A stretch of DNA of 64,000 bases. Source: a virus (taxonomy: Duplodnaviria > Caudoviricetes). How positions within the stretch are numbered: the first letter of the stretch is position 1; each line of letters opens with the position of its first letter. The stretch lies in IMG/VR virus record IMGVR_UViG_3300005670_000019; one strand, written 5' to 3'. The notes under the pieces were generated by a model. The model saw only the letters and a program-made list of their open reading frames with translations, was not told where the DNA came from and did not search any database. This document shows, piece after piece, positions 1-64,000 of this stretch. The position numbers and the translations under genes are program-made.

Positions 1-130
1 GTCCTAGACCCTCCCCAGGTCCACTAGCCCCACCCCACCTTTATACAGGTTATAGCGTTGACCCTATACTATTGAAAGAATGAGTTGTTGAGTGACTAAC
101 GACTCATCACCAATAGGAAAGAAGGTTTGT

Positions 131-565
131 ATGACTATGAAGAAGTGCTATAGATGTTGGGAAGAGTTTGACTTGTCTATGTTCCCTCAACGTAAAGGTA
201 AGCCAATGGGAGTATGCACCACATGTTACGCTACTCACTATGGAAACCCTGACAAGGTTGAAGAGAAGAGGATAGAGTTGGAGAAGCAATCATATAAGCG
301 CAAGGTCGAAGCGCATAACGAACTGTTGGCAGAGATTATGAAATGCGGCTGTGTGGACTGTGGAGAGAAAAACCCCATTGTCTTAGAGTTTGATCATAGA
401 GATCCAAATCAAAAGATAGCAAATGTTGGCAAACTTCGATATGGCTCAACTAAACAACTCAAAGAAGAATTAGCCAAGTGCGATGTTGTTTGTGCTAACT
501 GTCATAGAAAAAGGACAGCAAAGATGTTTGGAAGTTGGAGAAACCTTCTCCTTGAAGAGAATTGA
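131..565 (+). CDS. HNH endonuclease with N-terminal CxxC Zn-binding motifs
   Basis: CYRC..CTTC, then CVDC..LEFDHRDP..CANCH HNH core; ATG 131 preferred over GTG 92. Confidence 0.85.
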   Translation: MTMKKCYRCWEEFDLSMFPQRKGKPMGVCTTCYATHYGNPDKVEEKRIELEKQSYKRKVEAHNELLAEIMKCGCVDCGEKNPIVLEFDHRDPNQKIANVGKLRYGSTKQLKEELAKCDVVCANCHRKRTAKMFGSWRNLLLEEN

Positions 566-578
566 AAAGAAAGATTAT

Positions 579-950
579 ATGAATAAAGTGTATCGAGTCA
601 AAAACAAATCTTGTGAAGTTGGGTTTCCTTTTGAACCTGGAGACATTGTATCTCTGTGTAGAGATACAGGAAAACTTACAGTAAATTCGGCGGAGTATGA
701 GGATCATGACATCACTCCAGTAGACCTCGAACAACGTTCAATGTTCGAAAAATTAGAATACAATTCAGAAGTTGAATATGTTGGAACGCCTGAATATTTC
801 AAAGATTTGAAAAACAACAATATTCAAATCTTCGAAGGCGCCCAATTGAAATTGAAACAGATAGATTCCTATCTTGGTGAATGTGTTATTTTTGATGATA
901 TCAGAAAAGAGGAATTTAGAGTACCAATCAGAGAAATAAAAATTAAGTAA
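579..950 (+). CDS. hypothetical protein
   Basis: ORF from ATG 579, just after the HNH stop. Confidence 0.65.
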   Translation: MNKVYRVKNKSCEVGFPFEPGDIVSLCRDTGKLTVNSAEYEDHDITPVDLEQRSMFEKLEYNSEVEYVGTPEYFKDLKNNNIQIFEGAQLKLKQIDSYLGECVIFDDIRKEEFRVPIREIKIK

Positions 951-1006
951 GCTCAGCAAATCTTATCATAATCAGGGCTTTGTCTTATTGTCTCTTTATA
1001 AGAGTT

Positions 1007-1282
1007 TTACAACTCCAAACTTTCCTGGCGTTCGATTTCTTGGGTAGCCTTATTTAGGGACATAAGTTGTTCTGCTATTTTACGAACCTTCTTTAGGGCT
1101 TGTTCTCTTACAGAAGCTTCCATTGTATCTGACCTTTCTTCTGTATCTTCTGAAGATCCAACTTCAGAAGATTGAGGAACTTGGGCTTCAAGAACCAAAA
1201 GACGTTGAAGTAGCTTGTCTCTTGTAATCAGAAGTCGCTTATAATAAAGACTGTCTTCTATTCTCTTGTCATTCATATTCAA
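1007..1282 (-). CDS. hypothetical coiled-coil protein
   Basis: 91 aa ORF downstream of 1295..1726. Confidence 0.6.
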   Translation of the reverse strand: MNMNDKRIEDSLYYKRLLITRDKLLQRLLVLEAQVPQSSEVGSSEDTEERSDTMEASVREQALKKVRKIAEQLMSLNKATQEIERQESLEL

Positions 1283-1294
1283 ACAACCTGTTAC

Positions 1295-1726
1295 TCAAAC
1301 AACCTGTCCATTCACCAAGCATCCAATCCGTTCATCACTCAAAGATACAAATGTTCTTGATGTAATCCACCACAAACGATAATCTGTATCTCTAAGTCTA
1401 ATGAAACGTTCCCAAGCATTGAACATGTCTTGGTCGTTCGCATGTTGGTTGTTCGTGAGGAACATTGATGTTCTTAGAATTGTATGATAGATTAGTTCTT
1501 CATACAAAGATACATCTTCAACTACAAAGAACTTACTTTTGCCTGGAAAGAGCCTAAAGGATTGTGGCTCGTAGCATCGGGCATCCATGTGAATTGTTTG
1601 ATGCCCATAGAAGTTTCCATCAAGAACAAGTGTTTGATTGTTGGGGCTTTCATTTACAATCTCAAGGAGATCGCCCTCTTTTAGAGTCTCACAAAGTTTT
1701 TGATAACCGGGAATTCTTATGGTCAT
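1295..1726 (-). CDS. hypothetical protein, outlying member of paralogue family D
   Basis: ETLKEGDLLEI...CLVNGQVV matches the termini of the 46036-47383 genes. Confidence 0.7.
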   Translation of the reverse strand: MTIRIPGYQKLCETLKEGDLLEIVNESPNNQTLVLDGNFYGHQTIHMDARCYEPQSFRLFPGKSKFFVVEDVSLYEELIYHTILRTSMFLTNNQHANDQDMFNAWERFIRLRDTDYRLWWITSRTFVSLSDERIGCLVNGQVV

Positions 1727-1737
1727 GGCTACACATG

Positions 1738-1766
1738 ATTATATCACACTCTATTGAGACAATCAA
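1738..1766 (-). promoter_or_regulatory. sigma70-type early promoter
   Basis: TTGATT-17bp(TGA)-TATAAT, 11 nt before ATG 1726. Confidence 0.75.
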
Positions 1767-2016
1767 TAAATGGAACGAAGAAGAAGAACATGAAGAAGAT
1801 TTGACTTCAACCCCCTATGAATCGTTAAAGAATGCGGGATTTTTGTAAATTGTTGTTTGTATAAGAAACCGACTTCAAGGTTTGATATCAAACAGTTCAA
1901 TGGATATCAAGCCCTGTGAGCTTTGCTCATGAGCCTTCAGCTCATATGAATGTTGAAAGAATGCGAGGAAATTCGTGAATTGTTGTTGAAAGGCGTGAAT
2001 GAGTGGGGGCAAAGAC

Positions 2017-2155
2017 AAACCTGATAATAAACTGATGATAAACCTGATGACAACCCAGATGATAACCCAGACAACAACAAACAAAACACTAAATAAACCT
2101 CATAAAAATCACCAAATAAACCCCATGAAATAACCTGAAACAACCCAAAATAAAA
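2017..2155. repeat. degenerate ~12-bp tandem repeat, A/C-rich
   Basis: aaacctgataat/aaactgatgat/aaacctgatgac/aacccagatgat/aacccagacaac, decaying downstream. Confidence 0.7.
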
Positions 2156-2220
2156 AGAGAGAATTGTCCACAATTTACGGGAAATTCTCTCAAGTCAATT
2201 ATCTGTCTTCTGTGTTAGGT

Positions 2221-2481
2221 TTATGTGTTTGATTCGAGTTTCTTTACATGAAGCTCAAACTCTTCTTCTCTCTTTTGAAGAACTTCATTCCATTCTGAAA
2301 CTACTTTATCTATCTTTTCTTTTTGTTCTGTAAGTGACATATCCTTTGGAAAGTCAACTTTGATTGTCAGCGGATTTGAATATCCTTTTAGTTCAACCTC
2401 TACAGTTGTCGTTACTTCCTTTTCATCATTACTATTTGTCATTCTATCTATACCTTCCTCTTTTTCTTCTATTCTCTGCAT
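2221..2481 (-). CDS. hypothetical protein
   Basis: 86 aa charged ORF with AAGGTG before ATG. Confidence 0.65.
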   Translation of the reverse strand: MQRIEEKEEGIDRMTNSNDEKEVTTTVEVELKGYSNPLTIKVDFPKDMSLTEQKEKIDKVVSEWNEVLQKREEEFELHVKKLESNT

Positions 2482-2487
2482 TTCACC

Positions 2488-2516
2488 TTGAAAATGCCCT
2501 TCCTTTATGCTATGAT
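2488..2516 (+). promoter_or_regulatory. sigma70-type early promoter driving paralogue array A
   Basis: TTGAAA-17bp(TGC)-TATGAT. Confidence 0.8.
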
Positions 2517-2585
2517 GAAGGAAGGATAAAGTCTACAGATAGTTTGACAAACAAATGAAGACTAAACAAAGACCAAAGAATACGA

Positions 2586-3137
2586 ATGTCCATCATGTCA
2601 AAAGAAGCTCTTGATGAAGCACGAAATGCATTCCAGAACTTCAAGAAATCAAATATTCCATATTCAAAGCAATTGGAAAGTCTTTATACGCAGTTCGCCA
2701 AGTTCTTTCCAGAGCTGTTTGATTGGAAGCTTCCCTATGACACAAGAAAAACCTTTTTTAGAACGTTCCTTGAAATCCTCCATAGAAACGGAATCATCAT
2801 TCATGGATATATGGGACATGTCTTGCAGTTGGACAAAGATAAGTTACCAGAAGAAATTTTTGACAAGGTTGAAGTATGGAAGTCTTTCTTGAAGAAGTTT
2901 CCAGTCCGTCATTCAGAACTTGAGGTTGGTGAAGTTTATGAAGTTGGGTATGTTGTAGGTTTTGATGAGTTGGATTTTGGAAGATGTGATGAATGGAATA
3001 GAACAGTTCTATGCCTTCCTGAATGTCCAGCAGGAGGTGAGTTTGAGTTCAATGAACCATATACCTTCATCATGGACGACAACGAAGTTCATCAGTTTGA
3101 AGGTTCAAAATTCGTCTATAGGAAGCTTGAAAAATGA
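2586..3137 (+). CDS. paralogue family A member 1
   Basis: FFPELF and KFPVRHSELEVGEVYE motifs. Confidence 0.8.
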   Translation: MSIMSKEALDEARNAFQNFKKSNIPYSKQLESLYTQFAKFFPELFDWKLPYDTRKTFFRTFLEILHRNGIIIHGYMGHVLQLDKDKLPEEIFDKVEVWKSFLKKFPVRHSELEVGEVYEVGYVVGFDELDFGRCDEWNRTVLCLPECPAGGEFEFNEPYTFIMDDNEVHQFEGSKFVYRKLEK

Positions 3138-3199
3138 ACAAGGAAGACAATCAGAGCCTTCCATATCCTGACATGCTCATTTATAGGAGATATGCATGA
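3134..3199 (+). CDS. 21-aa mini-ORF (MNKEDNQSLPYPDMLIYRRYA), possible family A remnant
   Basis: ATGA overlaps at both ends; not in ORF track. Confidence 0.5.
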   Translation: MNKEDNQSLPYPDMLIYRRYA

Positions 3200-3678
3200 T
3201 TTCTTGGACTTTTCTCACAAAAAAAGAGGAAGAGGAACATGAAGAGACTTTGAAAGGTTGGATCAACCAACATTTTCCGGCAATCCTTCATGAAAACAGT
3301 CCTGCAACGGATAGACAAAAGAAAGACTTCCTTTATCGAATAAACTTTGTTCTAACTGTCCCTCTCACAAAAGACACAGACCCAGATTATTTTCTACTTC
3401 CTCCTTTGTTTACTGACCTTCTCAAAGCCATTCAACATCATACAACCGCCTTTCCTTTGACTTACAAAGACCTCGAACTTGGAGAGTTTTATGAAGGTCG
3501 AGTTCCAACAATTGCAAAGGATCATGTATTTTATGCATTTCCGGTTCTTATGATTGTTCTTCCAAAAGAAGATGGTGATGGTTTGGAATACTTTGAACTT
3601 GAAGAAAGTACAGGAGAGTTGTTTAGGACCAATCTTCACAATGTCAAAGAAATGTGGTTTAGAAAGATTGGAACATGA
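3196..3678 (+). CDS. paralogue family A member 2
   Basis: HFPAIL; AFPLTYKDLELGEFYE. Confidence 0.8.
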   Translation: MISWTFLTKKEEEEHEETLKGWINQHFPAILHENSPATDRQKKDFLYRINFVLTVPLTKDTDPDYFLLPPLFTDLLKAIQHHTTAFPLTYKDLELGEFYEGRVPTIAKDHVFYAFPVLMIVLPKEDGDGLEYFELEESTGELFRTNLHNVKEMWFRKIGT

Positions 3679-4205
3679 TGAGGCAAACTCTACAAAAAAG
3701 AAAAATGAAACTCTTGAACTTTCAAGAATACTGTTTGAAGGCATTTCCAACTATCTTCTCAAGTCCAACTTCATTTACTTATTCTGCAAAAAATCTTCGC
3801 GACTATTTCTTTTTTGCATTTTTGCAAGGTGTCTGGAACACTGAAACCTCGTATGGAACCTACTTTCCTATAATACCTATTGAAGTTCTAACAGATAAAA
3901 GTATTTCGTTCAAAGGTAGTCAAGCACTTGACAAAATCAACGCAATTGTTGATGATATCATGAACACTATAAAAGAGTATCCCCTGTCTGCGGGTGATTT
4001 AGAAATAAATGAACTGTATGAATTCATAGCAAATCCTTTCTACTACAGTCTTGACCAACTTCGAACATATCGTGATTTCTTGGAATCTGGCACAGGACTG
4101 TGTATAATGGATGAGCAGTTCAAGATGCCAGTAATTCTTGTATCGATTGATGGTTCCTTTCGACGAATTCAATATGTTGATTTTTGTATCTTTAGAAAGT
4201 TGTAG
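3675..4205 (+). CDS. paralogue family A member 3
   Basis: AFPTIF; EYPLSAGDLEINELYE. Confidence 0.8.
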   Translation: MMRQTLQKRKMKLLNFQEYCLKAFPTIFSSPTSFTYSAKNLRDYFFFAFLQGVWNTETSYGTYFPIIPIEVLTDKSISFKGSQALDKINAIVDDIMNTIKEYPLSAGDLEINELYEFIANPFYYSLDQLRTYRDFLESGTGLCIMDEQFKMPVILVSIDGSFRRIQYVDFCIFRKL

Positions 4206-4213
4206 AGGTTTGT

Positions 4214-4708
4214 GTGCAATACTATTCACGTGATACGTATCAGAAACTTTCTCCAGTTCAAAGGGTTTTACTGAGAACCGAATACCCATCTTTGTTTGAT
4301 CTTACGGAAGATCAAGACCTTTATTTTGAAATGAAGGATTCTCTTGATATTCTTTCCGATCATCTTGTTTCCGCGATTGAAAATTCATGTTTTGAAGAAA
4401 CCATGAAAAAGATTCGTGGGTCTTGCGACAAACTCCTTGAACTAATGACCATCTTCCCTCTCACTTATTCAAAACTTGAGATTGGAATTCTTTATGAAGG
4501 TATCCGACCTTTTGATGTTCTGATTGGACCAATTCTTTTTCAAGAAGTAAACAGACAAAAAGCGGCGAGGGACATAGAGCATCCAGACGCTTTTCTCAAA
4601 GTTGAAAACCCTTCAACAGACCCAGAATATCCGGAAGATGTTTGGAATGTTAACAAAGGCAAGTTTCAGCGATCAGTAAAATATTTGATCTATAAGGAAA
4701 TCAAATGA
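4214..4708 (+). CDS. paralogue family A member 4
   Basis: EYPSLF; IFPLTYSKLEIGILYE. Confidence 0.8.
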   Translation: MQYYSRDTYQKLSPVQRVLLRTEYPSLFDLTEDQDLYFEMKDSLDILSDHLVSAIENSCFEETMKKIRGSCDKLLELMTIFPLTYSKLEIGILYEGIRPFDVLIGPILFQEVNRQKAARDIEHPDAFLKVENPSTDPEYPEDVWNVNKGKFQRSVKYLIYKEIK

Positions 4709-5124
4709 GCGAACTAGAAATGAAAAAGCATTTCGCTGACGTTTTGCTCAAGAAGTTTCCGGACTTATTCAATCCTGAACTTTATGATGCGGAAACAAGT
4801 CTTTACATTCTCAATCATTTGGTTCGGACATGGTTGGTCTTTCTAGAACAGAACATGCCAACAAATGTTGAAAGTTTTGTATTTGCAGTAGCCGAAGGTA
4901 TTCTTATGAAGAGATTAGAATTCCCTTTGTCTCATTCAAATTTGGAACAAGGAAAAATATATGAATATTGTTATTCATGTACGATATCAACAATCCGAAC
5001 TACACAATTATGTTTCTTGGCTGGAAATGAACTCTATAGAGTAGAACCAAAACCGCTTGAGAAAATAGACCTAAATCCAAATGAGTTTTTCTTTCGTGAA
5101 CTAAAAGAAGAAAGTAATGAATAA
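4705..5124 (+). CDS. paralogue family A member 5
   Basis: KFPDLF; EFPLSHSNLEQGKIYE. Confidence 0.8.
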   Translation: MSELEMKKHFADVLLKKFPDLFNPELYDAETSLYILNHLVRTWLVFLEQNMPTNVESFVFAVAEGILMKRLEFPLSHSNLEQGKIYEYCYSCTISTIRTTQLCFLAGNELYRVEPKPLEKIDLNPNEFFFRELKEESNE

Positions 5125-5554
5125 TAACATTTCATTTAGTTCTGAGTATTCTTTCATTTGCTCTTTGAAGGAAGCCTTTCCTCGTTTGTACGGTTCGAAA
5201 TCTGTTTTAGACGAATCCTTCAAAAAGATAACAATAAGTTTCTTTGGATCATTTTTCAACTTTCCATATGTGGAAGATGAGGACAAAAAGTTCATCATTT
5301 CTTTCTTGATAGAACTTGAAAAATGGGCAATTGAATATCCATTGCTAGCAAATGAATTGGAGACAGGTGTTGTGTACCTAGGAACGGATTTCAATTTGGT
5401 AACAAAAAAACGTTCCGAGGATTCCGATTGGATTCTTCTTCCAAGTGACATTGATTTTTTCAATGACCTTTATGAAATAAAAGATGGTCAAGTTGTGACT
5501 CCTGTAAAAGGAGCATACCACCTTTTTCGTTTCAAGCCAATGGAGTCAGAATGA
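5117..5554 (+). CDS. paralogue family A member 6
   Basis: AFPRLY; EYPLLANELETGVVY. Confidence 0.8.
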   Translation: MNNNISFSSEYSFICSLKEAFPRLYGSKSVLDESFKKITISFFGSFFNFPYVEDEDKKFIISFLIELEKWAIEYPLLANELETGVVYLGTDFNLVTKKRSEDSDWILLPSDIDFFNDLYEIKDGQVVTPVKGAYHLFRFKPMESE

Positions 5555-6006
5555 CAAACATTTCATTTAGTTCTTTATCTCACTTTCGCACATCTTTGGA
5601 ATGTGAATATCCATCCCTGCTCGGACATAACTCAATTCTTGGAACACTTTCTTTTTATTTGAAAAAACACCTTGAAAACATGTACGTAGCTTATTCGGAC
5701 AAAGAAGAAATTCTCCAATATTTGGACAAGGTTGAAAGATGGACGCTAAACTATCCAATTTCACATAATGAAATGCAGTTTGGCGTTGTTTATGTTGGTA
5801 CAATATTCCATTACTTGCGCGGTCAATTTACTGACGAAAAACTCTGGATCCTTTTTCCGGAGGACGAGACTCGAACAAACACACACGAATTGCCAAGAGC
5901 TATACCTCTTTTTCAAATAAAGAAAGACGGAGAACTTGTACATTGGTCAAAACTGTCAATTTTTGCTCATGCCATTCGTTTTGAGAAACTGTGTGATATT
6001 ACTTGA
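5551..6006 (+). CDS. paralogue family A member 7
   Basis: EYPSLL; NYPISHNEMQFGVVY; NISFSS start shared with member 6. Confidence 0.8.
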   Translation: MTNISFSSLSHFRTSLECEYPSLLGHNSILGTLSFYLKKHLENMYVAYSDKEEILQYLDKVERWTLNYPISHNEMQFGVVYVGTIFHYLRGQFTDEKLWILFPEDETRTNTHELPRAIPLFQIKKDGELVHWSKLSIFAHAIRFEKLCDIT

Positions 6007-6031
6007 ATTTTCCTCAAAAATATGAGATAAT
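6003..6031 (+). promoter_or_regulatory. early promoter, predicted leaderless
   Basis: TTGAAT-17bp(TGA)-GATAAT, 5 nt before ATG 6037. Confidence 0.7.
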
Positions 6032-6036
6032 GAAGA

Positions 6037-6315
6037 ATGCCAAAAGGATTGAAAATGGAACAAAAAGATGATCGATCCATTCTGCTTTCATGGATAGCAA
6101 AAGAAATTGCAAAGTTCAATGGATATGACAAAGTCGTTTCTGGCGACGATGTTGTGTTTGAACTTCTTGATAATGATATAATCAATTTTGTTGAGTTTGA
6201 AACAAGGTGTAGTGTTTACTGTCACTTACAAGATACACTTCCAGACACAATCACGGTTAGTCAACTTGTTGACAAACTTATGTATTCAACTTTTCCACCG
6301 ACAGTTTTTCTATGA
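6037..6315 (+). CDS. small protein, weak acyl-carrier-protein-like pattern
   Basis: size and ITVSQLVDKL end resemble ACP; no DSL serine. Confidence 0.35.
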   Translation: MPKGLKMEQKDDRSILLSWIAKEIAKFNGYDKVVSGDDVVFELLDNDIINFVEFETRCSVYCHLQDTLPDTITVSQLVDKLMYSTFPPTVFL

Positions 6316-6707
6316 CACCTGACCAAGCACGCAAGGTAAGAAAACCTTGGTATCGGCTTTATTTCAAAGCAAACAAGGAACATTTGGTCTATGTTAGACC
6401 AAGTGATGGAAAAGTGTTTCCCGTAAGTGCGGAACGTATTCTATTTTCCGAGATTAGGAAAATCCTTGTAAGTCAGTTCGGTGTTGACGAAGCGTTTGTT
6501 GGTAATTTTCTTCCAGCTCCATGCGGTGAAAGGATGATTTTCCATCCTTTCCTTTCGTCAGATGAATACGATTTCATTCATGTACACGCGGAAGACTTGG
6601 AACTGTTTTTACACATCATTGAAAGCAAGAAGTTCAATCATCCTGGCGTTGAGTATGTTGGGATGGCGATTGACTATCATGACCGCTACGGATATGAAAC
6701 ACCATGA
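6312..6707 (+). CDS. hypothetical protein
   Basis: ATGA-coupled ORF. Confidence 0.7.
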   Translation: MTPDQARKVRKPWYRLYFKANKEHLVYVRPSDGKVFPVSAERILFSEIRKILVSQFGVDEAFVGNFLPAPCGERMIFHPFLSSDEYDFIHVHAEDLELFLHIIESKKFNHPGVEYVGMAIDYHDRYGYETP

Positions 6708-7096
6708 ATAAACATCCATATAGAGAAGCACCAAAAAAGAAAGCAAAAAGAATGTTGAGTAAATTTAGAGAAATGGATAAAGAAACCAGGGAAGTCCTGT
6801 TTCTTGTTTACGGAGCACAAACAGTGTTTACTATTTTCACTTTTATAAAGTGGATGATTGGTCTTTATTTGGTCTTTGGACCACTTATTCTATTTCTTGT
6901 GGGAGTACCTATAACATCAAAGGTATTTATACTTTCGGCAGGTTGTAGCGCAGCTTTCTTTATCGTATCTTTCCTCGCCGCCCTAGTCACATTCGACATT
7001 TGGGGACCGAAGCTCCAACGAAGAATTGCGGAGGCAAAGGTCCTTCTTCAAGAGAAGAAAGAAAAAAGCCTCGAAGAAGTTTCTTTCGAGGATTGA
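6704..7096 (+). CDS. membrane protein (2-3 TM)
   Basis: long hydrophobic core flanked by charged ends. Confidence 0.7.
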   Translation: MNKHPYREAPKKKAKRMLSKFREMDKETREVLFLVYGAQTVFTIFTFIKWMIGLYLVFGPLILFLVGVPITSKVFILSAGCSAAFFIVSFLAALVTFDIWGPKLQRRIAEAKVLLQEKKEKSLEEVSFED

Positions 7097-7098
7097 TT

Positions 7099-7902
7099 TC
7101 ACTTATCTTCTTTTTCCATTTGTTCTTTGAACTTCAAAGAGAACCTCACAAAGGCTCTCTTTTTTTTCGTTTCTTTCTTCTTTTTCTTTGTATCCATGTA
7201 TGTTGATCCGGGCAGTTTAATTCCGGAGATGTACGTGGTCGCAATAGCTCCCTTTGTTTGACCGCTGTTGGGGACGCTTAGTGTTTTTACTTTGTACGGA
7301 ATATGCTGATATTGGGTTGGGAATGTTTCCTCCATCAGCTCAATAGCAGTTCTCTTCCTATCTAAAATTTCCAAGATTTCATCAAAGACATATGTTGGAG
7401 TATCGCTCTTCATTGAAGTCATTTTCAAAGCAAAGACAACTGCTGATAAATCATAAAGCATATCGATTGCAAACTTCTTTGCTGTTTTTGAAGCCATTCT
7501 ACCTGCGTCTCCCTTTTCTCCATCAAAGTGAAATAGACTTTCACTGTCAGGACGATCAAAAGTATAGAACTGTCTTTCCGCAATACGCGCAATTCTTTGA
7601 AAGAGATTTTCTTTGGTGCTTTCTGATTGTGAAGCCTCGCAGTCGATCGCATAACATTTTTCATCACCATTATATTCAAGCATTTCAAGATGCTTTCTAA
7701 AACGAAGAACTTCGCTTTCAATCAGCTTTTTTTTGGCTTCCTCTGACGGGTCAGGATTGCTTCGAAAAAGACCAGAAGGTGCCCTGTCTTTCTCAAAAAC
7801 TTTTTCACCCTCTTCACCAAGACCAATCAAGTGTTCAATTATTTTTTCGGATGTGACACACTTCGTGAGTGGATCATATGAGCATTCATTTTCTTCAATC
7901 AT
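7099..7902 (-). CDS. hypothetical protein with basic C-terminus
   Basis: ORF, ATG 7902 with AAGGA upstream. Confidence 0.7.
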   Translation of the reverse strand: MIEENECSYDPLTKCVTSEKIIEHLIGLGEEGEKVFEKDRAPSGLFRSNPDPSEEAKKKLIESEVLRFRKHLEMLEYNGDEKCYAIDCEASQSESTKENLFQRIARIAERQFYTFDRPDSESLFHFDGEKGDAGRMASKTAKKFAIDMLYDLSAVVFALKMTSMKSDTPTYVFDEILEILDRKRTAIELMEETFPTQYQHIPYKVKTLSVPNSGQTKGAIATTYISGIKLPGSTYMDTKKKKKETKKKRAFVRFSLKFKEQMEKEDK

Positions 7903-7913
7903 AATTCTATCCT

Positions 7914-8030
7914 TCAAAAGAAAAAGTAGAACCACCCATACCAGCCAGAAATATAACCAAAAGCATATGTCAACAGAAGGAGCAGTCCTAAGAAAAGGAT
8001 AAACGAGAAAGGTTCATTTGGTTTCTTCAT
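7914..8030 (-). CDS. 38-aa single-pass membrane peptide (MKKPNEPFSFILFLGLLLLLTYAFGYISGWYGWFYFFF)
   Basis: translated by hand; fills the gap between neighbours; below the ORF-track cutoff. Confidence 0.6.
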   Translation of the reverse strand: MKKPNEPFSFILFLGLLLLLTYAFGYISGWYGWFYFFF

Positions 8031-8379
8031 CGGCTGTTTTCAGCTCTGCTTCCTTCTTCTCAAGATGTTCCCAAAGAGCCATTTCCAAGATTTCGGCAGT
8101 CTTCATGCAAGCTTTGTAAGAGTCGTTGATTTCAAGAACTTCCCTCACGTATTGACTTACTGAACCTTCGAATCGCATTCTGACACAGACTCTTTTTAGG
8201 AAACTATCTACAGCTTTTTCGAAAACTCTAGGTCCGAAAAGAAAGTTGCAAAGTAGTGCAACTTGGTCTTCAACACTTCCAGGACTCTGTCCATACATTG
8301 CAGGTCTTTTCAAGATTGAACGAAGAACTTGTAAAATTTCTTCGTGATGGACAAAGTTGTCACCTTCTTGAATGTTCAT
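8014..8379 (-). CDS. hypothetical protein
   Basis: ORF with ILKRPAMY motif, coupled to upstream gene. Confidence 0.7.
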   Translation of the reverse strand: MNIQEGDNFVHHEEILQVLRSILKRPAMYGQSPGSVEDQVALLCNFLFGPRVFEKAVDSFLKRVCVRMRFEGSVSQYVREVLEINDSYKACMKTAEILEMALWEHLEKKEAELKTADEETK

Positions 8380-8963
8380 AAAATGTATGCTCCACTTTCT
8401 TTTGCTTTTTGTAGGTCTTCGAAAAACTTCTTATCTTCAATTTCGTCAGCAATCGGGATTTTGAAATCACCTATTGCGAAATCCCATTCAAGTTCAATTA
8501 AATCTTCGCCGACCAAAGAAACGCGACAAGGATGATAACCTCCCACGCCATCATAAATCATCTGTCTATCTACTGCCCACGGAGGCTGAGCTTGCCAAAA
8601 TCTAACTTTTTGAAATGTTTGCACCAACAACTTATGGGAAAAATGGAGGTCGGAAAGTTCCATCTCTTTTGAAGTTGGAGAATTTTGGTAAAGTTCTTGA
8701 AACTCTAAAAACTTTTTTATGAAGAGGCAATCAACCTTCGTGTCCACGGTCAATAAAAGTTTTGTTGTGGTTGTATCTATACTTCCAATAAAACCATCAG
8801 GTTCTCTAACCTTCACACGAAGTGATTGAACGCTTCCACCAATCAAATAGAAAATTGGTTCCGGACTCTCATCTGCCGTCTGCATCGGAGACAGGGGAAG
8901 AGAACAATCAATAAGTAACTGTCCACTTTCTTTGTCAAAATTTAGTGGTTTGAATATGGTCAT
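8376..8963 (-). CDS. hypothetical protein
   Basis: 195 aa, ATGA overlaps. Confidence 0.7.
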   Translation of the reverse strand: MTIFKPLNFDKESGQLLIDCSLPLSPMQTADESPEPIFYLIGGSVQSLRVKVREPDGFIGSIDTTTTKLLLTVDTKVDCLFIKKFLEFQELYQNSPTSKEMELSDLHFSHKLLVQTFQKVRFWQAQPPWAVDRQMIYDGVGGYHPCRVSLVGEDLIELEWDFAIGDFKIPIADEIEDKKFFEDLQKAKESGAYIL

Positions 8964-9370
8964 GTTTTCAGAATGGGGACAAAAAACATTTTTCTATCAA
9001 ATACCCGACTAGCTATGTTGAAATTTATGTAAGAGGTCCACTCTGTAGAGCCAGGTTTTTCAACACCATTTAGAGTGTGTCTAGAATCTAAGAACGAATC
9101 ATACTTCGGATTTTCAAGGTTGGTTATCAATCCCCACACCCAAAAACGATCAGAATGCTGCTTCAATAAATTGATTTGAGCGATCGCTAACCCTCCAGAA
9201 AATTCTATGGATGGGTTATGTAATTTTGAAACACTGTAAACAATTCCATATGGATATAATCCACCCCATCTTTCATGGGGGCGTGATGCCAATAATACAT
9301 CACCAGTTTCAAGCATTTGAATTGGTTTCAAATGGATGTAGGAGTTATCGTTCATACTCAATCCTAACAA
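8960..9370 (-). CDS. paralogue family B member
   Basis: IQMLETGDVLL near the N-terminus. Confidence 0.65.
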   Translation of the reverse strand: MLGLSMNDNSYIHLKPIQMLETGDVLLASRPHERWGGLYPYGIVYSVSKLHNPSIEFSGGLAIAQINLLKQHSDRFWVWGLITNLENPKYDSFLDSRHTLNGVEKPGSTEWTSYINFNIASRVFDRKMFFVPILKT

Positions 9371-9385
9371 ATTTCTTGCTAAAAT

Positions 9386-9796
9386 TCAATCACCTTTTGA
9401 AATGATTTCAATGTAATAGAGTTCTGCTTCCTTTTCTGTCAGGAAAAAGGAAATCTCAAAACGATTTGTTCTTTTATATGGAAGATACGTAAGTTGCCGG
9501 AAAGTACGCTGAAAAGTCAGGGCACCCGTTTCTGGATCTCTTCCGCTTATTTTGGATTTTTTCTCGAAGAAAGGCGGCAAGATTTCTTGCGGCGCCTCTA
9601 CTAGCTTTTCTGGCAGAAGAAAGGAAAACTCTTTTGCAAATTGGCGTGGGGAAACTGGGTTCAAATTCTTCACTTCAAGCAAGATCCCATTTGTACTTTC
9701 CTTTGAACGTTCGGAACGAATAGCAATAAGTTGCCCGCGATTGATTACCGAGCAATGAACCATGCTAAAGTTCACATTTTCATTGGTATTAGACAT
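9386..9796 (-). CDS. hypothetical protein (possibly family B)
   Basis: VINRGQLIAI. Confidence 0.65.
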   Translation of the reverse strand: MSNTNENVNFSMVHCSVINRGQLIAIRSERSKESTNGILLEVKNLNPVSPRQFAKEFSFLLPEKLVEAPQEILPPFFEKKSKISGRDPETGALTFQRTFRQLTYLPYKRTNRFEISFFLTEKEAELYYIEIISKGD

Positions 9797-10194
9797 GCTT
9801 CAATTGGAACATAGAAATGTAGGTTTTTGGGGTCGCCTGTCCATTTCAAAACAATCATGCTTCCAGACATGACCTTTCCGAAAGGTGGCGATCCCCATTC
9901 TGTGTCTTTGTAGTATGCCTTCGGAGTTGTCCAATAGCTTTTAGGATATCCCCTGTCGTACTCTACAGTCTTTGAAGCAAAATCTGGAGTCAGGAATGCC
10001 ATTGAAAAGTATCTGCCTTCGGGGCAGTGTACAGCTTTTTCAATAAGCACGCCATAGATTTGATCAACCTCGTGAGAAACAATGACTGGTGTCCCAGGCA
10101 GTATTTTAGAAGCAGGAACAAGAAGCATCGTCATATGAACCTCATTATCCATAAATAGATGCTGATCATCTGCATGAGTTGCTTCAAAAGACAT
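9772..10194 (-). CDS. hypothetical protein (possibly family B)
   Basis: SKILPGTPVIV; ATG 10194. Confidence 0.65.
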   Translation of the reverse strand: MSFEATHADDQHLFMDNEVHMTMLLVPASKILPGTPVIVSHEVDQIYGVLIEKAVHCPEGRYFSMAFLTPDFASKTVEYDRGYPKSYWTTPKAYYKDTEWGSPPFGKVMSGSMIVLKWTGDPKNLHFYVPIEACLIPMKM

Positions 10195-10645
10195 AACACT
10201 GATACTTTGTGAGGTTTCTTTTCCAGTTGTTGTCACGAATGTTGTAACCAGCAAATACTACAATTGTAGCTGGTTCTCCATTGTGTTGAATGAAGCACCA
10301 ATGGGTCAATTGTTTTTCATTCTTTTCATAATGCCAAGTAGTAAAAGAATGACCGCGTTGGCTTGTGGGATCAGCTCCAACAGGAATCCCCAATATTCTT
10401 GGAACAAACTGCATAGCACTACCAGTGTTTTTGTATGTAGGAATTGTCACATCAGGAAGGTCACCGAACATCATTACCTGTTCAAAGGTAGGTCCGTGTT
10501 CTTTCTTCCATTTCTCCACATGTTGTATGTGGGCGACCAAATTCAGTTCAAACCCTGTAACAAGAAAATAAGGTTCACCTCGAATAGTGAGAAGTGTGTC
10601 ACCAACACACACACCAAGAAGATTCTTTGTTTGAACAAAGCTCAT
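10184..10645 (-). CDS. paralogue family B member
   Basis: GVCVGDTLLTIRGEPYFLV. Confidence 0.7.
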   Translation of the reverse strand: MSFVQTKNLLGVCVGDTLLTIRGEPYFLVTGFELNLVAHIQHVEKWKKEHGPTFEQVMMFGDLPDVTIPTYKNTGSAMQFVPRILGIPVGADPTSQRGHSFTTWHYEKNEKQLTHWCFIQHNGEPATIVVFAGYNIRDNNWKRNLTKYQCYVF

Positions 10646-11103
10646 AAAACCCAAATCCTTTGTCTATTCCAATCTAGTTTAGGAACTTCAATCCACAATG
10701 AAAGTAACTTACCATGAAGTCTTGTTTCAAAGTCCCAATCGTCAGGCAATCCTTGGTTCCTCAAACGTCTCCAATATTTAGAACTGTTTTCAGAACAATC
10801 AACATCGAGAAATGACCAATGAACAAATTCATATCGACCATTTTTCGTTCCGTGAAATGAAACATTTTTTTCTATCTCTTTGCAATGAGATTCATCAAAG
10901 ACCCAAAAATTCACAGAATACCATCGTGGAATTCCAGTGGGAGCATGGCTCATCCACCACACAACACTATCTCCATCCTTTTGTAAAAGGATTCCATTAT
11001 AGTGAGGAGGATCCTCGCAAGGAATGCAAACTCCAATTGGTTCTCCCGTCGGATAAACCAACGAATCGCCAAGCTTGATTTCTTCTGGATGAATTTTTCT
11101 CAA
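10642..11103 (-). CDS. paralogue family B member
   Basis: EEIKLGDSLVYPTGEPIGV. Confidence 0.7.
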   Translation of the reverse strand: MRKIHPEEIKLGDSLVYPTGEPIGVCIPCEDPPHYNGILLQKDGDSVVWWMSHAPTGIPRWYSVNFWVFDESHCKEIEKNVSFHGTKNGRYEFVHWSFLDVDCSENSSKYWRRLRNQGLPDDWDFETRLHGKLLSLWIEVPKLDWNRQRIWVL

Positions 11104-11615
11104 GGTGCCTCAATCTCAATTTGGAGGTCTTCGGGAAGATAGTGTGTAATGAAAGTGTTGGTTCGAACTGACATACCAACATCTACATTCTTGCTTGTCT
11201 CCGCGAAGGAGAAAGTTTTTGATTTGAGTGTTTGCCCTTCGGCAATCAGGTCAATATTCCAATCTCTGTACATTGGATTAGAGATCAAAATTTCAATATC
11301 ATAGATATGATACCCATCAGCAGTGTCATATCTACGCTGCCCGTCAGTATCATTCATCCACTCGCACTCCCAACTATTACCTTCAAATTTTCCATATGCA
11401 GGAATCCATCCTGCATTGATAAACTCTAAAATATTTGGGACTCTCCAGTTCCTCCTTCTAAAGGAGTTTTTATTGAACTTTAGATTCAACTTAGAAACAA
11501 TGAAACAAGGAAATCGTTCCATGGACGGAAGTGGATACCACAACATTTTGCGTCCAATAACAATGTCTCCAACGCAAAGGTCAGAAAGAAAGATTTTTTT
11601 GGTCGGCATCATCAA
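11100..11615 (-). CDS. paralogue family B member
   Basis: SDLCVGDIVI...PCFIV. Confidence 0.7.
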   Translation of the reverse strand: MMMPTKKIFLSDLCVGDIVIGRKMLWYPLPSMERFPCFIVSKLNLKFNKNSFRRRNWRVPNILEFINAGWIPAYGKFEGNSWECEWMNDTDGQRRYDTADGYHIYDIEILISNPMYRDWNIDLIAEGQTLKSKTFSFAETSKNVDVGMSVRTNTFITHYLPEDLQIEIEAP

Positions 11616-12039
11616 TGTTCCGAGGAATGATTAGAAGAGTTTCGTTTTCCACCTTTTTCTTGTTTAGAGAACCGTAAAAATCTCCGGTCTGAGAAACTCG
11701 TCCTTCAAAGGTTTCAAATTTTTGAAGCTTATAACCAATTCCCATAATATGATTTTTTGTGATTTTTGGTAATCTGTTACATTCTGAGTTTCCCCAAACT
11801 CCGGAAATAAAAATTCCAGACCAGATAACGTGTTTTTCTCTACCTCCAAGCATATTCATCGTCATATTTTCATATGGTGTATGATGGTCATCTTTGAGGA
11901 TTTTGATATCTGTCACGATAAAGTAAGGACGGTAAACCCTCCTTTGATACTTCGCAACGATAATGTCGCCAACTTGCAGTTCAACAAACTTGATAGTTTG
12001 AAACTGGTCTTGAGTATGTTTTCCCATGATTAGATCCAA
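11581..12039 (-). CDS. paralogue family B member
   Basis: VELQVGDIIV...PYFIV. Confidence 0.7.
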   Translation of the reverse strand: MDLIMGKHTQDQFQTIKFVELQVGDIIVAKYQRRVYRPYFIVTDIKILKDDHHTPYENMTMNMLGGREKHVIWSGIFISGVWGNSECNRLPKITKNHIMGIGYKLQKFETFEGRVSQTGDFYGSLNKKKVENETLLIIPRNIDDADQKNLSF

Positions 12040-12395
12040 AAATGAAAGTTATCTATATAACTCTGAGTCAGAAAGGCAAACCAAATTCTCATTCTGGCAT
12101 ATTTCGTGCCATTGATCTCAACAATAGTACATTCACAAACTGGAATGTGCGTAGTGTGATGACCTTTACAAAAGGTTTTTAGAAACCTTGTGGCAGTGTC
12201 ATCCGGATGTTCATTCTCAAAAGGTTGAATGAAACTCAGCCCTGTCAGTTTGTCCAGCCTGGCTATTCCGCCATTGGTCGAGTCTCGTCGAAATCTTCCA
12301 TTTTCAATACCTTCAATAACGAAAAAAGGAATTTCATCCTCATCTACAAGGACATGCCCGATTTGAAGGTCGTTGTATGAAATTTTTGTTCTCAT
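12030..12395 (-). CDS. paralogue family B member
   Basis: NDLQIGHVLV...PFFVI. Confidence 0.7.
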   Translation of the reverse strand: MRTKISYNDLQIGHVLVDEDEIPFFVIEGIENGRFRRDSTNGGIARLDKLTGLSFIQPFENEHPDDTATRFLKTFCKGHHTTHIPVCECTIVEINGTKYARMRIWFAFLTQSYIDNFHFWI

Positions 12396-12410
12396 ATCCC
12401 AACTCGAAGT

Positions 12411-12779
12411 TCAACGACTAAAGCGTCGTTGTGCAATACGCTTGATATTGGAACTTACAGGAACAGGGACGAGGTATTCAAAGAACCCAGCAGGAATGAA
12501 AAACTGTGTGTTTGGGGCGTTGACCATAGAAAAGCAATAAACTTCATTATCCCAGTTTTCTCTAGCCGTCCCATGAAACATCACCATCGAACCTTGACTA
12601 AGTTCAGTAATGACCTCAAGATTAGGATTTTCCTTTACTTCCGGGGGATGATACATCGAAAAGGTCCATCCGTAGTTAGGGACTACGGGAACCTCAGAAA
12701 TTCCAGGCGGCAAGACCACACGGAAAGTCATGTGTCGCGTCCAATTACGAGCAAGTGCAATGTTCTGTTCGGTATCCAT
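12411..12779 (-). CDS. hypothetical protein, first gene of early operon
   Basis: ORF directly under promoter 12785-12813. Confidence 0.7.
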   Translation of the reverse strand: MDTEQNIALARNWTRHMTFRVVLPPGISEVPVVPNYGWTFSMYHPPEVKENPNLEVITELSQGSMVMFHGTARENWDNEVYCFSMVNAPNTQFFIPAGFFEYLVPVPVSSNIKRIAQRRFSR

Positions 12780-12784
12780 ACTTT

Positions 12785-12813
12785 ATCATAGCACGTGTTG
12801 TGCGGATTTTCAA
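12785..12813 (-). promoter_or_regulatory. early promoter, predicted leaderless
   Basis: TTGAAA-17bp(TGC)-TATGAT, 5 nt before ATG 12779. Confidence 0.85.
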
Positions 12814-12823
12814 GAAATAATTC

Positions 12824-12850
12824 AAAAAGCCCGAACAAGTCGGGCTTTTC
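12824..12850 (-). terminator. intrinsic terminator
   Basis: AAAAGCCCGA-loop-TCGGGCTTTT. Confidence 0.8.
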
Positions 12851-12869
12851 TTTGGAAAGAATGAAGAAT

Positions 12870-13373
12870 TCAAATAATTGGTGTCTGTTGTGTTGGAGCA
12901 GGTTGTGGCGCTGGTGCAGAGGTTGGTGTTTGTGGAGTTTGAGAAGTTGGAGTTTGTGGAGCATTTCCAGGCTGTGCAAGCTGTCCCTCGTCAGGGTTCA
13001 CAATAACATCGATAACTTTTGTAAGACTTGCATCAAGTTCGGATTTTTGTTGGTCTGTAAACGTCTTGAATACTTCGCCCATCTTTGTATACACCTCGGG
13101 ATCGGTGAATGACCTTCCTCCACGAATGAGGTTGAGTTTCTCAATCAGATCATCGAGGCTCATCGATGATTGAGGTGTTTGTTGAGTTGGGTCTGCCGGA
13201 GGCTGTTCTGCTCCTGGCATTGGAGGTTGAGCTGTTTGTGCAGGAGGTTGAGCAGGAGCAACAGGCGGAACTTGTTGTTCAGCTTGTTCCAACAATACAC
13301 TTGAAACGGCACTTTCCAATAACCATCCAAGATACTTGAGATTTACTTCTTTGTTCTTATTCTTCATGTTCAT
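12870..13373 (-). CDS. Q/P-rich putative virion (head-internal) protein
   Basis: leader ending VLLEQ; CTAATTA motif upstream. Confidence 0.55.
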   Translation of the reverse strand: MNMKNKNKEVNLKYLGWLLESAVSSVLLEQAEQQVPPVAPAQPPAQTAQPPMPGAEQPPADPTQQTPQSSMSLDDLIEKLNLIRGGRSFTDPEVYTKMGEVFKTFTDQQKSELDASLTKVIDVIVNPDEGQLAQPGNAPQTPTSQTPQTPTSAPAPQPAPTQQTPII

Positions 13374-13385
13374 TTCCCTTTGTAA

Positions 13386-13916
13386 TTAGGCTTTGAAACG
13401 AAAATAAGCCACAACATAATTCTCTCGAAACTCCACCTTCAAATAATCAACAACTTGTTCCTTCACCAGCGTCGCTTGATTGCCCATAGGATCCACCAGT
13501 TTGACCTCTAACGCTACCAAATCTTTTAGAGGACGTCTCACCAGGGAGAAATAGTCTTCATTCCCTAAAAGGATTTGGAGTATTGTTGAGCCATCTGCAA
13601 GGTGTTCAACAGACATAACCGAACCTGAAAAGCTCTGAATTGGTGGTAATGCTTCGTCGGCATTATCGTTTATATGCCGGAGGTCAACTATCCCAACAAA
13701 ATAGCCCGAAGGATCAGGTAGTGGAACATAACCAATTAGAGGACCAGACCCGTGTCCAAAGGTTGTGGGTGCGCCCTTTAGGCTGGAGCTGTTTACGTTG
13801 ACTTGCCCAAAAGAAACCGCAGGAACCGTCCCAGCTAAGATGCTCTCTGTTTCTGCAACGTCCAATAGGTCATCGGACATGAAAACCTTTTCTTCTTCTT
13901 GTTCTTGAAACTTCAT
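13386..13916 (-). CDS. hypothetical protein
   Basis: 176 aa ORF; contains a copy of the 22-bp dispersed repeat. Confidence 0.65.
   Translation of the reverse strand: MKFQEQEEEKVFMSDDLLDVAETESILAGTVPAVSFGQVNVNSSSLKGAPTTFGHGSGPLIGYVPLPDPSGYFVGIVDLRHINDNADEALPPIQSFSGSVMSVEHLADGSTILQILLGNEDYFSLVRRPLKDLVALEVKLVDPMGNQATLVKEQVVDYLKVEFRENYVVAYFRFKA
13720..13741 (+). repeat. dispersed repeat copy 1
   Basis: AGTGGAACATAACCAATTAGAG, identical to 42127-42148. Confidence 0.9.
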
Positions 13917-13933
13917 ATCTCAAGTATAGATAG

Positions 13934-13971
13934 AAAAAAGAAAAAAGAAAAGGCACCCGAAGGTGCCTTTC
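13934..13971 (-). terminator. intrinsic terminator with cUUCGg loop
   Basis: GGCACC-TTCG-GGTGCC followed by a T-run on the minus strand. Confidence 0.9.
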
Positions 13972-13994
13972 TACATTCTAGATAGGTTTGGTTT

Positions 13995-14759
13995 TCAACC
14001 AACCGACTTGCGACGCTTGTCCGGGAAGACCGTTCGAGCCACAGCCATCTGATAACTCTTGAAGAGATTGTCATCCTCTTCAATGTCAGCTTGAAGCAAC
14101 TCCTCGATCTGCTCGGGCTTGTATTGCTTTGCAATGTACTGCAAAGCTTCTCGCTCCTCGCGAGAGAAAGCGTGTCCCTTCGGGAAGAAGCCGAGAGCAT
14201 TCATTTCTGCTCCAAACTTTGCCATGTCTCCCTTCGTCGAAGCAAGCTTCGCAGCAAAGGCTTTAGCTGCCTTCGACCGCGCCTCCTCGATTTTGGCGTT
14301 CAGGGCATCGAGCTTCTCTGGATCCATGTCGTTCGGATTGCCGCCGAAAAGCTGACGAAACTTGTTGAAGCCATCCTGCTCAATGTAAGCAGTCGCCTGG
14401 TGCGTGATTCCGAGGTCCTTCGAAATGTTGTGGAAGGTTTCCTCACCATCCTTGTTGTACTCGCGACGCTGCTCCTCGTCTTCTGCCTGTGCCTGCTCGA
14501 TTTCCTTCGTCGCAGCCGGAAGCAAAGACTTCAAAGACTTCTTATCCTTCCACATCGTCACGATCTGGACGGGCGTCACAGGGAAAGCCTTGTTGGTCGA
14601 AACGTATTCGAGAACGTTCGACTCGTCGACCTTCGGACTGTACCAACGCTGACCCTTCTTGGCGTCAGAAAACCACTGACGCAAGATCCACTTCTTGAAT
14701 TCCGGAAGCTCGTTCTTGCTGAGCTTGTTGAAGACCACGTTCTCTTGCTCGCTGAGCAT
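13995..14759 (-). CDS. early protein with sigma70 region-4-like HTH
   Basis: TFHNISKDLGITHQATAYIEQDGFNKFR resembles TLEEIG..LGI(S/T)RERVRQIE..AL.KLR; GAGGAG 9 nt before ATG 14759; GC-rich codons. Confidence 0.6.
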   Translation of the reverse strand: MLSEQENVVFNKLSKNELPEFKKWILRQWFSDAKKGQRWYSPKVDESNVLEYVSTNKAFPVTPVQIVTMWKDKKSLKSLLPAATKEIEQAQAEDEEQRREYNKDGEETFHNISKDLGITHQATAYIEQDGFNKFRQLFGGNPNDMDPEKLDALNAKIEEARSKAAKAFAAKLASTKGDMAKFGAEMNALGFFPKGHAFSREEREALQYIAKQYKPEQIEELLQADIEEDDNLFKSYQMAVARTVFPDKRRKSVG

Positions 14760-14838
14760 TGCTTTTAGCTCCTCTTGCACGATGCGTTTCACTCGCTCTT
14801 GGAGTGTTTCGTGCGGTCGCTTCGTCTTAGTATTCTTT

Positions 14839-14867
14839 ACCATACCACGTCCTGTTCTGTTTTTCAA
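14839..14867 (-). promoter_or_regulatory. early promoter
   Basis: TTGAAA-17bp(TGG)-TATGGT; the ORF-track TTG start is this -35 box. Confidence 0.75.
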
Positions 14868-14899
14868 GTTATATCAATTTCCCGTAAATTCGAGGGTTT

Positions 14900-15319
14900 T
14901 CAAGGTTCTTCACCGTCACCATTTTGGGACGGAACATCTGTTCCTGCCGCTGGAGGTGTCACGGATGATACACCAACAGGAGGCTGATAGACTGCAATTA
15001 TGCGTTGGAAAGTCTTTACGATCGTATCATAAGCGATGATGGAAATGCCGCCTGAAAGCGTTCCTGCAAGCATACTTCCACCGACAGCCGTTCCAAAAAT
15101 GTCCGGAACAGGAATTCCGAGGTAGAATGCAGCAATTCCAAAAAGAAATCCAACCAAAAGTGCGTGCCAAGTAAAGGTTAGATAGTACCACTTTCTCCAA
15201 CCTACAAGGGCAGCAACCTCAGCTTTAGTTGGTTTATCCTTACCAAGGGCAATTCTACGAGCTGTTTGTCCAGACAAACCTATGATGAAAGGAACGACGC
15301 CTAAAACTAAAATCCACAT
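14900..15319 (-). CDS. holin-like membrane protein
   Basis: three hydrophobic segments, 139 aa, late motif upstream. Confidence 0.45.
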   Translation of the reverse strand: MWILVLGVVPFIIGLSGQTARRIALGKDKPTKAEVAALVGWRKWYYLTFTWHALLVGFLFGIAAFYLGIPVPDIFGTAVGGSMLAGTLSGGISIIAYDTIVKTFQRIIAVYQPPVGVSSVTPPAAGTDVPSQNGDGEEP

Positions 15320-15338
15320 AATCTACCTCTGCTTTGAG

Positions 15339-15345
15339 TAAATAG
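15339..15345 (-). promoter_or_regulatory. putative late promoter motif CTATTTA
   Basis: same heptamer at 19480 and 24673 before late-type genes. Confidence 0.55.
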
Positions 15346-15360
15346 AGAATGTTTTTCAAA

Positions 15361-15735
15361 CTATTCATCTTCAATTGTTTGACAACAAAAGAGAACCTTT
15401 ACAACAAGTCCACTCCACTTACTTAAAGATTTGTCAAGGCTATGGTTATGAAACTTATAGGTGACTTCTTTGAAGTTTTTTAGATGAAAAACTCTTTGAA
15501 CGTTTCCAAAGTAATCCAACAATGTAACTTTTGGATCGTCAAAAGCGCGTGGCGAATGTAAAAATCTCAAATACTCACGCAAATCTTTTGGAATCAAAAC
15601 AAGAACTTCACCAATGTATTCATCCCCATGTTGAAATAACTGAAAGTCATGAAAAGAGTAAGGTCCAAGATTTCCCCAACGGAGAAGCATTGGACAACCT
15701 TTACTAACAATTGTTTCAAACTCAGTATCAGTCAT
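15361..15735 (-). CDS. degenerate tail-tube (gp19)-like protein
   Basis: KVTLLDYFGNVQRVFHLKN resembles the tube motif I.LLD..G..V..W.L.N. Confidence 0.4.
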   Translation of the reverse strand: MTDTEFETIVSKGCPMLLRWGNLGPYSFHDFQLFQHGDEYIGEVLVLIPKDLREYLRFLHSPRAFDDPKVTLLDYFGNVQRVFHLKNFKEVTYKFHNHSLDKSLSKWSGLVVKVLFCCQTIEDE

Positions 15736-15740
15736 TTTGT

Positions 15741-16277
15741 TCAGGGAAGTTTTGACAAACCCCATCCAATCAAAGATCCAATAACAAGTGTTCCAATCAA
15801 GGACAACACAAGAGTAAACTTTTCTCTTCTGCTCCACCCAACATCACGAGAAACTCTTTCAAGTTCTTCAAGAGCTCGATCTCTTCCAGAGTTTGCCATG
15901 TTTAGTTGAACTTGAAAGGCTTGTTGGTCTGCTTCCCTTGAAACATTGATTGTCTCAATGTTGGTTCTTGCCCAAAGTCTTGTTATTCCAACACGCCTGT
16001 TCATTTCCTCAATCAAGTTTCTTTGAACGAAAACAAAGTTTGTCATAATCCATGACAAAGCTTCATTGTTCAAAAGAATGCCAGCAAAAGGAGCACGTTG
16101 TCCTTCAGACAACAACGTTTGAAGTGCTCCAATGTTTGATGGAGGAGCACCAACTGACATTGTTGGTTCTACAAGTTCAAATCTTGGTGGCTCTGGTATT
16201 TCTTGAGCACTGACCTGAAATGTTGTGGATATCATAACCGCAACCAACACAGATGAAACAAATTTATGCATTTTCAA
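15741..16277 (-). CDS. secreted coiled-coil protein with C-terminal TM (spanin-like)
   Basis: signal peptide ending VSA-QE, helical middle, hydrophobic C-terminus. Confidence 0.5.
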   Translation of the reverse strand: MKMHKFVSSVLVAVMISTTFQVSAQEIPEPPRFELVEPTMSVGAPPSNIGALQTLLSEGQRAPFAGILLNNEALSWIMTNFVFVQRNLIEEMNRRVGITRLWARTNIETINVSREADQQAFQVQLNMANSGRDRALEELERVSRDVGWSRREKFTLVLSLIGTLVIGSLIGWGLSKLP

Positions 16278-16809
16278 TTTCTATGCTCCCATTTACTTGG
16301 TTTCCAAATACAGACCATCCAGTTCGTTCTCGCCGAGCGAACATTTCAAGTTTCTTTTGTGTTGGAAACATTTTTTCAATTATGTCTTGCACTTCTTCCG
16401 GCTTAGAAGAATGTGTTGTGAGTTTCTGTGAAAGAAACTGTTTTGCGTTTCTAACTCCTCTTGGTGAAGGTATCTTACCTCGTTTGCCAACAAGAACAAA
16501 CTCACATTGTGTCATTGTGTAATATCCAGGGTTTGTCCTTTGTTTGTCCCAAACAAACGCAACTTGTTTGTATTGAAAACCCCAAGACTTCATAAGTTCA
16601 ATGGCTTCATTCAATAAAGGTCCAGTTGCCCACATAAAAAGGAGACAATCTTTCTCTAAAAGTTTTTTGACATTCATCTTTTTCAAATCACTCAAAGACA
16701 TTGTTGAATAATGATGTTGAGCACTTGAGTTGATTTTGTTTCCCAAAAATACTTTCTCTTTATATTGCCAAGGTGGATCAGCAACAATGATATCAAACTT
16801 TTCACTCAT
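16264..16809 (-). CDS. MT-A70 family N6-adenine methyltransferase
   Basis: IIVADPPW, LFMW, HSSKP, LEMFAR..R.GW..FGNQ. Confidence 0.9.
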   Translation of the reverse strand: MSEKFDIIVADPPWQYKEKVFLGNKINSSAQHHYSTMSLSDLKKMNVKKLLEKDCLLFMWATGPLLNEAIELMKSWGFQYKQVAFVWDKQRTNPGYYTMTQCEFVLVGKRGKIPSPRGVRNAKQFLSQKLTTHSSKPEEVQDIIEKMFPTQKKLEMFARRERTGWSVFGNQVNGSIEIENA

Positions 16810-17239
16810 TGGGGTTTTCTTGTTGATAGACTTCAATGCCAAAGACCTCATTTAGTCTTCTTTGCATCTCTTTTGGATCTTTGCGCGATTCCTCAATGAT
16901 AGTTTTCAATTCGTCTTCTCTTTGACGAACAACTTGTTTCAAACGTTCATCATGAAGTTCTTCAATTGCTAAAAGCATCTCATTATATCGAGCAAGGATT
17001 TCAATTTGTTTTTGCTCTTCACGTGCTCTGATAGTTTCAAGTTCACGAATGCGAAGTTGGTATTCTTCTTCACGTGAACGATATCCTTCTAACAGTCGTC
17101 TATAGTTTTGATTATCAACGCGGTTCTTACCAAGCAAAAGAAAAAGGGCTAAAGCACCAATAGCGAATGCAATAGCCCATCCCCATTTTTTGAACCACGC
17201 CCAAACAATCAAAAGTTTTTGTTTGGTCGTTTCTTTCAT
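16802..17239 (-). CDS. N-terminal TM plus coiled coil (i-spanin-like)
   Basis: TM near N-terminus, then long E/R-rich helix. Confidence 0.5.
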   Translation of the reverse strand: MKETTKQKLLIVWAWFKKWGWAIAFAIGALALFLLLGKNRVDNQNYRRLLEGYRSREEEYQLRIRELETIRAREEQKQIEILARYNEMLLAIEELHDERLKQVVRQREDELKTIIEESRKDPKEMQRRLNEVFGIEVYQQENPNE

Positions 17240-17240
17240 T

Positions 17241-17525
17241 TTAGTTCAAGGCTCCAATCTTGCCAGATTTTGGCAATAAATTAGTTTGCTCTTGCTCCTC
17301 CTGATAGTCTAACTCTTGCTCCATTAGATTGAGGATTTCATCTTGAATGGTTGCAATGTCAACCATAACTTCCTGATTTTCACGAGATATCGAAATGAGT
17401 TGGTTGACATTCGCTGTAAGATTATAAACAACCTTTTCAAGGTCGTCAATCTTTTGTCTTTCTGTGCTGTCATCAATCATTTTCATTCCAGTTTTGAATA
17501 GCTTCACGAGCATCTTTTTTATCAT
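17241..17525 (-). CDS. hypothetical coiled-coil protein
   Basis: ORF with GGAG SD. Confidence 0.7.
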   Translation of the reverse strand: MIKKMLVKLFKTGMKMIDDSTERQKIDDLEKVVYNLTANVNQLISISRENQEVMVDIATIQDEILNLMEQELDYQEEQEQTNLLPKSGKIGALN

Positions 17526-17829
17526 GGTGCTCTCCTTTTTGTATCTCTTTTCGGTGTTCTACGAAGCGTTCTTCAAGGAGAGAATACAAGTGATCATAGT
17601 CATTGATGTCATCAATGGCTTTCTGCTTGTTCTTCCAAGAATGAGCTTCATCAATGAGACTCATTACGCGTTCGTCACGAACAGACATTCTTTCAAGGAC
17701 AAACCCAAGAAACTGCTGAAAGGCAATTCCCTTTTCAAAGAGAACTTTGCGACCTTCTAAAAGCAATAATGGGTCAACCTCGCTGACAATAAGTCGAGGA
17801 CTAAATGACTTCTTCTTTTTCTTCTTCAT
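17473..17829 (-). CDS. hypothetical protein, possibly DNA-binding
   Basis: basic N-terminus; GGAGG upstream of ATG 17829. Confidence 0.6.
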   Translation of the reverse strand: MKKKKKKSFSPRLIVSEVDPLLLLEGRKVLFEKGIAFQQFLGFVLERMSVRDERVMSLIDEAHSWKNKQKAIDDINDYDHLYSLLEERFVEHRKEIQKGEHHDKKDAREAIQNWNEND

Positions 17830-17831
17830 GT

Positions 17832-18482
17832 TCAGCCTCCGCCAACTGGCCAAGCACCAACTGCAAGTGGAGCTTGTGGGTCTTCTTGTTGTTCAACAGA
17901 AAGACTATAGTTGGTTTGAAGAATGGTCATGAGTTGTTCAGCCATCGCCTCGTTGTAGTTATTCAGGATATAAGTTCTTGCTCTATTCAAGATTGTGGTT
18001 CTTGGATCAAGAAGTTGGTCATAATTTTCGACCAATCTTGCAACTGCACCTGCAAACTTTGCAAGGTCCAATCGCGGAGTTTTCATTGCTGCTTGAGAAG
18101 GTTGAGCTTCGCCTTCGGCTGCTGGTGTGTCACCGCCGCTGCCACCGCCAAGATCAAAATCAAGACCGCCTGCGTCTGCACCAGCATCTCCGCCGACATC
18201 ATCAGCAGGTTCGTCTGGAGTTTCTTCTTCATCTGCTGGAGGTTCGGTTTGTTCATTCAAAATTCCTGCAAGTTTTTGAAGACGAGCTTTTTCAAACTTC
18301 ATTCCTTCATAAACAGATTGAGTTGGAATTGCTTCACGTTCATATCGAACAAGATATCTATCAACCTTCATATCAAGGGAGTTGTCCGCAGGGACCTGCG
18401 TTGCAAAGTCTCCTCGGCGCTGATCTTGTTGATATTGTGGAGGTGAGACTTGTTCTTTGAAAATTAGAGATTTGATGCTCAT
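17832..18482 (-). CDS. putative head-internal/scaffold-like protein
   Basis: LIFKEQ, RLQKLAGILNEQ, acidic Gly-rich linker. Confidence 0.55.
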   Translation of the reverse strand: MSIKSLIFKEQVSPPQYQQDQRRGDFATQVPADNSLDMKVDRYLVRYEREAIPTQSVYEGMKFEKARLQKLAGILNEQTEPPADEEETPDEPADDVGGDAGADAGGLDFDLGGGSGGDTPAAEGEAQPSQAAMKTPRLDLAKFAGAVARLVENYDQLLDPRTTILNRARTYILNNYNEAMAEQLMTILQTNYSLSVEQQEDPQAPLAVGAWPVGGG

Positions 18483-19444
18483 GATCTTCTTCCTGACATT
18501 GGAGGAACAACTCCAGTTGGTACACGCTCCGGTCCAACTGTTGACGCAACAGGTGGTGTTGCTGAACCCATTCTACTTTGAACTGTATCTGGCATTGATG
18601 GAGGAGTACCAGCAACATCATCAATTGGTGGAACACTTGAGTTATGATCAAGTGTGATGACCTTTGTTGGTTCGCTTGAACCAATCGGTTGAATAAGCCA
18701 CAAGTCTTTGAGGTTTGCATTTTCTGCAACGCTCATTCTAGCTTCGATTACTTGCCAGTTCAACTCTTTCATTGTTGCATTCAAGTACATGCGCTTGTCA
18801 TTCACATAATCACGATAGTAAGCATGTTCCCAAACATCCATAACAATCACAGGAATTGCTCCAAGTGGGATGTTCACATTGTGTTCATCAATCATCACAT
18901 TTTGATATGTGTTCGTATAAGGCTCATACACACAAAGTGCCCAACCATTTCTTGCTGCCATGGCACAAGCAATGAAATCGAACTGCCAGTTATCAAATGA
19001 ACCGAAATCTCTTTGAAGTCTCATGAAAGGTAATGATGCATAAGAGATTTTTGAAGTCAAATCTCCAATATTCCCGAAGTAAAGTTCATGGAGTTTTGCT
19101 CCATTGAAGTTATAAGCTTGATCACCTTTCAATGATCTCCAAGCCGAAGAAGCTGAGTTGCTGTCAAGTTTGGAAGCAGCTACAAGGTTTGAGGTGTCCT
19201 TGTTGTAGCTGTCAACGTATTGTTTGTAAAGCGTCTCGTGGGCTTCTTTTGTGCGTTGGGACTGAGCCTCGGATTTATTGATGAAGGATTTTGGAAGAAG
19301 GATGGTCGCCTGCTCCTTGAGAACAGCAGGGTCTTGCTTCTTCGTTTCTTCCTTGAGTGACTTGACATTCACTCCGGATTTTTCAAGAGCATTGCGAGCT
19401 GCCTCTCTTGATAAACTTTCAATAAATTTCTTGCTAATATTCAT
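18479..19444 (-). CDS. sod: Fe/Mn superoxide dismutase with N- and C-terminal extensions
   Basis: EAHETLYKQY, NGAKLHELYF, DFGSFD, GWA, DVWEHAYY; all four metal ligands present. Confidence 0.85.
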   Translation of the reverse strand: MNISKKFIESLSREAARNALEKSGVNVKSLKEETKKQDPAVLKEQATILLPKSFINKSEAQSQRTKEAHETLYKQYVDSYNKDTSNLVAASKLDSNSASSAWRSLKGDQAYNFNGAKLHELYFGNIGDLTSKISYASLPFMRLQRDFGSFDNWQFDFIACAMAARNGWALCVYEPYTNTYQNVMIDEHNVNIPLGAIPVIVMDVWEHAYYRDYVNDKRMYLNATMKELNWQVIEARMSVAENANLKDLWLIQPIGSSEPTKVITLDHNSSVPPIDDVAGTPPSMPDTVQSRMGSATPPVASTVGPERVPTGVVPPMSGRRS

Positions 19445-19479
19445 CGTTGTGCCTTCTTTTTAGAATGCTTCAATACGAA

Positions 19480-19486
19480 TAAATAG
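19480..19486 (-). promoter_or_regulatory. putative late promoter motif CTATTTA
   Basis: between the dnaE terminator and sod; no TTGAAA-type promoter here. Confidence 0.55.
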
Positions 19487-19516
19487 GATACTCAATCTTG
19501 TTCTATGAGATAACAC

Positions 19517-19552
19517 AAAAAAAGGAAAGCCCAAAAACTTGGGCTTTCCTTT
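19517..19552 (-). terminator. intrinsic terminator after dnaE
   Basis: AAAGGAAAGCCCAA-loop-TTGGGCTTTCCTTT. Confidence 0.9.
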
Positions 19553-19578
19553 ATAGGAGGAATAGGAAGTAAACTATT

Positions 19579-22500
19579 TCATTCTGTTTTTAGTTTACGA
19601 ACCTTTGAATAGAATGTAGACAAACCAAAGTTACTTTCATCGTATTGTCCAACAACAATGTCGTATGGTCTGATATCTTGTTTATTCTTCGAAGGATCGT
19701 AACCCCAAACAAAGACGAGTTGCTGAACTTCATCTTGTCCATAGATGCGCATCTTCATGAAGGTCTTGCCAGTTTTAGTCTTTTTGACTTCTGTTGATGA
19801 GACAATTCCCCAAACAAGGTCGTTCTTTGACGTTCTCATATTCAGAGGAAGAATAGAGTGCTCTATGAACTTATCCTTTAGTTTCTGTGGAATGATGAAG
19901 TCAATATCAACGGAACCTGCAAGTTGTTGGAAGAAACCAATCTTTTCCTGTGAAGTCCACGCAGGAATACTTTGAGCTTCCTCGATCAGTTTCACAAGGA
20001 GTTCTTCATGATTTCTATTCTTCTTTCGAGAACATGCACGCTTCAATTCATCAGCATGATCCACAACAACATAGTGGAGTGCAGCATAGTTTGGAAACTG
20101 CTTCCCAACTCCAACGATATCCATCGAGGAAAGTCCCTCAAGTTTGATAATCGTTGAAAGAGCCCGCTTATTGAACTTGGAATGCCTCCAGTTGCCTCCG
20201 CTATCCCAAAGCAAATCTTCAACAGTTTTGTAAGGACGATAACGATTTAGTTCGCTTTGAACGGCTGCTCCAAAATGTTTGATCGTATTGAATGATGGAA
20301 GGATTAGATTGTCCTTGATAATAACGATGTTTTCGCTAAGGTTGATATCCGGTCTTTCAATCTTGTATCCAAGTGCCTTCAACTCATTTTGAGCAATAAC
20401 CTTTGGGTCTTCACCTGTTGCTGTCTTTCCCTTCGATGTTGAACAGTAGTCAAGATATGAAGCACACCATTCATCAGGGTGATATGTCATGAACCATGCA
20501 CAAATGTAGGAGTTGATTGCATATGCAACAGCATGAGCTTTGTTGAATGAGTAAGCAACCAACTTTTCCATCTTGTCAAAGATTTGACCAGAAACATATT
20601 CCGAAATATCGTTTGTTTCCTTGCACTTCATGATGAAGTCATTTCGAAGAATGTTTCTCTGACGTTCAGCTTCTTCCTTGTTTGAAATATCTTTCTTTGT
20701 GAAAGCTTTTCTAATGCTGTCGGTTTCTTCCAAAGGAAGACCAGCAAGTTTGTGGTAAATCATCTGCAACTGCTCTTGGAAGATAAGCAGTCCAGAAGTT
20801 TCAGCAAACACTTCCTTCAAAAGTGGATGTTCAAACTCAACAGTCTCCGGATTTTTTCGGTTATTCAAGAATAGTTCATCAACCTTCAAAGAAAGAGGTC
20901 CCGGACGGAAAATGGAAGTTGCGATTGCAATGTCTTGAATACTCTTCGGTTTCATTTCTGCCATGAACTTTTGAGTATTCTCTTTGATGAACTGGAAAAT
21001 GCCTGCATACTTTCCGTCCCAATAGACGGTTTTGTAAACGTGCATATCATCCATTGCGTTATTGTCCGGATGAAGATTTTGGTAGAACCAACTTCTTACG
21101 TCTTTGAACGTAACGTAACGTCTTCCGTTCTTCTTTAGAATGCGACGAATTGTATCTTCAAACATTCGAAGAGTTCCGAGTCCCAAGATATCGAACTTCA
21201 AGAAACCAAAGTTCTCAAGATGACGAAAGTTCAAACCTTCAGACCATGGAGTTTGAAGACCACCTTTTGCCTTGATGATAGGCATATTGTTTTTCGTATC
21301 ATTTGAAATGATGACGCCGCCAGCATGTCTTGAAATGGTTCTCATTTGTTTGAACAGAACGTTCAAAGCCTCACGGAACTTTGGATGCGACTTCTCCATT
21401 TCTTCAATGAAACTCTTGAAAGATTTGGAATCACGTTCAGCAACTTCGAACGTAAACTCCCAAACTTGAGCATCGAAGCCTGGTTGTTGTTTTGCAACCT
21501 CCATAGCTTCTGCCTTCATCTTTGCTGTGTAGTTGTTCACAACATCGAACGGAACATCATACAAGCGGGCAAGGTCTTTGCAAAGAGAAGCTACTTGAAG
21601 CTGAGCAAAGTTTGAAACTGGAATGACGTTCTCGTCACCGAAATATGAAATGAGTGTTTTGACGGCAGCATCTCTGTCAGAGAAGTCGCTGTCGATATCA
21701 GGGAAACCTTTCTTCTTCTTGGTCAAGAACCTTTCAAAGATAAGTCCGAAACGAATTGGGTCAACTTGTGTAATCCCAATGATATATGAAAGCAAAGAGC
21801 CACCAGCAGAGCCACGAGCAGCTCCAATAAGTTGGTTTTCGCTAATCAACTCCATGATCTTCGCATATGTCAAGAAATACTTCTCGAACTTCAACTCTTT
21901 GATTACTTGAAGTTCATGCTTCAAACGATCAACATATTCATTGAAGTTTGACTTCTCTTCAAGTTTTCTGGTCTTCATTCCCTCCTTCGCAAGAGAGACA
22001 AGAGCGTTGAAAGCTTGAGTGTCCTCATCTTTACCAGATGCTTGAAGCTCATCAAGTTTATCTGCACTAACAAGCTTTTCGAGAACAGGAAGTTTTACAG
22101 TTCGGTCAGGTTCGGGATTTTCGATTTGCTCATGAGCAATCGACCAAGTACGCTCGATTGCATCACAAATCATGTCATTGTCATAGAAATCGTAAACGCC
22201 CTTACCAGTCTCCAAGTAAGAAGCCCAAACTTGTTCTGCATTCTTTGGGTATAGATGACACTCAAGTTCATCGATAGATTTTGGAATGTTGTCGGAACTA
22301 AGCTCCTGCTTGAACATCTGTTGTTTTGCCATCATTTTGTAGATGGTTCGTTCTCTCCAGTGTTCAGGACGAGCATAGTGAGCATCAACAGTTACAATAC
22401 AAGGAATCCCTGTTCGTTTACTGTTTTCGATAAGATGGAAGTTCAAAAGGTGCTGAGCTGGGATTTTGTTGAATTGAAGTTCCCAATAGAAGTTTTCTTC

Positions 22501-23238
22501 TCCAAGTGCCCATTGAAACTTTTGTCCAAGCTTCGTCAACTCTTCTTGGATTTTGTCGAAGTTGTCCATGTTTGGACCCCACTTACTAAAGTCGGGCTCA
22601 ATCTGATTGTCATAGATGATTTTTGCTGGTTCTCCACCCATACATGCAGAACTTGCAATGATGTTTCCTTTTGCATGTTCCTTGAGTCCATCGAAATCCA
22701 TACGTGGATAGAGATAGAAACCATCAATGTATGAGTTGCTCACCAAGCGAAACAAAGATTTTAGACCAGCTTGGTTCTTTGCCAAGAGCACCAAGTGAGA
22801 ACGCTTCTTTAGTGGGTCTTTGACCTTGCGCTCTTTTGTTTCCTCTTCGTTTTCAACGACAGTTCCGCCTTCCTCTTCTTCATTCTTTTCTTCCGAGGTT
22901 TCAAGGTCGTCCTGTTCCTCTTCGGCTGCCTTACGTGCTTCTTCCTTTTCGATCTTTCTCTCTTGGTACATTTTGTGCCAATCAACAAGAGAAGGAATGA
23001 AATAAGCTTCAACGCCAGGAATTGCTTTGAAGTTTACTCCTTTTTCTTTCAACTTCTTTGCATGAAGATACTGATGCGAGAAACCATTCATGTTTCCATG
23101 ATCGGTCAACGCAAGTGCATCTGCTCCATTTTCGATTGCAAAATCAATGTGGTCTTGTGGAAGACCAATAGCATCGCCAATTGAAAGGCATGAATGGCTA
23201 TGTAGTCCAACAAACTTCTTCGGTGTACGTTCTGTCAT
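19579..23238 (-). CDS. dnaE: DNA polymerase III alpha subunit (family C)
   Basis: PHP (LHSHS, TDHG, GVEAY, DAHY), RGSAGGSL, FERFL, PDIDSDF, RHAGG, KFDILGL, IFQEQ, YSFNKAHA, C-terminal OB fold. Confidence 0.97.
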   Translation of the reverse strand: MTERTPKKFVGLHSHSCLSIGDAIGLPQDHIDFAIENGADALALTDHGNMNGFSHQYLHAKKLKEKGVNFKAIPGVEAYFIPSLVDWHKMYQERKIEKEEARKAAEEEQDDLETSEEKNEEEEGGTVVENEEETKERKVKDPLKKRSHLVLLAKNQAGLKSLFRLVSNSYIDGFYLYPRMDFDGLKEHAKGNIIASSACMGGEPAKIIYDNQIEPDFSKWGPNMDNFDKIQEELTKLGQKFQWALGEENFYWELQFNKIPAQHLLNFHLIENSKRTGIPCIVTVDAHYARPEHWRERTIYKMMAKQQMFKQELSSDNIPKSIDELECHLYPKNAEQVWASYLETGKGVYDFYDNDMICDAIERTWSIAHEQIENPEPDRTVKLPVLEKLVSADKLDELQASGKDEDTQAFNALVSLAKEGMKTRKLEEKSNFNEYVDRLKHELQVIKELKFEKYFLTYAKIMELISENQLIGAARGSAGGSLLSYIIGITQVDPIRFGLIFERFLTKKKKGFPDIDSDFSDRDAAVKTLISYFGDENVIPVSNFAQLQVASLCKDLARLYDVPFDVVNNYTAKMKAEAMEVAKQQPGFDAQVWEFTFEVAERDSKSFKSFIEEMEKSHPKFREALNVLFKQMRTISRHAGGVIISNDTKNNMPIIKAKGGLQTPWSEGLNFRHLENFGFLKFDILGLGTLRMFEDTIRRILKKNGRRYVTFKDVRSWFYQNLHPDNNAMDDMHVYKTVYWDGKYAGIFQFIKENTQKFMAEMKPKSIQDIAIATSIFRPGPLSLKVDELFLNNRKNPETVEFEHPLLKEVFAETSGLLIFQEQLQMIYHKLAGLPLEETDSIRKAFTKKDISNKEEAERQRNILRNDFIMKCKETNDISEYVSGQIFDKMEKLVAYSFNKAHAVAYAINSYICAWFMTYHPDEWCASYLDYCSTSKGKTATGEDPKVIAQNELKALGYKIERPDINLSENIVIIKDNLILPSFNTIKHFGAAVQSELNRYRPYKTVEDLLWDSGGNWRHSKFNKRALSTIIKLEGLSSMDIVGVGKQFPNYAALHYVVVDHADELKRACSRKKNRNHEELLVKLIEEAQSIPAWTSQEKIGFFQQLAGSVDIDFIIPQKLKDKFIEHSILPLNMRTSKNDLVWGIVSSTEVKKTKTGKTFMKMRIYGQDEVQQLVFVWGYDPSKNKQDIRPYDIVVGQYDESNFGLSTFYSKVRKLKTE

Positions 23239-23244
23239 GTCTTC

Positions 23245-23273
23245 ATGATAGCACGAGAAACAATATCAATCAA
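23245..23273 (-). promoter_or_regulatory. early promoter of dnaE, predicted leaderless
   Basis: TTGATT-17bp(TGC)-TATCAT, 6 nt before ATG 23238. Confidence 0.8.
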
Positions 23274-23276
23274 TTG

Positions 23277-23310
23277 AAAAAGGTTGGGGATCAAACAATC
23301 CCCAACCTTT
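23277..23310 (-). terminator. intrinsic terminator
   Basis: AAAGGTTGGGGAT-loop-ATCCCCAACCTTT. Confidence 0.85.
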
Positions 23311-23327
23311 ATTTCAAAATTTATTAT

Positions 23328-24641
23328 TCAAGAATCAGACTTGATGCACAAAAGTCCATCAAATGCTTGCTTACTTGAACCACTAGTGCCCAAAGTAAAG
23401 CTCTTATTTGAAGCAGCAGTCCAGTTTCCTGTAAATGCCCAAGTATTTTGATATCCAGAAGATTGACTCCAAGAAACAACACTATTTGTCCAGTCTATTT
23501 CCATTTGTAACTTTTCACCGGCTTGCCAAGAAACATTGAAAGAAGCTTTGTGAACTCCTGTTGATGTTCTAATTGATGGAGAATAAGTTCCAAACTGGAA
23601 ATCTCTATTTCCCGGACTTACACTTGAAGTAAGTTCTAGACCATATGGATAAAAATCATAGTTTATTAGAGGCAAATCTCTGTTTGGAAGAGAGCTTGAA
23701 TATGAAGGAATACACTTTAGAGTAATTCTTGTTCCCTCAATTGCAGGAGTAAAATCTGGCTTCACAATGTCTCTTGGTTTGTTAGAAGACGATGGGAAAA
23801 CAGAAATTGTTCCAGGGTAAGCATAGCTGTCTGAATCATTCAGACATACAAGTTGTGGATGAGCCAAAACAACAGCACGGTTCACTGCTTCTTGTCCTCC
23901 CCAAGGATTTTGAACTGATCCTGTTGTTGCAACTGGATAAATGATAACTTCTCCAAGTGAGTTCAAATCTACATTTGGATTGAATCTAAACCAGAAGTAA
24001 TACCAATCGACATCATCTTCATCTCTGAAGAGATATGAACCGGAAGCAAAAGGAATGTCTCCGTCATTACAATTTGTTGCAGATTTTAGTTCAAGGTGAC
24101 CTGTTGCAGGAACAAGACCGACCTTGATATCAAAATCATCACCATTGTCATAATCAGTCAAATGAATACCAATGATACTGTCATCATTTTCCTTTTGTGC
24201 CAATATGGAAAAGGTTGCTGCACCATTGACTACTGTAGGAAATGTTGCAAGGGCTGCGCTACCTTTAATTCTGCCTCCAATACTTGTCATTTTAAGATAA
24301 GAGGCACTTGTAACAATATTTGGATAGCTAGAATTCTTCAATAATGGAGATGGATAATGCGTTTTAGTTACAGCTCCGGCGGAGGGCAAAACACTCCAAC
24401 TGAACGGTGATTTAAAATCCATGTGCGTAATACATTGATTAATGTCGCTTTCAACCAATATCCATTCTTCTCCAGTGGTTCCAGTAATTTTATCTGCTAC
24501 GTCTCTTAGTGTGTTTGGTGGAATTACATCAAATTCATATGTGATTGTTTGTCCGTTGAATGCTTTCCCTGTTCCTGTTTGGAAAACTAAAGGACATTCA
24601 TTTGTTGTTACTTTTGATTGTGTTACTTGATATGTTGGCAT
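23328..24641 (-). CDS. putative virion structural protein (beta-rich, S/T/G-rich)
   Basis: composition; late motif upstream; AGGAG before ATG 24641. Confidence 0.55.
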   Translation of the reverse strand: MPTYQVTQSKVTTNECPLVFQTGTGKAFNGQTITYEFDVIPPNTLRDVADKITGTTGEEWILVESDINQCITHMDFKSPFSWSVLPSAGAVTKTHYPSPLLKNSSYPNIVTSASYLKMTSIGGRIKGSAALATFPTVVNGAATFSILAQKENDDSIIGIHLTDYDNGDDFDIKVGLVPATGHLELKSATNCNDGDIPFASGSYLFRDEDDVDWYYFWFRFNPNVDLNSLGEVIIYPVATTGSVQNPWGGQEAVNRAVVLAHPQLVCLNDSDSYAYPGTISVFPSSSNKPRDIVKPDFTPAIEGTRITLKCIPSYSSSLPNRDLPLINYDFYPYGLELTSSVSPGNRDFQFGTYSPSIRTSTGVHKASFNVSWQAGEKLQMEIDWTNSVVSWSQSSGYQNTWAFTGNWTAASNKSFTLGTSGSSKQAFDGLLCIKSDS

Positions 24642-24650
24642 GAACTTTTC

Positions 24651-24679
24651 TCCTGACCCCAAAGGTCAGGACTAAATAG
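24651..24679 (-). promoter_or_regulatory. late motif CTATTTA followed by an RBS-sequestering hairpin
   Basis: CTATTTA-G-TCCTGACC-TTTGG-GGTCAGGA-GAAAAGTTC-ATG. Confidence 0.65.
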
Positions 24680-24680
24680 T

Positions 24681-25631
24681 TCATTTCACCATTTCATTCC
24701 ATCTTGGATCACTTTCTTTTATGAAGTCATCCTCAAGAGATTTCATGGATTTTTGTGTGATTTTCATCCATCCATGTGTTCCTCCCGCAAGAACATGGAG
24801 CCAACCAGCAAGATAGATTGTATTTTTTGTATTATCAGGAAGACGTTGTTTTGATGAACTACAAATTATTTGAACATCTCCCGCAAATCCGAGAATTTCT
24901 TTTGAAGTCTGCCAATCTGGCACTTGTTCGATGTATTGAAAGGTTACAACTTCATTGTCTTTTGTTTTCAACAATTCAATGTTGTCATGATACTTGAACT
25001 TCGAAGGCGGTCCACCATTAGTGAGATGTAGTTCTGGTTCAGTGACAATTACAACATCACCTTTTGTGATTGAATTTCTCAGTTTCGAAACTCTTCCTTC
25101 TTTTTTCTCATATAATCCCCGAGATTTTCCATTATACAAAAAGGTTGCATTCTCTTTGAAATGTTCCCAATTGTCAAGAGTACCTTGGTCGACGTCTTTT
25201 TCCCTCTTTTCAATTTTCTCAAACTTTATATCAATCTTGACAGGGATGATCTGGAAAGTTCCTGGAATATTCCACATGATAAATGTTGGTTTGAGTCTAT
25301 TGAGGTCACTTGGTGCATACCTGCTGTAAAGCATGTATCGATGCTTGTACTTTATGTTCTTTTTGATCACCAAACCAAGTTTGAAACTATTGTAATGTTT
25401 ATCTCGAATTTCCTGAGCGTGTTGACTCTGCTGAGATATAGTTTGATTACTTGCTGGTATGGTTACCTGTCTCTTCAAATTTCTTATTGAAAACACATCA
25501 GGCTTATGGTGTTCCAGAATTTGCGCAACCTCAATATCAGAACTTATCCATTTGAACTTTTGAATAACCTTTTCTAACTGCGAAGGTGTAAGTGATTCGA
25601 TGGTTTTTGTTGAGAAGTTGTAAACTAACAT
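24681..25631 (-). CDS. hypothetical protein
   Basis: 316 aa ORF. Confidence 0.75.
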   Translation of the reverse strand: MLVYNFSTKTIESLTPSQLEKVIQKFKWISSDIEVAQILEHHKPDVFSIRNLKRQVTIPASNQTISQQSQHAQEIRDKHYNSFKLGLVIKKNIKYKHRYMLYSRYAPSDLNRLKPTFIMWNIPGTFQIIPVKIDIKFEKIEKREKDVDQGTLDNWEHFKENATFLYNGKSRGLYEKKEGRVSKLRNSITKGDVVIVTEPELHLTNGGPPSKFKYHDNIELLKTKDNEVVTFQYIEQVPDWQTSKEILGFAGDVQIICSSSKQRLPDNTKNTIYLAGWLHVLAGGTHGWMKITQKSMKSLEDDFIKESDPRWNEMVK

Positions 25632-25643
25632 AATGTTAGGATA

Positions 25644-26720
25644 TCACACGGCATTTTTCTTCTCAATCACAATTACAAACTCTTTATTGTATTTCTTATC
25701 CCAATCTTCGACCGCTCCTCGTCCAATTTTTGCCATGATGTTTCGTTGATATTTCACTTCATTGAACCAAAATGTTTTGATTGAACCGTGATTGAATAGA
25801 GTTGTTCGCAGGTCTTCTTCACTCAAAATGCCTTCATTGTTATATGAAAGTAGGATGAACTTGACAGGAAGTCTTTCAATCAAAACCTTCAGAGCGTCCT
25901 TGCATTCTTTTGGTGAATACCATGGCGAAACAAACTCTTCATCATGACCATCAGCAGAAAAAATTCTATCTTTTCTTCGATTTGTTGAAAGACCAACTTC
26001 CGGTTTGTCCCAAAGAACTATGCTGTCCCAAATGTGGTAATAGGAACCGTAGTTGTGACTTGTGTATGGAGGGTCAAGATAGGCAATCGAAGCAGGAGGA
26101 TATTGGATATCCTGCGAACTTCCTCTGATGTGTTCCCCCGTTTCATTTTCTATCGAGCCTTCTAGGACCAGTTTTAGGTCATGGTCTGCCCTTTGAGCTT
26201 TCCATTCTGTGAGATAGGACTGCTGCACACCAACGGTATTATCTACCTTGTCCAAAGCGAGAATAAGGCAAGCAATCAATGCTCTCTTGTCAAGTAAGGA
26301 TATCTCAAGATCGTTATACAGTCGTTCAATTTCATTTCGAATAGCATCTGCCTTCTTGCCATTCTTAGGTTTCCAAACTCGAATGTTCCTACCATTTGAG
26401 GATTTTACATCACAATAGTTTTTTGTAATCCAATCCTCGCAAGGAGGTATTGAGTTTAGATGCTGAATCCACTTTTTCAAACATTTTGGATTTGGATGTT
26501 CAATGAACAAGGCGGAGAAGCATTGTGAAGCATAACTCAAGTCACTTGTCGTAACTTTGTAGTCTAGTTGCCTAAATGCCTGCGCAACTCTTGTTGTTCC
26601 TGTAAAAACATCAATCATCGTCTTTTCGTGAGTTGGGAGTTTTGAAACAATCTCCTCAATGAAAGGAATGATCTTTTTCTTGGAGCCCAAATATTTTATG
26701 CCGTATGTTGTTGAAGACAT
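25644..26720 (-). CDS. DNA N6-adenine methyltransferase (D12/Dam-like class)
   Basis: KYLGSKKK, DVFTGTTRVA, YLDPPY, LLSYNNEG. Confidence 0.92.
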   Translation of the reverse strand: MSSTTYGIKYLGSKKKIIPFIEEIVSKLPTHEKTMIDVFTGTTRVAQAFRQLDYKVTTSDLSYASQCFSALFIEHPNPKCLKKWIQHLNSIPPCEDWITKNYCDVKSSNGRNIRVWKPKNGKKADAIRNEIERLYNDLEISLLDKRALIACLILALDKVDNTVGVQQSYLTEWKAQRADHDLKLVLEGSIENETGEHIRGSSQDIQYPPASIAYLDPPYTSHNYGSYYHIWDSIVLWDKPEVGLSTNRRKDRIFSADGHDEEFVSPWYSPKECKDALKVLIERLPVKFILLSYNNEGILSEEDLRTTLFNHGSIKTFWFNEVKYQRNIMAKIGRGAVEDWDKKYNKEFVIVIEKKNAV

Positions 26721-26782
26721 ACGGCATAGTTTATTTATTTTGTTTGGAATGAATTGGTTGAACTATAAGTATTTTGAACTAA

Positions 26783-26801
26783 TGGAACATAACCAATTAG
26801 A
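26783..26801 (+). repeat. dispersed repeat copy 2 (19 bp core)
   Basis: TGGAACATAACCAATTAGA, intergenic upstream of the MTase. Confidence 0.85.
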
Positions 26802-26815
26802 AGACTGGTTGCAGT

Positions 26816-27430
26816 TCAACAAACTTCTGGTTTCAAACTCACTTGTGGAGGTGTTCGAGGAGGATTCCATGCACCACTTGCTATTTCTTCAGCAAGAGTC
26901 CCTTCCTCAACCAAACGAATGTTTCTATCATGAAATCTGTCTGGTCCAAATCCAATCAAAAGTTCGACTTGAGTTGTGTGTGGCTGAACCTCAATCAAAG
27001 GAGAAGACTTTCCTTGCTTCAAAAACTTTCCTCCGCCATAGGGTTGCACTTTATATTTCACAGAACCAAAATCTGGTCCTGTCCAAAGATGAACAAAGCC
27101 CCATTCAAGATGAGTGTCCAAAACGTGTTTTGTCCTCTCTTGATAAGAGAAAATTGAAAAAAATCCGTTCATCAACTGAAACTCATAAAAGGTTCCTGCG
27201 TGGCTGTAGATTTCCCAAGACCGACAATACTTGATTACTGTTTTGTCCGCAACCCAACCTTTGTCTTTTCCATTGGCTCTTACATAAGGGACCATTGTTA
27301 TCAACTCTCTTGAGTATGGTCTTCCAAAACGATACCAAGGAAGTTCAACATTGAAAGTTCTATAAGGCTTTGATGGAGGTGGTGGTGTTAGATTTGTTTC
27401 TCTATAAGGCATATCAATCTCACTACTCAA
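26816..27430 (-). CDS. hypothetical protein
   Basis: 204 aa, coupled to HD gene. Confidence 0.65.
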   Translation of the reverse strand: MSSEIDMPYRETNLTPPPPSKPYRTFNVELPWYRFGRPYSRELITMVPYVRANGKDKGWVADKTVIKYCRSWEIYSHAGTFYEFQLMNGFFSIFSYQERTKHVLDTHLEWGFVHLWTGPDFGSVKYKVQPYGGGKFLKQGKSSPLIEVQPHTTQVELLIGFGPDRFHDRNIRLVEEGTLAEEIASGAWNPPRTPPQVSLKPEVC

Positions 27431-28128
27431 ACATTTTCAACTGGATGAAGCATTGCAATTTCATCTTCGATGTTCTTTCGAGCCTTCTTCTCAAACTCTT
27501 CGAAAATGTAAGAAGAGTGTGCATTCTCAAATATAAGAGGCTTTCGTTTCAGTCCCTCAAGAAAGGCACGCCGACCTTTCCAAAAGGTTTTTTCATCAGT
27601 CCAATAGAGATACTCTTTCTTTACGTTTTCAACGTATCGAGAGTATTCTCCCCAATCCGATCCCATGATTGCATAATCAACGTCATCAAACAAAGATTTC
27701 AACGCATTCCAACGAGCAATCTCTTCATTTGAATAATGAGAACTTACCGTATTTTCAGAACCTTTTAGGTAAATCAAATGCAGACAACCAAATGGAGAAA
27801 ATGTGCCGCCCTGAATTTTTCCTGGCGAGTTTCGAAGTTCATCATTTAGATGAGTTCTCAAAAGCTCCGCAGAAAGTTTCTCACTTTCCATTCCCGGAAT
27901 GTAGATTGCATCATGATACAAGAAAGCAAGTTTGAAAAGCTCCTTTTCAACATCAGAAATGCTAAGTCGATCTGTGAGAGCAAAGCATTTCTCGATATGA
28001 AGCCAGTTATGATAATGTCTGTTTGGTGCGTTGTAAAGTGGTGCAATCAATGGCAATTTTTCAAGCCAAAGACTTCGCATTTTTTCAATTTTGTAGATTG
28101 AGACAGGATGCATAATTTTCTCTTTCAA
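27427..28128 (-). CDS. HD-superfamily metal-dependent phosphohydrolase
   Basis: RHYHNWLHI, LYHDAIY, DVDYAIMG, KKEY, GR.AFL. Confidence 0.85.
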   Translation of the reverse strand: MKEKIMHPVSIYKIEKMRSLWLEKLPLIAPLYNAPNRHYHNWLHIEKCFALTDRLSISDVEKELFKLAFLYHDAIYIPGMESEKLSAELLRTHLNDELRNSPGKIQGGTFSPFGCLHLIYLKGSENTVSSHYSNEEIARWNALKSLFDDVDYAIMGSDWGEYSRYVENVKKEYLYWTDEKTFWKGRRAFLEGLKRKPLIFENAHSSYIFEEFEKKARKNIEDEIAMLHPVENV

Positions 28129-28409
28129 GTAACAAAGTACAATCCACGTGGTTGATCACCTTTGTTTATTGTGGTCTGCCACGAACCATATCCCCATGTG
28201 TCCGGACATTTTCCGTTAGTTGATCCAATTGGATAAATGTAAAAGTTTTCTTCGTCTTCTTCAAGAACTAAGAAGAGAACAAAACTCTTCAAATGTTCCG
28301 CAAAGAACATGTCACCAATTTTCCAGTTCTTTATGAGCTTGTCTTTCCGCTCAAAATAAGGAAAACGACAAGGAATTTCAGGAACACTTATGTATTGCGA
28401 GCCTGACAT
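28125..28409 (-). CDS. hypothetical protein, possibly family C
   Basis: WKIGDMFF..FVLFLVLEED...YPIG. Confidence 0.6.
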   Translation of the reverse strand: MSGSQYISVPEIPCRFPYFERKDKLIKNWKIGDMFFAEHLKSFVLFLVLEEDEENFYIYPIGSTNGKCPDTWGYGSWQTTINKGDQPRGLYFVT

Positions 28410-28878
28410 GATGTTCTCTCAATCCTCCCCCGACTTTTTGAAAGGAGGTTCGTACCGCAAACTTTGTGAGTTCTTCATTCATTTCTGCATCATCAAGAAT
28501 GAGAAAGTTTTTTACATGAGGATTTTCATCAAGGAAGGTTTGGATTTCAACTGCTCTTGGAAAAGGTTCACCTTCTTTTCCACTTCTTACATTCGGTCCA
28601 GTTTTCCCAACAAGCTTACCAATGAAACCTTTCATTTCTAAAGCAGATTGAAGAACCTCTAAAGAGTGATAGTTCCTCATTGTTGCTGACAAGATTACCA
28701 AAACTTTATTTGGTCCACCAAGTCCTCGGATGATTTCATTCAAATGTTCAACATGAAAGGTCATAAAGAACGAAGAAACATTCTCGACTTCCGTCCCACC
28801 CCTGTCAAAATCCTTGAGGTTTGCTTGAGAGTTCAAAACTCCATCAATGTCAAGGAAAATGTAAATCTTGTCATCCAT
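28378..28878 (-). CDS. HAD phosphatase (HAD_SAK_2-like, RNA-repair type)
   Basis: IFLDIDGVLN, ILSATMR, RAVEIQTFL, FLILDD. Confidence 0.85.
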   Translation of the reverse strand: MDDKIYIFLDIDGVLNSQANLKDFDRGGTEVENVSSFFMTFHVEHLNEIIRGLGGPNKVLVILSATMRNYHSLEVLQSALEMKGFIGKLVGKTGPNVRSGKEGEPFPRAVEIQTFLDENPHVKNFLILDDAEMNEELTKFAVRTSFQKVGGGLREHHVRLAIHKCS

Positions 28879-28883
28879 GCTTC

Positions 28884-28912
28884 ATCATAACAGGATTTTG
28901 GACAAATTTCAA
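28884..28912 (-). promoter_or_regulatory. early promoter, predicted leaderless
   Basis: TTGAAA-17bp(TGT)-TATGAT, 5 nt before ATG 28878. Confidence 0.85.
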
Positions 28913-29208
28913 GCTTTCGCATATAAGCGAATAGCAGCCGATGGTTTCTCTTGTTCAGCTCCCCGCGCCTCGTGCCGTAAGAAATTTTCAATTACAATTT
29001 TATGACTTTCATCGAGTTTCAAAATGCAACGTTTTGTTATTCCTATAATTCGGAAAGTCAATTCTTCATCTTCTATTTCCTCAATAACACAAAGACCAAA
29101 ATCATTGAAAAATCTAAAAATAAAAAGAGTTCCAAGTTTGACATCATCCAACTGAACAAATGGCAACTCTTCAAACTGTTCATGTGTCATTTGGAAGTTT
29201 GTCAACAT
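28909..29208 (-). CDS. paralogue family C member
   Basis: FQMTHEQFEELP..LGTLFIFR; close to 30398..30700. Confidence 0.8.
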   Translation of the reverse strand: MLTNFQMTHEQFEELPFVQLDDVKLGTLFIFRFFNDFGLCVIEEIEDEELTFRIIGITKRCILKLDESHKIVIENFLRHEARGAEQEKPSAAIRLYAKA

Positions 29209-29489
29209 AGTTTTCTCAAACTAGTTTCTGATGTGTTTTTCGCTCTAAAGAGGTAAAATTCCATTCCTACAATGAGATGGGGAGCAAAGTTTTCGGTTAC
29301 TCCAATGCATGTAAGAAAAATACGGACAGGGTCCGAATTGTCAGAAACTAACCAAAAAGAAAATGATGCTTCTTTATCCTCATCTTGCGTATACGATCTT
29401 TCAACGAGAATATCTCCAACAGACAAAGGAACCATTGGAGATATTTGTTCAAGTTGGCAAAACTTCTCATCTGTCATTTCAATGATCAT
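29202..29489 (-). CDS. paralogue family C member
   Basis: EMTDEKF..VGDILVER..FSFWLV. Confidence 0.8.
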   Translation of the reverse strand: MIIEMTDEKFCQLEQISPMVPLSVGDILVERSYTQDEDKEASFSFWLVSDNSDPVRIFLTCIGVTENFAPHLIVGMEFYLFRAKNTSETSLRKLC

Positions 29490-29497
29490 AGCTGACC

Positions 29498-29809
29498 TTA
29501 GAAAACTCTTCTCAAATCATTTGCATAGTTTTTATAAGCTATAGCAAAAGCTTCTCTTTTATAAGAGACGCAATGTCCGGGAACAAGTCCAGTATCTTTT
29601 TTGGAATAGTAGTCATCTGATCTTGCCAAAAGAATAAGATCAAATCTTTCTGGATTTGGATTGTTCATTACCAACCAAAAACTAAATAACGTTTTGAGGT
29701 TATGTCCTTTTGGCGGAACCCACCTTTGAATAATAATGTCCCCAACTTCCATAACCTTTGTGAGTTCTGGAAGTTTGAAGAACTCTTCATCCGTCATTTC
29801 GAATCCCAT
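29498..29809 (-). CDS. paralogue family C member
   Basis: FEMTDEEF..VGDIIIQR..FSFWLV. Confidence 0.8.
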   Translation of the reverse strand: MGFEMTDEEFFKLPELTKVMEVGDIIIQRWVPPKGHNLKTLFSFWLVMNNPNPERFDLILLARSDDYYSKKDTGLVPGHCVSYKREAFAIAYKNYANDLRRVF

Positions 29810-30094
29810 TCAACAAATCTTTCTCAAAAAACGGTGGCATCGGGACCAAGCGAGTAATTCTCTCGAATAGAAAAGTTTTGCTCCAAGCTCCACTCGTTCA
29901 TCATAGCTTTTTGTCTTTCCGAGAAGCATGAGTTGTACTCTTTCCGGATTTTCAATAATCAATAACCACAAAGCAAATGAGACTTCATGTTTATGAGAAT
30001 CAGGCGAAATTCTTTCAATGAACATGTCACCAGATTCGAAATCTGAGTGTTCTGTAAGTTCATAAAACTTTTCGTCTGTCATTTCAAATTCCAT
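29810..30094 (-). CDS. paralogue family C member
   Basis: FEMTDEKF..SGDMFIER..FALWLL. Confidence 0.8.
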   Translation of the reverse strand: MEFEMTDEKFYELTEHSDFESGDMFIERISPDSHKHEVSFALWLLIIENPERVQLMLLGKTKSYDERVELGAKLFYSRELLAWSRCHRFLRKIC

Positions 30095-30095
30095 G

Positions 30096-30401
30096 TCACA
30101 TCCCGTAAATTTTCCAAAACACACTGGAACATAAGTTTGAACAATTCAAATAGTGCTTTTCTGGAAATACATCAAACCAATCTGGTTGCGTGGATATTCT
30201 TTGAATTGAACAAAGAATGTCCTTTCTGTTCAGTCTTGTTGACTCCTCAAACAGTGAGATGATAACGAATAGAGCAAATCGGTCAGAGACTTGAAGATCA
30301 AATTGATCATGATAAATTAGAAAAGACCCGCATTGAATGTCGCTTACATTCTCCACGGATCTTCCTTGATGCCACATTTCTTCAATCATTGGGAATCTCA
30401 A
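30096..30401 (-). CDS. paralogue family C member (diverged)
   Basis: FPMIEEMW..CGSFLIY..FALFVI. Confidence 0.65.
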   Translation of the reverse strand: MRFPMIEEMWHQGRSVENVSDIQCGSFLIYHDQFDLQVSDRFALFVIISLFEESTRLNRKDILCSIQRISTQPDWFDVFPEKHYLNCSNLCSSVFWKIYGM

Positions 30402-30700
30402 GATTCTGCATAAAGTCGCATTTCGCTAATTGCGGTTGTTGCGCCAAGTAAAGGTGTTGCTGGTTTTAGAAACCTTGGAATTGAAAGTTTCTGGTGCGAA
30501 TCAACATCCAAAGAAAAGCGTTTGCTTTTTGCAATAATACGAAAAGAAACTTCCTCGTCGTCCACTTCTTCAATGATACAAAGACCAAAGTCATAAAAAA
30601 CTCTGAATATGAATAGAGTTCCAAGGACGACATGCTTCTGTTCAAGTTTCGGTAAATCTTGAAACTGTTCAAATGTCATCTGAAAATTCGATAACATCAT
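30398..30700 (-). CDS. paralogue family C member
   Basis: FQMTFEQFQDLP..LGTLFIFR. Confidence 0.8.
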   Translation of the reverse strand: MMLSNFQMTFEQFQDLPKLEQKHVVLGTLFIFRVFYDFGLCIIEEVDDEEVSFRIIAKSKRFSLDVDSHQKLSIPRFLKPATPLLGATTAISEMRLYAES

Positions 30701-31368
30701 CCATTCCAAAGAAAGTCTTGATAGTATCCGATTACTCGCCTCGAATAATCGTATCCATGGTCACAACTTCCCGAAGCGTACATATTCAAAGCCTTGTCGA
30801 TGTTTCCACAACGTTCAAGAGAACGTCGAAGAAGACTGACACTTGTTCGAATAACCTGACCTTGACAGTGTCCGAGTCTATCTCTACAAAACTGCTCACG
30901 GAATCTTCGATCTCTTACAAAGCGCACAGAACGTCCGTGAGGAGAACGTGGATGAAGTTGCAGAATACCTCTTGTTCCAATCTCTGATTCAGCATATGCA
31001 TTGAAACGACTTTCATGATATGCTTGAGCAAGTACAAGCCATGGAGAAATTCCATTTGCTCGTGCTTCATTCCAAATGATATTTACATATCTGCGAACAG
31101 TACGCTCGCATCCATGAGGTGTATTTCGACACCAAGAAACGTAAACAGGATTTCCGTTTCGGGTCATAAAAGACCCATCATTCCAACGGAGAGTTAGTCG
31201 GTTCAAAACCTTTTCGACTGCTTCCAACGGAGCAGGCTCACAATATGGAGCAATGCTTACAGAAGGTTCCTGACCTTCTGCTGTTGAAGCGCAAAAAGAA
31301 AGATGAAGTGCAAAAGAGATAGCCAAAGCCATAAAGATGGCTTTATGTTCAGTCTTCATACGCTTCAT
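30697..31368 (-). CDS. SLT-family lytic transglycosylase with N-terminal signal/TM
   Basis: LVLAQAYHESRFN, GILQL, ALNMYASG, YSRRV. Confidence 0.8.
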   Translation of the reverse strand: MKRMKTEHKAIFMALAISFALHLSFCASTAEGQEPSVSIAPYCEPAPLEAVEKVLNRLTLRWNDGSFMTRNGNPVYVSWCRNTPHGCERTVRRYVNIIWNEARANGISPWLVLAQAYHESRFNAYAESEIGTRGILQLHPRSPHGRSVRFVRDRRFREQFCRDRLGHCQGQVIRTSVSLLRRSLERCGNIDKALNMYASGSCDHGYDYSRRVIGYYQDFLWNG

Positions 31369-31648
31369 TAGAACGTCCCTTCTTCTCAAGATGACGGAAA
31401 GTGATGATGCCGCTTGAAGTGTCGTACGGACTTACTTCAACAGTAACGGTATCATTCTCATAGACATTGATTTTGTTGTAGTGAATCTTGCCTGAAAGTT
31501 TGGCTTTGATTTGTTGAGGCTTACCATCCTTTCCCTTGAATTCAACTACATAAATTCCGCGATTACACGAGGTAACGCGACCCTTAATTTCAATCTTATC
31601 AGTCAAAAGTATTTTCCTATTTTTTGTTTGTTGAGAAGTTGTCTTCAT
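31349..31648 (-). CDS. infA: translation initiation factor IF-1
   Basis: DKIEIKGRV..AKLSGKI..NKINV..NDTVTVEVSPYDTSSGIITFR. Confidence 0.9.
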   Translation of the reverse strand: MKTTSQQTKNRKILLTDKIEIKGRVTSCNRGIYVVEFKGKDGKPQQIKAKLSGKIHYNKINVYENDTVTVEVSPYDTSSGIITFRHLEKKGRSNEAYED

Positions 31649-31668
31649 GGACAACCAGCGATGTATCC

Positions 31669-31697
31669 ATCATCGCACATTTTGACGAATATTTCAA
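31669..31697 (-). promoter_or_regulatory. early promoter of infA
   Basis: TTGAAA-17bp(TGC)-GATGAT. Confidence 0.7.
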
Positions 31698-31963
31698 GCA
31701 TACTCGTCAAGAATAAGTGCATTTGAAAGATCAAGATCGATTAGAACTGTATTATGAGTTGGTTCAATAGATACAAGAATGGGAAGTTGATAAGCTGGAT
31801 TTGTTTCTGTCATCAAGCAATGAGCCCGTCTATGTTCAAGAAGAACTTTGATTTCATCAATTGTTGATGGTCTTAGAAGTTTGTTTGTAAAAAATCTATT
31901 TGCAAGATCCTGATAATCAGTCAGCACTCTTGCTATGTCTCTTTTTAGAACTCTTGTTTTCAT
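31694..31963 (-). CDS. hypothetical protein
   Basis: 89 aa, ATGA overlap. Confidence 0.65.
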   Translation of the reverse strand: MKTRVLKRDIARVLTDYQDLANRFFTNKLLRPSTIDEIKVLLEHRRAHCLMTETNPAYQLPILVSIEPTHNTVLIDLDLSNALILDEYA

Positions 31964-32187
31964 TTCTTGTTCTCTTTCTTCATGTGGTCATAGAACGGAA
32001 CAATCCTGTTTTTCAAATACCAACTCTTTGAAGGAGCTGAAAGGAATTCATCTGCTGTTTCGCTCGGGACACCAACGTAATCATACACGGCTCCATTTTT
32101 GAAAAACACTGTGAGATTTTCCATAAAGCTATCATATTCGATAGCCTGGATGTTGTTACTTTCAACAAAGGTTTTTCTGAAACTCAT
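31960..32187 (-). CDS. KTSC domain protein
   Basis: VESNNIQAIEYD..LTVFFKNGAVYDYVGVP..FLSAPSK. Confidence 0.9.
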   Translation of the reverse strand: MSFRKTFVESNNIQAIEYDSFMENLTVFFKNGAVYDYVGVPSETADEFLSAPSKSWYLKNRIVPFYDHMKKENKK

Positions 32188-32211
32188 ACAGTTTATTCTG
32201 TGCTGCAATTG

Positions 32212-32238
32212 CAAAGGGCTCCATTGAGGAGCCCTTTG
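32212..32238 (-). terminator. stem-loop, probable terminator
   Basis: CAAAGGGCTCC-loop-GGAGCCCTTTG. Confidence 0.65.
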
Positions 32239-32257
32239 AAGTTTGTTCAAATATTGT

Positions 32258-33226
32258 TCAGTTGACTGACTGAACAATCCCGCTGTGACGATAGGACCAA
32301 ATTTCAAACTTGGAACCATCTTCTCGTTCAAGCTCAAGCTTGATCTGTCCAAAACGACCAGCCATCTTCTTTGCTGAAAGCAAAGTGTGCATTCCCGCAA
32401 ATGAAGCCTCATTCGAGGTAACATTCACTTGAATGTTGCTCTTTCCAATCAAAGAAAGGAAGGTTTCCTTGAGAGCTTCTGCATTCTGCGCGTCATGCGA
32501 AAACTCTGTTGGCACCGAGCTTTCATCCGCATAGCCGAGCATCTTGATTTCGTTGTTTTCCGTCCACTTGACGTTCAAGATTTCATCACTGTTTGGAGTG
32601 CCAAAGGACATTGTATGTCCGGAAGAGACGTCTTCAACCCGCGCGATCATTGAAGCTCCCTTTCCCTTTCCTCGCTTTACTTCCAGAAGTCGATACTTTC
32701 CAGAAGTACGAGACGAGTTAGATCGGAAACTAACTTCAATCTCCTCTCCGATGTGTGTTTTGCCTAGGTCAGTGATTAGTGTCTTTAGTTCTTTCTTGTC
32801 CATATTTTTCCTCTTGTCCTGCGTTGGATCAAGTTTGGGGTTTAGTTTTTGTTGTTTTTGTTTTGGTGGCTTGGTGTCTGCCCTCACTGTAATAAGTGTA
32901 GCAGACTGTTGACCGAGATTCAATGCAATCTTTTCATCAAAATTTTTCTGCGCCTCAAGGAATTCCTTTGAATTGATTGAAACGTCACAAAACTCTTTCA
33001 AAGGAATCCAACATGAAGTTTTTAGAACCCGAGCATAACCACCGTCGGCTGATACAGCAACCGAACCAAACTCCACTCTTTGACCTTCTTGAAAAGAATG
33101 TTGCTTCTTGACAAGACTTTTGAAGTCGAAAGACGACAAAAAGCGTCCGGTCCCAACCACGACTTCTTCGCGTGGACCGGACGGACGCTTTACCCAACGA
33201 GCCTTATAGTTTTTTGCCATGCTCAA
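32258..33226 (-). CDS. hypothetical protein; probable internal in-frame gene starting at ATG 32803
   Basis: one open frame containing an internal promoter and GAGG SD before MDKKELK. Confidence 0.7.
   Translation of the reverse strand: MSMAKNYKARWVKRPSGPREEVVVGTGRFLSSFDFKSLVKKQHSFQEGQRVEFGSVAVSADGGYARVLKTSCWIPLKEFCDVSINSKEFLEAQKNFDEKIALNLGQQSATLITVRADTKPPKQKQQKLNPKLDPTQDKRKNMDKKELKTLITDLGKTHIGEEIEVSFRSNSSRTSGKYRLLEVKRGKGKGASMIARVEDVSSGHTMSFGTPNSDEILNVKWTENNEIKMLGYADESSVPTEFSHDAQNAEALKETFLSLIGKSNIQVNVTSNEASFAGMHTLLSAKKMAGRFGQIKLELEREDGSKFEIWSYRHSGIVQSVN
32895..32923 (-). promoter_or_regulatory. early promoter inside an ORF
   Basis: TTGAAT-17bp(TGC)-TACACT. Confidence 0.7.
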
Positions 33227-33807
33227 CTTTCGACTTCTTCAACCTCTTCAACTACCACAGGCTTTTCAGGCATGTACTTTACTGGCATGATGTTTGGATA
33301 CAACGCGGGTACGAGATTGTCGCGCTGCTCAAAAGTCGTAATCTTTGTGAACTTTCCATTCTCTTCCTGCGCAGAGATAAAGGAAGGAAAGAACATGTAC
33401 TTGTCAAAGTACGTTGAATAGGCGGAGATTCCGAAGACTCCTGCAAATCGCTTCTTTTGAGACTTCATCTTCACCAAGGTGTTTGAAATCACCTTTTGAA
33501 GCTCAGGAGAAAGTTTCAAAATCTGATATCGCATGAACATGAAACTCCCATGCGGAGGAGTCATTGTTGCGAAATGGGTTGACGCATATGTTTGCGGTCG
33601 TGCCACAAAAATATTCGTGTCGTTGTTCTTTGTCCAAGAGAACATCGAAAGCCGCTTGGCGGCGCTCAGGTCCAGCGGCATGTACTCATAAATCGGATGA
33701 GCAATGAATACCTTGTCCGCAAGGTAGAAAATCTCACCGGGAAGAAAAGTGTCTTCCGGGGACAACTCCTTTTCTAGCACCGCAATCTTTGCCGTCTTCT
33801 TATTCAT
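33223..33807 (-). CDS. hypothetical protein
   Basis: 194 aa. Confidence 0.7.
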   Translation of the reverse strand: MNKKTAKIAVLEKELSPEDTFLPGEIFYLADKVFIAHPIYEYMPLDLSAAKRLSMFSWTKNNDTNIFVARPQTYASTHFATMTPPHGSFMFMRYQILKLSPELQKVISNTLVKMKSQKKRFAGVFGISAYSTYFDKYMFFPSFISAQEENGKFTKITTFEQRDNLVPALYPNIMPVKYMPEKPVVVEEVEEVES

Positions 33808-34400
33808 TTCTTATACCTATCTTCTGCGTACATGAACAAAAACTGTTCGATTAGAAACTCTCCGAAAGTACAATCTTCCTGTCCCGACTCAACAAGAGTC
33901 TGAAACTTTGCTCTCATTTCCCTGAAAAAGAGTGGATTGCCTGATCCTGCGTAGGTGTTCATTAGTTGGTGAAAGAAAGCTTGACCCTTCGCTTTCCGTC
34001 GTCGATACTCCAAAACCGTTTCACGGTCCCAAGGCAAAAGATCGGGGTCACCATCCTTTTGTGTGTGGCACGCGTGGCAAAGAGGCTGAGTGTTCAAGGA
34101 GATATTCATCCCACCCTTTGACATTGGGTGGATATGATCCAACGTTAGCCTAATTACTCGTCCGTTCTTCACAGAACCATGACGAGCCCCACACGCGACG
34201 CAAGACCAGTTGCTTGAAGAAAGCAGACAAAACCAATCATAAGTTCGAAGGCGTCCATATACTCCGTGCCTCCGGGCACGCTTGTTGTTCGAGTTGATCG
34301 TGTTCTGAACGTTGCGATAACAACACAAGCATACGCCAGGGAAAGGTGATCGCTTTCCACGGACAAGTTGCGTCGTCTCGCATCGCTCACAAGTGGGCAT
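33804..34400 (-). CDS. HNH endonuclease
   Basis: CVAC..LTLDHIHPMSKGG.N...N.QPLCHACH. Confidence 0.9.
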   Translation of the reverse strand: MPTCERCETTQLVRGKRSPFPGVCLCCYRNVQNTINSNNKRARRHGVYGRLRTYDWFCLLSSSNWSCVACGARHGSVKNGRVIRLTLDHIHPMSKGGMNISLNTQPLCHACHTQKDGDPDLLPWDRETVLEYRRRKAKGQAFFHQLMNTYAGSGNPLFFREMRAKFQTLVESGQEDCTFGEFLIEQFLFMYAEDRYKK

Positions 34401-34406
34401 ATCTTG

Positions 34407-34435
34407 ATATTAGCAGGTTGGATGCCGAATTTCAA
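34407..34435 (-). promoter_or_regulatory. early promoter, predicted leaderless
   Basis: TTGAAA-17bp(TGC)-TAATAT, 6 nt before ATG 34400. Confidence 0.8.
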
Positions 34436-34459
34436 GTAATGCTAAGTGCCCGGAATTGC

Positions 34460-35359
34460 TCACTTTTTTCGCCCCGGATTTCCCGAGGTTTCTTCGACCT
34501 TTTTCTTCCGATAACGCTTAACAATTCCTTCATCAATTCGGCTCTTTGTATCCTCGCGCTCGACACCAAAAAAGGCTCTATTTTTGGTGAGTTCTTGAAT
34601 CGTTGCCAAGCTGGAATTCATAAGGTTTGAAAGTTCAGTGATGTCTTTTTTGTTGGCTTCGCCTGCACTTAGGACTTCAATGCACTTAGGAATTAATGTC
34701 TGAATTTGCTCTAGACTATCACGCAAAATCTCCTGTTCCGTTCCAAACTTTACAAGAGACTTTAGTCTGTTTGCTGTTTCGACACCTTTGCGCTCATTTC
34801 TAGATTTTTCATCCAAAAGACGCATTTCTCGAAAAAGAGATTGAAGTTGTTTTATGAAAATTTGATATTCGTTTGTTGGCATGAAGATATACTCTGTTCC
34901 TAATTTTGTTTGGGTTTCAACAAAACCCTCAAAGCAGATATAGTTGTAGTGAAAAGCATCACGCTTCGTCGTGATGTAAAAATGTCCAATTGCACCGTCT
35001 GGATAAACGTACTGTACTATTTTTTTGTCGTTTTTCTTGATGAACCTTTGCGCGACAGTGGGACGAATCATTCCCCTGCCATTTTGTTCTGCGAACTTAG
35101 CGTGTTCGAGGCTTTCAACCGAAAATTTCTTTGCTGTGCTATGCAAGGCATTGTAACTTTTTGGCGTCCACCACCCAGCAGCCAAAAGACAAAGAAAGTC
35201 ACCAAACCCTTCGGATTGAATTCTTGAAAAGTTTTTAGTCCACCACTTACAATTTTCAAGAGCGCCAGCTTGAGCTAGTGTTGGAAAACCATAAACAAAA
35301 TCAGGGTCTTCCTTGAACTTCTCTGCCATCAGTTTTTTGATTTTGTGAAAATCCATCAT
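34460..35359 (-). CDS. hypothetical protein
   Basis: 299 aa. Confidence 0.75.
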   Translation of the reverse strand: MMDFHKIKKLMAEKFKEDPDFVYGFPTLAQAGALENCKWWTKNFSRIQSEGFGDFLCLLAAGWWTPKSYNALHSTAKKFSVESLEHAKFAEQNGRGMIRPTVAQRFIKKNDKKIVQYVYPDGAIGHFYITTKRDAFHYNYICFEGFVETQTKLGTEYIFMPTNEYQIFIKQLQSLFREMRLLDEKSRNERKGVETANRLKSLVKFGTEQEILRDSLEQIQTLIPKCIEVLSAGEANKKDITELSNLMNSSLATIQELTKNRAFFGVEREDTKSRIDEGIVKRYRKKKVEETSGNPGRKK

Positions 35360-35673
35360 TCGTCCTCAAGTTTTCGCTGTGTCATGTAACCAGCAAATAG
35401 CCTTTTCATGACGTAAATGATCTCATCATCTTCTGCATAGGTCAGAAATAGCCCAAGTGCCTTCATGAAGTTTCTCTTTTTTTCTGTCATGAACGTGAGA
35501 ACATTTTCATGTGGAGGAACGTCTCTTTCTAGTTCACCAAAACCGTCAAGAAGAAGTTTCCAACCTTCATTCATCTTCTTGAGACGCTTGAGCTCTTTTT
35601 GCTGTTCAAGAACTACTCTCTTGGCTTTCATGAGTTCTTGTTCAGCAAGCCTAATATTTTCGTCAATGTTCAT
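35356..35673 (-). CDS. hypothetical coiled-coil protein
   Basis: ATG 35673 under a promoter. Confidence 0.7.
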   Translation of the reverse strand: MNIDENIRLAEQELMKAKRVVLEQQKELKRLKKMNEGWKLLLDGFGELERDVPPHENVLTFMTEKKRNFMKALGLFLTYAEDDEIIYVMKRLFAGYMTQRKLEDE

Positions 35674-35679
35674 ACCATG

Positions 35680-35708
35680 ATTGTGCAACAATTCCGAATA
35701 TCATTCAA
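35680..35708 (-). promoter_or_regulatory. early promoter, predicted leaderless
   Basis: TTGAAT-17bp-CACAAT, 6 nt before ATG 35673. Confidence 0.6.
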
Positions 35709-35778
35709 TTCATGGATAATCATGAGCCATGAATAGTTCCTGTCCCAAGTCTGCATCACCCGCGTTCGACAGTCAAAC

Positions 35779-35807
35779 GAAGAAAGGCGACCCGAAGGTC
35801 GCCTTTT
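35779..35807 (-). terminator. intrinsic terminator with cUUCGg loop
   Basis: AAAGGCGACC-TTCG-GGTCGCCTTT. Confidence 0.9.
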
Positions 35808-35845
35808 CACTCAAACTCTATCTTTTCGTCCCTTTGCTTTGAAGG

Positions 35846-36682
35846 TCAGGGCTTGTTCTCCAAGAATCGGACACCTCGGTCACTGATCTCGAAGGGGAAA
35901 CAGACACCAGCAACACCGAAGCGGTTCTTCTCGACCGAGAGAAGACGTTCACCGTACGTATCGGAACGACGGTCCTTGTCAAACTCCAAGTGAAGGTGAA
36001 CGTCGATCACGTGCTTCAACTTTCCCTTGCCAGCGTAGTCGCCGGACTTGTTGACGTGACCGATCATGAAAGCCACATTGAAGGACTGCTTCGCCCAACC
36101 CGAAAGGATTTCCGACGAACGCACGACAGCGTTGTCTTCCGACAACTGACGACCGCGAGTCTTCTTCCAGATGGGGAAACCGTCCTTGCCGAGTCCCTTC
36201 TTCTCCAAGAGAGGTTCGCCGGTCTTCTCGTCCGTGGCGTAGTTTGGAACGTCCAGAGTCGGAAGCGAGTCCTGAATCAGGAAAACGGTCTTGCCCGGAT
36301 TTTCCTTCTCGACCTTGCGCAGGAGGTGAACCAAGCGAAAAACGTCCGTCTCGCAAGCCGGAATGAAACCGTGCTTCAAGCGGAGACGCTTCGTGGTCTT
36401 GCGCATCTGCAAGACACTCTCCTCGTTTCCATTGTAGAGCGCAACGTTGCCCGAACCAGTGATCGCATCAGCAAGCTGAAACATCAGCGTGCTCTTTCCA
36501 CCACCGGGAACACCAGTCACCATCGTGACGGTCGAAGGCGTGATGCCGTCTCCAGCCATCAGAAGGTCAACGTTCTTCAATCCCGTGGGGATGTTGACCT
36601 CCATCGCAGCAGGAACGTCAATGTCCAGAATGTTCGTCTTCGTGGTCAGCTCGATGCCCGAATTCAAACCATTGATCTTCAT
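35846..36682 (-). CDS. radA: RadA/Sms-like RecA-fold ATPase (core only)
   Basis: GVPGGGKSTL, LYNGNEES, LIQDSL, IGHVNKSG..AG...LKH.ID, EKNRFG. Confidence 0.85.
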   Translation of the reverse strand: MKINGLNSGIELTTKTNILDIDVPAAMEVNIPTGLKNVDLLMAGDGITPSTVTMVTGVPGGGKSTLMFQLADAITGSGNVALYNGNEESVLQMRKTTKRLRLKHGFIPACETDVFRLVHLLRKVEKENPGKTVFLIQDSLPTLDVPNYATDEKTGEPLLEKKGLGKDGFPIWKKTRGRQLSEDNAVVRSSEILSGWAKQSFNVAFMIGHVNKSGDYAGKGKLKHVIDVHLHLEFDKDRRSDTYGERLLSVEKNRFGVAGVCFPFEISDRGVRFLENKP

Positions 36683-36744
36683 GTATTGTTCTCCCTGAAC
36701 CTGTGTCGTTTTGGGCGGCTCTGTGCCTGTCCCTCGATGCTTCT

Positions 36745-36773
36745 AAGATAACAGGTTACCACCAGACTTTCAA
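36745..36773 (-). promoter_or_regulatory. early promoter of radA-like gene
   Basis: TTGAAA-17bp(TGT)-TATCTT. Confidence 0.8.
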
Positions 36774-36915
36774 GGAATGCCCTGAAAATCTTCAAGTGCT
36801 TGATTTTGTTGGGGTTTTGGGTTGTGATATCGCGAGAAAATTGGCATGCAATTATTGTGCCAATTTCATGTCCCTCATTTGGAGGTGTGTCCAAAAGTAC
36901 ACACTGAACGTTTGT

Positions 36916-37596
36916 TCAGGCGTTTCTTTCAAGCTCCTCCCATTCTTTCTGTAGGTTGTCTTCAGCTTCAGTTGTGTCATTTTTGACACGATCTTTCTTT
37001 ACAAAGTCCAACAAAGATTTACCGTTTCTAAGTTTCAGAAGAGCAACGGGAATTTTCTGTGCTGTTACGACAAAGTCCATGTTGTTTACAATGCTGTAAA
37101 GCGTCATATTGTCAATGAACAATATGTCATCAACTCTAATTGATTCCTTTCCAAGTTTGATTCGGCGCTGCCTTGAATGAATTTTGATCATATCAACGTC
37201 TTCTGAAAACTCGATTGGAAAGATATGATCAACTTCAACACTGCAAAGCTGCACAGAGTTGTCAGGAAGAATAACGAATCCAATCTTTTCATTGCCAGAA
37301 TAATTTACTTGACTTCTCAACATAGAAGACCAAGTGTCAATCAGGAATTGATCATGAAAAGTTGATGGTGGTTCATTGAACCAAATAACAGAATTGAAGT
37401 TGTGGTTTGAAACTGATGGAACTTTTGAGTTGACCCACAATGGACTTTTTGAATGGATCTTTCCATCGATTATTCTAACAATAGAACCATCTGGTATCTC
37501 GAACCCTGTTCTAAGATACCATTTCCATTGTTTATCTTCATGTGTAAGCCAATAGTGCATCTGGTTCACTATATCAGAACTTGAACGGAATTTCAA
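36916..37596 (-). CDS. hypothetical protein
   Basis: 226 aa. Confidence 0.7.
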   Translation of the reverse strand: MKFRSSSDIVNQMHYWLTHEDKQWKWYLRTGFEIPDGSIVRIIDGKIHSKSPLWVNSKVPSVSNHNFNSVIWFNEPPSTFHDQFLIDTWSSMLRSQVNYSGNEKIGFVILPDNSVQLCSVEVDHIFPIEFSEDVDMIKIHSRQRRIKLGKESIRVDDILFIDNMTLYSIVNNMDFVVTAQKIPVALLKLRNGKSLLDFVKKDRVKNDTTEAEDNLQKEWEELERNA

Positions 37597-37602
37597 GAAA
37601 TG

Positions 37603-38598
37603 TCACTTCCAAGGAAGTGCATCATTTCTATCTTGCCAGCTATGAAAGAAGGATTTCAAAGAGTTCGCTCTTTGAAGAACTTTCTTTAGAGTTTTCTTTG
37701 AATACTTATATTCCTTCATCTCTTCAAAGAGAAGTTCCATCTCTTCACCAAACTTACGGAATTCATCCTTCGCTTTGAAAGTCAACTCTTGAGACTGTAA
37801 GTCCATTTGAATAATGATGGAAGAGCCTTCGGCAGGCAGGTTTTCAACACTAAAATCCAATTCTTTTATCTTCTTTGAAAGAAAGTTTTTCACAACTGAT
37901 CGTGGCCAATCATATGAAGCATATGACATTTTATTTTTTAGACTGTTTTGAACATCCAAATTGAATACCATTTGTTTGCCAGCAAACCTGTAATAGGTAT
38001 CATTCGGTTTGTAGTTCAGGATGACGTATAGCTTATTTTCTGCGATAATGCATCTCGATTCGGGTCCAGGGACTAAACTGAATTTTTTCAGAAGGTCCTC
38101 TGTTGGAGGAGTGTTTTGCCAATCAAAACACTTTTCAATTTTCTTTGCACCTGCATCCATTGTTGTGTTTGCAACTTCTGGTATTTTGAATGAAAGTCTT
38201 TCATGAGAACAACCTACAGCAGAGTTCAGTTTTCTTCCAAAGTTTTTGAAGATTTCGAAATCAGGTTCTTCAATATGATATTTTCTAGATTTGAAATCAC
38301 TTAGCTTGGTTGTTTGATTTGTTGTAAGACTACACGTGGCAGTTATTGCCCACTTTGATTTGAAGTTCAAAAGAAGGTACTGTGGAATTTTCTCCACTTC
38401 CTTATCCAGATTTACATTTGGAATAGTGTCTGGATCTAATTGTAGACGCCACCAAAGTTTTTTATTATTTGGAACCTTTGGACCCGCGCCACTAGAGTCA
38501 TAGTGAAATCGGAAGTATTTTGGTGCTGTCCATGTTTCCCCATTTCTCTCCATGGTTTTCCCAAACTTCAAAGTTTTTTTATTCAATCTTCTTTGCAT
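37603..38598 (-). CDS. hypothetical protein
   Basis: 331 aa. Confidence 0.75.
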   Translation of the reverse strand: MQRRLNKKTLKFGKTMERNGETWTAPKYFRFHYDSSGAGPKVPNNKKLWWRLQLDPDTIPNVNLDKEVEKIPQYLLLNFKSKWAITATCSLTTNQTTKLSDFKSRKYHIEEPDFEIFKNFGRKLNSAVGCSHERLSFKIPEVANTTMDAGAKKIEKCFDWQNTPPTEDLLKKFSLVPGPESRCIIAENKLYVILNYKPNDTYYRFAGKQMVFNLDVQNSLKNKMSYASYDWPRSVVKNFLSKKIKELDFSVENLPAEGSSIIIQMDLQSQELTFKAKDEFRKFGEEMELLFEEMKEYKYSKKTLKKVLQRANSLKSFFHSWQDRNDALPWK

Positions 38599-38623
38599 AC
38601 TATTCCTGTCGGTTTATTCTCTT

Positions 38624-38652
38624 ATTTTGACACATGCAGGATTTTCTTTCAA
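38624..38652 (-). promoter_or_regulatory. early promoter
   Basis: TTGAAA-17bp(TGT)-CAAAAT. Confidence 0.6.
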
Positions 38653-38702
38653 TATAACAAAGAAAGAAATCAAAAACATAGAAAGCGATACTTATATTTG
38701 CT

Positions 38703-41700
38703 ATGGCAAATGATAACAACTTTTCTGGAACGAACAAAATTGGTGGAGCAATTAGAACTTCAACATTTGCTATGGCTTTGGATGTTGAAGAAACTGATAA
38801 CTTAGCTGAATTTGAAAGAACTGATTTACAAGATGGTGTGAAAGAAGAACTTGTTAGTCATGCATCTGCTTTGCAAAGTGGCGCAACAGATAATCGTTTC
38901 AAAACAAAGTTTCAAGTTGTAGAAGGCGTTTCGGAAGGTTCCTCATATTCACCCGAAGGTGAAACAGTTCCATTCAATCCAGATGGTTCAGTGACAGGCT
39001 ATGAAACCAAAAGAATGAGTGAAAGTTCTCCTGATGCTGTCAGCTCTTTTGAAAATCTCTCGCGTCCAAAAACGATTGAGATAACTGTAAAGAAGGGCAA
39101 AAGCTCGACTCCAGGGGAGAGTTGGGACAATCTTCTTGCAGATGCGGAACAAGAAAGAGGCAAGTCAAAACTTGGATCTGCCATCGTTCAAAGAATTGCA
39201 GGAAATTCAAACTTCAATCCAAATGATCCGCTCATCAATCCCGATTCCAAACTAAGAGAAAATGAAAGTAACGTTGGTTCTTTCTTTATTCATAGGTCAC
39301 TTGGTGTTCACCTTCCACAGAACTGGCCAGTTCCTCAAGGAGAGGATCCCGGAAAAGTAAACATTGAGACACTCAAATCAATCGGATTGTTGATGATGAT
39401 GAACTCAACGGGTGACTTTTACGTTCCAGATGATCCAAATGATATTCTTCAAGGCATTGCGGCGAAGGCACAATCTTTGGTTCCCGGACAAGCAAGAATT
39501 GGAATGAGAGTTCCAACAAGTAGATTTGGAGGGACGGAAATCCTTGAGCAGATAAGTGATGACTTCAAAAGACCAACAGGCGGAAACATAGACATTGGCA
39601 ATGGCAGAATGTTGTCATATGGTTCCTTCAACAACCCACTCGTTCCTTTCGAAGGTCTTTCACCAACATCAGCACGCGCAGCAGCGACTCTTCTATCTTT
39701 GACAGTTACCGGACTTTTGAAAGCTTATGCTGCTGTCTTCAAAAGAGTTTTCCGACTTCCAATCGTTGCTCTTGGTCAATCTGTTGGACAGGATCGTTCA
39801 AATGGTGGATTGCCAATAAAAGGTGAATGGACCTCATTCTCTCAACACAGAACAACGGATTATGGATCAGGAGAAATCGTTCCATTCATTTTGAAAACAG
39901 AGTTTGATTTTGAAAATGCTCTCAATAGAGGTTTTCAAATCATGTTCAACACGGGAGACAATCCTGCTCAAACTCTCATCAATGCACTTTCAACTGTTGC
40001 AGGAACAGGAGTAATTGCAAGATCAACCGGATACTTTCTTACACTTCTCCGTGAAATTATTAGAAGCACGAATGATATTATCGCATTGGGTCTTCCAGCG
40101 TTTGCTGGAAACGTTAGTGAACTTTTCTCCCGATCGGGTGTTTCAATAGAAAATGTGATTGATCGATTGGCGGGTGACAAACAATCTCCGGATCTTGGAT
40201 TGGCAAACGACATTGCCACATCATTGGTTTCTCTACTTGAAGAAGCTAACAGTACCATTTTTGAAAGTAAGCTAACGAAGATCATCAACATCATTGCAGC
40301 GATCGGAGATATCTCACTTTCAGCGGAACAAGTTGGAGGGAATTCAGTTATTGACGCGATCGATGACCAAGACCCCGCACAACCAGGCTTTCCAAACCTT
40401 GCACAACTTGTTTCAAAAAATAGACTTTCAGACAACGTTTCATTTCGTTCTGGAAGAACTGCTTGGGCAGCTAACAATACACCATCTAAGTTTCTCATTC
40501 CAAATACAATCGTGAACGGTGCAGACCTTTTTGCGAATGGAAGAGAGAACGGTGTTCTTGGTGCCCTAAACTCACTTGGAACAAGTGCTATTTTGACAGA
40601 CAACGGACGTCTTGAAGCGGAAGACATTCAACAGTTTGAAAACGATTTGGATGCTTCATATGTTCCATTCTATTTTCATGACTTACGAACAAATGAAATA
40701 ATCTCATTCCACGCCTTCATTGAAGACATCAGTGATAGTTTCAGGGCAGATATTGTTGAAAATGAAGCTTATGGAAGAATGGGAAAGATCCTTACTCATA
40801 AGAACTTCAATAGAAATCTTTCCCTGTCATTCAAAGTTGTTGCTACCTCAAAAAATGATTTTGATCTTATGTGGTTCAAAATCAACAAACTATTGAGCAT
40901 GATGCAACCTCAATACACAAGAGGACGTTTGTTAGAAAGTGGCAATGAAAAATTCATTCAACCGTTTTCTCAAATCCCTGGAGCTTCGCCGCTTATTCGT
41001 TTGAGAGTCGGAGATTTGATCACAACAAACTTTAGTGATTTTGATTTAGCAAGACAGTTTGGTGTAACTAGTGCAGATTTCAATCCCGGTTCACCACCTA
41101 CTGATCTTCCTGACAATGAAAGATATAACCAAGAATATCAAAGAATTGAAGGAAGAATGAGAAGAGGTGAATGGAATGTTGGAGATAGGGGAATTGTTAC
41201 GCGAGGAACCGTTGTCTCTGATGAAACTTCTTCTTACTCTTTTCCATCATTTGCAGACGCAGAAGTATTGGAGTTGTTGGAAAATCAATTAAAGATTGGT
41301 ATCACTTTACCAGATGGTGCTGTGGCAACCTTTTACATTTCTCCATTTAGTCTTTCAATGAGTCCAGAGTTCATTGCTTCTCAAGCAACTCAAAATGTTT
41401 CACCTTCTGTGGACGGCGAAAGAAATAACCAAAGACAAGAAGCAATGAGCAGGTTCTTTGGAAATGAAAACCCGATTGTTCGATCATTTGCTTCTGTTCG
41501 AGGTCAAGGTCTTCCGGGCATGATTTCAGATTTGAATTTGGATACAAGAAACAGCACATGGGAAATCGATTATGGTTCCAGGGCACCGAAGGTCGTTGGA
41601 ATATCTATAACCTTTGTGCCGGTCTTCGAAATTAATCCGGGTCTAGATGCAGATGGATTTATGCAGGGCGCTGTGTACAATATAGGAAATGTTATGAACG

Positions 41701-41816
41701 GTCTAAAGAAGACTGGGTCGCCTGAACCATGGTCTTCTGAAAGGTATCAATCAATGATTGGTGCTGCGAAGGCAAGTTTGGCACTTTCAAAACGTAGAAG
41801 AGGAACACCTCCATGA
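38703..41816 (+). CDS. large baseplate/tail-tube initiator-like protein
   Basis: C-terminal PFYFHDLR..FHAFIEDISDSF..YGR..RNLSLSFKV..PLIRLRVGD pattern; upstream of LysM-like and hub genes. Confidence 0.65.
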   Translation: MANDNNFSGTNKIGGAIRTSTFAMALDVEETDNLAEFERTDLQDGVKEELVSHASALQSGATDNRFKTKFQVVEGVSEGSSYSPEGETVPFNPDGSVTGYETKRMSESSPDAVSSFENLSRPKTIEITVKKGKSSTPGESWDNLLADAEQERGKSKLGSAIVQRIAGNSNFNPNDPLINPDSKLRENESNVGSFFIHRSLGVHLPQNWPVPQGEDPGKVNIETLKSIGLLMMMNSTGDFYVPDDPNDILQGIAAKAQSLVPGQARIGMRVPTSRFGGTEILEQISDDFKRPTGGNIDIGNGRMLSYGSFNNPLVPFEGLSPTSARAAATLLSLTVTGLLKAYAAVFKRVFRLPIVALGQSVGQDRSNGGLPIKGEWTSFSQHRTTDYGSGEIVPFILKTEFDFENALNRGFQIMFNTGDNPAQTLINALSTVAGTGVIARSTGYFLTLLREIIRSTNDIIALGLPAFAGNVSELFSRSGVSIENVIDRLAGDKQSPDLGLANDIATSLVSLLEEANSTIFESKLTKIINIIAAIGDISLSAEQVGGNSVIDAIDDQDPAQPGFPNLAQLVSKNRLSDNVSFRSGRTAWAANNTPSKFLIPNTIVNGADLFANGRENGVLGALNSLGTSAILTDNGRLEAEDIQQFENDLDASYVPFYFHDLRTNEIISFHAFIEDISDSFRADIVENEAYGRMGKILTHKNFNRNLSLSFKVVATSKNDFDLMWFKINKLLSMMQPQYTRGRLLESGNEKFIQPFSQIPGASPLIRLRVGDLITTNFSDFDLARQFGVTSADFNPGSPPTDLPDNERYNQEYQRIEGRMRRGEWNVGDRGIVTRGTVVSDETSSYSFPSFADAEVLELLENQLKIGITLPDGAVATFYISPFSLSMSPEFIASQATQNVSPSVDGERNNQRQEAMSRFFGNENPIVRSFASVRGQGLPGMISDLNLDTRNSTWEIDYGSRAPKVVGISITFVPVFEINPGLDADGFMQGAVYNIGNVMNGLKKTGSPEPWSSERYQSMIGAAKASLALSKRRRGTPP

Positions 41817-42106
41817 CAATTAAGAGATACGCAAGATCACCTGTTCTAAACTTTGGTTACCAATATGGAACATCAAACGCTTGTCGAATTATTAGTGACG
41901 GTGTAAAAAATGGAAGTATTCGTTATGAAAAAACGTTTTTGAAGGCAGGAGAACGTTTGGATATTTTAGCTGGCAAAATCTATGGTGATGGAAAGCTTTG
42001 GTGGATTTTGGCTGGTGCTTCCAAAATCGGTTGGAGTTGTCAAACTCCGCCAGGAACCGAGATAATCATACCAAACCTCGAAGATGTTGGACGATTATTA
42101 TCTTGA
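41813..42106 (+). CDS. LysM/gpX-like baseplate wedge protein
   Basis: GERLDILAGKIYGDGKLWWILA..PGTEIIIP. Confidence 0.85.
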   Translation: MTIKRYARSPVLNFGYQYGTSNACRIISDGVKNGSIRYEKTFLKAGERLDILAGKIYGDGKLWWILAGASKIGWSCQTPPGTEIIIPNLEDVGRLLS

Positions 42107-42126
42107 GTATCCATTTAGTATCTTTG

Positions 42127-42148
42127 AGTGGAACATAACCAATTAGAG
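42127..42148 (+). repeat. dispersed repeat copy 3
   Basis: AGTGGAACATAACCAATTAGAG, intergenic. Confidence 0.9.
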
Positions 42149-42177
42149 CACAACCACCACCTCGAAGGGGTTCAAAC

Positions 42178-45100
42178 GTGAGCAGTAGAAAAATAATCGA
42201 AGCATCAAACAAGTTAGCAAAGTATTATGGGTTATACACTGCCCGTGACCTTGCTGGCTACATTGCTTTGGACCAAACAACTGGAGTAAATCAAACTGGT
42301 ACAAGTGAATTCAACTTCGGAAATGTTCCTCAATACCTTCAAGAAGTCATTGATTTGATTGTAAACACTGCTGAAGGTGCGCCAGCAACAATTGACATGC
42401 TCAATAAAATTAACGAAGTGATTCAATCAATTCCGGGAGCGAGTCGTGAAGAAGAGGAAAGAAACCTTCGAAGAGCACTTACTATCTTTTATGGGTCTGC
42501 TGATAGTGAGAAGTTTATTCCGGAAAGAATTCAACAGCTTGCAAATGACGACCCAAATCGATATGCTTCAATTGTTGAAATGATAACGCCAGTTGATGTA
42601 AACTCAGACAACCCGGCAGATTTTATCAACCAAACTCTCTCGGCACCTTCAAAGAACAGTCCGACCCTTTCCGTGGTTTATTCAAACTCCAGAAGGGCAA
42701 CACCAAACGTAAAAAATGTCAATCCTTTGGTGATTTTTTTGAATGGAATTCCAGCAACAGAAATGAGTTTAGCAACGCCATTTCTCAACATTCAATTCTT
42801 TCAACCAAGAGGTCCAACAGCAGCGGAACCTCAAAGAAGATTGCAATCAACATCTCTTCTTAGATTTTTGATTGGAGCAGAAAGAACAGATCAATCAGGG
42901 CTTCTATCTTCGCTTGCAGAAGCAAATAGAGTTACAGGCTCTCTCATATCTCCAGATAGAGAAACCGATGTTTATACTCAAACAGGAATGGAGATTTTTA
43001 CTTCACCACAAACTTTGATAAATGCAAATGAACAGAACTTTTCTCCTGATAATCAGGACACAACAACTCTTAGAGCAGTTCCAGTTTTGAACAAGTTTGC
43101 ACCTGCTGCTTCACTAAAGAATTTTTCTGTTGGAATTAAGGGAACGACTGGACTTATGTCATATAAGTCTGGCGAACTTTCTTTTGTAATTCATGACAGA
43201 TCAAGAATGTCAGAGTTTGCAGATTTCATCAAGCCAGATTTATATGGAGGAAGTGAAATCCTGATTGAGTATGGCTATGCTCATCCTCATGCAAACACAA
43301 ATTCGGGTCCAGACAATCCATATGCAGTTCTTTTGAATGAAATGCGTGTGAAAGAAAAATACGGAATTGTAAACTCTTCATTTACTTTTGATGATAGTGG
43401 ACAGGTTGTTGTAACTTTGAAGATTGCTATGAGAGGTGGTATCGAAAGTAGAAGTGAAAACATTGCCGCAGGGGAAGTGTCCGGACCAATCCGCGACCTT
43501 CAAAATATTGCAGAAACAATCTCAACTCTTAGACAGAGAGTTTTCAGAACAACAGAAAACTTGCCACAAAGAGAAATCCGTGGCTTACAGTTCTTGGATC
43601 TAGCACAAGACCAAGCAGCTCAACTAATTCTCAGTTCAGAACTCAAGAAAGAAGCCCGAGAACTAAGAAGATCACTCAGTCAGTCATCTTCTCCAGATGC
43701 TTCTTCTCTTTTGGATGCTTTGACAAGAGTTTTTGGAAGTCTCGACAGATCAAATCAGGTTGACAACTCTGGACTACGTTCTCAGGTGCGCCGCTCGGTA
43801 ACTGACAGCATCAACTCAAAAATTACCAAAATGGCATTGACTCCAGATCCAATGCTTAGAATTCCTTTTGAACTTTATGAGAAACTTGGCGAAAGTCGTG
43901 CCCGTTCAGGTGCTCGCCTCATTGATGAGAGAAATCAAGGACTTACAGAAGAACAAAGAAGAAACGCAAGAGAGTATTTCAACCTCTTTCAGAAGTTGGG
44001 AAGAACAAATGTTACATCAGTTTCTCTTGCAAAACTTCTTCTTACTTTTGTGGGCGATCCAATGGCTCGAACAGGAAAGTTCGATGATGTTCAACTTATT
44101 TTTTATCCGTTCAATGATAAAGCTGGTTTTGCAAAAACCATCAACATTGGAGAATTCCAAGTGGATTTACAGTTCTTTGCTACAGAATACACAAGATATC
44201 GTCTTGAAAATGTAGCTCGTGCTGGAAATGTAAACGTTCGTGACTTCCTTAGATTTGTGGCTGAAACGCTCATTGATGATCCCGCTGCCATCTCATATGG
44301 ACTTATTCAAGGACGTCAACAAAATCTCACACCGATTTGGCGTGATGTTGTTGCTGCAAACAACAGAAACCAATCACCAATCAATGACGCTCCTGTTCAA
44401 AACCAATTGATTGAGGAGGCGTTGAAAGATGTTACTGGTGGCGAGTTTAGAATGCCTCAAGTTGAGTTTTTCCTTGAAGCCGTTCCAAGAAGAGTACAAC
44501 TTACAGAAGGAACAGATCCAGATGAGGGTTCCTCTCAAACTGTTTTGAGAATTCATGTTTATGATAAAACATGTTCTCCTTATTCAACCATCTCTCAAAT
44601 TCTTGAAGCTCAAAGAAATGACCAAATCAACTCCATTCCAGCTTCACCACTTGTTCAAGGTGATACAGAAGTAAGTCAAGAGAATGCTCAACAAGCTTCC
44701 AGAGTTTTGGAACTTGCTGACAACTTCAACCTTCTTGAGAAACTTCAAGAAAGTGTCATTGGTGCAGATGGACAAACAATCACAATAGATCGCTATGTTG
44801 TAAAGGGTGGTCCAACAGCAATCAAGAATTTTTTGTATCGTTCAACTCCATATATCATTTATGGAGCTGCTGGCACAAATGTCATAAAAGCAAATCTGTC
44901 TTCTCAACAAAATGCTCAATTGAGCACAGTAAACATGTTGCGCTCTCTTAGGGCAGATCCATTACAACCAACTGGTGAACAACCAGGCGGTCTGCCTCTT
45001 TCAGTTATTCCAAGCGAAGGAACTTTGGATTTGAATGGGTGTCCATTATTGGAATACACTCAACAGTTCTTCATTGACTTTCAAACAGGAACAAGCATTG

Positions 45101-45288
45101 ATAACATCTATGCGATTACAGATATCAATCATACTTTTGAAGCGGGAACTTTTAGAACTTCAGCGAAGTTCGTCCCACTTGAGGCATATGGAAAGTACAA
45201 TAGTTTGACAGAGAACATCAGAACCGCAATCGGTATTGTTGATCGTTATCAAACAGAAAGACAGCAAACAGAAGGAAATAGAGGTTGA
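42178..45288 (+). CDS. baseplate hub (gp27/gpD-like) protein
   Basis: ILIEYGY; GCPLLEYTQQFFIDF.TGTSIDNIYAITDINHTF..G.F.TS; synteny after LysM gene. Confidence 0.7.
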   Translation: MSSRKIIEASNKLAKYYGLYTARDLAGYIALDQTTGVNQTGTSEFNFGNVPQYLQEVIDLIVNTAEGAPATIDMLNKINEVIQSIPGASREEEERNLRRALTIFYGSADSEKFIPERIQQLANDDPNRYASIVEMITPVDVNSDNPADFINQTLSAPSKNSPTLSVVYSNSRRATPNVKNVNPLVIFLNGIPATEMSLATPFLNIQFFQPRGPTAAEPQRRLQSTSLLRFLIGAERTDQSGLLSSLAEANRVTGSLISPDRETDVYTQTGMEIFTSPQTLINANEQNFSPDNQDTTTLRAVPVLNKFAPAASLKNFSVGIKGTTGLMSYKSGELSFVIHDRSRMSEFADFIKPDLYGGSEILIEYGYAHPHANTNSGPDNPYAVLLNEMRVKEKYGIVNSSFTFDDSGQVVVTLKIAMRGGIESRSENIAAGEVSGPIRDLQNIAETISTLRQRVFRTTENLPQREIRGLQFLDLAQDQAAQLILSSELKKEARELRRSLSQSSSPDASSLLDALTRVFGSLDRSNQVDNSGLRSQVRRSVTDSINSKITKMALTPDPMLRIPFELYEKLGESRARSGARLIDERNQGLTEEQRRNAREYFNLFQKLGRTNVTSVSLAKLLLTFVGDPMARTGKFDDVQLIFYPFNDKAGFAKTINIGEFQVDLQFFATEYTRYRLENVARAGNVNVRDFLRFVAETLIDDPAAISYGLIQGRQQNLTPIWRDVVAANNRNQSPINDAPVQNQLIEEALKDVTGGEFRMPQVEFFLEAVPRRVQLTEGTDPDEGSSQTVLRIHVYDKTCSPYSTISQILEAQRNDQINSIPASPLVQGDTEVSQENAQQASRVLELADNFNLLEKLQESVIGADGQTITIDRYVVKGGPTAIKNFLYRSTPYIIYGAAGTNVIKANLSSQQNAQLSTVNMLRSLRADPLQPTGEQPGGLPLSVIPSEGTLDLNGCPLLEYTQQFFIDFQTGTSIDNIYAITDINHTFEAGTFRTSAKFVPLEAYGKYNSLTENIRTAIGIVDRYQTERQQTEGNRG

Positions 45289-45290
45289 AT

Positions 45291-45515
45291 ATGAGTGAGA
45301 AAGTTTCAATGGGGAAAGAGTATCAAAAAAAAGAAGAGTTGATGCAATCAACTCTATCTCACCTTCGTTCCATTGCTCAAGAACTTGAAACACAACAGGA
45401 CTTGATGTTGGCGGCGCGTGAGTTTCTTTATCTTCAAAGTGGAGAAGAGGCTGACAAAGAAATGATTATGATGACTTTGAGAGCAATACCTTTATCTGTA
45501 TTGAAAGCTCAATAA
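45291..45515 (+). CDS. hypothetical protein
   Basis: GAGGT SD before ATG 45291. Confidence 0.6.
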   Translation: MSEKVSMGKEYQKKEELMQSTLSHLRSIAQELETQQDLMLAAREFLYLQSGEEADKEMIMMTLRAIPLSVLKAQ

Positions 45516-45691
45516 TCAAACTCAAGGCATGAAACCCATATTGCATACAAAAAACTTGCAAGAATAACTGTTATAAAAAGTGAATCATAGAACAAGACAA
45601 CAATCAAAGTCATAAAAGGAACAACAGAAAAGATAATGATTGCTCGAACGATCCATCGCCAAAGAAACTCGAAGATGGCTTCAAAGATCAT
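45509..45691 (-). CDS. small two-TM membrane protein
   Basis: 60 aa hydrophobic, ATGA overlap. Confidence 0.6.
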   Translation of the reverse strand: MIFEAIFEFLWRWIVRAIIIFSVVPFMTLIVVLFYDSLFITVILASFLYAIWVSCLEFDY

Positions 45692-46029
45692 ACTCTCTCT
45701 TTCAGGGTGCCGTCTTCATATTTTGTCTTGTAGTATTCAAACTCCCAAGCTTGCTTGTAGATTGCGTGCATGATTTCGAGAGGAATTGTTCCTTTTAGCA
45801 ATTCTTCCCTTAGTCTCATCCATGAAGTTTCCGGAAGAACAAACCAACCCTCAGGCAAAGGTCCATAATTCTTTCCTGCTGGAGGGTCAATTTTTACAAC
45901 CTTTGGGGCTGTTCCAACACGCATGCCCGGACCGAACTTTGCTTGCATGATCGTAACAGTAGAACCTTCCCAAATAGGAAAAGTTTCAATGCGGGTTGTC
46001 GGTTCCAAATTCAAATCTTTCAAATCCAT
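45688..46029 (-). CDS. hypothetical protein
   Basis: 113 aa. Confidence 0.7.
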   Translation of the reverse strand: MDLKDLNLEPTTRIETFPIWEGSTVTIMQAKFGPGMRVGTAPKVVKIDPPAGKNYGPLPEGWFVLPETSWMRLREELLKGTIPLEIMHAIYKQAWEFEYYKTKYEDGTLKERV

Positions 46030-46035
46030 ATTATC

Positions 46036-46356
46036 CTACTTTCCTATTGAAAAACACAAAAGTCCGTTGATGTAAATGTCGCAAAGTCCAAAGAAGTTTT
46101 CTGACGCATATCCTTGATAATCAAGAATAAATCTTTTCTTGTAGTTTCCAACTTCAATAAGTGCTGCTACAAACGAAGTGTCGAAATGAAACTTTTCCAA
46201 AACAACAAAGCTTCTAGAAGTAAAATATACAACAACCTGAGACTCAAGAAGATCCTTAGCCAAGGTAAATTTGCCATTCTCATGAAGATGAAACTCTAGA
46301 ATGTCTCCCGGATGAAGTTTGTGAATGAGTTTTGTAAAATCGTATGTTGTAAGCAC
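46036..46356 (-). CDS. paralogue family D member
   Basis: KLHPGDILEF...DIYING. Confidence 0.75.
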   Translation of the reverse strand: MLTTYDFTKLIHKLHPGDILEFHLHENGKFTLAKDLLESQVVVYFTSRSFVVLEKFHFDTSFVAALIEVGNYKKRFILDYQGYASENFFGLCDIYINGLLCFSIGK

Positions 46357-46709
46357 TAAACAAATCTCTTTCCATTTACAAAGACGTCAAAATCAAAGTA
46401 GTTTATATCGAGCTTTTCAAACTCTCGCCTACAATGACGAAGCATATCAGCTATCCATCCGACAAATAAAGTGATGGAATGGTCACTTGGATCACGAAAG
46501 GTTATATGATGGTCAGGTCCACGTTCAACTTCTTGAACATACAAGAGAACCCTTTCTATCAGACCCACGGCGTTTTCGTTCATTTCTTTTGTAAAGAAGA
46601 GAGCTCGAAGTGCTTGATTTCCGATCTCTGGACTATAATGAATGTTTACAAACTCAACAACATCCCCAACTTCAAGGAAAGTTTCAAGTCTTTCAAATTT
46701 GTTATTCAT
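46356..46709 (-). CDS. paralogue family D member
   Basis: FLEVGDVVEF...DVFVNG. Confidence 0.75.
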   Translation of the reverse strand: MNNKFERLETFLEVGDVVEFVNIHYSPEIGNQALRALFFTKEMNENAVGLIERVLLYVQEVERGPDHHITFRDPSDHSITLFVGWIADMLRHCRREFEKLDINYFDFDVFVNGKRFV

Positions 46710-47037
46710 GATGTTTTACTTTCATGACCAACATTCCATTGAGGAATACTTTGCAATCTATTGAATATCCGAGAACACGTTGCGAAATGTAATACTGTTC
46801 AAATGTTGAAATTTCTCTTAGATAAATTCTTTTTTCCTCAATATCTTCTACGTAAAAAGTCATTTCATCTGTAATGTCGAGGACGGTCACCACACTAAAA
46901 TCGCGATAAGTGCCTACGTGTTTAGTTTCCAAAACTAAATCACGAAAATTGTTTGGTCTTTCATCATTTTGAGAAAACGAAACAATGTCGCCTGCCTTCA
47001 AGGTTTCAAAGCACCAATTGTAAAGGTCAATGTTCAT
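46702..47037 (-). CDS. paralogue family D member
   Basis: YNWCFETLKAGDIVSF...KVFLNG. Confidence 0.75.
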   Translation of the reverse strand: MNIDLYNWCFETLKAGDIVSFSQNDERPNNFRDLVLETKHVGTYRDFSVVTVLDITDEMTFYVEDIEEKRIYLREISTFEQYYISQRVLGYSIDCKVFLNGMLVMKVKHHE

Positions 47038-47383
47038 TACTATCCATTATTAGGTCTTTGCCGTTTAGGCTGAAAACGCAAGAATTGGAATTATAATGAT
47101 TGAGCAACCGTTCAGTAATTAAATACTCCTGAAAGGTGTTTGAGTCAAGTATAACAATGGCTTTGTTTACCAATGGATGCTTGCCAATCTCAACAACAAT
47201 AAAACTTCTTGGACCCTTTTCAAGAGAGAGGATCACGTCCGCAAGTCGTGGTTGAAATCCCTCTGTAAATCTTTTACATAGGAAAAGATGACTGACTATT
47301 CCTTCTTGCTTCATTTCTCTGAAAGTAAGAACATCTCCTTCTTTGAGGTTCTCCATCAGCCAATTAAATTCCTGAATGTTCAC
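47027..47383 (-). CDS. paralogue family D member
   Basis: FNWLMENLKEGDVLTF...VFSLNG. Confidence 0.75.
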   Translation of the reverse strand: MNIQEFNWLMENLKEGDVLTFREMKQEGIVSHLFLCKRFTEGFQPRLADVILSLEKGPRSFIVVEIGKHPLVNKAIVILDSNTFQEYLITERLLNHYNSNSCVFSLNGKDLIMDSNEH

Positions 47384-47640
47384 TTCTTATTCTCCTTACG
47401 AAGCCTCAAAAGTCCTTTTGCTGCCATGATGAACGCCCAAACGTTCAAAATGTTGAAAAGAATGATTCCGATTTGTTCTGGATTGTTTAGAGCCAATGTA
47501 GTTTCGATGATGAAATACATCGCATAAATGAATAGATTTAGAGTGTATACAAGTTTGTTATTCCCTTTGGAAAGGTTCCAATGAGATAGAACACTTAGAA
47601 TAACAGTGATGATACTTGCGATGAGAAAGAAAATGGTCAT
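47380..47640 (-). CDS. small three-TM membrane protein (half-PnuC-like)
   Basis: three hydrophobic helices, 86 aa. Confidence 0.45.
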   Translation of the reverse strand: MTIFFLIASIITVILSVLSHWNLSKGNNKLVYTLNLFIYAMYFIIETTLALNNPEQIGIILFNILNVWAFIMAAKGLLRLRKENKK

Positions 47641-48323
47641 ACCTTCAACCTAAGTTTCTTGATTTCTTTTCTATAGATACTTTTTCCATATTTCAAACCT
47701 TGAACTATCGGAAGCAAGCCATCACTTGCAACAAAACATGTTGACCAATGAAATCTAAAATCGGGTCCATGACCAAACATATATTTCCCAATAAAACCTG
47801 CTGGGACATATCTCTCAAATGATGGCTTTTCAAAAATCACATACCCAAACGGAAACTCGATCTCGCGCGGTCTGATGTTGTGCCAATAGAAATCAAATGA
47901 ATGATTGTTTAGCCAACTTTTGAGATCGTTAGGACGATCCCACTCTTTCCAGTTTGGATTTTTGGTTACATAACCTTTGTGGTTCAGGGATGTTGGAATT
48001 GGACTTACAATTCTTTTTTCTTGAAAAAAGGTGTCTCCATGTCCTTCACCAACGAAAACTATTGTGTCTTTTGGGAGGAACCTAAGATGAGAAGGCTTCT
48101 TTACTTTGACAACATTCTCCGGCATGTCACAACCATAAAGTTCCCAATCTTTATCCCAGAATTCATGGTATTCTTGCTTTCCGGTTTCATATACCGGAAT
48201 GATCCAAGAATCTATATGCTGCGATTTTCTTTTGTGTACTTTATGTACATTTCTAATATTCTTTTTCCTCGCAGGCGTTCTTTTGTACGGACGCATTGGC
48301 ATGGTTCGAGGAAAATGTTGCAT
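47637..48323 (-). CDS. hypothetical protein
   Basis: 228 aa, first gene under promoter. Confidence 0.7.
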   Translation of the reverse strand: MQHFPRTMPMRPYKRTPARKKNIRNVHKVHKRKSQHIDSWIIPVYETGKQEYHEFWDKDWELYGCDMPENVVKVKKPSHLRFLPKDTIVFVGEGHGDTFFQEKRIVSPIPTSLNHKGYVTKNPNWKEWDRPNDLKSWLNNHSFDFYWHNIRPREIEFPFGYVIFEKPSFERYVPAGFIGKYMFGHGPDFRFHWSTCFVASDGLLPIVQGLKYGKSIYRKEIKKLRLKV

Positions 48324-48329
48324 ACCATA

Positions 48330-48358
48330 CCATTAGCAGAAATTTGTCGATTTTTCAA
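48330..48358 (-). promoter_or_regulatory. early promoter, predicted leaderless; divergent pair with 48421
   Basis: TTGAAA-17bp(TGC)-TAATGG, 6 nt before ATG 48323. Confidence 0.6.
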
Positions 48359-48420
48359 GGAAAATCAATAATTTCTAAAGGTTTTTGACTAAACTATTTA
48401 TAGATATTCCCTGGTATTGC

Positions 48421-48449
48421 TTGAAATTCGATGCCGTTTGGGGTACCTT
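48421..48449 (+). promoter_or_regulatory. early promoter
   Basis: TTGAAA-17bp-TACCTT, then AAGGAG SD. Confidence 0.7.
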
Positions 48450-48468
48450 GGAATACAAGGAGAAACTG

Positions 48469-49854
48469 ATGGTAGACAAGCACACCGCCCACGAGGCACC
48501 GAAGAAGAACGAACCGAAGACGAACGACCAAGGTTCCATTCTAAACGAAGCAATCATGAAGCTGCGTCAATACAACGCGCAGCCGAATGACGAGGAGTTT
48601 CAGCGACTTTTCGTGAGCATCCTCATGCAGGAGCCTTTCCTTTCGACGATGGCTCTCAGTATCAACCGAATCGTCGACAACACCATGCCGACCGCATATG
48701 TTGGTGTGCAGCGTGATGGGACGGAGCTTGCCTTCGTTCTCGGATATAACGCAGATTTCATGCGTTCTTTGACGCGTGAAGTCCAGCTTGGCGTGATCAA
48801 GCACGAGCTTTATCACTTGGTTTTCAACCATATCACCTCGCGAGGTGTCGGTGATAAGCGCATGGCAAAGCTTTGGAACATTGCAACCGACCTTGCAATC
48901 AACTCGATTATCGGCAAGGATAGTTTGCCGAAGGTCTGTCTCGTTCCGGGTCAGCGCCCGCTCGACATGACCACGGGTAAGCCCTCAGAAAAAAAGGTGG
49001 CTGACTACATTGCCAAGGCAAAGGGAATGCAGGCTTCCGACCTTTACTTCGAGGAGTTGAAGGAAGTTTTGAAGGACGAACTGTCCAAGGGACAGGAAGC
49101 TCTTGAAATCGCCCTCGGCGGAATCGGAGAAATGGATGACCATTCCGGATGGGGCGATCTACCGGCTGAAATCGAAGAGCAGCTTCGTGAAAGCATTCGT
49201 GAGCTTGTTTCCGAGGCTGTCAAGAAGTGTGACCGTTCCAACAATTGGGGCTCGGTTCCCGCAGAAATGCAGGAATACATTCGAAAGATGCTCTCGAATG
49301 AAGTTGATTGGCGTTCGATTGTCAAGAACTTCCTTGGACGCTGCCGAACCTCGGACCGCTTGGCAACGATCAAGCGAATTAACAAGAAGGTTCCTTATGC
49401 TCACCCTGGCGTGAAGCGTAAGACTGTCGCAACTTTCGCATGTTTCATTGACCAGTCGGGATCGGTTGGTGATAATGACCTTGAGCTTTTCTTTGGAGAG
49501 CTTGGTTCTTTCTCTCGCGAAACTCAGTTGGACGTTTTTCATTTCGACACCGATGTTGACGAAAAGTCTCACACGGTTTGGCGAAAGAACGGACCAGTAC
49601 CTAAGCCGAAGCGTACTCGCTGTGGCGGAACGGATTTCGATGCCGTGGCTCGATTCGTAAACCGCCAGGAAAACCAGGGAAAGTGGTCGGGCATCGTAAT
49701 CCTAACGGATGGTTATGCTCCGAAGCTTGGAATGGTTAAGGGCGCAAAGGTTTTGTGGGTTATCACCGAGAGTGGTGATGCAAAGAGTGCAATTCGATCT
49801 GGTGACCTTGTTTGCCAGATGAAGCGTGCGAAGTCGTTCCAGCGACACGGGTGA
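48469..49854 (+). CDS. zincin metallopeptidase-VWA protein (DUF2201-like)
   Basis: IKHELYH, WNIATDLAIN, MDDH..W, IDQSGS MIDAS, GGTDF, ILTDGY. Confidence 0.9.
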   Translation: MVDKHTAHEAPKKNEPKTNDQGSILNEAIMKLRQYNAQPNDEEFQRLFVSILMQEPFLSTMALSINRIVDNTMPTAYVGVQRDGTELAFVLGYNADFMRSLTREVQLGVIKHELYHLVFNHITSRGVGDKRMAKLWNIATDLAINSIIGKDSLPKVCLVPGQRPLDMTTGKPSEKKVADYIAKAKGMQASDLYFEELKEVLKDELSKGQEALEIALGGIGEMDDHSGWGDLPAEIEEQLRESIRELVSEAVKKCDRSNNWGSVPAEMQEYIRKMLSNEVDWRSIVKNFLGRCRTSDRLATIKRINKKVPYAHPGVKRKTVATFACFIDQSGSVGDNDLELFFGELGSFSRETQLDVFHFDTDVDEKSHTVWRKNGPVPKPKRTRCGGTDFDAVARFVNRQENQGKWSGIVILTDGYAPKLGMVKGAKVLWVITESGDAKSAIRSGDLVCQMKRAKSFQRHG

Positions 49855-49879
49855 ATTTCGGCTCCTTCTCCTTGCCAAG

Positions 49880-49916
49880 ATAAAGGCTCCTGTAATGGGA
49901 GCCTTTATTTATTTTC
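49880..49916 (+). terminator. intrinsic terminator
   Basis: ATAAAGGCTCC-loop-GGAGCCTTTATTT. Confidence 0.85.
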
Positions 49917-49945
49917 TTGAAAATGCCTGCGCCTCGTGTTATTCT
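49917..49945 (+). promoter_or_regulatory. early promoter
   Basis: TTGAAA-17bp(TGT)-TATTCT. Confidence 0.8.
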
Positions 49946-49969
49946 GGTATGGTAGATAAGGAACAAAAC

Positions 49970-50719
49970 ATGAACCCTTTTGCACTGCTAAGTAACTTTC
50001 TTGTCGCAAACATGGATTTGCGTGTCACCAAGTATGATGAACTTGAAAAAGGACTTCATGAAAGCAACCGCATAAAGGACACTTGGGACAGAAGTTTCGA
50101 TATTCCAAAAGGGTCCTTGATTTACATTTCTCGATACACCGCTGATACACTTTCTATTAGTTGCTATACGCCTGATGGAAAGCATGGAAAGGGAAAGATT
50201 CCTTTCTCTTCGGTTGAAGATGGAATGTTTTCATTGACTGACGAAACAATCTTTCAATGTAAGTTTCAAAAAGCACTTACTGGTCTTGGTTCCGATATCC
50301 TTATTCAATATTTTGAAAAGGAAAAGGAACCTTTGTACGAGGTAACGGTCAATCAAGGTTGTGATAACATTCCTCGCATTTCCACTGTGAGCATTCAAAA
50401 TCTCTTTTGGGACAGCAATCACGCCTGGCACCTCGTCCAGCGCGATTTTGCTCCATTCGGTGAATTTCCGGATCATCCTCTAAAGGACATTTTTGTGTCC
50501 TTGGACATTCTTTATCTTTGTGGTTGGATCGCACTGGAAGATTATAGACACATCGGGACGCAAAAATATACTCTGTTTCCGCGATTTCACAAGTTCAAAG
50601 ATGTAAAGATTGTTCCATTCCACAATGGATATCTTGAGGCACACAAAATCGTTTCCATAAATGCAAGTACGATCGCCAAGACCTATTTCAAAGAGCAAGC
50701 AAAGAAAGCAAAAGTATGA
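49970..50719 (+). CDS. hypothetical protein
   Basis: AAGGA SD before ATG 49970. Confidence 0.7.
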   Translation: MNPFALLSNFLVANMDLRVTKYDELEKGLHESNRIKDTWDRSFDIPKGSLIYISRYTADTLSISCYTPDGKHGKGKIPFSSVEDGMFSLTDETIFQCKFQKALTGLGSDILIQYFEKEKEPLYEVTVNQGCDNIPRISTVSIQNLFWDSNHAWHLVQRDFAPFGEFPDHPLKDIFVSLDILYLCGWIALEDYRHIGTQKYTLFPRFHKFKDVKIVPFHNGYLEAHKIVSINASTIAKTYFKEQAKKAKV

Positions 50720-51165
50720 CAAAGGCAATTTTCCTTCGTGGACCTTCTGGTTCTGGCAAGAGCACTTGGACAAAAAAGAACTATCCCAATGCCGTTGTTT
50801 GTTCGGCTGACGACTTCTTCATCGATCAAAAGACTGGAGAATACAAGTGGGACGGTGATAAGTTGATGATCGCTCACAACGTTTGTCAAGCAAAGTTCAA
50901 GAAGGCTTTGATGAACAAGGAACCCGTGGTCGTCGTGGACAACACGATGGTCAAAATTCGTGATATGGAATGGTATTATGAAACGGCAACGAAGTTGGGA
51001 TACGACGTCGAAGTTGTTGAGTTTCGAAAGCCCTTGAGCACCATCCTTGGGCGCAACACGCACAACGTGCCAGATTTCGCAGTCGAGCGAATGTACCAGA
51101 CGATGAAGCAAAATCCGATTCCGAAAAACTGGAATGTCAAGGTGACGCAAGTTACCGAGGATTGA
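50716..51165 (+). CDS. P-loop polynucleotide-kinase-like protein (AAA_33/N4BP2-like)
   Basis: LRGPSGSGKST, CSADDFF, AHNVCQ, VVDNT, RNTHNVP. Confidence 0.9.
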   Translation: MTKAIFLRGPSGSGKSTWTKKNYPNAVVCSADDFFIDQKTGEYKWDGDKLMIAHNVCQAKFKKALMNKEPVVVVDNTMVKIRDMEWYYETATKLGYDVEVVEFRKPLSTILGRNTHNVPDFAVERMYQTMKQNPIPKNWNVKVTQVTED

Positions 51166-51827
51166 AGATGTTTCTCGAAAACTATCCTCGAAAATCAACT
51201 ATGAAGTTTTGGGATCTTGTCACCGACTCGAACTATAAAGAAGGAGTTTGGTTGAAATATGAAGACCTTGAAAACCCCAAAGAGAGTTTTCAGCTACTTC
51301 TAAGCATTGACCATTGGTGGACCTTTTCCCGATTTTTTGGACAAATAAGTATTGTTGAAGACCTTTTGAAGGTAGGATCAGTTGCGCCCACTGTCGGTTC
51401 AATCCTTCCAATGAGTACACACAGTTTTCCAGAAGTCAATGAAGGACAAACATGGATTTCTCTTTGTGGAAAAAATGTAGGCTATACAGGCACGAAGCCG
51501 CTTTTTTCTGACGGTCCGCTCGGTGTAGGAACAGACCGAGACAAAAAACTTGCTTGTAAGTGGTCGACAACTTTCAAGGAAATTGAAAAACGATACGGAT
51601 GTGTTCCTGATGGATTTTATCCATTCCTCAACTGCGAAGGGCATAAGTTCAGATATAGTTATATCTCCCTTGCAATTCTGGTTGCTGGTGAATATATCTT
51701 TCCGCTTCCTTATGGATTTAATTTTGCGGCGAAGGCTGCACTATTTCCATTTGAAAACGGATTACTTTCGTTTCATAAAAACCTTTTCAAGAAGAGTGAC
51801 AATGGCAAATCTCTTTTCAAAAGATGA
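51162..51827 (+). CDS. hypothetical protein
   Basis: 221 aa. Confidence 0.7.
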   Translation: MKMFLENYPRKSTMKFWDLVTDSNYKEGVWLKYEDLENPKESFQLLLSIDHWWTFSRFFGQISIVEDLLKVGSVAPTVGSILPMSTHSFPEVNEGQTWISLCGKNVGYTGTKPLFSDGPLGVGTDRDKKLACKWSTTFKEIEKRYGCVPDGFYPFLNCEGHKFRYSYISLAILVAGEYIFPLPYGFNFAAKAALFPFENGLLSFHKNLFKKSDNGKSLFKR

Positions 51828-52683
51828 AAATGTTCCTCACATTATGCCCGTGCCGGAAGGTACATTTCGCGCTGTAAGAAAACATGACATTCATCTTGGT
51901 GTCGACATTTATATGCCAGAGGGAACCGAAGTAATTTTTCCCTCCACGTTCAAACTTACAGCAACCGATGCAGTCGTAAGAAAGATTGAAACGTTTACTG
52001 GTCCAAATTCAACTCCTCCGACACCATGGTGGAATGAAACAAAATCTGTTATTCTTCAATGCAATAATTCTGGCAGATTTTTTATCTTCGGAGAAATCGA
52101 AACCTCTCTAAAGGTTGGCGACATGCTCAAGCCTGGTGATGTTGTTGGAACTGTTTCGAAAGTGTTGAAGACCTACAAAGGAATTCCACAATCAATGCTT
52201 CATTTTGAAATCTGGAACCATGGGTATGAAACGTTTTTGCAAAGTTGTGATTTTGGACTTTGTTCTGTTTCACTTGAATGGAATAGAAAGGGTTTCATTC
52301 TTTCAGGTGAAAGTTTTGACGGAAATACAAAAGAGTATTACTTTGAAGATAAAGAAGACTTGTTTGAGCGTTCATTAATTGGATTTTATCAAAAATGCGT
52401 TGATGATGCCGAGATTCTTCTCCAAGATGAAAATGCAGACAACCTCGAAGTCGGAGTTCTTTATGAGGTTGAAAAGGATTTGCAGTTTCATCAGTATTCA
52501 TATGGGTTTTCCTATCACCGTTCTCCTCGAAAAGGAGAGGCGTTTGTTTACTTAGGAAGGTCTAAAAGAAAAGTTGGAATCGATCAACGAGAGGAAACGG
52601 TTTTGCATTTTGCCAATCATGAAGCGGCAGAAATCAAGATCCCGTCATTTAGACTTTCTCACTTTTTGAAAAAGGTTGGTTGA
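51802..52683 (+). CDS. M23-peptidase-like protein with C-terminal extra domain
   Basis: HLGVDI..PEGTEV, LKVGDMLKPGDVVGTV, MLHFEI. Confidence 0.75.
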   Translation: MANLFSKDENVPHIMPVPEGTFRAVRKHDIHLGVDIYMPEGTEVIFPSTFKLTATDAVVRKIETFTGPNSTPPTPWWNETKSVILQCNNSGRFFIFGEIETSLKVGDMLKPGDVVGTVSKVLKTYKGIPQSMLHFEIWNHGYETFLQSCDFGLCSVSLEWNRKGFILSGESFDGNTKEYYFEDKEDLFERSLIGFYQKCVDDAEILLQDENADNLEVGVLYEVEKDLQFHQYSYGFSYHRSPRKGEAFVYLGRSKRKVGIDQREETVLHFANHEAAEIKIPSFRLSHFLKKVG

Positions 52684-52708
52684 AAACTGCACAGTTTTCA
52701 GTTATTGT
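52680..52708 (+). promoter_or_regulatory. early promoter of def
   Basis: TTGAAA-17bp-TATTGT. Confidence 0.65.
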
Positions 52709-52721
52709 AAGTTGAGGGCAA

Positions 52722-53213
52722 ATGCAAATTAGACACTATTCAATCATTCGACCATGCACAAAAGATGTAAAGAAGTTCGATCAGGCTCTTCTTGATATCA
52801 AGAAGGAAATGCAAGAACTTTGTGAACGAACAAATGGAATCGGACTTTCAGCTTCTCAAGTTGGATTAGAAGAACGTCTTTTCATCTTTCAAAGAGAGAA
52901 CGGCAATTGGATTCTTGTTTGTAATCCAAAAATGATCCCTCAAAAGAATGAAGGTCTTCAACGTCATGTTGAAGGTTGTCTTTCTGTTCCTAACGAAGCC
53001 TTCGAGGTTCGCAGGTGGGCAAAAGTAAATGCATCCTGGCAAGATGAAAACGGAAACTTTGTCGAAGAAGAGCTTTCGGGAAGAAACGCTCAAGTCTTTC
53101 AACATGAGTTTGATCATCTTGTAGCTCGTTCTATTGTTGATAGAGCAAAGAGCCAATATCGTTCAAGTCGCTTTGAAGCCTCTCGTCAAAAGAAAAAGAG
53201 AAGCAAGAAATGA
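52722..53213 (+). CDS. def: peptide deformylase
   Basis: GIGLSASQVG, EGCLSVP, QHEFDHL. Confidence 0.95.
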   Translation: MQIRHYSIIRPCTKDVKKFDQALLDIKKEMQELCERTNGIGLSASQVGLEERLFIFQRENGNWILVCNPKMIPQKNEGLQRHVEGCLSVPNEAFEVRRWAKVNASWQDENGNFVEEELSGRNAQVFQHEFDHLVARSIVDRAKSQYRSSRFEASRQKKKRSKK

Positions 53214-53241
53214 AATATTTCTTAATTCAAGATCCCTGTCT

Positions 53242-53622
53242 TTGAAAGGATTTGCATTGAAAGACCCGACGTGCTGGATTCCATATGGAGAAGCCTTTGA
53301 AGTAAAGTATGACATATCAATTGATGATGTTAAACATTATGGAATTTTTCCGAAAGACAAACATGGTCATTTTTATCGCTTGGAGCAAGGAATGATTTTT
53401 GTGCCGACTTCGTCATTACAACGACATGGATCTTATTTCAACTCAATTGATTATAGACTTGATCAAAACTTTCCTTTGATTATTTCTGGGATTTGTCATC
53501 ACAAAGGAAGCATAACAACCTTGAATGTTTGGGTCGGTAAAAGGGACGAAACAACTACTCTAATCAAAAAACAACTTTTTGATTTTGTTTTTGAAAGATT
53601 ACAAAATGACAGAAGTATCTAA
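53242..53622 (+). CDS. hypothetical protein
   Basis: probable TTG start at 53242; start uncertain. Confidence 0.55.
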   Translation: MKGFALKDPTCWIPYGEAFEVKYDISIDDVKHYGIFPKDKHGHFYRLEQGMIFVPTSSLQRHGSYFNSIDYRLDQNFPLIISGICHHKGSITTLNVWVGKRDETTTLIKKQLFDFVFERLQNDRSI

Positions 53623-53989
53623 GCTCCTTCTATCTCTAAAGCCAGGACAGGTTGTGTACAGAACGGCAGTAAATGAAAATATTGTTCCGGGTCTTTCATT
53701 GAGCTCGATAACAGACCGAACAAATCCATTCGTTATAAATCCTGTGGCTCTACAGAGGGGGATTCACCCTTTCGAAGAACATGACCCAATGATTTACTAT
53801 GGAGAAGGTAAAGCAAAACTTTCAACCCTTTATTATGGTGGTGATGTTATAGAAGAAGATATTGTAGAAAGATATGTAGAAGATATTTTCATTTTCTTAC
53901 ATCATTTCAATAATGCAACTTACCAGTTTAGTTTTAGTAAATCCAGTCTTTACGCCGAAAATTTTCACACTCTATTTTATATTCTTTGA
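53606..53989 (+). CDS. hypothetical protein
   Basis: ATG 53606; SLKPGQVVY motif. Confidence 0.65.
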   Translation: MTEVSKLLLSLKPGQVVYRTAVNENIVPGLSLSSITDRTNPFVINPVALQRGIHPFEEHDPMIYYGEGKAKLSTLYYGGDVIEEDIVERYVEDIFIFLHHFNNATYQFSFSKSSLYAENFHTLFYIL

Positions 53990-54014
53990 TATTCCATCAA
54001 CAACGTGTTAGGAT
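53986..54014 (+). promoter_or_regulatory. early promoter, predicted leaderless
   Basis: TTGATA-17bp(TGT)-TAGGAT, 5 nt before ATG 54020. Confidence 0.75.
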
Positions 54015-54019
54015 GAAGT

Positions 54020-55273
54020 ATGGAAAAAAGACATGTCTACATTTTGGGTGGAGGAACGGTTCAACATATTCGTCCACACCTTTCTCTTGCAGCACCCGCT
54101 TATGGTTCAACTGCCAAGAAACTTGTTGAAATTGTAAGCATTACAGGACATCCATATGATGTTGGACTTACAAAGATGGCAGGACCTCGGTGGGCAAGTG
54201 AATGCATTGGGGAAACAAATGAAGAAGTTGAAAACTGGATTCAAGAAAATATTCTTGGAAACAAGGAACCTTCAATTGTTTTCTTGAACGTCGCTTTTTG
54301 CGACTTCCGTGCATCTATTGATGACGGAACTTTTCAGTCAGGAAAACATCTTCCACGTCTAAAGACTTCCGAGGGAAAGAAGTCCATCATTCTCGAACCG
54401 ACAGAAAAGGTTCTTTCAAAAATCCGAAAAGAACGAAAGGATATCTTTCTTGTTGCTTGGAAGACAACAGCAGGATCTACAAGAGAAGAAATGTTTGAGG
54501 CTGGTTTGAAGCTTCTAAAGAAAAACTCTTGCAACCTAGTTTTTGTAAATGACATTCATACTCGTTACAACATGATTGTAACTCCTGAACTTGCTGAGTA
54601 TGCTTTTTCTCAAGACCGAGAGGCTTCTCTAAAAGAGCTTGTTTACATGGCTCTAAATCGTTCATCTGCCCACTTTACAAGAACCACTTGGAATAAGGGA
54701 GAGTTGAAAGAGATTGAAGAAAGTCCAAAAACTCTTCAAGAAGTTCTAAAGAGTTGCATTGAACTTGGAGCCTATCAAGCATTCAATGATGTAACAGTGG
54801 GACATTTTGGTTATAGAGATCCAAACTCTTCAAACGTTCTTTGGTCTTCTCGTCGGAAACAAAACTACAATAAAGCAGGTGGGACGGACCTTTGCAAAGT
54901 AGAGTTTGATCTCGCAAATAACATGCAGACAGTTACCACTCCAATAGCTTCTATGAAGGCTTCTGCTGGCGCTAGGAGCCAGTTTCACGTCCTTCAAAAA
55001 TTCAAGGAGCTAGACTGCATCATTCATTTTCACTGCCCTCTAAAGCCCGATTACGATAAAAGAATAGGCATCAGACCCCAACGTCTCTTTGAGTGCGGCT
55101 CAACAGAATGTGGATTGAATACAGTCGTAGGTATGTCAAAAATCGACAATGACTTTGCGGTTGTTATGCTTGACAAGCATGGACCAAACATTTGTTTCTC
55201 TTCAAAAGCAGACCCAAAGAAAATCGTTGAGTTTATCAAAAACAACTTCGATCTTACAAAAAGAGCAAAATGA
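54020..55273 (+). CDS. CoaB/DFP-like amide ligase fused to class II aldolase-like domain
   Basis: ILGGGT..IRPH....AYG, NVAFCDF, LVAWKT, NLVFVND; then CIIHFHCP, CGS.E, MLDKHG. Confidence 0.7.
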   Translation: MEKRHVYILGGGTVQHIRPHLSLAAPAYGSTAKKLVEIVSITGHPYDVGLTKMAGPRWASECIGETNEEVENWIQENILGNKEPSIVFLNVAFCDFRASIDDGTFQSGKHLPRLKTSEGKKSIILEPTEKVLSKIRKERKDIFLVAWKTTAGSTREEMFEAGLKLLKKNSCNLVFVNDIHTRYNMIVTPELAEYAFSQDREASLKELVYMALNRSSAHFTRTTWNKGELKEIEESPKTLQEVLKSCIELGAYQAFNDVTVGHFGYRDPNSSNVLWSSRRKQNYNKAGGTDLCKVEFDLANNMQTVTTPIASMKASAGARSQFHVLQKFKELDCIIHFHCPLKPDYDKRIGIRPQRLFECGSTECGLNTVVGMSKIDNDFAVVMLDKHGPNICFSSKADPKKIVEFIKNNFDLTKRAK

Positions 55274-55699
55274 ATGACAATGTATGTCAAAGAATATCTT
55301 CGATCTCTTCCAAAAATTGGAGATATGATCTTTTGCTATGACACGGATCAGTCGAAGAATTACAAAGCTTTCTTTGTTTCAAAGATTGAAGTCGTGATCG
55401 ACGATGAATACTTTTGGAAAATTGATGGAGCTATTACAAGAAAAGAAGCTGATAAGGTTGAAGAGTTTCTCAACAATCCAAACAAGAAATATCGTAAAAG
55501 AGATTTGAAGAACCTGAAATGTTTCAAAAAACACAAGATTCATTTGTTCGGAGGACAAGAAACTGACGTGTTTGTGTTTGACACACTCATGCACAAGAAA
55601 CATCTATTGGAAATCGACAACAAAAAATTGAAAACCTTTCCAGAGTATGGTTTCGCAAAAGAAGCTGGTGCAAAATGGATTCTTTTCACAGACGTGTAA
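55274..55699 (+). CDS. hypothetical protein
   Basis: LPKIGDMIF. Confidence 0.7.
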   Translation: MTMYVKEYLRSLPKIGDMIFCYDTDQSKNYKAFFVSKIEVVIDDEYFWKIDGAITRKEADKVEEFLNNPNKKYRKRDLKNLKCFKKHKIHLFGGQETDVFVFDTLMHKKHLLEIDNKKLKTFPEYGFAKEAGAKWILFTDV

Positions 55700-56139
55700 A
55701 CCCTGTTCACTTTGATCCTCCGGACAAAGAGCTTTACAAAAGAGCAATCAATTTCTTCTCTCCGGGAGACATTCTAACACTTGAAAGTCATAAGGATAGA
55801 AGTATCATTCTCTATCTTCCAAATATAGAAATCAAGTATTTGGAAGATTTTGACAATGTTGAAAGGTTGAACTTTGAAGGTCACAAAGAAAAGCGGATTG
55901 ATTTAGTCTTTCTTGAAATGAAAGATGATAATGAAAAATTTTCTCATTTCGTAATGGACCCTCCGCAAGGAAATAAAGTTCCCTTGTTTTTCTTCGTGGT
56001 CCTAACAAAGGACCTGAAAACTACAGGGAAAATTTGTGTTTGGATGGATTGGTTTCAATCTGGATTTCTTTGGTCCCGAGCTCTAAAAAATGGGAAACTC
56101 TTTTGGGATCCTTCTGCTAATCCTAAACTTTGTTGGTGA
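55675..56139 (+). CDS. hypothetical protein, family D-like
   Basis: FSPGDILTL...ALKNGKL. Confidence 0.65.
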   Translation: MDSFHRRVNPVHFDPPDKELYKRAINFFSPGDILTLESHKDRSIILYLPNIEIKYLEDFDNVERLNFEGHKEKRIDLVFLEMKDDNEKFSHFVMDPPQGNKVPLFFFVVLTKDLKTTGKICVWMDWFQSGFLWSRALKNGKLFWDPSANPKLCW

Positions 56140-56582
56140 ATGAAATGACGGGAATGGACAAAACAGACGGGTTGATGCTGATATCAAATCCGCAACTATA
56201 TGAACCCGGGGATTTGCTTTCATTCAAAACTTCCCTTTATTTCACTTACCAATATTGGCGAGACAATACAGGGAAGAAGATAACAGATGAAGAACAGTTT
56301 CGATACTTGAAAGGCATTTGTGTCTCAACTGGTGTAAAGTATTTGAAAGAACCAATAGAAATAATGACACTTGTTCTTTCTAAGAAAGCCTCACACAGCA
56401 ACAGGGGAAGAAGAGTCATTTTGAAATGCTTGAGTGAAATTGAAGAAAAGAATGTTCTGTTCTGCGTAAAGCATATATGGAATTCACAATCTACAAGCAT
56501 TTCTATAAATCATGAGGAAAAAATAGTTTTTGATCATAATCTTAGCAAATTTTTGTTAATTGAAACAAATACAAACTCTTGA
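56130..56582 (+). CDS. hypothetical protein, family D-like
   Basis: YEPGDLLSF. Confidence 0.6.
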   Translation: MLVNEMTGMDKTDGLMLISNPQLYEPGDLLSFKTSLYFTYQYWRDNTGKKITDEEQFRYLKGICVSTGVKYLKEPIEIMTLVLSKKASHSNRGRRVILKCLSEIEEKNVLFCVKHIWNSQSTSISINHEEKIVFDHNLSKFLLIETNTNS

Positions 56583-56607
56583 CATTTTCCTCAAATCATG
56601 GCACAAT
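56579..56607 (+). promoter_or_regulatory. early promoter, predicted leaderless
   Basis: TTGACA-17bp(TGG)-CACAAT, 6 nt before ATG 56614. Confidence 0.7.
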
Positions 56608-56613
56608 AGAGGA

Positions 56614-57516
56614 ATGAAAATACTTGTTACAGGCGGTTTGGGTTTTGTTGGATCTCATCTTGTTGATGAACTTTGTAAAGACCCGCGAAATGAAGTTTAT
56701 GTCATTGACAACCTCTGTTCTGCTTCATCTACTTTAGACAACAGAAACAATAAGGCAACTTATTGGATTGATGATATCCGAAAGTTGACTGTTACAAAAA
56801 AGTATGAAGACGAACATTTTGATCTAATTTTTCATCTTGCTGCGCTTGCCAGGATTCAGCCTTCATTCAAAGACCCATTGGAATACATGTCAGTTGATGT
56901 ATTCGGAACTTCATGTGTCTTGGAATACGCAAGGACAAGACCAAAAGGAAAAGCCAAGGTTGTTTACGCAGGAAGCTCAACGGCTTTTAGCGATGTAAAC
57001 CTAAATCCATATGCTTTTGCAAAATACACAGGTGAACAAACCTGCAAGATGTATTCAGAGGTCTTCGATGTTTCAACAGTTGTTGCACGCTTCTTCAATG
57101 TCTACGGAAACAGACAACCTGCAAGTGGAGACTATGCAACCCTCATAGGCATTTTTGAAAACCTCACAAAGCAAAACAAACCCCTGACGGTAACTGGCAA
57201 TGGAGAACAACGAAGAGATTTTACTCACGTTTCTGATATTGTTTCAGGGCTCCTTGCTTTGTCAAAGGGATACCATACTGGAGAAGTTTATCAGCTTGGA
57301 ACAGGAACAAACTATTCAATCAACGAGATTGCAAGAATGTTCAAGGGAATGATTGTTAGAGTTCCAGCAAGACCAGGCGAAGCAAAAGAGACACTTGCAG
57401 ATATTAGTCTCATGAAGAAATGCTTCAGTTGGCAACCAAAAGTAAACCTTGAAGACTACGTTCAGAATTTCATTCAAAACCTTCAAACTGATGAAATCAT
57501 GCATCATCCTGTCTAA
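56614..57516 (+). CDS. NAD-dependent NDP-sugar epimerase/dehydratase (extended SDR)
   Basis: LVTGGLGFVGSHL, HLAA, YAFAK, RFFNVYG, RDFTHVSD. Confidence 0.95.
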   Translation: MKILVTGGLGFVGSHLVDELCKDPRNEVYVIDNLCSASSTLDNRNNKATYWIDDIRKLTVTKKYEDEHFDLIFHLAALARIQPSFKDPLEYMSVDVFGTSCVLEYARTRPKGKAKVVYAGSSTAFSDVNLNPYAFAKYTGEQTCKMYSEVFDVSTVVARFFNVYGNRQPASGDYATLIGIFENLTKQNKPLTVTGNGEQRRDFTHVSDIVSGLLALSKGYHTGEVYQLGTGTNYSINEIARMFKGMIVRVPARPGEAKETLADISLMKKCFSWQPKVNLEDYVQNFIQNLQTDEIMHHPV

Positions 57517-58151
57517 TGCAAATTAAAACGAAAGAATATTCTGTTCGAAGTTTCGAACATTTGCGTCACGAGGAACTTGGTCAACTGGATGTTTTTGATC
57601 GTTTTGTTCCCGGATCATTGTGGAACTTTACAGCTTTCAAAGGGGCTTTCATTACCACATCTGGCATGAGTGATGAAGAGTTTTTTGGAACAACATTTAT
57701 TTATTTGAACAGAGGCGTAAGAGATATTGCAAAATTCTTTCAATTCTCATTGAAGAATATTTCTTTTCTTGAAGTAGATCCGGATAGCCCTATTGTTATA
57801 TTGGACAAGTATCTAGTTGTTGACAATACAAAACAAAAGGTTCTTACGGAATGGAATTTTGATGGATCTCATGTTCTTCTAATGAATGCGGTCGTGGCTA
57901 TGAAAGTCCTTCATAAGGAAACCTTCGCTTTCGCAAAGATGAACATCCAAATCCTTTTGGGGAAAAAAGAGGAAAAAGATTGGGAACCCATTACCGAAGA
58001 AGTCGCAAAATTTCGGAAAAAGGGATGGGAAGTTTGCCCTGCGATTGTGCTTGATTTTTGGAAGCCCTTGGTATCCGACATGATACCATCCAAGAATGGA
58101 ACAGAGGATTGTCCCCAAAAGGGGACAAGTGTTTACATGACGAATACTTGA
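57516..58151 (+). CDS. hypothetical protein
   Basis: 211 aa, TAATG overlap. Confidence 0.7.
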   Translation: MQIKTKEYSVRSFEHLRHEELGQLDVFDRFVPGSLWNFTAFKGAFITTSGMSDEEFFGTTFIYLNRGVRDIAKFFQFSLKNISFLEVDPDSPIVILDKYLVVDNTKQKVLTEWNFDGSHVLLMNAVVAMKVLHKETFAFAKMNIQILLGKKEEKDWEPITEEVAKFRKKGWEVCPAIVLDFWKPLVSDMIPSKNGTEDCPQKGTSVYMTNT

Positions 58152-58174
58152 TTTTTCCGGCAATTTTATATTAC

Positions 58175-58203
58175 TTGAAAATCAACGCATTCCATGTTAT
58201 TGT
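58175..58203 (+). promoter_or_regulatory. early promoter, predicted leaderless
   Basis: TTGAAA-17bp(TGT)-TATTGT, 6 nt before ATG 58210. Confidence 0.85.
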
Positions 58204-58209
58204 AGAAGC

Positions 58210-58641
58210 ATGATCACGCACTACCTCTACAACGTCCAACTGATGACCACGTACGCATTCATGGAGGGCATGAAGGAAGGCGACCCCATGACCGTTGTGA
58301 AGACGGTGGCACGTCCGTCCCCGCAAGACGTCGAGCTTCATTCAGAGGTTTTGCTCTGCGACGACGCTGAGAAGCTTTGGAAAAAGCTTGAGAAAACGGG
58401 ATATTCCACTTTCGAGGACTTTGTGCAGAAGAACCCCGAATTCTACGGGGCACCTTGTCGCCCACAAAAGACGGCATGTTTTCATTCTGGTCTGGCGAAG
58501 TGGGAAAGCGTCGAAAAGATGAAGGAAGCCTTCTTTCGTAGCTTTCACCCCGCGGGATATGGCTCGTATGTCGATGTTTTTTGGACGGGCTTGAACGACG
58601 TGGTCTTTTGGAAGGCTTCGCGCACTTCGAGCTGCGACTGA
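58210..58641 (+). CDS. hypothetical early protein, GC-rich codons
   Basis: own promoter and terminator. Confidence 0.75.
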   Translation: MITHYLYNVQLMTTYAFMEGMKEGDPMTVVKTVARPSPQDVELHSEVLLCDDAEKLWKKLEKTGYSTFEDFVQKNPEFYGAPCRPQKTACFHSGLAKWESVEKMKEAFFRSFHPAGYGSYVDVFWTGLNDVVFWKASRTSSCD

Positions 58642-58673
58642 AAAACCCTGAAATTTCACACACAAACAACCGA

Positions 58674-58706
58674 GGGGATGGGGGCAACAGCCCCCATTTC
58701 TTTTTC
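58674..58706 (+). terminator. intrinsic terminator
   Basis: ATGGGGGC-AACA-GCCCCCAT-TTCTTTTT. Confidence 0.85.
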
Positions 58707-58716
58707 TGGATATTGG

Positions 58717-58745
58717 TTGAAAATCGCTTCGAACTGTGTTATAGT
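58717..58745 (+). promoter_or_regulatory. early promoter, predicted leaderless
   Basis: TTGAAA-17bp(TGT)-TATAGT, 6 nt before ATG 58752. Confidence 0.85.
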
Positions 58746-58751
58746 GGAAGC

Positions 58752-60059
58752 ATGATGAAGGTTCAAGAATATCTCCTGACGCACTCCTTGAGCGACCTTG
58801 CCCGCGAGCACGGCGTTTACGCACGTGTAGCAGACCACAAGTTTTCGCTCAACTACGACCAGATCGAGGCTCGCGACAGCGACGAGATTGCTCAGGAATG
58901 TCGCGGACTTGTGTTGACTCCATCCGATCACCGCACGGTTTCGCAGGATGAAATCGTTGGAAACACCCTCGTGATGGCACGTACGATGCGTCGTTTCTTC
59001 AACTATGGTCAGGAAGCTGCTGCGAAGGTAGACTTCGACCACAAGGAAACGCGTATCTACGAAAAGTTGGATGGGACGCTTTGCATCCTCTACTTCGATT
59101 TCGTGATGCAAAAGTGGTGTGTGGCAACGCGTTCGGTTCCGAACGCTGACCTTCCGATCGACGGGTTCGGAGATTGGACTTTCTCGTCTCTTTTCTGGCA
59201 TTCGTTGGCAGAAAGCTCGTGTCAGTCGGGGGTGAAGGACTCCGCAAAGCAGAATGAAATTCGTGTTGTGTTGCCCGTTTCAAACGTTCCGGGGCAACGA
59301 GAAGTGAAGTTGCAATCCGTCGCTTCGGACTTGACCTTTTGTTTCGAACTTACGACTCCTGAAAATCAGGTCGTGGTTCGTTACGACGATTACAAGGTGA
59401 CGCTTCTGTCTGTCATCGACAATGTTTATGGGGAAGAGTTTCTGCCGGACGACTATGCATCGATGCTTGGCGTGGAAACTCCTGTTTCGCATCGCTTGTC
59501 TTCCGTCACCGAACTGATGGATTTCGTGTCCAATCGCGACCCGAAGGCATTCGAAGGCGTCGTTGTTTGTGACCACAATTTCAATCGTGTGAAGATCAAG
59601 TCGGCAGGATATCTTGCCTACAATAAGATCCGCGACAACGTTTTGAAGTCGCCTCGTGCTCTTTTGGAAGTAATTCTCCTCGAAAAGCTCGACGACGTTT
59701 CCGTTGTTCTTTCGGACGGGCAGAAGAAGGTCGCGTTCGAAATGGCAGAAAAGTATCGTCAGTTCGTCCACCAACAGAACGAGCTTTTCAACGACCTCTT
59801 GGCATACATTGCCGAAGAGAATGAGAAGCTTGGATGGCGCTGGGATTTCGGGGATGCAGAGCAGCGAAAGTGTTTTGCACTCGAAGTACAGCGTCGTAAG
59901 GCAAACATCGGACCGATGATGCAGCTTTACAAGCTCAAGTGCGCGAACGTTTGGAAAACGCCGTCGTTCTCGGACTACATAAACGCTCAAAAGGACCCGC
60001 AACATGGGTGGTCGAACGCTTTCTTGGATGGGATTCTTTCTCAACTTCCGAAGGATTGA
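58752..60059 (+). CDS. T4 Rnl1-family RNA ligase
   Basis: ECRGLV, RFFNYG, EKLDGT, FELTTPEN..VV.Y, EGVVV, RVKIKS. Confidence 0.9.
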   Translation: MMKVQEYLLTHSLSDLAREHGVYARVADHKFSLNYDQIEARDSDEIAQECRGLVLTPSDHRTVSQDEIVGNTLVMARTMRRFFNYGQEAAAKVDFDHKETRIYEKLDGTLCILYFDFVMQKWCVATRSVPNADLPIDGFGDWTFSSLFWHSLAESSCQSGVKDSAKQNEIRVVLPVSNVPGQREVKLQSVASDLTFCFELTTPENQVVVRYDDYKVTLLSVIDNVYGEEFLPDDYASMLGVETPVSHRLSSVTELMDFVSNRDPKAFEGVVVCDHNFNRVKIKSAGYLAYNKIRDNVLKSPRALLEVILLEKLDDVSVVLSDGQKKVAFEMAEKYRQFVHQQNELFNDLLAYIAEENEKLGWRWDFGDAEQRKCFALEVQRRKANIGPMMQLYKLKCANVWKTPSFSDYINAQKDPQHGWSNAFLDGILSQLPKD

Positions 60060-60067
60060 TTAATTCT

Positions 60068-60859
60068 ATGATTACTCTTTTTGTGTTTTTGCAGCTTGGA
60101 GTCGTTCCTGACATTCAAGCATTGATGGACACCGAGAATGCCATCGTGGCAAGTGCTGATGAAGCACAAACTTTGATTGGTTCAAGAACCACAGAGTTTC
60201 GTCTTTGGGGTCGTTATCGAAACAGAGCACGAAATATCCAAAGGGCTTCACGGGCAATCGATGGAATTACAATTCAGCCTGGAGAGGTTTTCTCCTTCAA
60301 TGAGACTGTTGGACCTCGAACGCTTCGTCGTGGTTATCGCCACGCTCCAGCAATCCTCCGAGGAGAGTTGAGCGAAAGTGTTGGTGGAGGGGTGTGCCAG
60401 GTTGCTTCCACAATCTTTGCTGCTGCGCTTGAAGCAGGCATGGATTTTGTTGAGGTTACGCCTCATTCCAGATACATGTCATACATCGATCCGGGCTATG
60501 ACGCAACAGTCTTCTATGGAAGCAAGGATTTTCGTTTCAGAAACCCGTTTCATTTTCCAGTAACTCTATCAGTTCAGGTTCATGAAAACCAACTGATCGT
60601 GGAGTTTTATGGAAAGGAACGTGTATATGATGTCGAGATTGCAATCAATCAGATGGAGTTTGAAGAACGAGAAGTTGTTCGAATTCCAAACGGAAACTTG
60701 CCCGAAGGTCGTTGTCGTGTCATTGAACGTGGGACGGATGCTTTGAAGATTAGGCGTTCGGTTCGTTTCATTCCTCTTGTTCAAGGATATGAAGAGCGTA
60801 TCTGGTTCGACGAAATCCGTTATGAAAGTTCAGATAGAATTCTGGAATGTAACCGATGA
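60068..60859 (+). CDS. VanW-family protein with C-terminal G5-like segment
   Basis: IQPGEVFSFN..VGPR, GGGVCQVASTIF, PHS....Y..PGYDATV, DFRFRN. Confidence 0.9.
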   Translation: MITLFVFLQLGVVPDIQALMDTENAIVASADEAQTLIGSRTTEFRLWGRYRNRARNIQRASRAIDGITIQPGEVFSFNETVGPRTLRRGYRHAPAILRGELSESVGGGVCQVASTIFAAALEAGMDFVEVTPHSRYMSYIDPGYDATVFYGSKDFRFRNPFHFPVTLSVQVHENQLIVEFYGKERVYDVEIAINQMEFEEREVVRIPNGNLPEGRCRVIERGTDALKIRRSVRFIPLVQGYEERIWFDEIRYESSDRILECNR

Positions 60860-61161
60860 ACGCTAAATGGGCACAGAAGTTTTATAATGTTTATGAACGG
60901 AATGAATTCGTAAACAAAAATGCTCAAAAATTTGTTGATATTCTCTCAAAATATAAAGGACAGCTTATCATTCATAACGTTGAACCAATGATCCTAATAG
61001 ACATTGGTAAACTAATTGGACCAATTGAAACTGCGCTGGAAGCGACGGTTATTCAAATTCAGCCACTTGATCAAATTGAACGTTTTGTTTTGTTTTTTGA
61101 TTGGATTTGGCTTCCCACGGAGACGGAAGAAAATATTTGGTTACTCGACATGGTCGAGTAA
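60856..61161 (+). CDS. hypothetical protein
   Basis: ATGA overlap. Confidence 0.65.
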   Translation: MNAKWAQKFYNVYERNEFVNKNAQKFVDILSKYKGQLIIHNVEPMILIDIGKLIGPIETALEATVIQIQPLDQIERFVLFFDWIWLPTETEENIWLLDMVE

Positions 61162-61163
61162 TT

Positions 61164-61472
61164 TCACATTTGTCGCTTCAAAAGTTCCCAACTTGCACTA
61201 AGTCCGGAAACCAATTTTTTCAAGAAACCAGCTCTTGTCAAAGTAATTCTGTTTCTTTCAGCCAAATCTTTGTCAAAGCTTCTGCCTTCTGGTGGCATAA
61301 CTTCAAGCTCGCCCTCTTCGGCGAGCTTTTTTGCTTCATCAATTGTTTTGGAAATGAAGGTGTCAACTTTCTTGATATAAGAACTTGTTGGGTCTTCTTT
61401 TGCTTCATGAAGCTTTGCGCGTACAGTCTTTCTTACAAGACTTTCTAATTGTTTTGATGTTATTTTTGCCAT
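61164..61472 (-). CDS. putative head-internal protein
   Basis: leader KITSKQLESLVRKTVRAKLHE. Confidence 0.55.
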   Translation of the reverse strand: MAKITSKQLESLVRKTVRAKLHEAKEDPTSSYIKKVDTFISKTIDEAKKLAEEGELEVMPPEGRSFDKDLAERNRITLTRAGFLKKLVSGLSASWELLKRQM

Positions 61473-62984
61473 TCAAACCATCTCCAAACGTTCTGCCAAA
61501 ACTTGACAAAGTTTCTTGCATTGCTCCCAGTCGCCTTTACGCAAGCATTCTTTCATGTCTTCAAGGACAGAAAAACAATATTTTTGTGTTGCTCTTGTTG
61601 ATGAACGTTCTTCAAGTTGCTCTTGAAGAACATCTCGAATGATCTTTTCCAATCCTTCGTTTGTGAGTTTCTTTTTCATACTTTTTAGCTCCATGAGTGC
61701 ATGTTGAGGATTAGTTGCCAGAATGCCTCTGCCACCCGCTTTTTGAAAAGCAACAACATTCTCTTTTTTATCATCAATAAGTATTGAGTTCGCTGAAGCA
61801 AATGCAGCTTTTTCTTTTCCGGAACGTGTTATATGAACGGGAATGCCTGCTCCAAGATTATTTGCAACCCATCGTTTCTTTCCTTCATGGGCTTCATCAG
61901 ATTTAGGAGACGCTGTGAGGACTTCAACTTTATAGTGCTTGGAAGCATACTCAAATAGTTCTTTGGCTCCTGGGAGCATTTCTGCTGTTTCCCAAAACTC
62001 AATAGAACCAATTGTGTCTGTCGGTTTCAATCCAGTTTTCTTCAACTGACCTCTATAGTCACTCAGAGTTTCATCAAGATCAAAATACACTTTCCATCGT
62101 TGTGGTCTTGCAGAAAATACAGACATTTGCTCAAGAAGATTTGGAACTCCTTGAGGCAATTTGGAAACTTCTTTTGAAAACATCTCAGCTATTTCTTTTC
62201 GAAACTGTGGATATTTGAACTTTGGTGAATTGAACAATGCTTTCAGTTTTTCGAAAGATTGCATATCTTCCCATTTGACAGAAGAACCAAAAAGAAAGTT
62301 AGCTAACTTGTCAGGGTTTGCCGAGATTGGTTTGGAAGAAATTTTCTCGAACTTTTCCTTACCTGTCTTTGTTACTTGTTTTATGACTGTGTCTTTTCTG
62401 AACCCATCACGAAAGTTCATTACATATCGTTCAAACTCATTCTCTTTTCCTGTTGGGAAAACAAGACTGTTGAATATGCAATATAACAAAACGTTTCGAT
62501 ATGAAGCTTTGAACTTGCTATCTGCTGGAGCTCCAGAATTAATTCCTGTCATCCATTCGAGATTTCCAATAAAAACATCAATTTGAATTAAGCCAGGCTT
62601 ACCTTTGATTTGTTTACCTTCTGCATCAAAGGCAGAAATTTGCTTACCAGATTTATCAATCAAAGGAACAAGAAGATGGATTTGAGACAAACCTTTTACT
62701 ATTCTTGTTGGAGTTGAGACTGTATCCAAATACTTTTTCAACTCTTCAAAAAAGGTGTCCTTGTCTGTTGATTTGATTTTCAAAAATTTTGCCAAATCTT
62801 TTACATCAACAGCAATGTCAATATCTCCAAAAAAGTCTTTCAACTTGTTTCCAACAACCTCATAACGCAAACCACCGAAACCCGCAAGTTTCAGTGCATT
62901 TGAGATATTCACGTCAAGTAATGGTTTTGGAACAGTGCTGTTGACTTCCGGAAATGCATGTCCACCTTCTTTCAAGATGTTCAT
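61473..62984 (-). CDS. Pol-beta-like nucleotidyltransferase + NT5C-like HAD nucleotidase + C-terminal leader-bearing peptide
   Basis: VVG.....GDIDIAV and IQIDV; FDLDETLSD, VLTAS, ILIDD..EN...F..AGG. Confidence 0.7.
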   Translation of the reverse strand: MNILKEGGHAFPEVNSTVPKPLLDVNISNALKLAGFGGLRYEVVGNKLKDFFGDIDIAVDVKDLAKFLKIKSTDKDTFFEELKKYLDTVSTPTRIVKGLSQIHLLVPLIDKSGKQISAFDAEGKQIKGKPGLIQIDVFIGNLEWMTGINSGAPADSKFKASYRNVLLYCIFNSLVFPTGKENEFERYVMNFRDGFRKDTVIKQVTKTGKEKFEKISSKPISANPDKLANFLFGSSVKWEDMQSFEKLKALFNSPKFKYPQFRKEIAEMFSKEVSKLPQGVPNLLEQMSVFSARPQRWKVYFDLDETLSDYRGQLKKTGLKPTDTIGSIEFWETAEMLPGAKELFEYASKHYKVEVLTASPKSDEAHEGKKRWVANNLGAGIPVHITRSGKEKAAFASANSILIDDKKENVVAFQKAGGRGILATNPQHALMELKSMKKKLTNEGLEKIIRDVLQEQLEERSSTRATQKYCFSVLEDMKECLRKGDWEQCKKLCQVLAERLEMV

Positions 62985-62987
62985 GGT

Positions 62988-63377
62988 TCATGCCTTTGGA
63001 ATATTTCCGCCTGGTCTTGGAATCGTTGATTGAGCTGGTGTTGCTTTGATTACTTTAGCCGTTTCCTTAGAACCATCATCTTCACGAGGAAATGTAGCCA
63101 ATTTAGCAACAGCCTCTTGAACTGCTGAAACGACTCTTGATTGCATCTCTTCAACGACGCTTACATACTGCTTTTGAAGAGCCTCATCAAGTGTATCAGG
63201 ATCAACCAAGTTCAAGGTATCAACAATCTTCTTCTCGAAGTCCATCGTATGCTCTTTTGCAAGCAACGTAAGTTTACGCTTTGCTGAAAGAGTTGCACTT
63301 TCGTTCAGCAATCGTTTCTTGAGGCTTTCACGAACCAAGCCTCTCAATTGATTTTCATTCATTTTTATCTTGCTCAT
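62988..63377 (-). CDS. putative head-internal protein
   Basis: leader KMNENQLRGLVRESLKKRLLNE. Confidence 0.55.
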   Translation of the reverse strand: MSKIKMNENQLRGLVRESLKKRLLNESATLSAKRKLTLLAKEHTMDFEKKIVDTLNLVDPDTLDEALQKQYVSVVEEMQSRVVSAVQEAVAKLATFPREDDGSKETAKVIKATPAQSTIPRPGGNIPKA

Positions 63378-63385
63378 TTTTTACC

Positions 63386-64000
63386 TCAAAAACCTTTTGC
63401 GAACATTAGAAGTCTATTTGATACAGCACTTAGAACAATATCATTTTCACTTTGAAGCTGTTGAACAATTGAATTCAACTGTTCAGGTGTTATTGACCTA
63501 TCTGTGATGATTGACTTCACTACTGTAAGTATTTGCTGAATGTTTTGATTTTCTTCAGCCATTTTCTTTGCTTCTTCAACAGCAAACTCTACTGGATCGG
63601 TTGGTTCTTCTGGTTCTTCCGGTGCTTCTTCTCCTGCACCATCTTCACCTTCACCCCCAAAATCTCCTCCGTCATCGCTGCCACCAAAATCGAAGCCTCC
63701 GCCTCCGCCACCAAATCCTCCGGACATTCCTCCACCGAAGTCCATATCATCTCCGCCTTCGGTATCTAACTCACCGTCTTCTCCGACGCCAGGTTCACCA
63801 CCTAAATCTCCAGTAGAAGTATCTCCTCCACCAGCATCAAGGTCAAGACCACCTTCTGCATCAATATCAGCATCTCCGGAAGTATCTGCTCTGGCATCAT
63901 CAGCGGGAGGTTCGGGAATGTTCAACTCCGGTTCAGGAGCATCTTGCTCTTTCAAAAGAGCCTCTTTCAAAACTCTTTTCAGACGACTGGAAATACTTTC
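63386..64000 (-). CDS. putative head-internal/scaffold-like protein (5' end outside window)
   Basis: frame open to the window edge (ESISSRLKRVLKEALLKEQ); acidic Gly-rich linker. Confidence 0.6.
   Translation of the reverse strand, partial: ESISSRLKRVLKEALLKEQDAPEPELNIPEPPADDARADTSGDADIDAEGGLDLDAGGGDTSTGDLGGEPGVGEDGELDTEGGDDMDFGGGMSGGFGGGGGGFDFGGSDDGGDFGGEGEDGAGEEAPEEPEEPTDPVEFAVEEAKKMAEENQNIQQILTVVKSIITDRSITPEQLNSIVQQLQSENDIVLSAVSNRLLMFAKGF

Follow-up and report, generated by a model that had tools for sequence, protein, structure and literature searches.

The early promoters of phage T4 are strong sigma70 promoters with a -35 element, a TG-extended -10 element and AT-rich upstream parts, and T4 early mRNAs carry leaders with Shine-Dalgarno (SD) sequences. 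Leaderless genes have reportedly been predicted across bacteria in a separate survey. The cI gene of phage lambda is expressed from the sigma70 promoter pRM as an mRNA whose first base is the A of the AUG, and ribosomes recognise this 5'-terminal AUG (PMC9031893). In chromosomal genes of Deinococcus-Thermus, a TAnnnT box a few nucleotides before the start codon is the -10 element and removes the 5' UTR (PMC12340547). For phiYS40, a large lytic phage of Thermus thermophilus, most transcripts of one temporal class are reported to be leaderless, these being middle and late transcripts, and a tie to initiation-factor balance has been proposed (PMC3594737). Genes for IF1, IF3 and peptide deformylase occur in huge phages and have been read as a means of redirecting host translation, in a study where the word leaderless does not appear (Al-Shayeb et al. 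2020, PMC7162821).

We analysed a 64,000-nt stretch of DNA, referred to as the window, and found ~23 promoters of a single class, aTTnC-TTGAAA-N17-TGnTAnnnT (Table 1). The strict pattern TTGA[ACT][AT]-N17-TAnnnT matched 21 times in the window compared to 7.85 expected, a count reached by 0 of 100 shuffles, whereas a loose generic sigma70 scan of the window was not enriched (33 matches versus 32.9 expected), so that the signal is confined to a specific motif class. The original prediction had counted 21 elements, 18 of them with an extended TGn; the strict pattern also yields 21, although the two sets are not identical, and TG is found at -15/-14 in 15 of its matches rather than 18. The predicted promoters combine the features of sigma70-family extended -10 promoters, namely a TTGACA-like -35 element, a spacer of 17 +/- 1 bp, TGn and TAnnnT. 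The class would be a stereotyped one of host type, with an ATTnC upstream patch, a TTGAAA -35 element, a 17-bp spacer and a TGnTAnnnT extended -10 element. By analogy with T4 early promoters, its putative reader at the early stage of infection is most likely host RNA polymerase in unmodified form, and the early timing itself is suggested by the host-type promoter together with the functions of the genes.

Table 1. Predicted promoters and associated genes in the window (ATG, position of the A of the start codon; gap, nucleotides between the -10 box and the ATG).
Coordinates	Strand	Feature	ATG	Gap (nt)	Gene	Basis or remark
6003..6039	+	TTGAAT-N17-GATAAT	6037	5	92-aa ORF, predicted leaderless	sequence
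9353..9389	-	TTGAAT-N17-TGtTAGGAT	9355	5	131-aa ORF	newly added
12777..12813	-	TTGAAA-N17-TGcTATGAT	12779	5	122-aa ORF	top-scoring promoter in the window
23236..23273	-	TTGATT-N17-TGcTATCAT	23238	6	dnaE, 1219 aa	
25629..25666	-	TTGAGA-N17-TGaTATCCT	25631	6	316-aa ORF	newly added
28876..28912	-	TTGAAA-N17-TGtTATGAT	28878	5	HAD_SAK_2 phosphatase, 166 aa	
31349..31648	-	infA			divergent IF-1 homolog, 99 aa, N- and C-terminal extensions	PF01176
31669..31697	-	TTGAAA-N17-GATGAT, same class			infA, leadered	no SD
34398..34435	-	TTGAAA-N17-TGcTAATAT	34400	6	HNH endonuclease, 198 aa	
35671..35708	-	TTGAAT-N17-CACAAT, TG-extended	35673	6	105-aa ORF	non-canonical -10
36745..36773	-	same-class promoter			RadA/DnaB-like ATPase	~60-nt leader, GGAG SD
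37558..37596	-	TTGAAA-N17-TGaTATAGT	37560	7	214-aa ORF	newly added
48321..48358	-	TTGAAA-N17-TAATGG	48323	6	228-aa ORF	
49878..49945	+	15-pair terminator-like hairpin, then directly TTGAAA-N17-TGtTATTCT				
52680..52708	+	TTGAAA-N17-TATTGT, without TG			def	
52722..53213	+	def			peptide deformylase	PF01327, 2.6e-33
53986..54022	+	TTGATA-N17-TGtTAGGAT	54020	5	DFP/CoaB-like + aldolase-II-like protein, 417 aa	
56579..56616	+	TTGACA-N17-CACAAT, TG-extended	56614	6	NAD-dependent epimerase/dehydratase, 300 aa	
58175..58212	+	TTGAAA-N17-TGtTATTGT	58210	6	143-aa ORF	
58717..58754	+	TTGAAA-N17-TGtTATAGT	58752	6	T4 Rnl1-type RNA ligase, 435 aa	

In the window, the -10 box of ~14 of the ~23 promoters is followed after 5-7 nt by the ATG of a long ORF. 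Eleven of these starts had been proposed previously, and for all of them a gap of 5 or 6 nt was verified base by base; the accompanying description of the -10 box as TAnnnT-like fits less well at 35673 and 56614 (both CACAAT) and at 48323 (TAATGG), the 3 non-canonical boxes among the 14. To the 11 we added 9355, 25631 and 37560. Composites of promoter and ATG were observed 5 times at a 6-nt gap (0.25 expected) and 4 times at a 5-nt gap (0.37 expected), and neither count was attained in any of 100 shuffles; a 10-nt control composite gave 2 matches compared to 0.27 expected, neither of which is a gene start. Among the window promoters identified by PWM, the distance to the ATG of a long ORF was either 5-7 nt or no less than 11-13 nt, with no case at 8-10 nt.

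We then pooled the window with loci L001, L003, L004, L005, L007, L008 and L009 to obtain the distance histogram that had been suggested as a check, revealing a sharp peak at 5-6 nt (5 nt, n = 7; 6 nt, n = 23; 7 nt, n = 4). Other distances mostly held ~0-1 match and never more than 3, most of those from 8 to 12 nt being empty or near-empty, except for 6 matches at 9 nt that are partly the second codons of ATGATG starts. The pooled mode is 6 nt, and the gaps of 5-7 nt at the 14 window sites fall within the ~5-8 nt that characterise a -10 box adjacent to an ORF.

Given a 6-nt gap, the A of the ATG occupies position 7 after the -10 element, which is the modal sigma70 start as taken from E. coli and may not be that of the host. 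Because the A is at the preferred start of the sigma70 holoenzyme, the transcript should begin at or near the AUG. The start-site rule of a -1 pyrimidine followed by a +1 purine (PMC5730371) holds at 27 of the 33 pooled sites; the TG extension is present at 29. The discriminators of 5-nt sites are all purine-rich (GAAGA, AAAGT, GAAGC, GAAGT, TGAGT), and purine-rich discriminators have been reported to move transcription starts upstream (PMC5730371). Start codons at the peak offsets of the pooled set were ATG in 33 cases, GTG in 2 and TTG in 3; leaderless mRNAs reportedly require AUG and are not initiated from GUG or UUG (PMC4611024). The first 40 nt were weakly folded compared to control 40-mers of equal GC (-3.3 versus -5.7 kcal/mol, P = 1.1e-5). 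Many of these ATGs follow an in-frame stop by 1-3 codons (at 6037, only 1 in-frame codon separates the two), and the N-termini are collinear with those of orthologs from Met1, with 48323 as an uncertain exception.

It is very unlikely that, with the boxes being promoters or some other conserved signal, the ATGs are instead translated mainly from longer read-through transcripts, by way of weak ribosome-binding sites formed by purine-rich -10 or discriminator bases (AGGAT, GAAG) or coupling to the gene upstream. Such an arrangement would suit the dense gene packing, the closeness of several promoters to the preceding gene's stop codon and the AGGA that the -10 boxes at 54020 and 9355 contain 6 nt before the ATG. 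However, orthologs keep the spacing while their discriminators are not conserved (TGTAAC, TTACTT, AGACAC, GTGGGC), GAAG is located 1-2 nt from the ATG and therefore nearer than the SD optimum of 4-9 nt (PMC4611024), and neither the exclusive use of ATG, the -1 pyrimidine nor the exact 6-nt mode is predicted by weak SDs or coupling.

Comparison with related loci extended this picture to 8 orthologous gene families, which share ~25-80% protein identity and retain the -35 and -10 elements and the distance to the ATG, while spacer and discriminator bases differ. The dnaE ortholog in L003 has identical geometry and an identical N-terminus (MTERTPKKF). Boxes lie 6 nt before the ATG in the L005 orthologs of the HAD_SAK_2 phosphatase and the HNH endonuclease, and in the L001 and L003 orthologs of the RNA ligase and of the ORF at 58210 (N-termini MITHYLY and MLTHYLY); the same 6 nt was found for weak orthologs of the 316-aa ORF in L001 and L003 (25-31% identity). 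Orthologs of the gene at 54020 have gaps of 6 nt in L001 and 5 nt in L003, with different intervening bases. The epimerase gene is internal to an operon in both of these loci, and position 1 of its Pfam profile aligns to residue 3, indicating that the 56614 ATG is the true start. For the phosphatase, the HAD motif DxDGVL begins near residue 10, which leaves no room for a longer N-terminus. The site at 48323 is the least certain, because its -10 box lacks the final T and its orthologs start 9 codons further in.

Based on these observations, we consider it likely that a host-type promoter class places the ATG of the first gene at +1 and so produces leaderless mRNAs, as an inherited layout that is independent of IF-1 and deformylase. 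The transcript would begin at the AUG or 1-2 nt before it, without an SD sequence, and the first cistron would follow the leaderless route of translation, with a ribosome recognising its 5'-terminal AUG. Downstream cistrons would depend on SD sequences or on overlapping stop-start coupling. Read-through from upstream could also place these ATGs inside longer mRNAs. As far as sequence analysis and comparison reach, the leaderless reading put forward in the original prediction is upheld by the distance peak, the conserved geometry, the ATG preference, the -1 pyrimidine and the weak 5' structure.

Other promoters of the window are followed by leaders, as for the RadA/DnaB-like ATPase gene and for the promoter behind the 15-pair hairpin, where the likely start is ATG 49970 with an AAGGA SD. 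One possible though less probable account, which disputes the reason for the layout and accepts the leaderless mRNAs, is that the phage copies a host practice of placing the -10 region next to the ORF, as in Deinococcus-Thermus or Actinobacteria, with no special redirection of ribosomes. It would fit the recurrence of the geometry in several phage lineages of 37-50% GC, whichever initiation factor they carry, and the weak or absent SDs at many internal phage genes, as in SD-poor hosts; a -10 region adjacent to the ORF is also common in whole bacterial phyla, including approximately one-third of D. radiodurans ORFs (PMC12340547). On the other hand, clear SDs (AAGGAG, AGGAG, GAGG) before several genes indicate that host ribosomes use them, and a GC content of 37-50% does not favor the high-GC phyla in which leaderless mRNAs are most familiar. 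Under the inherited-layout reading that we prefer, the arrangement would have been passed on and selected across huge T4-type phages as a broad group and would not be peculiar to one genome.

The original prediction further proposed that the infA and def products favor leaderless translation; profile searches confirmed def and identified infA as encoding a divergent IF-1 homolog. The infA product matches PF01176 (1.7e-9, 37.6 bits versus a cut-off of 30.2) and PDB IF-1 chains (E 7e-9), but falls under the cut-off of the NCBIfam equivalog TIGR00008 (48.9 versus 61.15 bits). In the IF-1 alignment, the C-terminal F/Y-R motif has an invariant Arg. The GR position holds Ile in both the window protein and P0122 but Val in P0123, HY or HF stands in place of RK, and another Arg has become Asn. 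By our own numbering, the motif Arg is probably Arg69 and the GR position probably Arg64. Both residues are among the basic residues of IF-1 that contact 16S rRNA (PMC4611024). The phage protein accordingly departs from an IF-1 of ~72 aa that keeps these contacts, being 99 aa long with altered basic residues. The deformylase has all of its catalytic motifs (GxGxAAxQ, EGCLS and HExxH, here GIGLSASQ, EGCLS and HEFDH).

Neither gene is itself leaderless, since infA has a leader of ~13-25 nt and the def ATG is preceded by 13 nt that include a GAGG SD. That a phage IF-1, perhaps with deformylase, is made early and biases ribosomes toward leaderless mRNAs or protects the pathway is highly unlikely, and this part of the original prediction found no support. 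In favor of the idea, a review describes stimulation of leaderless translation by IF1 and IF2 in vitro and a strong stimulation of 70S scanning by IF1 (PMC9031893), and phiYS40 reportedly increases IF2 and decreases IF3 as it produces leaderless mRNAs (PMC3594737). In addition, a dedicated promoter of the class described above stands in front of infA, a layout conserved in L005 with a longer leader, and a changed function is conceivable for so divergent and extended a protein. Nonetheless, def in L001 and L003 is an operon-internal gene with an AAGGAG or GGAG SD and no promoter of its own, and deformylase acts on every fMet-initiated chain and so has no specificity for leaderless mRNAs. Genes for IF-1, IF3 and deformylase are common among huge phages, including Bacteroides phages that have IF-1 as a core gene (PMC7162821; PMC12880540). 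Lineages L007, L008 and L009, which encode IF3, a reported inhibitor of leaderless translation, have the same 5-7 nt peak (10 sites), which speaks against a simple IF-1-specific coupling.

A related and similarly improbable proposal is that the divergent phage IF-1 acts as a modified A-site factor favoring initiation by intact 70S ribosomes, and hence phage early mRNAs over SD-led host mRNAs. It would have kept the C-terminal Arg needed for 30S binding and lost the Arg64-like and neighboring basic residues, while acquiring extensions at both termini. The 70S initiation could be leaderless or could involve 70S scanning between packed, SD-poor cistrons, and the IF3 of sister lineages would serve a related end.

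Leaderless promoter design is rare but known, and its predicted use in this uncultured ~300-kb T4-type wastewater phage and its relatives is well supported by sequence comparison. To our knowledge, phiYS40 promoters have no -35 element, whereas those described here combine a full -35 with a 17-bp spacer and an extended -10. Both are large lytic phages with most transcripts of one temporal class leaderless or predicted to be so, and a link to initiation factors has been proposed for each, but the promoters here look early, not middle or late; phiYS40 reportedly shifts host IF2 and IF3 levels (PMC3594737), while the present phage has a gene for an IF-1 homolog and its sister lineages have one for IF3. 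Its host is not evidently a thermophile, in contrast to Thermus. The prediction also differs from the transcript map of giant phage phiKZ, which has no leaderless transcript (PMC8244752), and from giant phage AR9, with 5' UTRs of 26-491 nt (PMC5312081). The position of the -10 box resembles that of Deinococcus-Thermus leaderless genes, but adds a strong -35 and a TG extension and occurs in a huge T4-type phage clade of moderate GC instead of the chromosomes of particular phyla. Lambda provides the same kind of sigma70 mRNA for a single regulatory gene, whereas it is predicted for most of one promoter class here, including dnaE and the RNA ligase, HNH endonuclease and phosphatase genes. Finally, promoter anatomy is shared with T4 early promoters, while the ATG at the predicted +1 sets the present promoters apart from those of T4.

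The window carries one stereotyped class of host-type (sigma70-family) promoter, composed of an ATTnC patch, TTGAAA, 17 bp and TGnTAnnnT, very often followed by (G)AAG(C/T)ATG. The pattern TTGA[ACT][AT]-N17-TAnnnT gave 21 matches compared to 7.85 expected, a count reached in 0 of 100 shuffles, and a position-weight scan of the window also gave 21 (2.6 in random sequence). Two less specific searches were discarded: a search for the extended -10 box with no -35 required yielded a weaker signal (13 sites at 5–6 nt versus 3.3 expected; shuffle maximum, 9), and a loose sigma70 scan showed no enrichment (33 matches versus 32.9 expected).

At 11 named starts, the original prediction had the -10 box ending 5 or 6 nt upstream of the ATG. 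We saw this spacing at all 11; the description of the box as TAnnnT-like held for most of them and failed for three (CACAAT at 35673 and 56614, TAATGG at 48323). The position-weight scan added sites at 9355, 25631 and 37560. Composites of promoter and ATG occurred five times at 6 nt (0.25 expected) and four times at 5 nt (0.37 expected), while the control composite at 10 nt gave two matches (0.27 expected), and neither coincided with the start of a gene. In total, ~14 of the ~23 promoters of the class in the window adjoin an ATG. For the remainder, the gene ATG lies at least 11–13 nt downstream; these leadered units include the RadA-like ATPase, infA and def, together with the genes that begin at 2586, 48469 and 49970. 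The predicted peak was also present when the window was pooled with seven 17- to 21-kb loci of related huge phages and each ATG had to open an ORF of 60 codons or more: the eight sources contributed 7 sites at 5 nt, 23 at 6 nt and 4 at 7 nt. Other distances usually held ~0–1 sites and at most 3, except for 9 nt, where the count of 6 partly reflects the second codon of ATGATG starts.

Transcription by bacterial RNA polymerase preferentially begins 7 bp past the -10 element, at a purine preceded by a pyrimidine, and purine-rich discriminators move the start upstream (PMC5730371). At 6 nt the A of the ATG falls exactly on position 7, all 5-nt sites have a purine-rich discriminator, and C or T occupies -1 in 27 of 33 sites. 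Leaderless mRNAs reportedly require AUG, with GUG and UUG unusable (PMC4611024), and start codons at these offsets were ATG in 33 cases, GTG in 2 and TTG in 3. Leaderless initiation is hindered by RNA structure close to the start (PMC9031893); over their first 40 nt, the predicted mRNAs fold at -3.3 kcal/mol, compared to -5.7 for 40-mer controls matched in GC (P = 1.1e-5). An ATG at position 7, a pyrimidine at -1, AUG use and weak 5' structure are independent predictions of the leaderless model, and each was observed.

With a GC content of ~40%, the window encodes a DnaE-type polymerase, an IF-1 homolog, a peptide deformylase, an Rnl1-type RNA ligase, an HNH endonuclease, a HAD_SAK_2 phosphatase, a Dam methylase, an SOD-like protein and an epimerase, and contains no tRNA genes. 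Megablast of 24 kb of the window identified no close relative among GenBank phages, tblastn with dnaE returned only distant matches (all <60% identity; 24–29% among the matches listed), and a scan of IMG/VR with dnaE found no relative. Homologs of the DFP/aldolase-like protein starting at 54020 number in the hundreds, on contigs of 150–530 kb. Two of the comparison loci share synteny with the window, at ~54% identity for this protein: L001 (a 300.7-kb scaffold) and L003 (152 kb). L005 carries an IF-1 78% identical to that of the window, and L004, L007, L008 and L009 represent more distant lineages (46–51% identity). The host-like genes (def, infA and SOD-like) are too diverged for host assignment. 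The SOD-like protein scores far under the NCBIfam SOD cut-offs, and no family matched its N-terminal region or C-terminal tail. Pfam and PHROGs likewise provided no family for most small genes of the predicted leaderless set. The two large proteins without a family (1037 and 1036 aa) show no mutual similarity and are not paralogs; L001 and L003 carry at their left ends a protein of 1037/1038 aa that is probably the counterpart of the second.

Across L001, L003 and L005, TTGAnn-N17(18)-TAnnnT located 5–6 nt before the ATG is kept in orthologs of 54020, 58210, 58752, dnaE, 48323, 25631 and the HNH and HAD genes. The discriminator varies among orthologs, with GAAGT, TGTAAC and GAAGC for one gene and AGAAGC versus TTACTT for another. 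Because spacing is kept while the intervening sequence changes, the promoter–ATG geometry bears the signature of selection. The observation of the promoter–ATG geometry is thus borne out and extended, and on sequence and comparison together we regard the reading that it gives leaderless early mRNAs as well supported and quite probable.

Several lines of evidence concern whether the promoter-adjacent ATGs are the true starts. Many have an in-frame stop 1–3 codons upstream, and proteins of the predicted leaderless genes align with orthologs from the first residue: window and L003 DnaE share the N-terminus MTERTPKKF, and that of a 143-aa protein is MITHYLY or MLTHYLY. The DxDGVL motif of the HAD phosphatase starts near residue 10, and residue 3 of the epimerase is position 1 of its Pfam profile. 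The weakest site is 48323, whose orthologs begin 9 codons further in. Separately, the stored L005 calls for HNH and HAD leave unused an ATG 6 nt after the conserved promoter, and have longer N-termini than the conserved promoter–ATG layout implies. This layout and the alignment with window proteins point to different starts (see table), and gene callers that rely on SD appear to assign wrong starts to leaderless genes.

Shine-Dalgarno (SD) sequences precede several other genes, including AAGGAG before 17525, 47383 and 48469, AGGAG before 3196 and 24641, and GAGG before def, so the host ribosome reads SD. Further genes begin at overlapping stop-start junctions, and many lack a recognisable SD. 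The phage is mixing several modes of translation initiation. The motif ATACTTAT matches a late-promoter candidate, ATA[TCA]TTA[GT], and is the sole case in the window where such a motif lies this close to an ATG; given this match, its distance from the ATG and the missing SD, the late class may also give leaderless mRNAs. The leader of the RadA/DnaB-like ATPase, present in both the window and L005, may be regulated. A hairpin and the promoter that follows it form what looks like a compact terminator–promoter junction, and a good promoter inside a 322-aa ORF, with an in-frame GTG 7 nt after its -10 and then GAGGG, might act from within the ORF to drive a shorter product or the downstream genes.

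Coordinates of features in the window and in loci of related huge phages
Feature	Source	Position (strand)	Observation
infA	window	31349-31648 (-)	IF-1 gene
def	window	52722-53213 (+)	peptide deformylase gene
SOD-like protein	window	18479-19444 (-)	321 aa; Pfam match to Fe/Mn SOD C-terminal domain only (2.4e-22, residues 143-236)
Large protein	window	38703-41816 (+)	1037 aa; no Pfam or PHROG family
Large protein	window	42178-45288 (+)	1036 aa; no Pfam or PHROG family
ATACTTAT	window	38688-38705 (+)	7 nt before ATG of 1037-aa protein; no SD
RadA/DnaB-like ATPase promoter	window	36745-36773 (-)	then conserved A-CATCGA start region and ~60-nt leader
A-CATCGA region and ~60-nt leader	L005	about 1800-1898	
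Hairpin with T-run	window	49878-49945 (+)	15 pairs; few bases upstream of next promoter's -35
TTGAAT-N17-TGcTACACT	window	32888-32923 (-)	inside ORF 32258-33226
HNH, stored call	L005	5686-6216	probable true start 5593
HAD, stored call	L005	10638-11216	probable true start 10704
IF3 (IF3_N + IF3_C)	L004	5078-5593	
IF3 (IF3_N + IF3_C)	L007	8409-8930	
IF3 (IF3_N + IF3_C)	L008	6077-6601	
IF3 (IF3_N + IF3_C)	L009	7131-7703	

The original prediction also tied the leaderless layout to the phage-encoded IF-1 and deformylase, and for this part we found no support. In vitro, IF1 reportedly promotes both leaderless translation and scanning by 70S ribosomes (PMC9031893). Neither infA nor def is leaderless: infA has an SD-less leader of 13–25 nt in both the window and L005, and def, SD-led in the window, has no promoter of its own in L001 and L003, where it lies internally and is preceded by AAGGAG or GGAG. 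The def product has all three catalytic motifs of peptide deformylase. The IF-1 homolog is divergent, scoring above the Pfam threshold and below the NCBIfam equivalog cut-off; it has 99 residues, is extended at both ends, shares at most 40–55% identity with bacterial IF-1 over part of its length and keeps the C-terminal Arg. What we take to be its Arg64-like residue, neighbour of that Arg, is replaced, as are other basic residues. The C-terminal Arg is described as essential for 30S binding (PMC4611024).

Full IF3 genes occur in L004, L007, L008 and L009, a few genes upstream of an M23 peptidase and the DFP-like gene, and adjoin the same conserved gene in the last three. At the corresponding syntenic place the window's clade has def without IF3, and tblastn detected no IF3 in the window (64 kb of a ~300-kb genome). 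IF3 reportedly inhibits leaderless translation (PMC9031893). That IF3-encoding lineages lack the leaderless layout was ruled out, with 10 sites at 5–7 nt, often with a 16-nt spacer, in L007, L008 and L009; L004 had none at the scale of a 17- to 21-kb locus. The layout is thus shared by lineages encoding IF3, and such factors are common in huge phages: IF-1, IF3 and deformylase are general cargo (PMC7162821), and Bacteroides jumbo phages have IF-1 among their core genes (PMC12880540). At present nothing in the sequences ties IF-1 to the leaderless layout, and we consider a coupling to IF-1 or deformylase speculative and very unlikely.

If the leaderless reading is true, most early units in a widespread group of 150- to 500-kb environmental phages would have a first gene whose translation proceeds with no ribosome-binding site; the replicative polymerase and RNA-repair enzymes are among these genes. 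SD-seeking gene callers would pick wrong starts for such genes, and efficient translation of 5'-terminal AUGs would be required of the host. The group would also provide a natural system for whether phage IF-1, or IF3 in the sister lineages, tunes SD-led versus leaderless initiation.

For huge T4-type phages, we found no earlier publication describing leaderless early units. Precedents for the design exist in phiYS40, lambda cI and several bacterial phyla, lambda cI being the classical single case of a leaderless mRNA. Among giant phages with mapped transcripts, phiKZ differs in having no leaderless case (PMC8244752) and AR9 in its long UTRs (PMC5312081). Deinococcus-Thermus bacteria commonly use a '-10 region adjacent to ORF' mode (PMC12340547). 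The closest precedent is the Thermus phage phiYS40, which reportedly has mostly leaderless middle and late mRNAs and shifts host IF2 and IF3 levels (PMC3594737).
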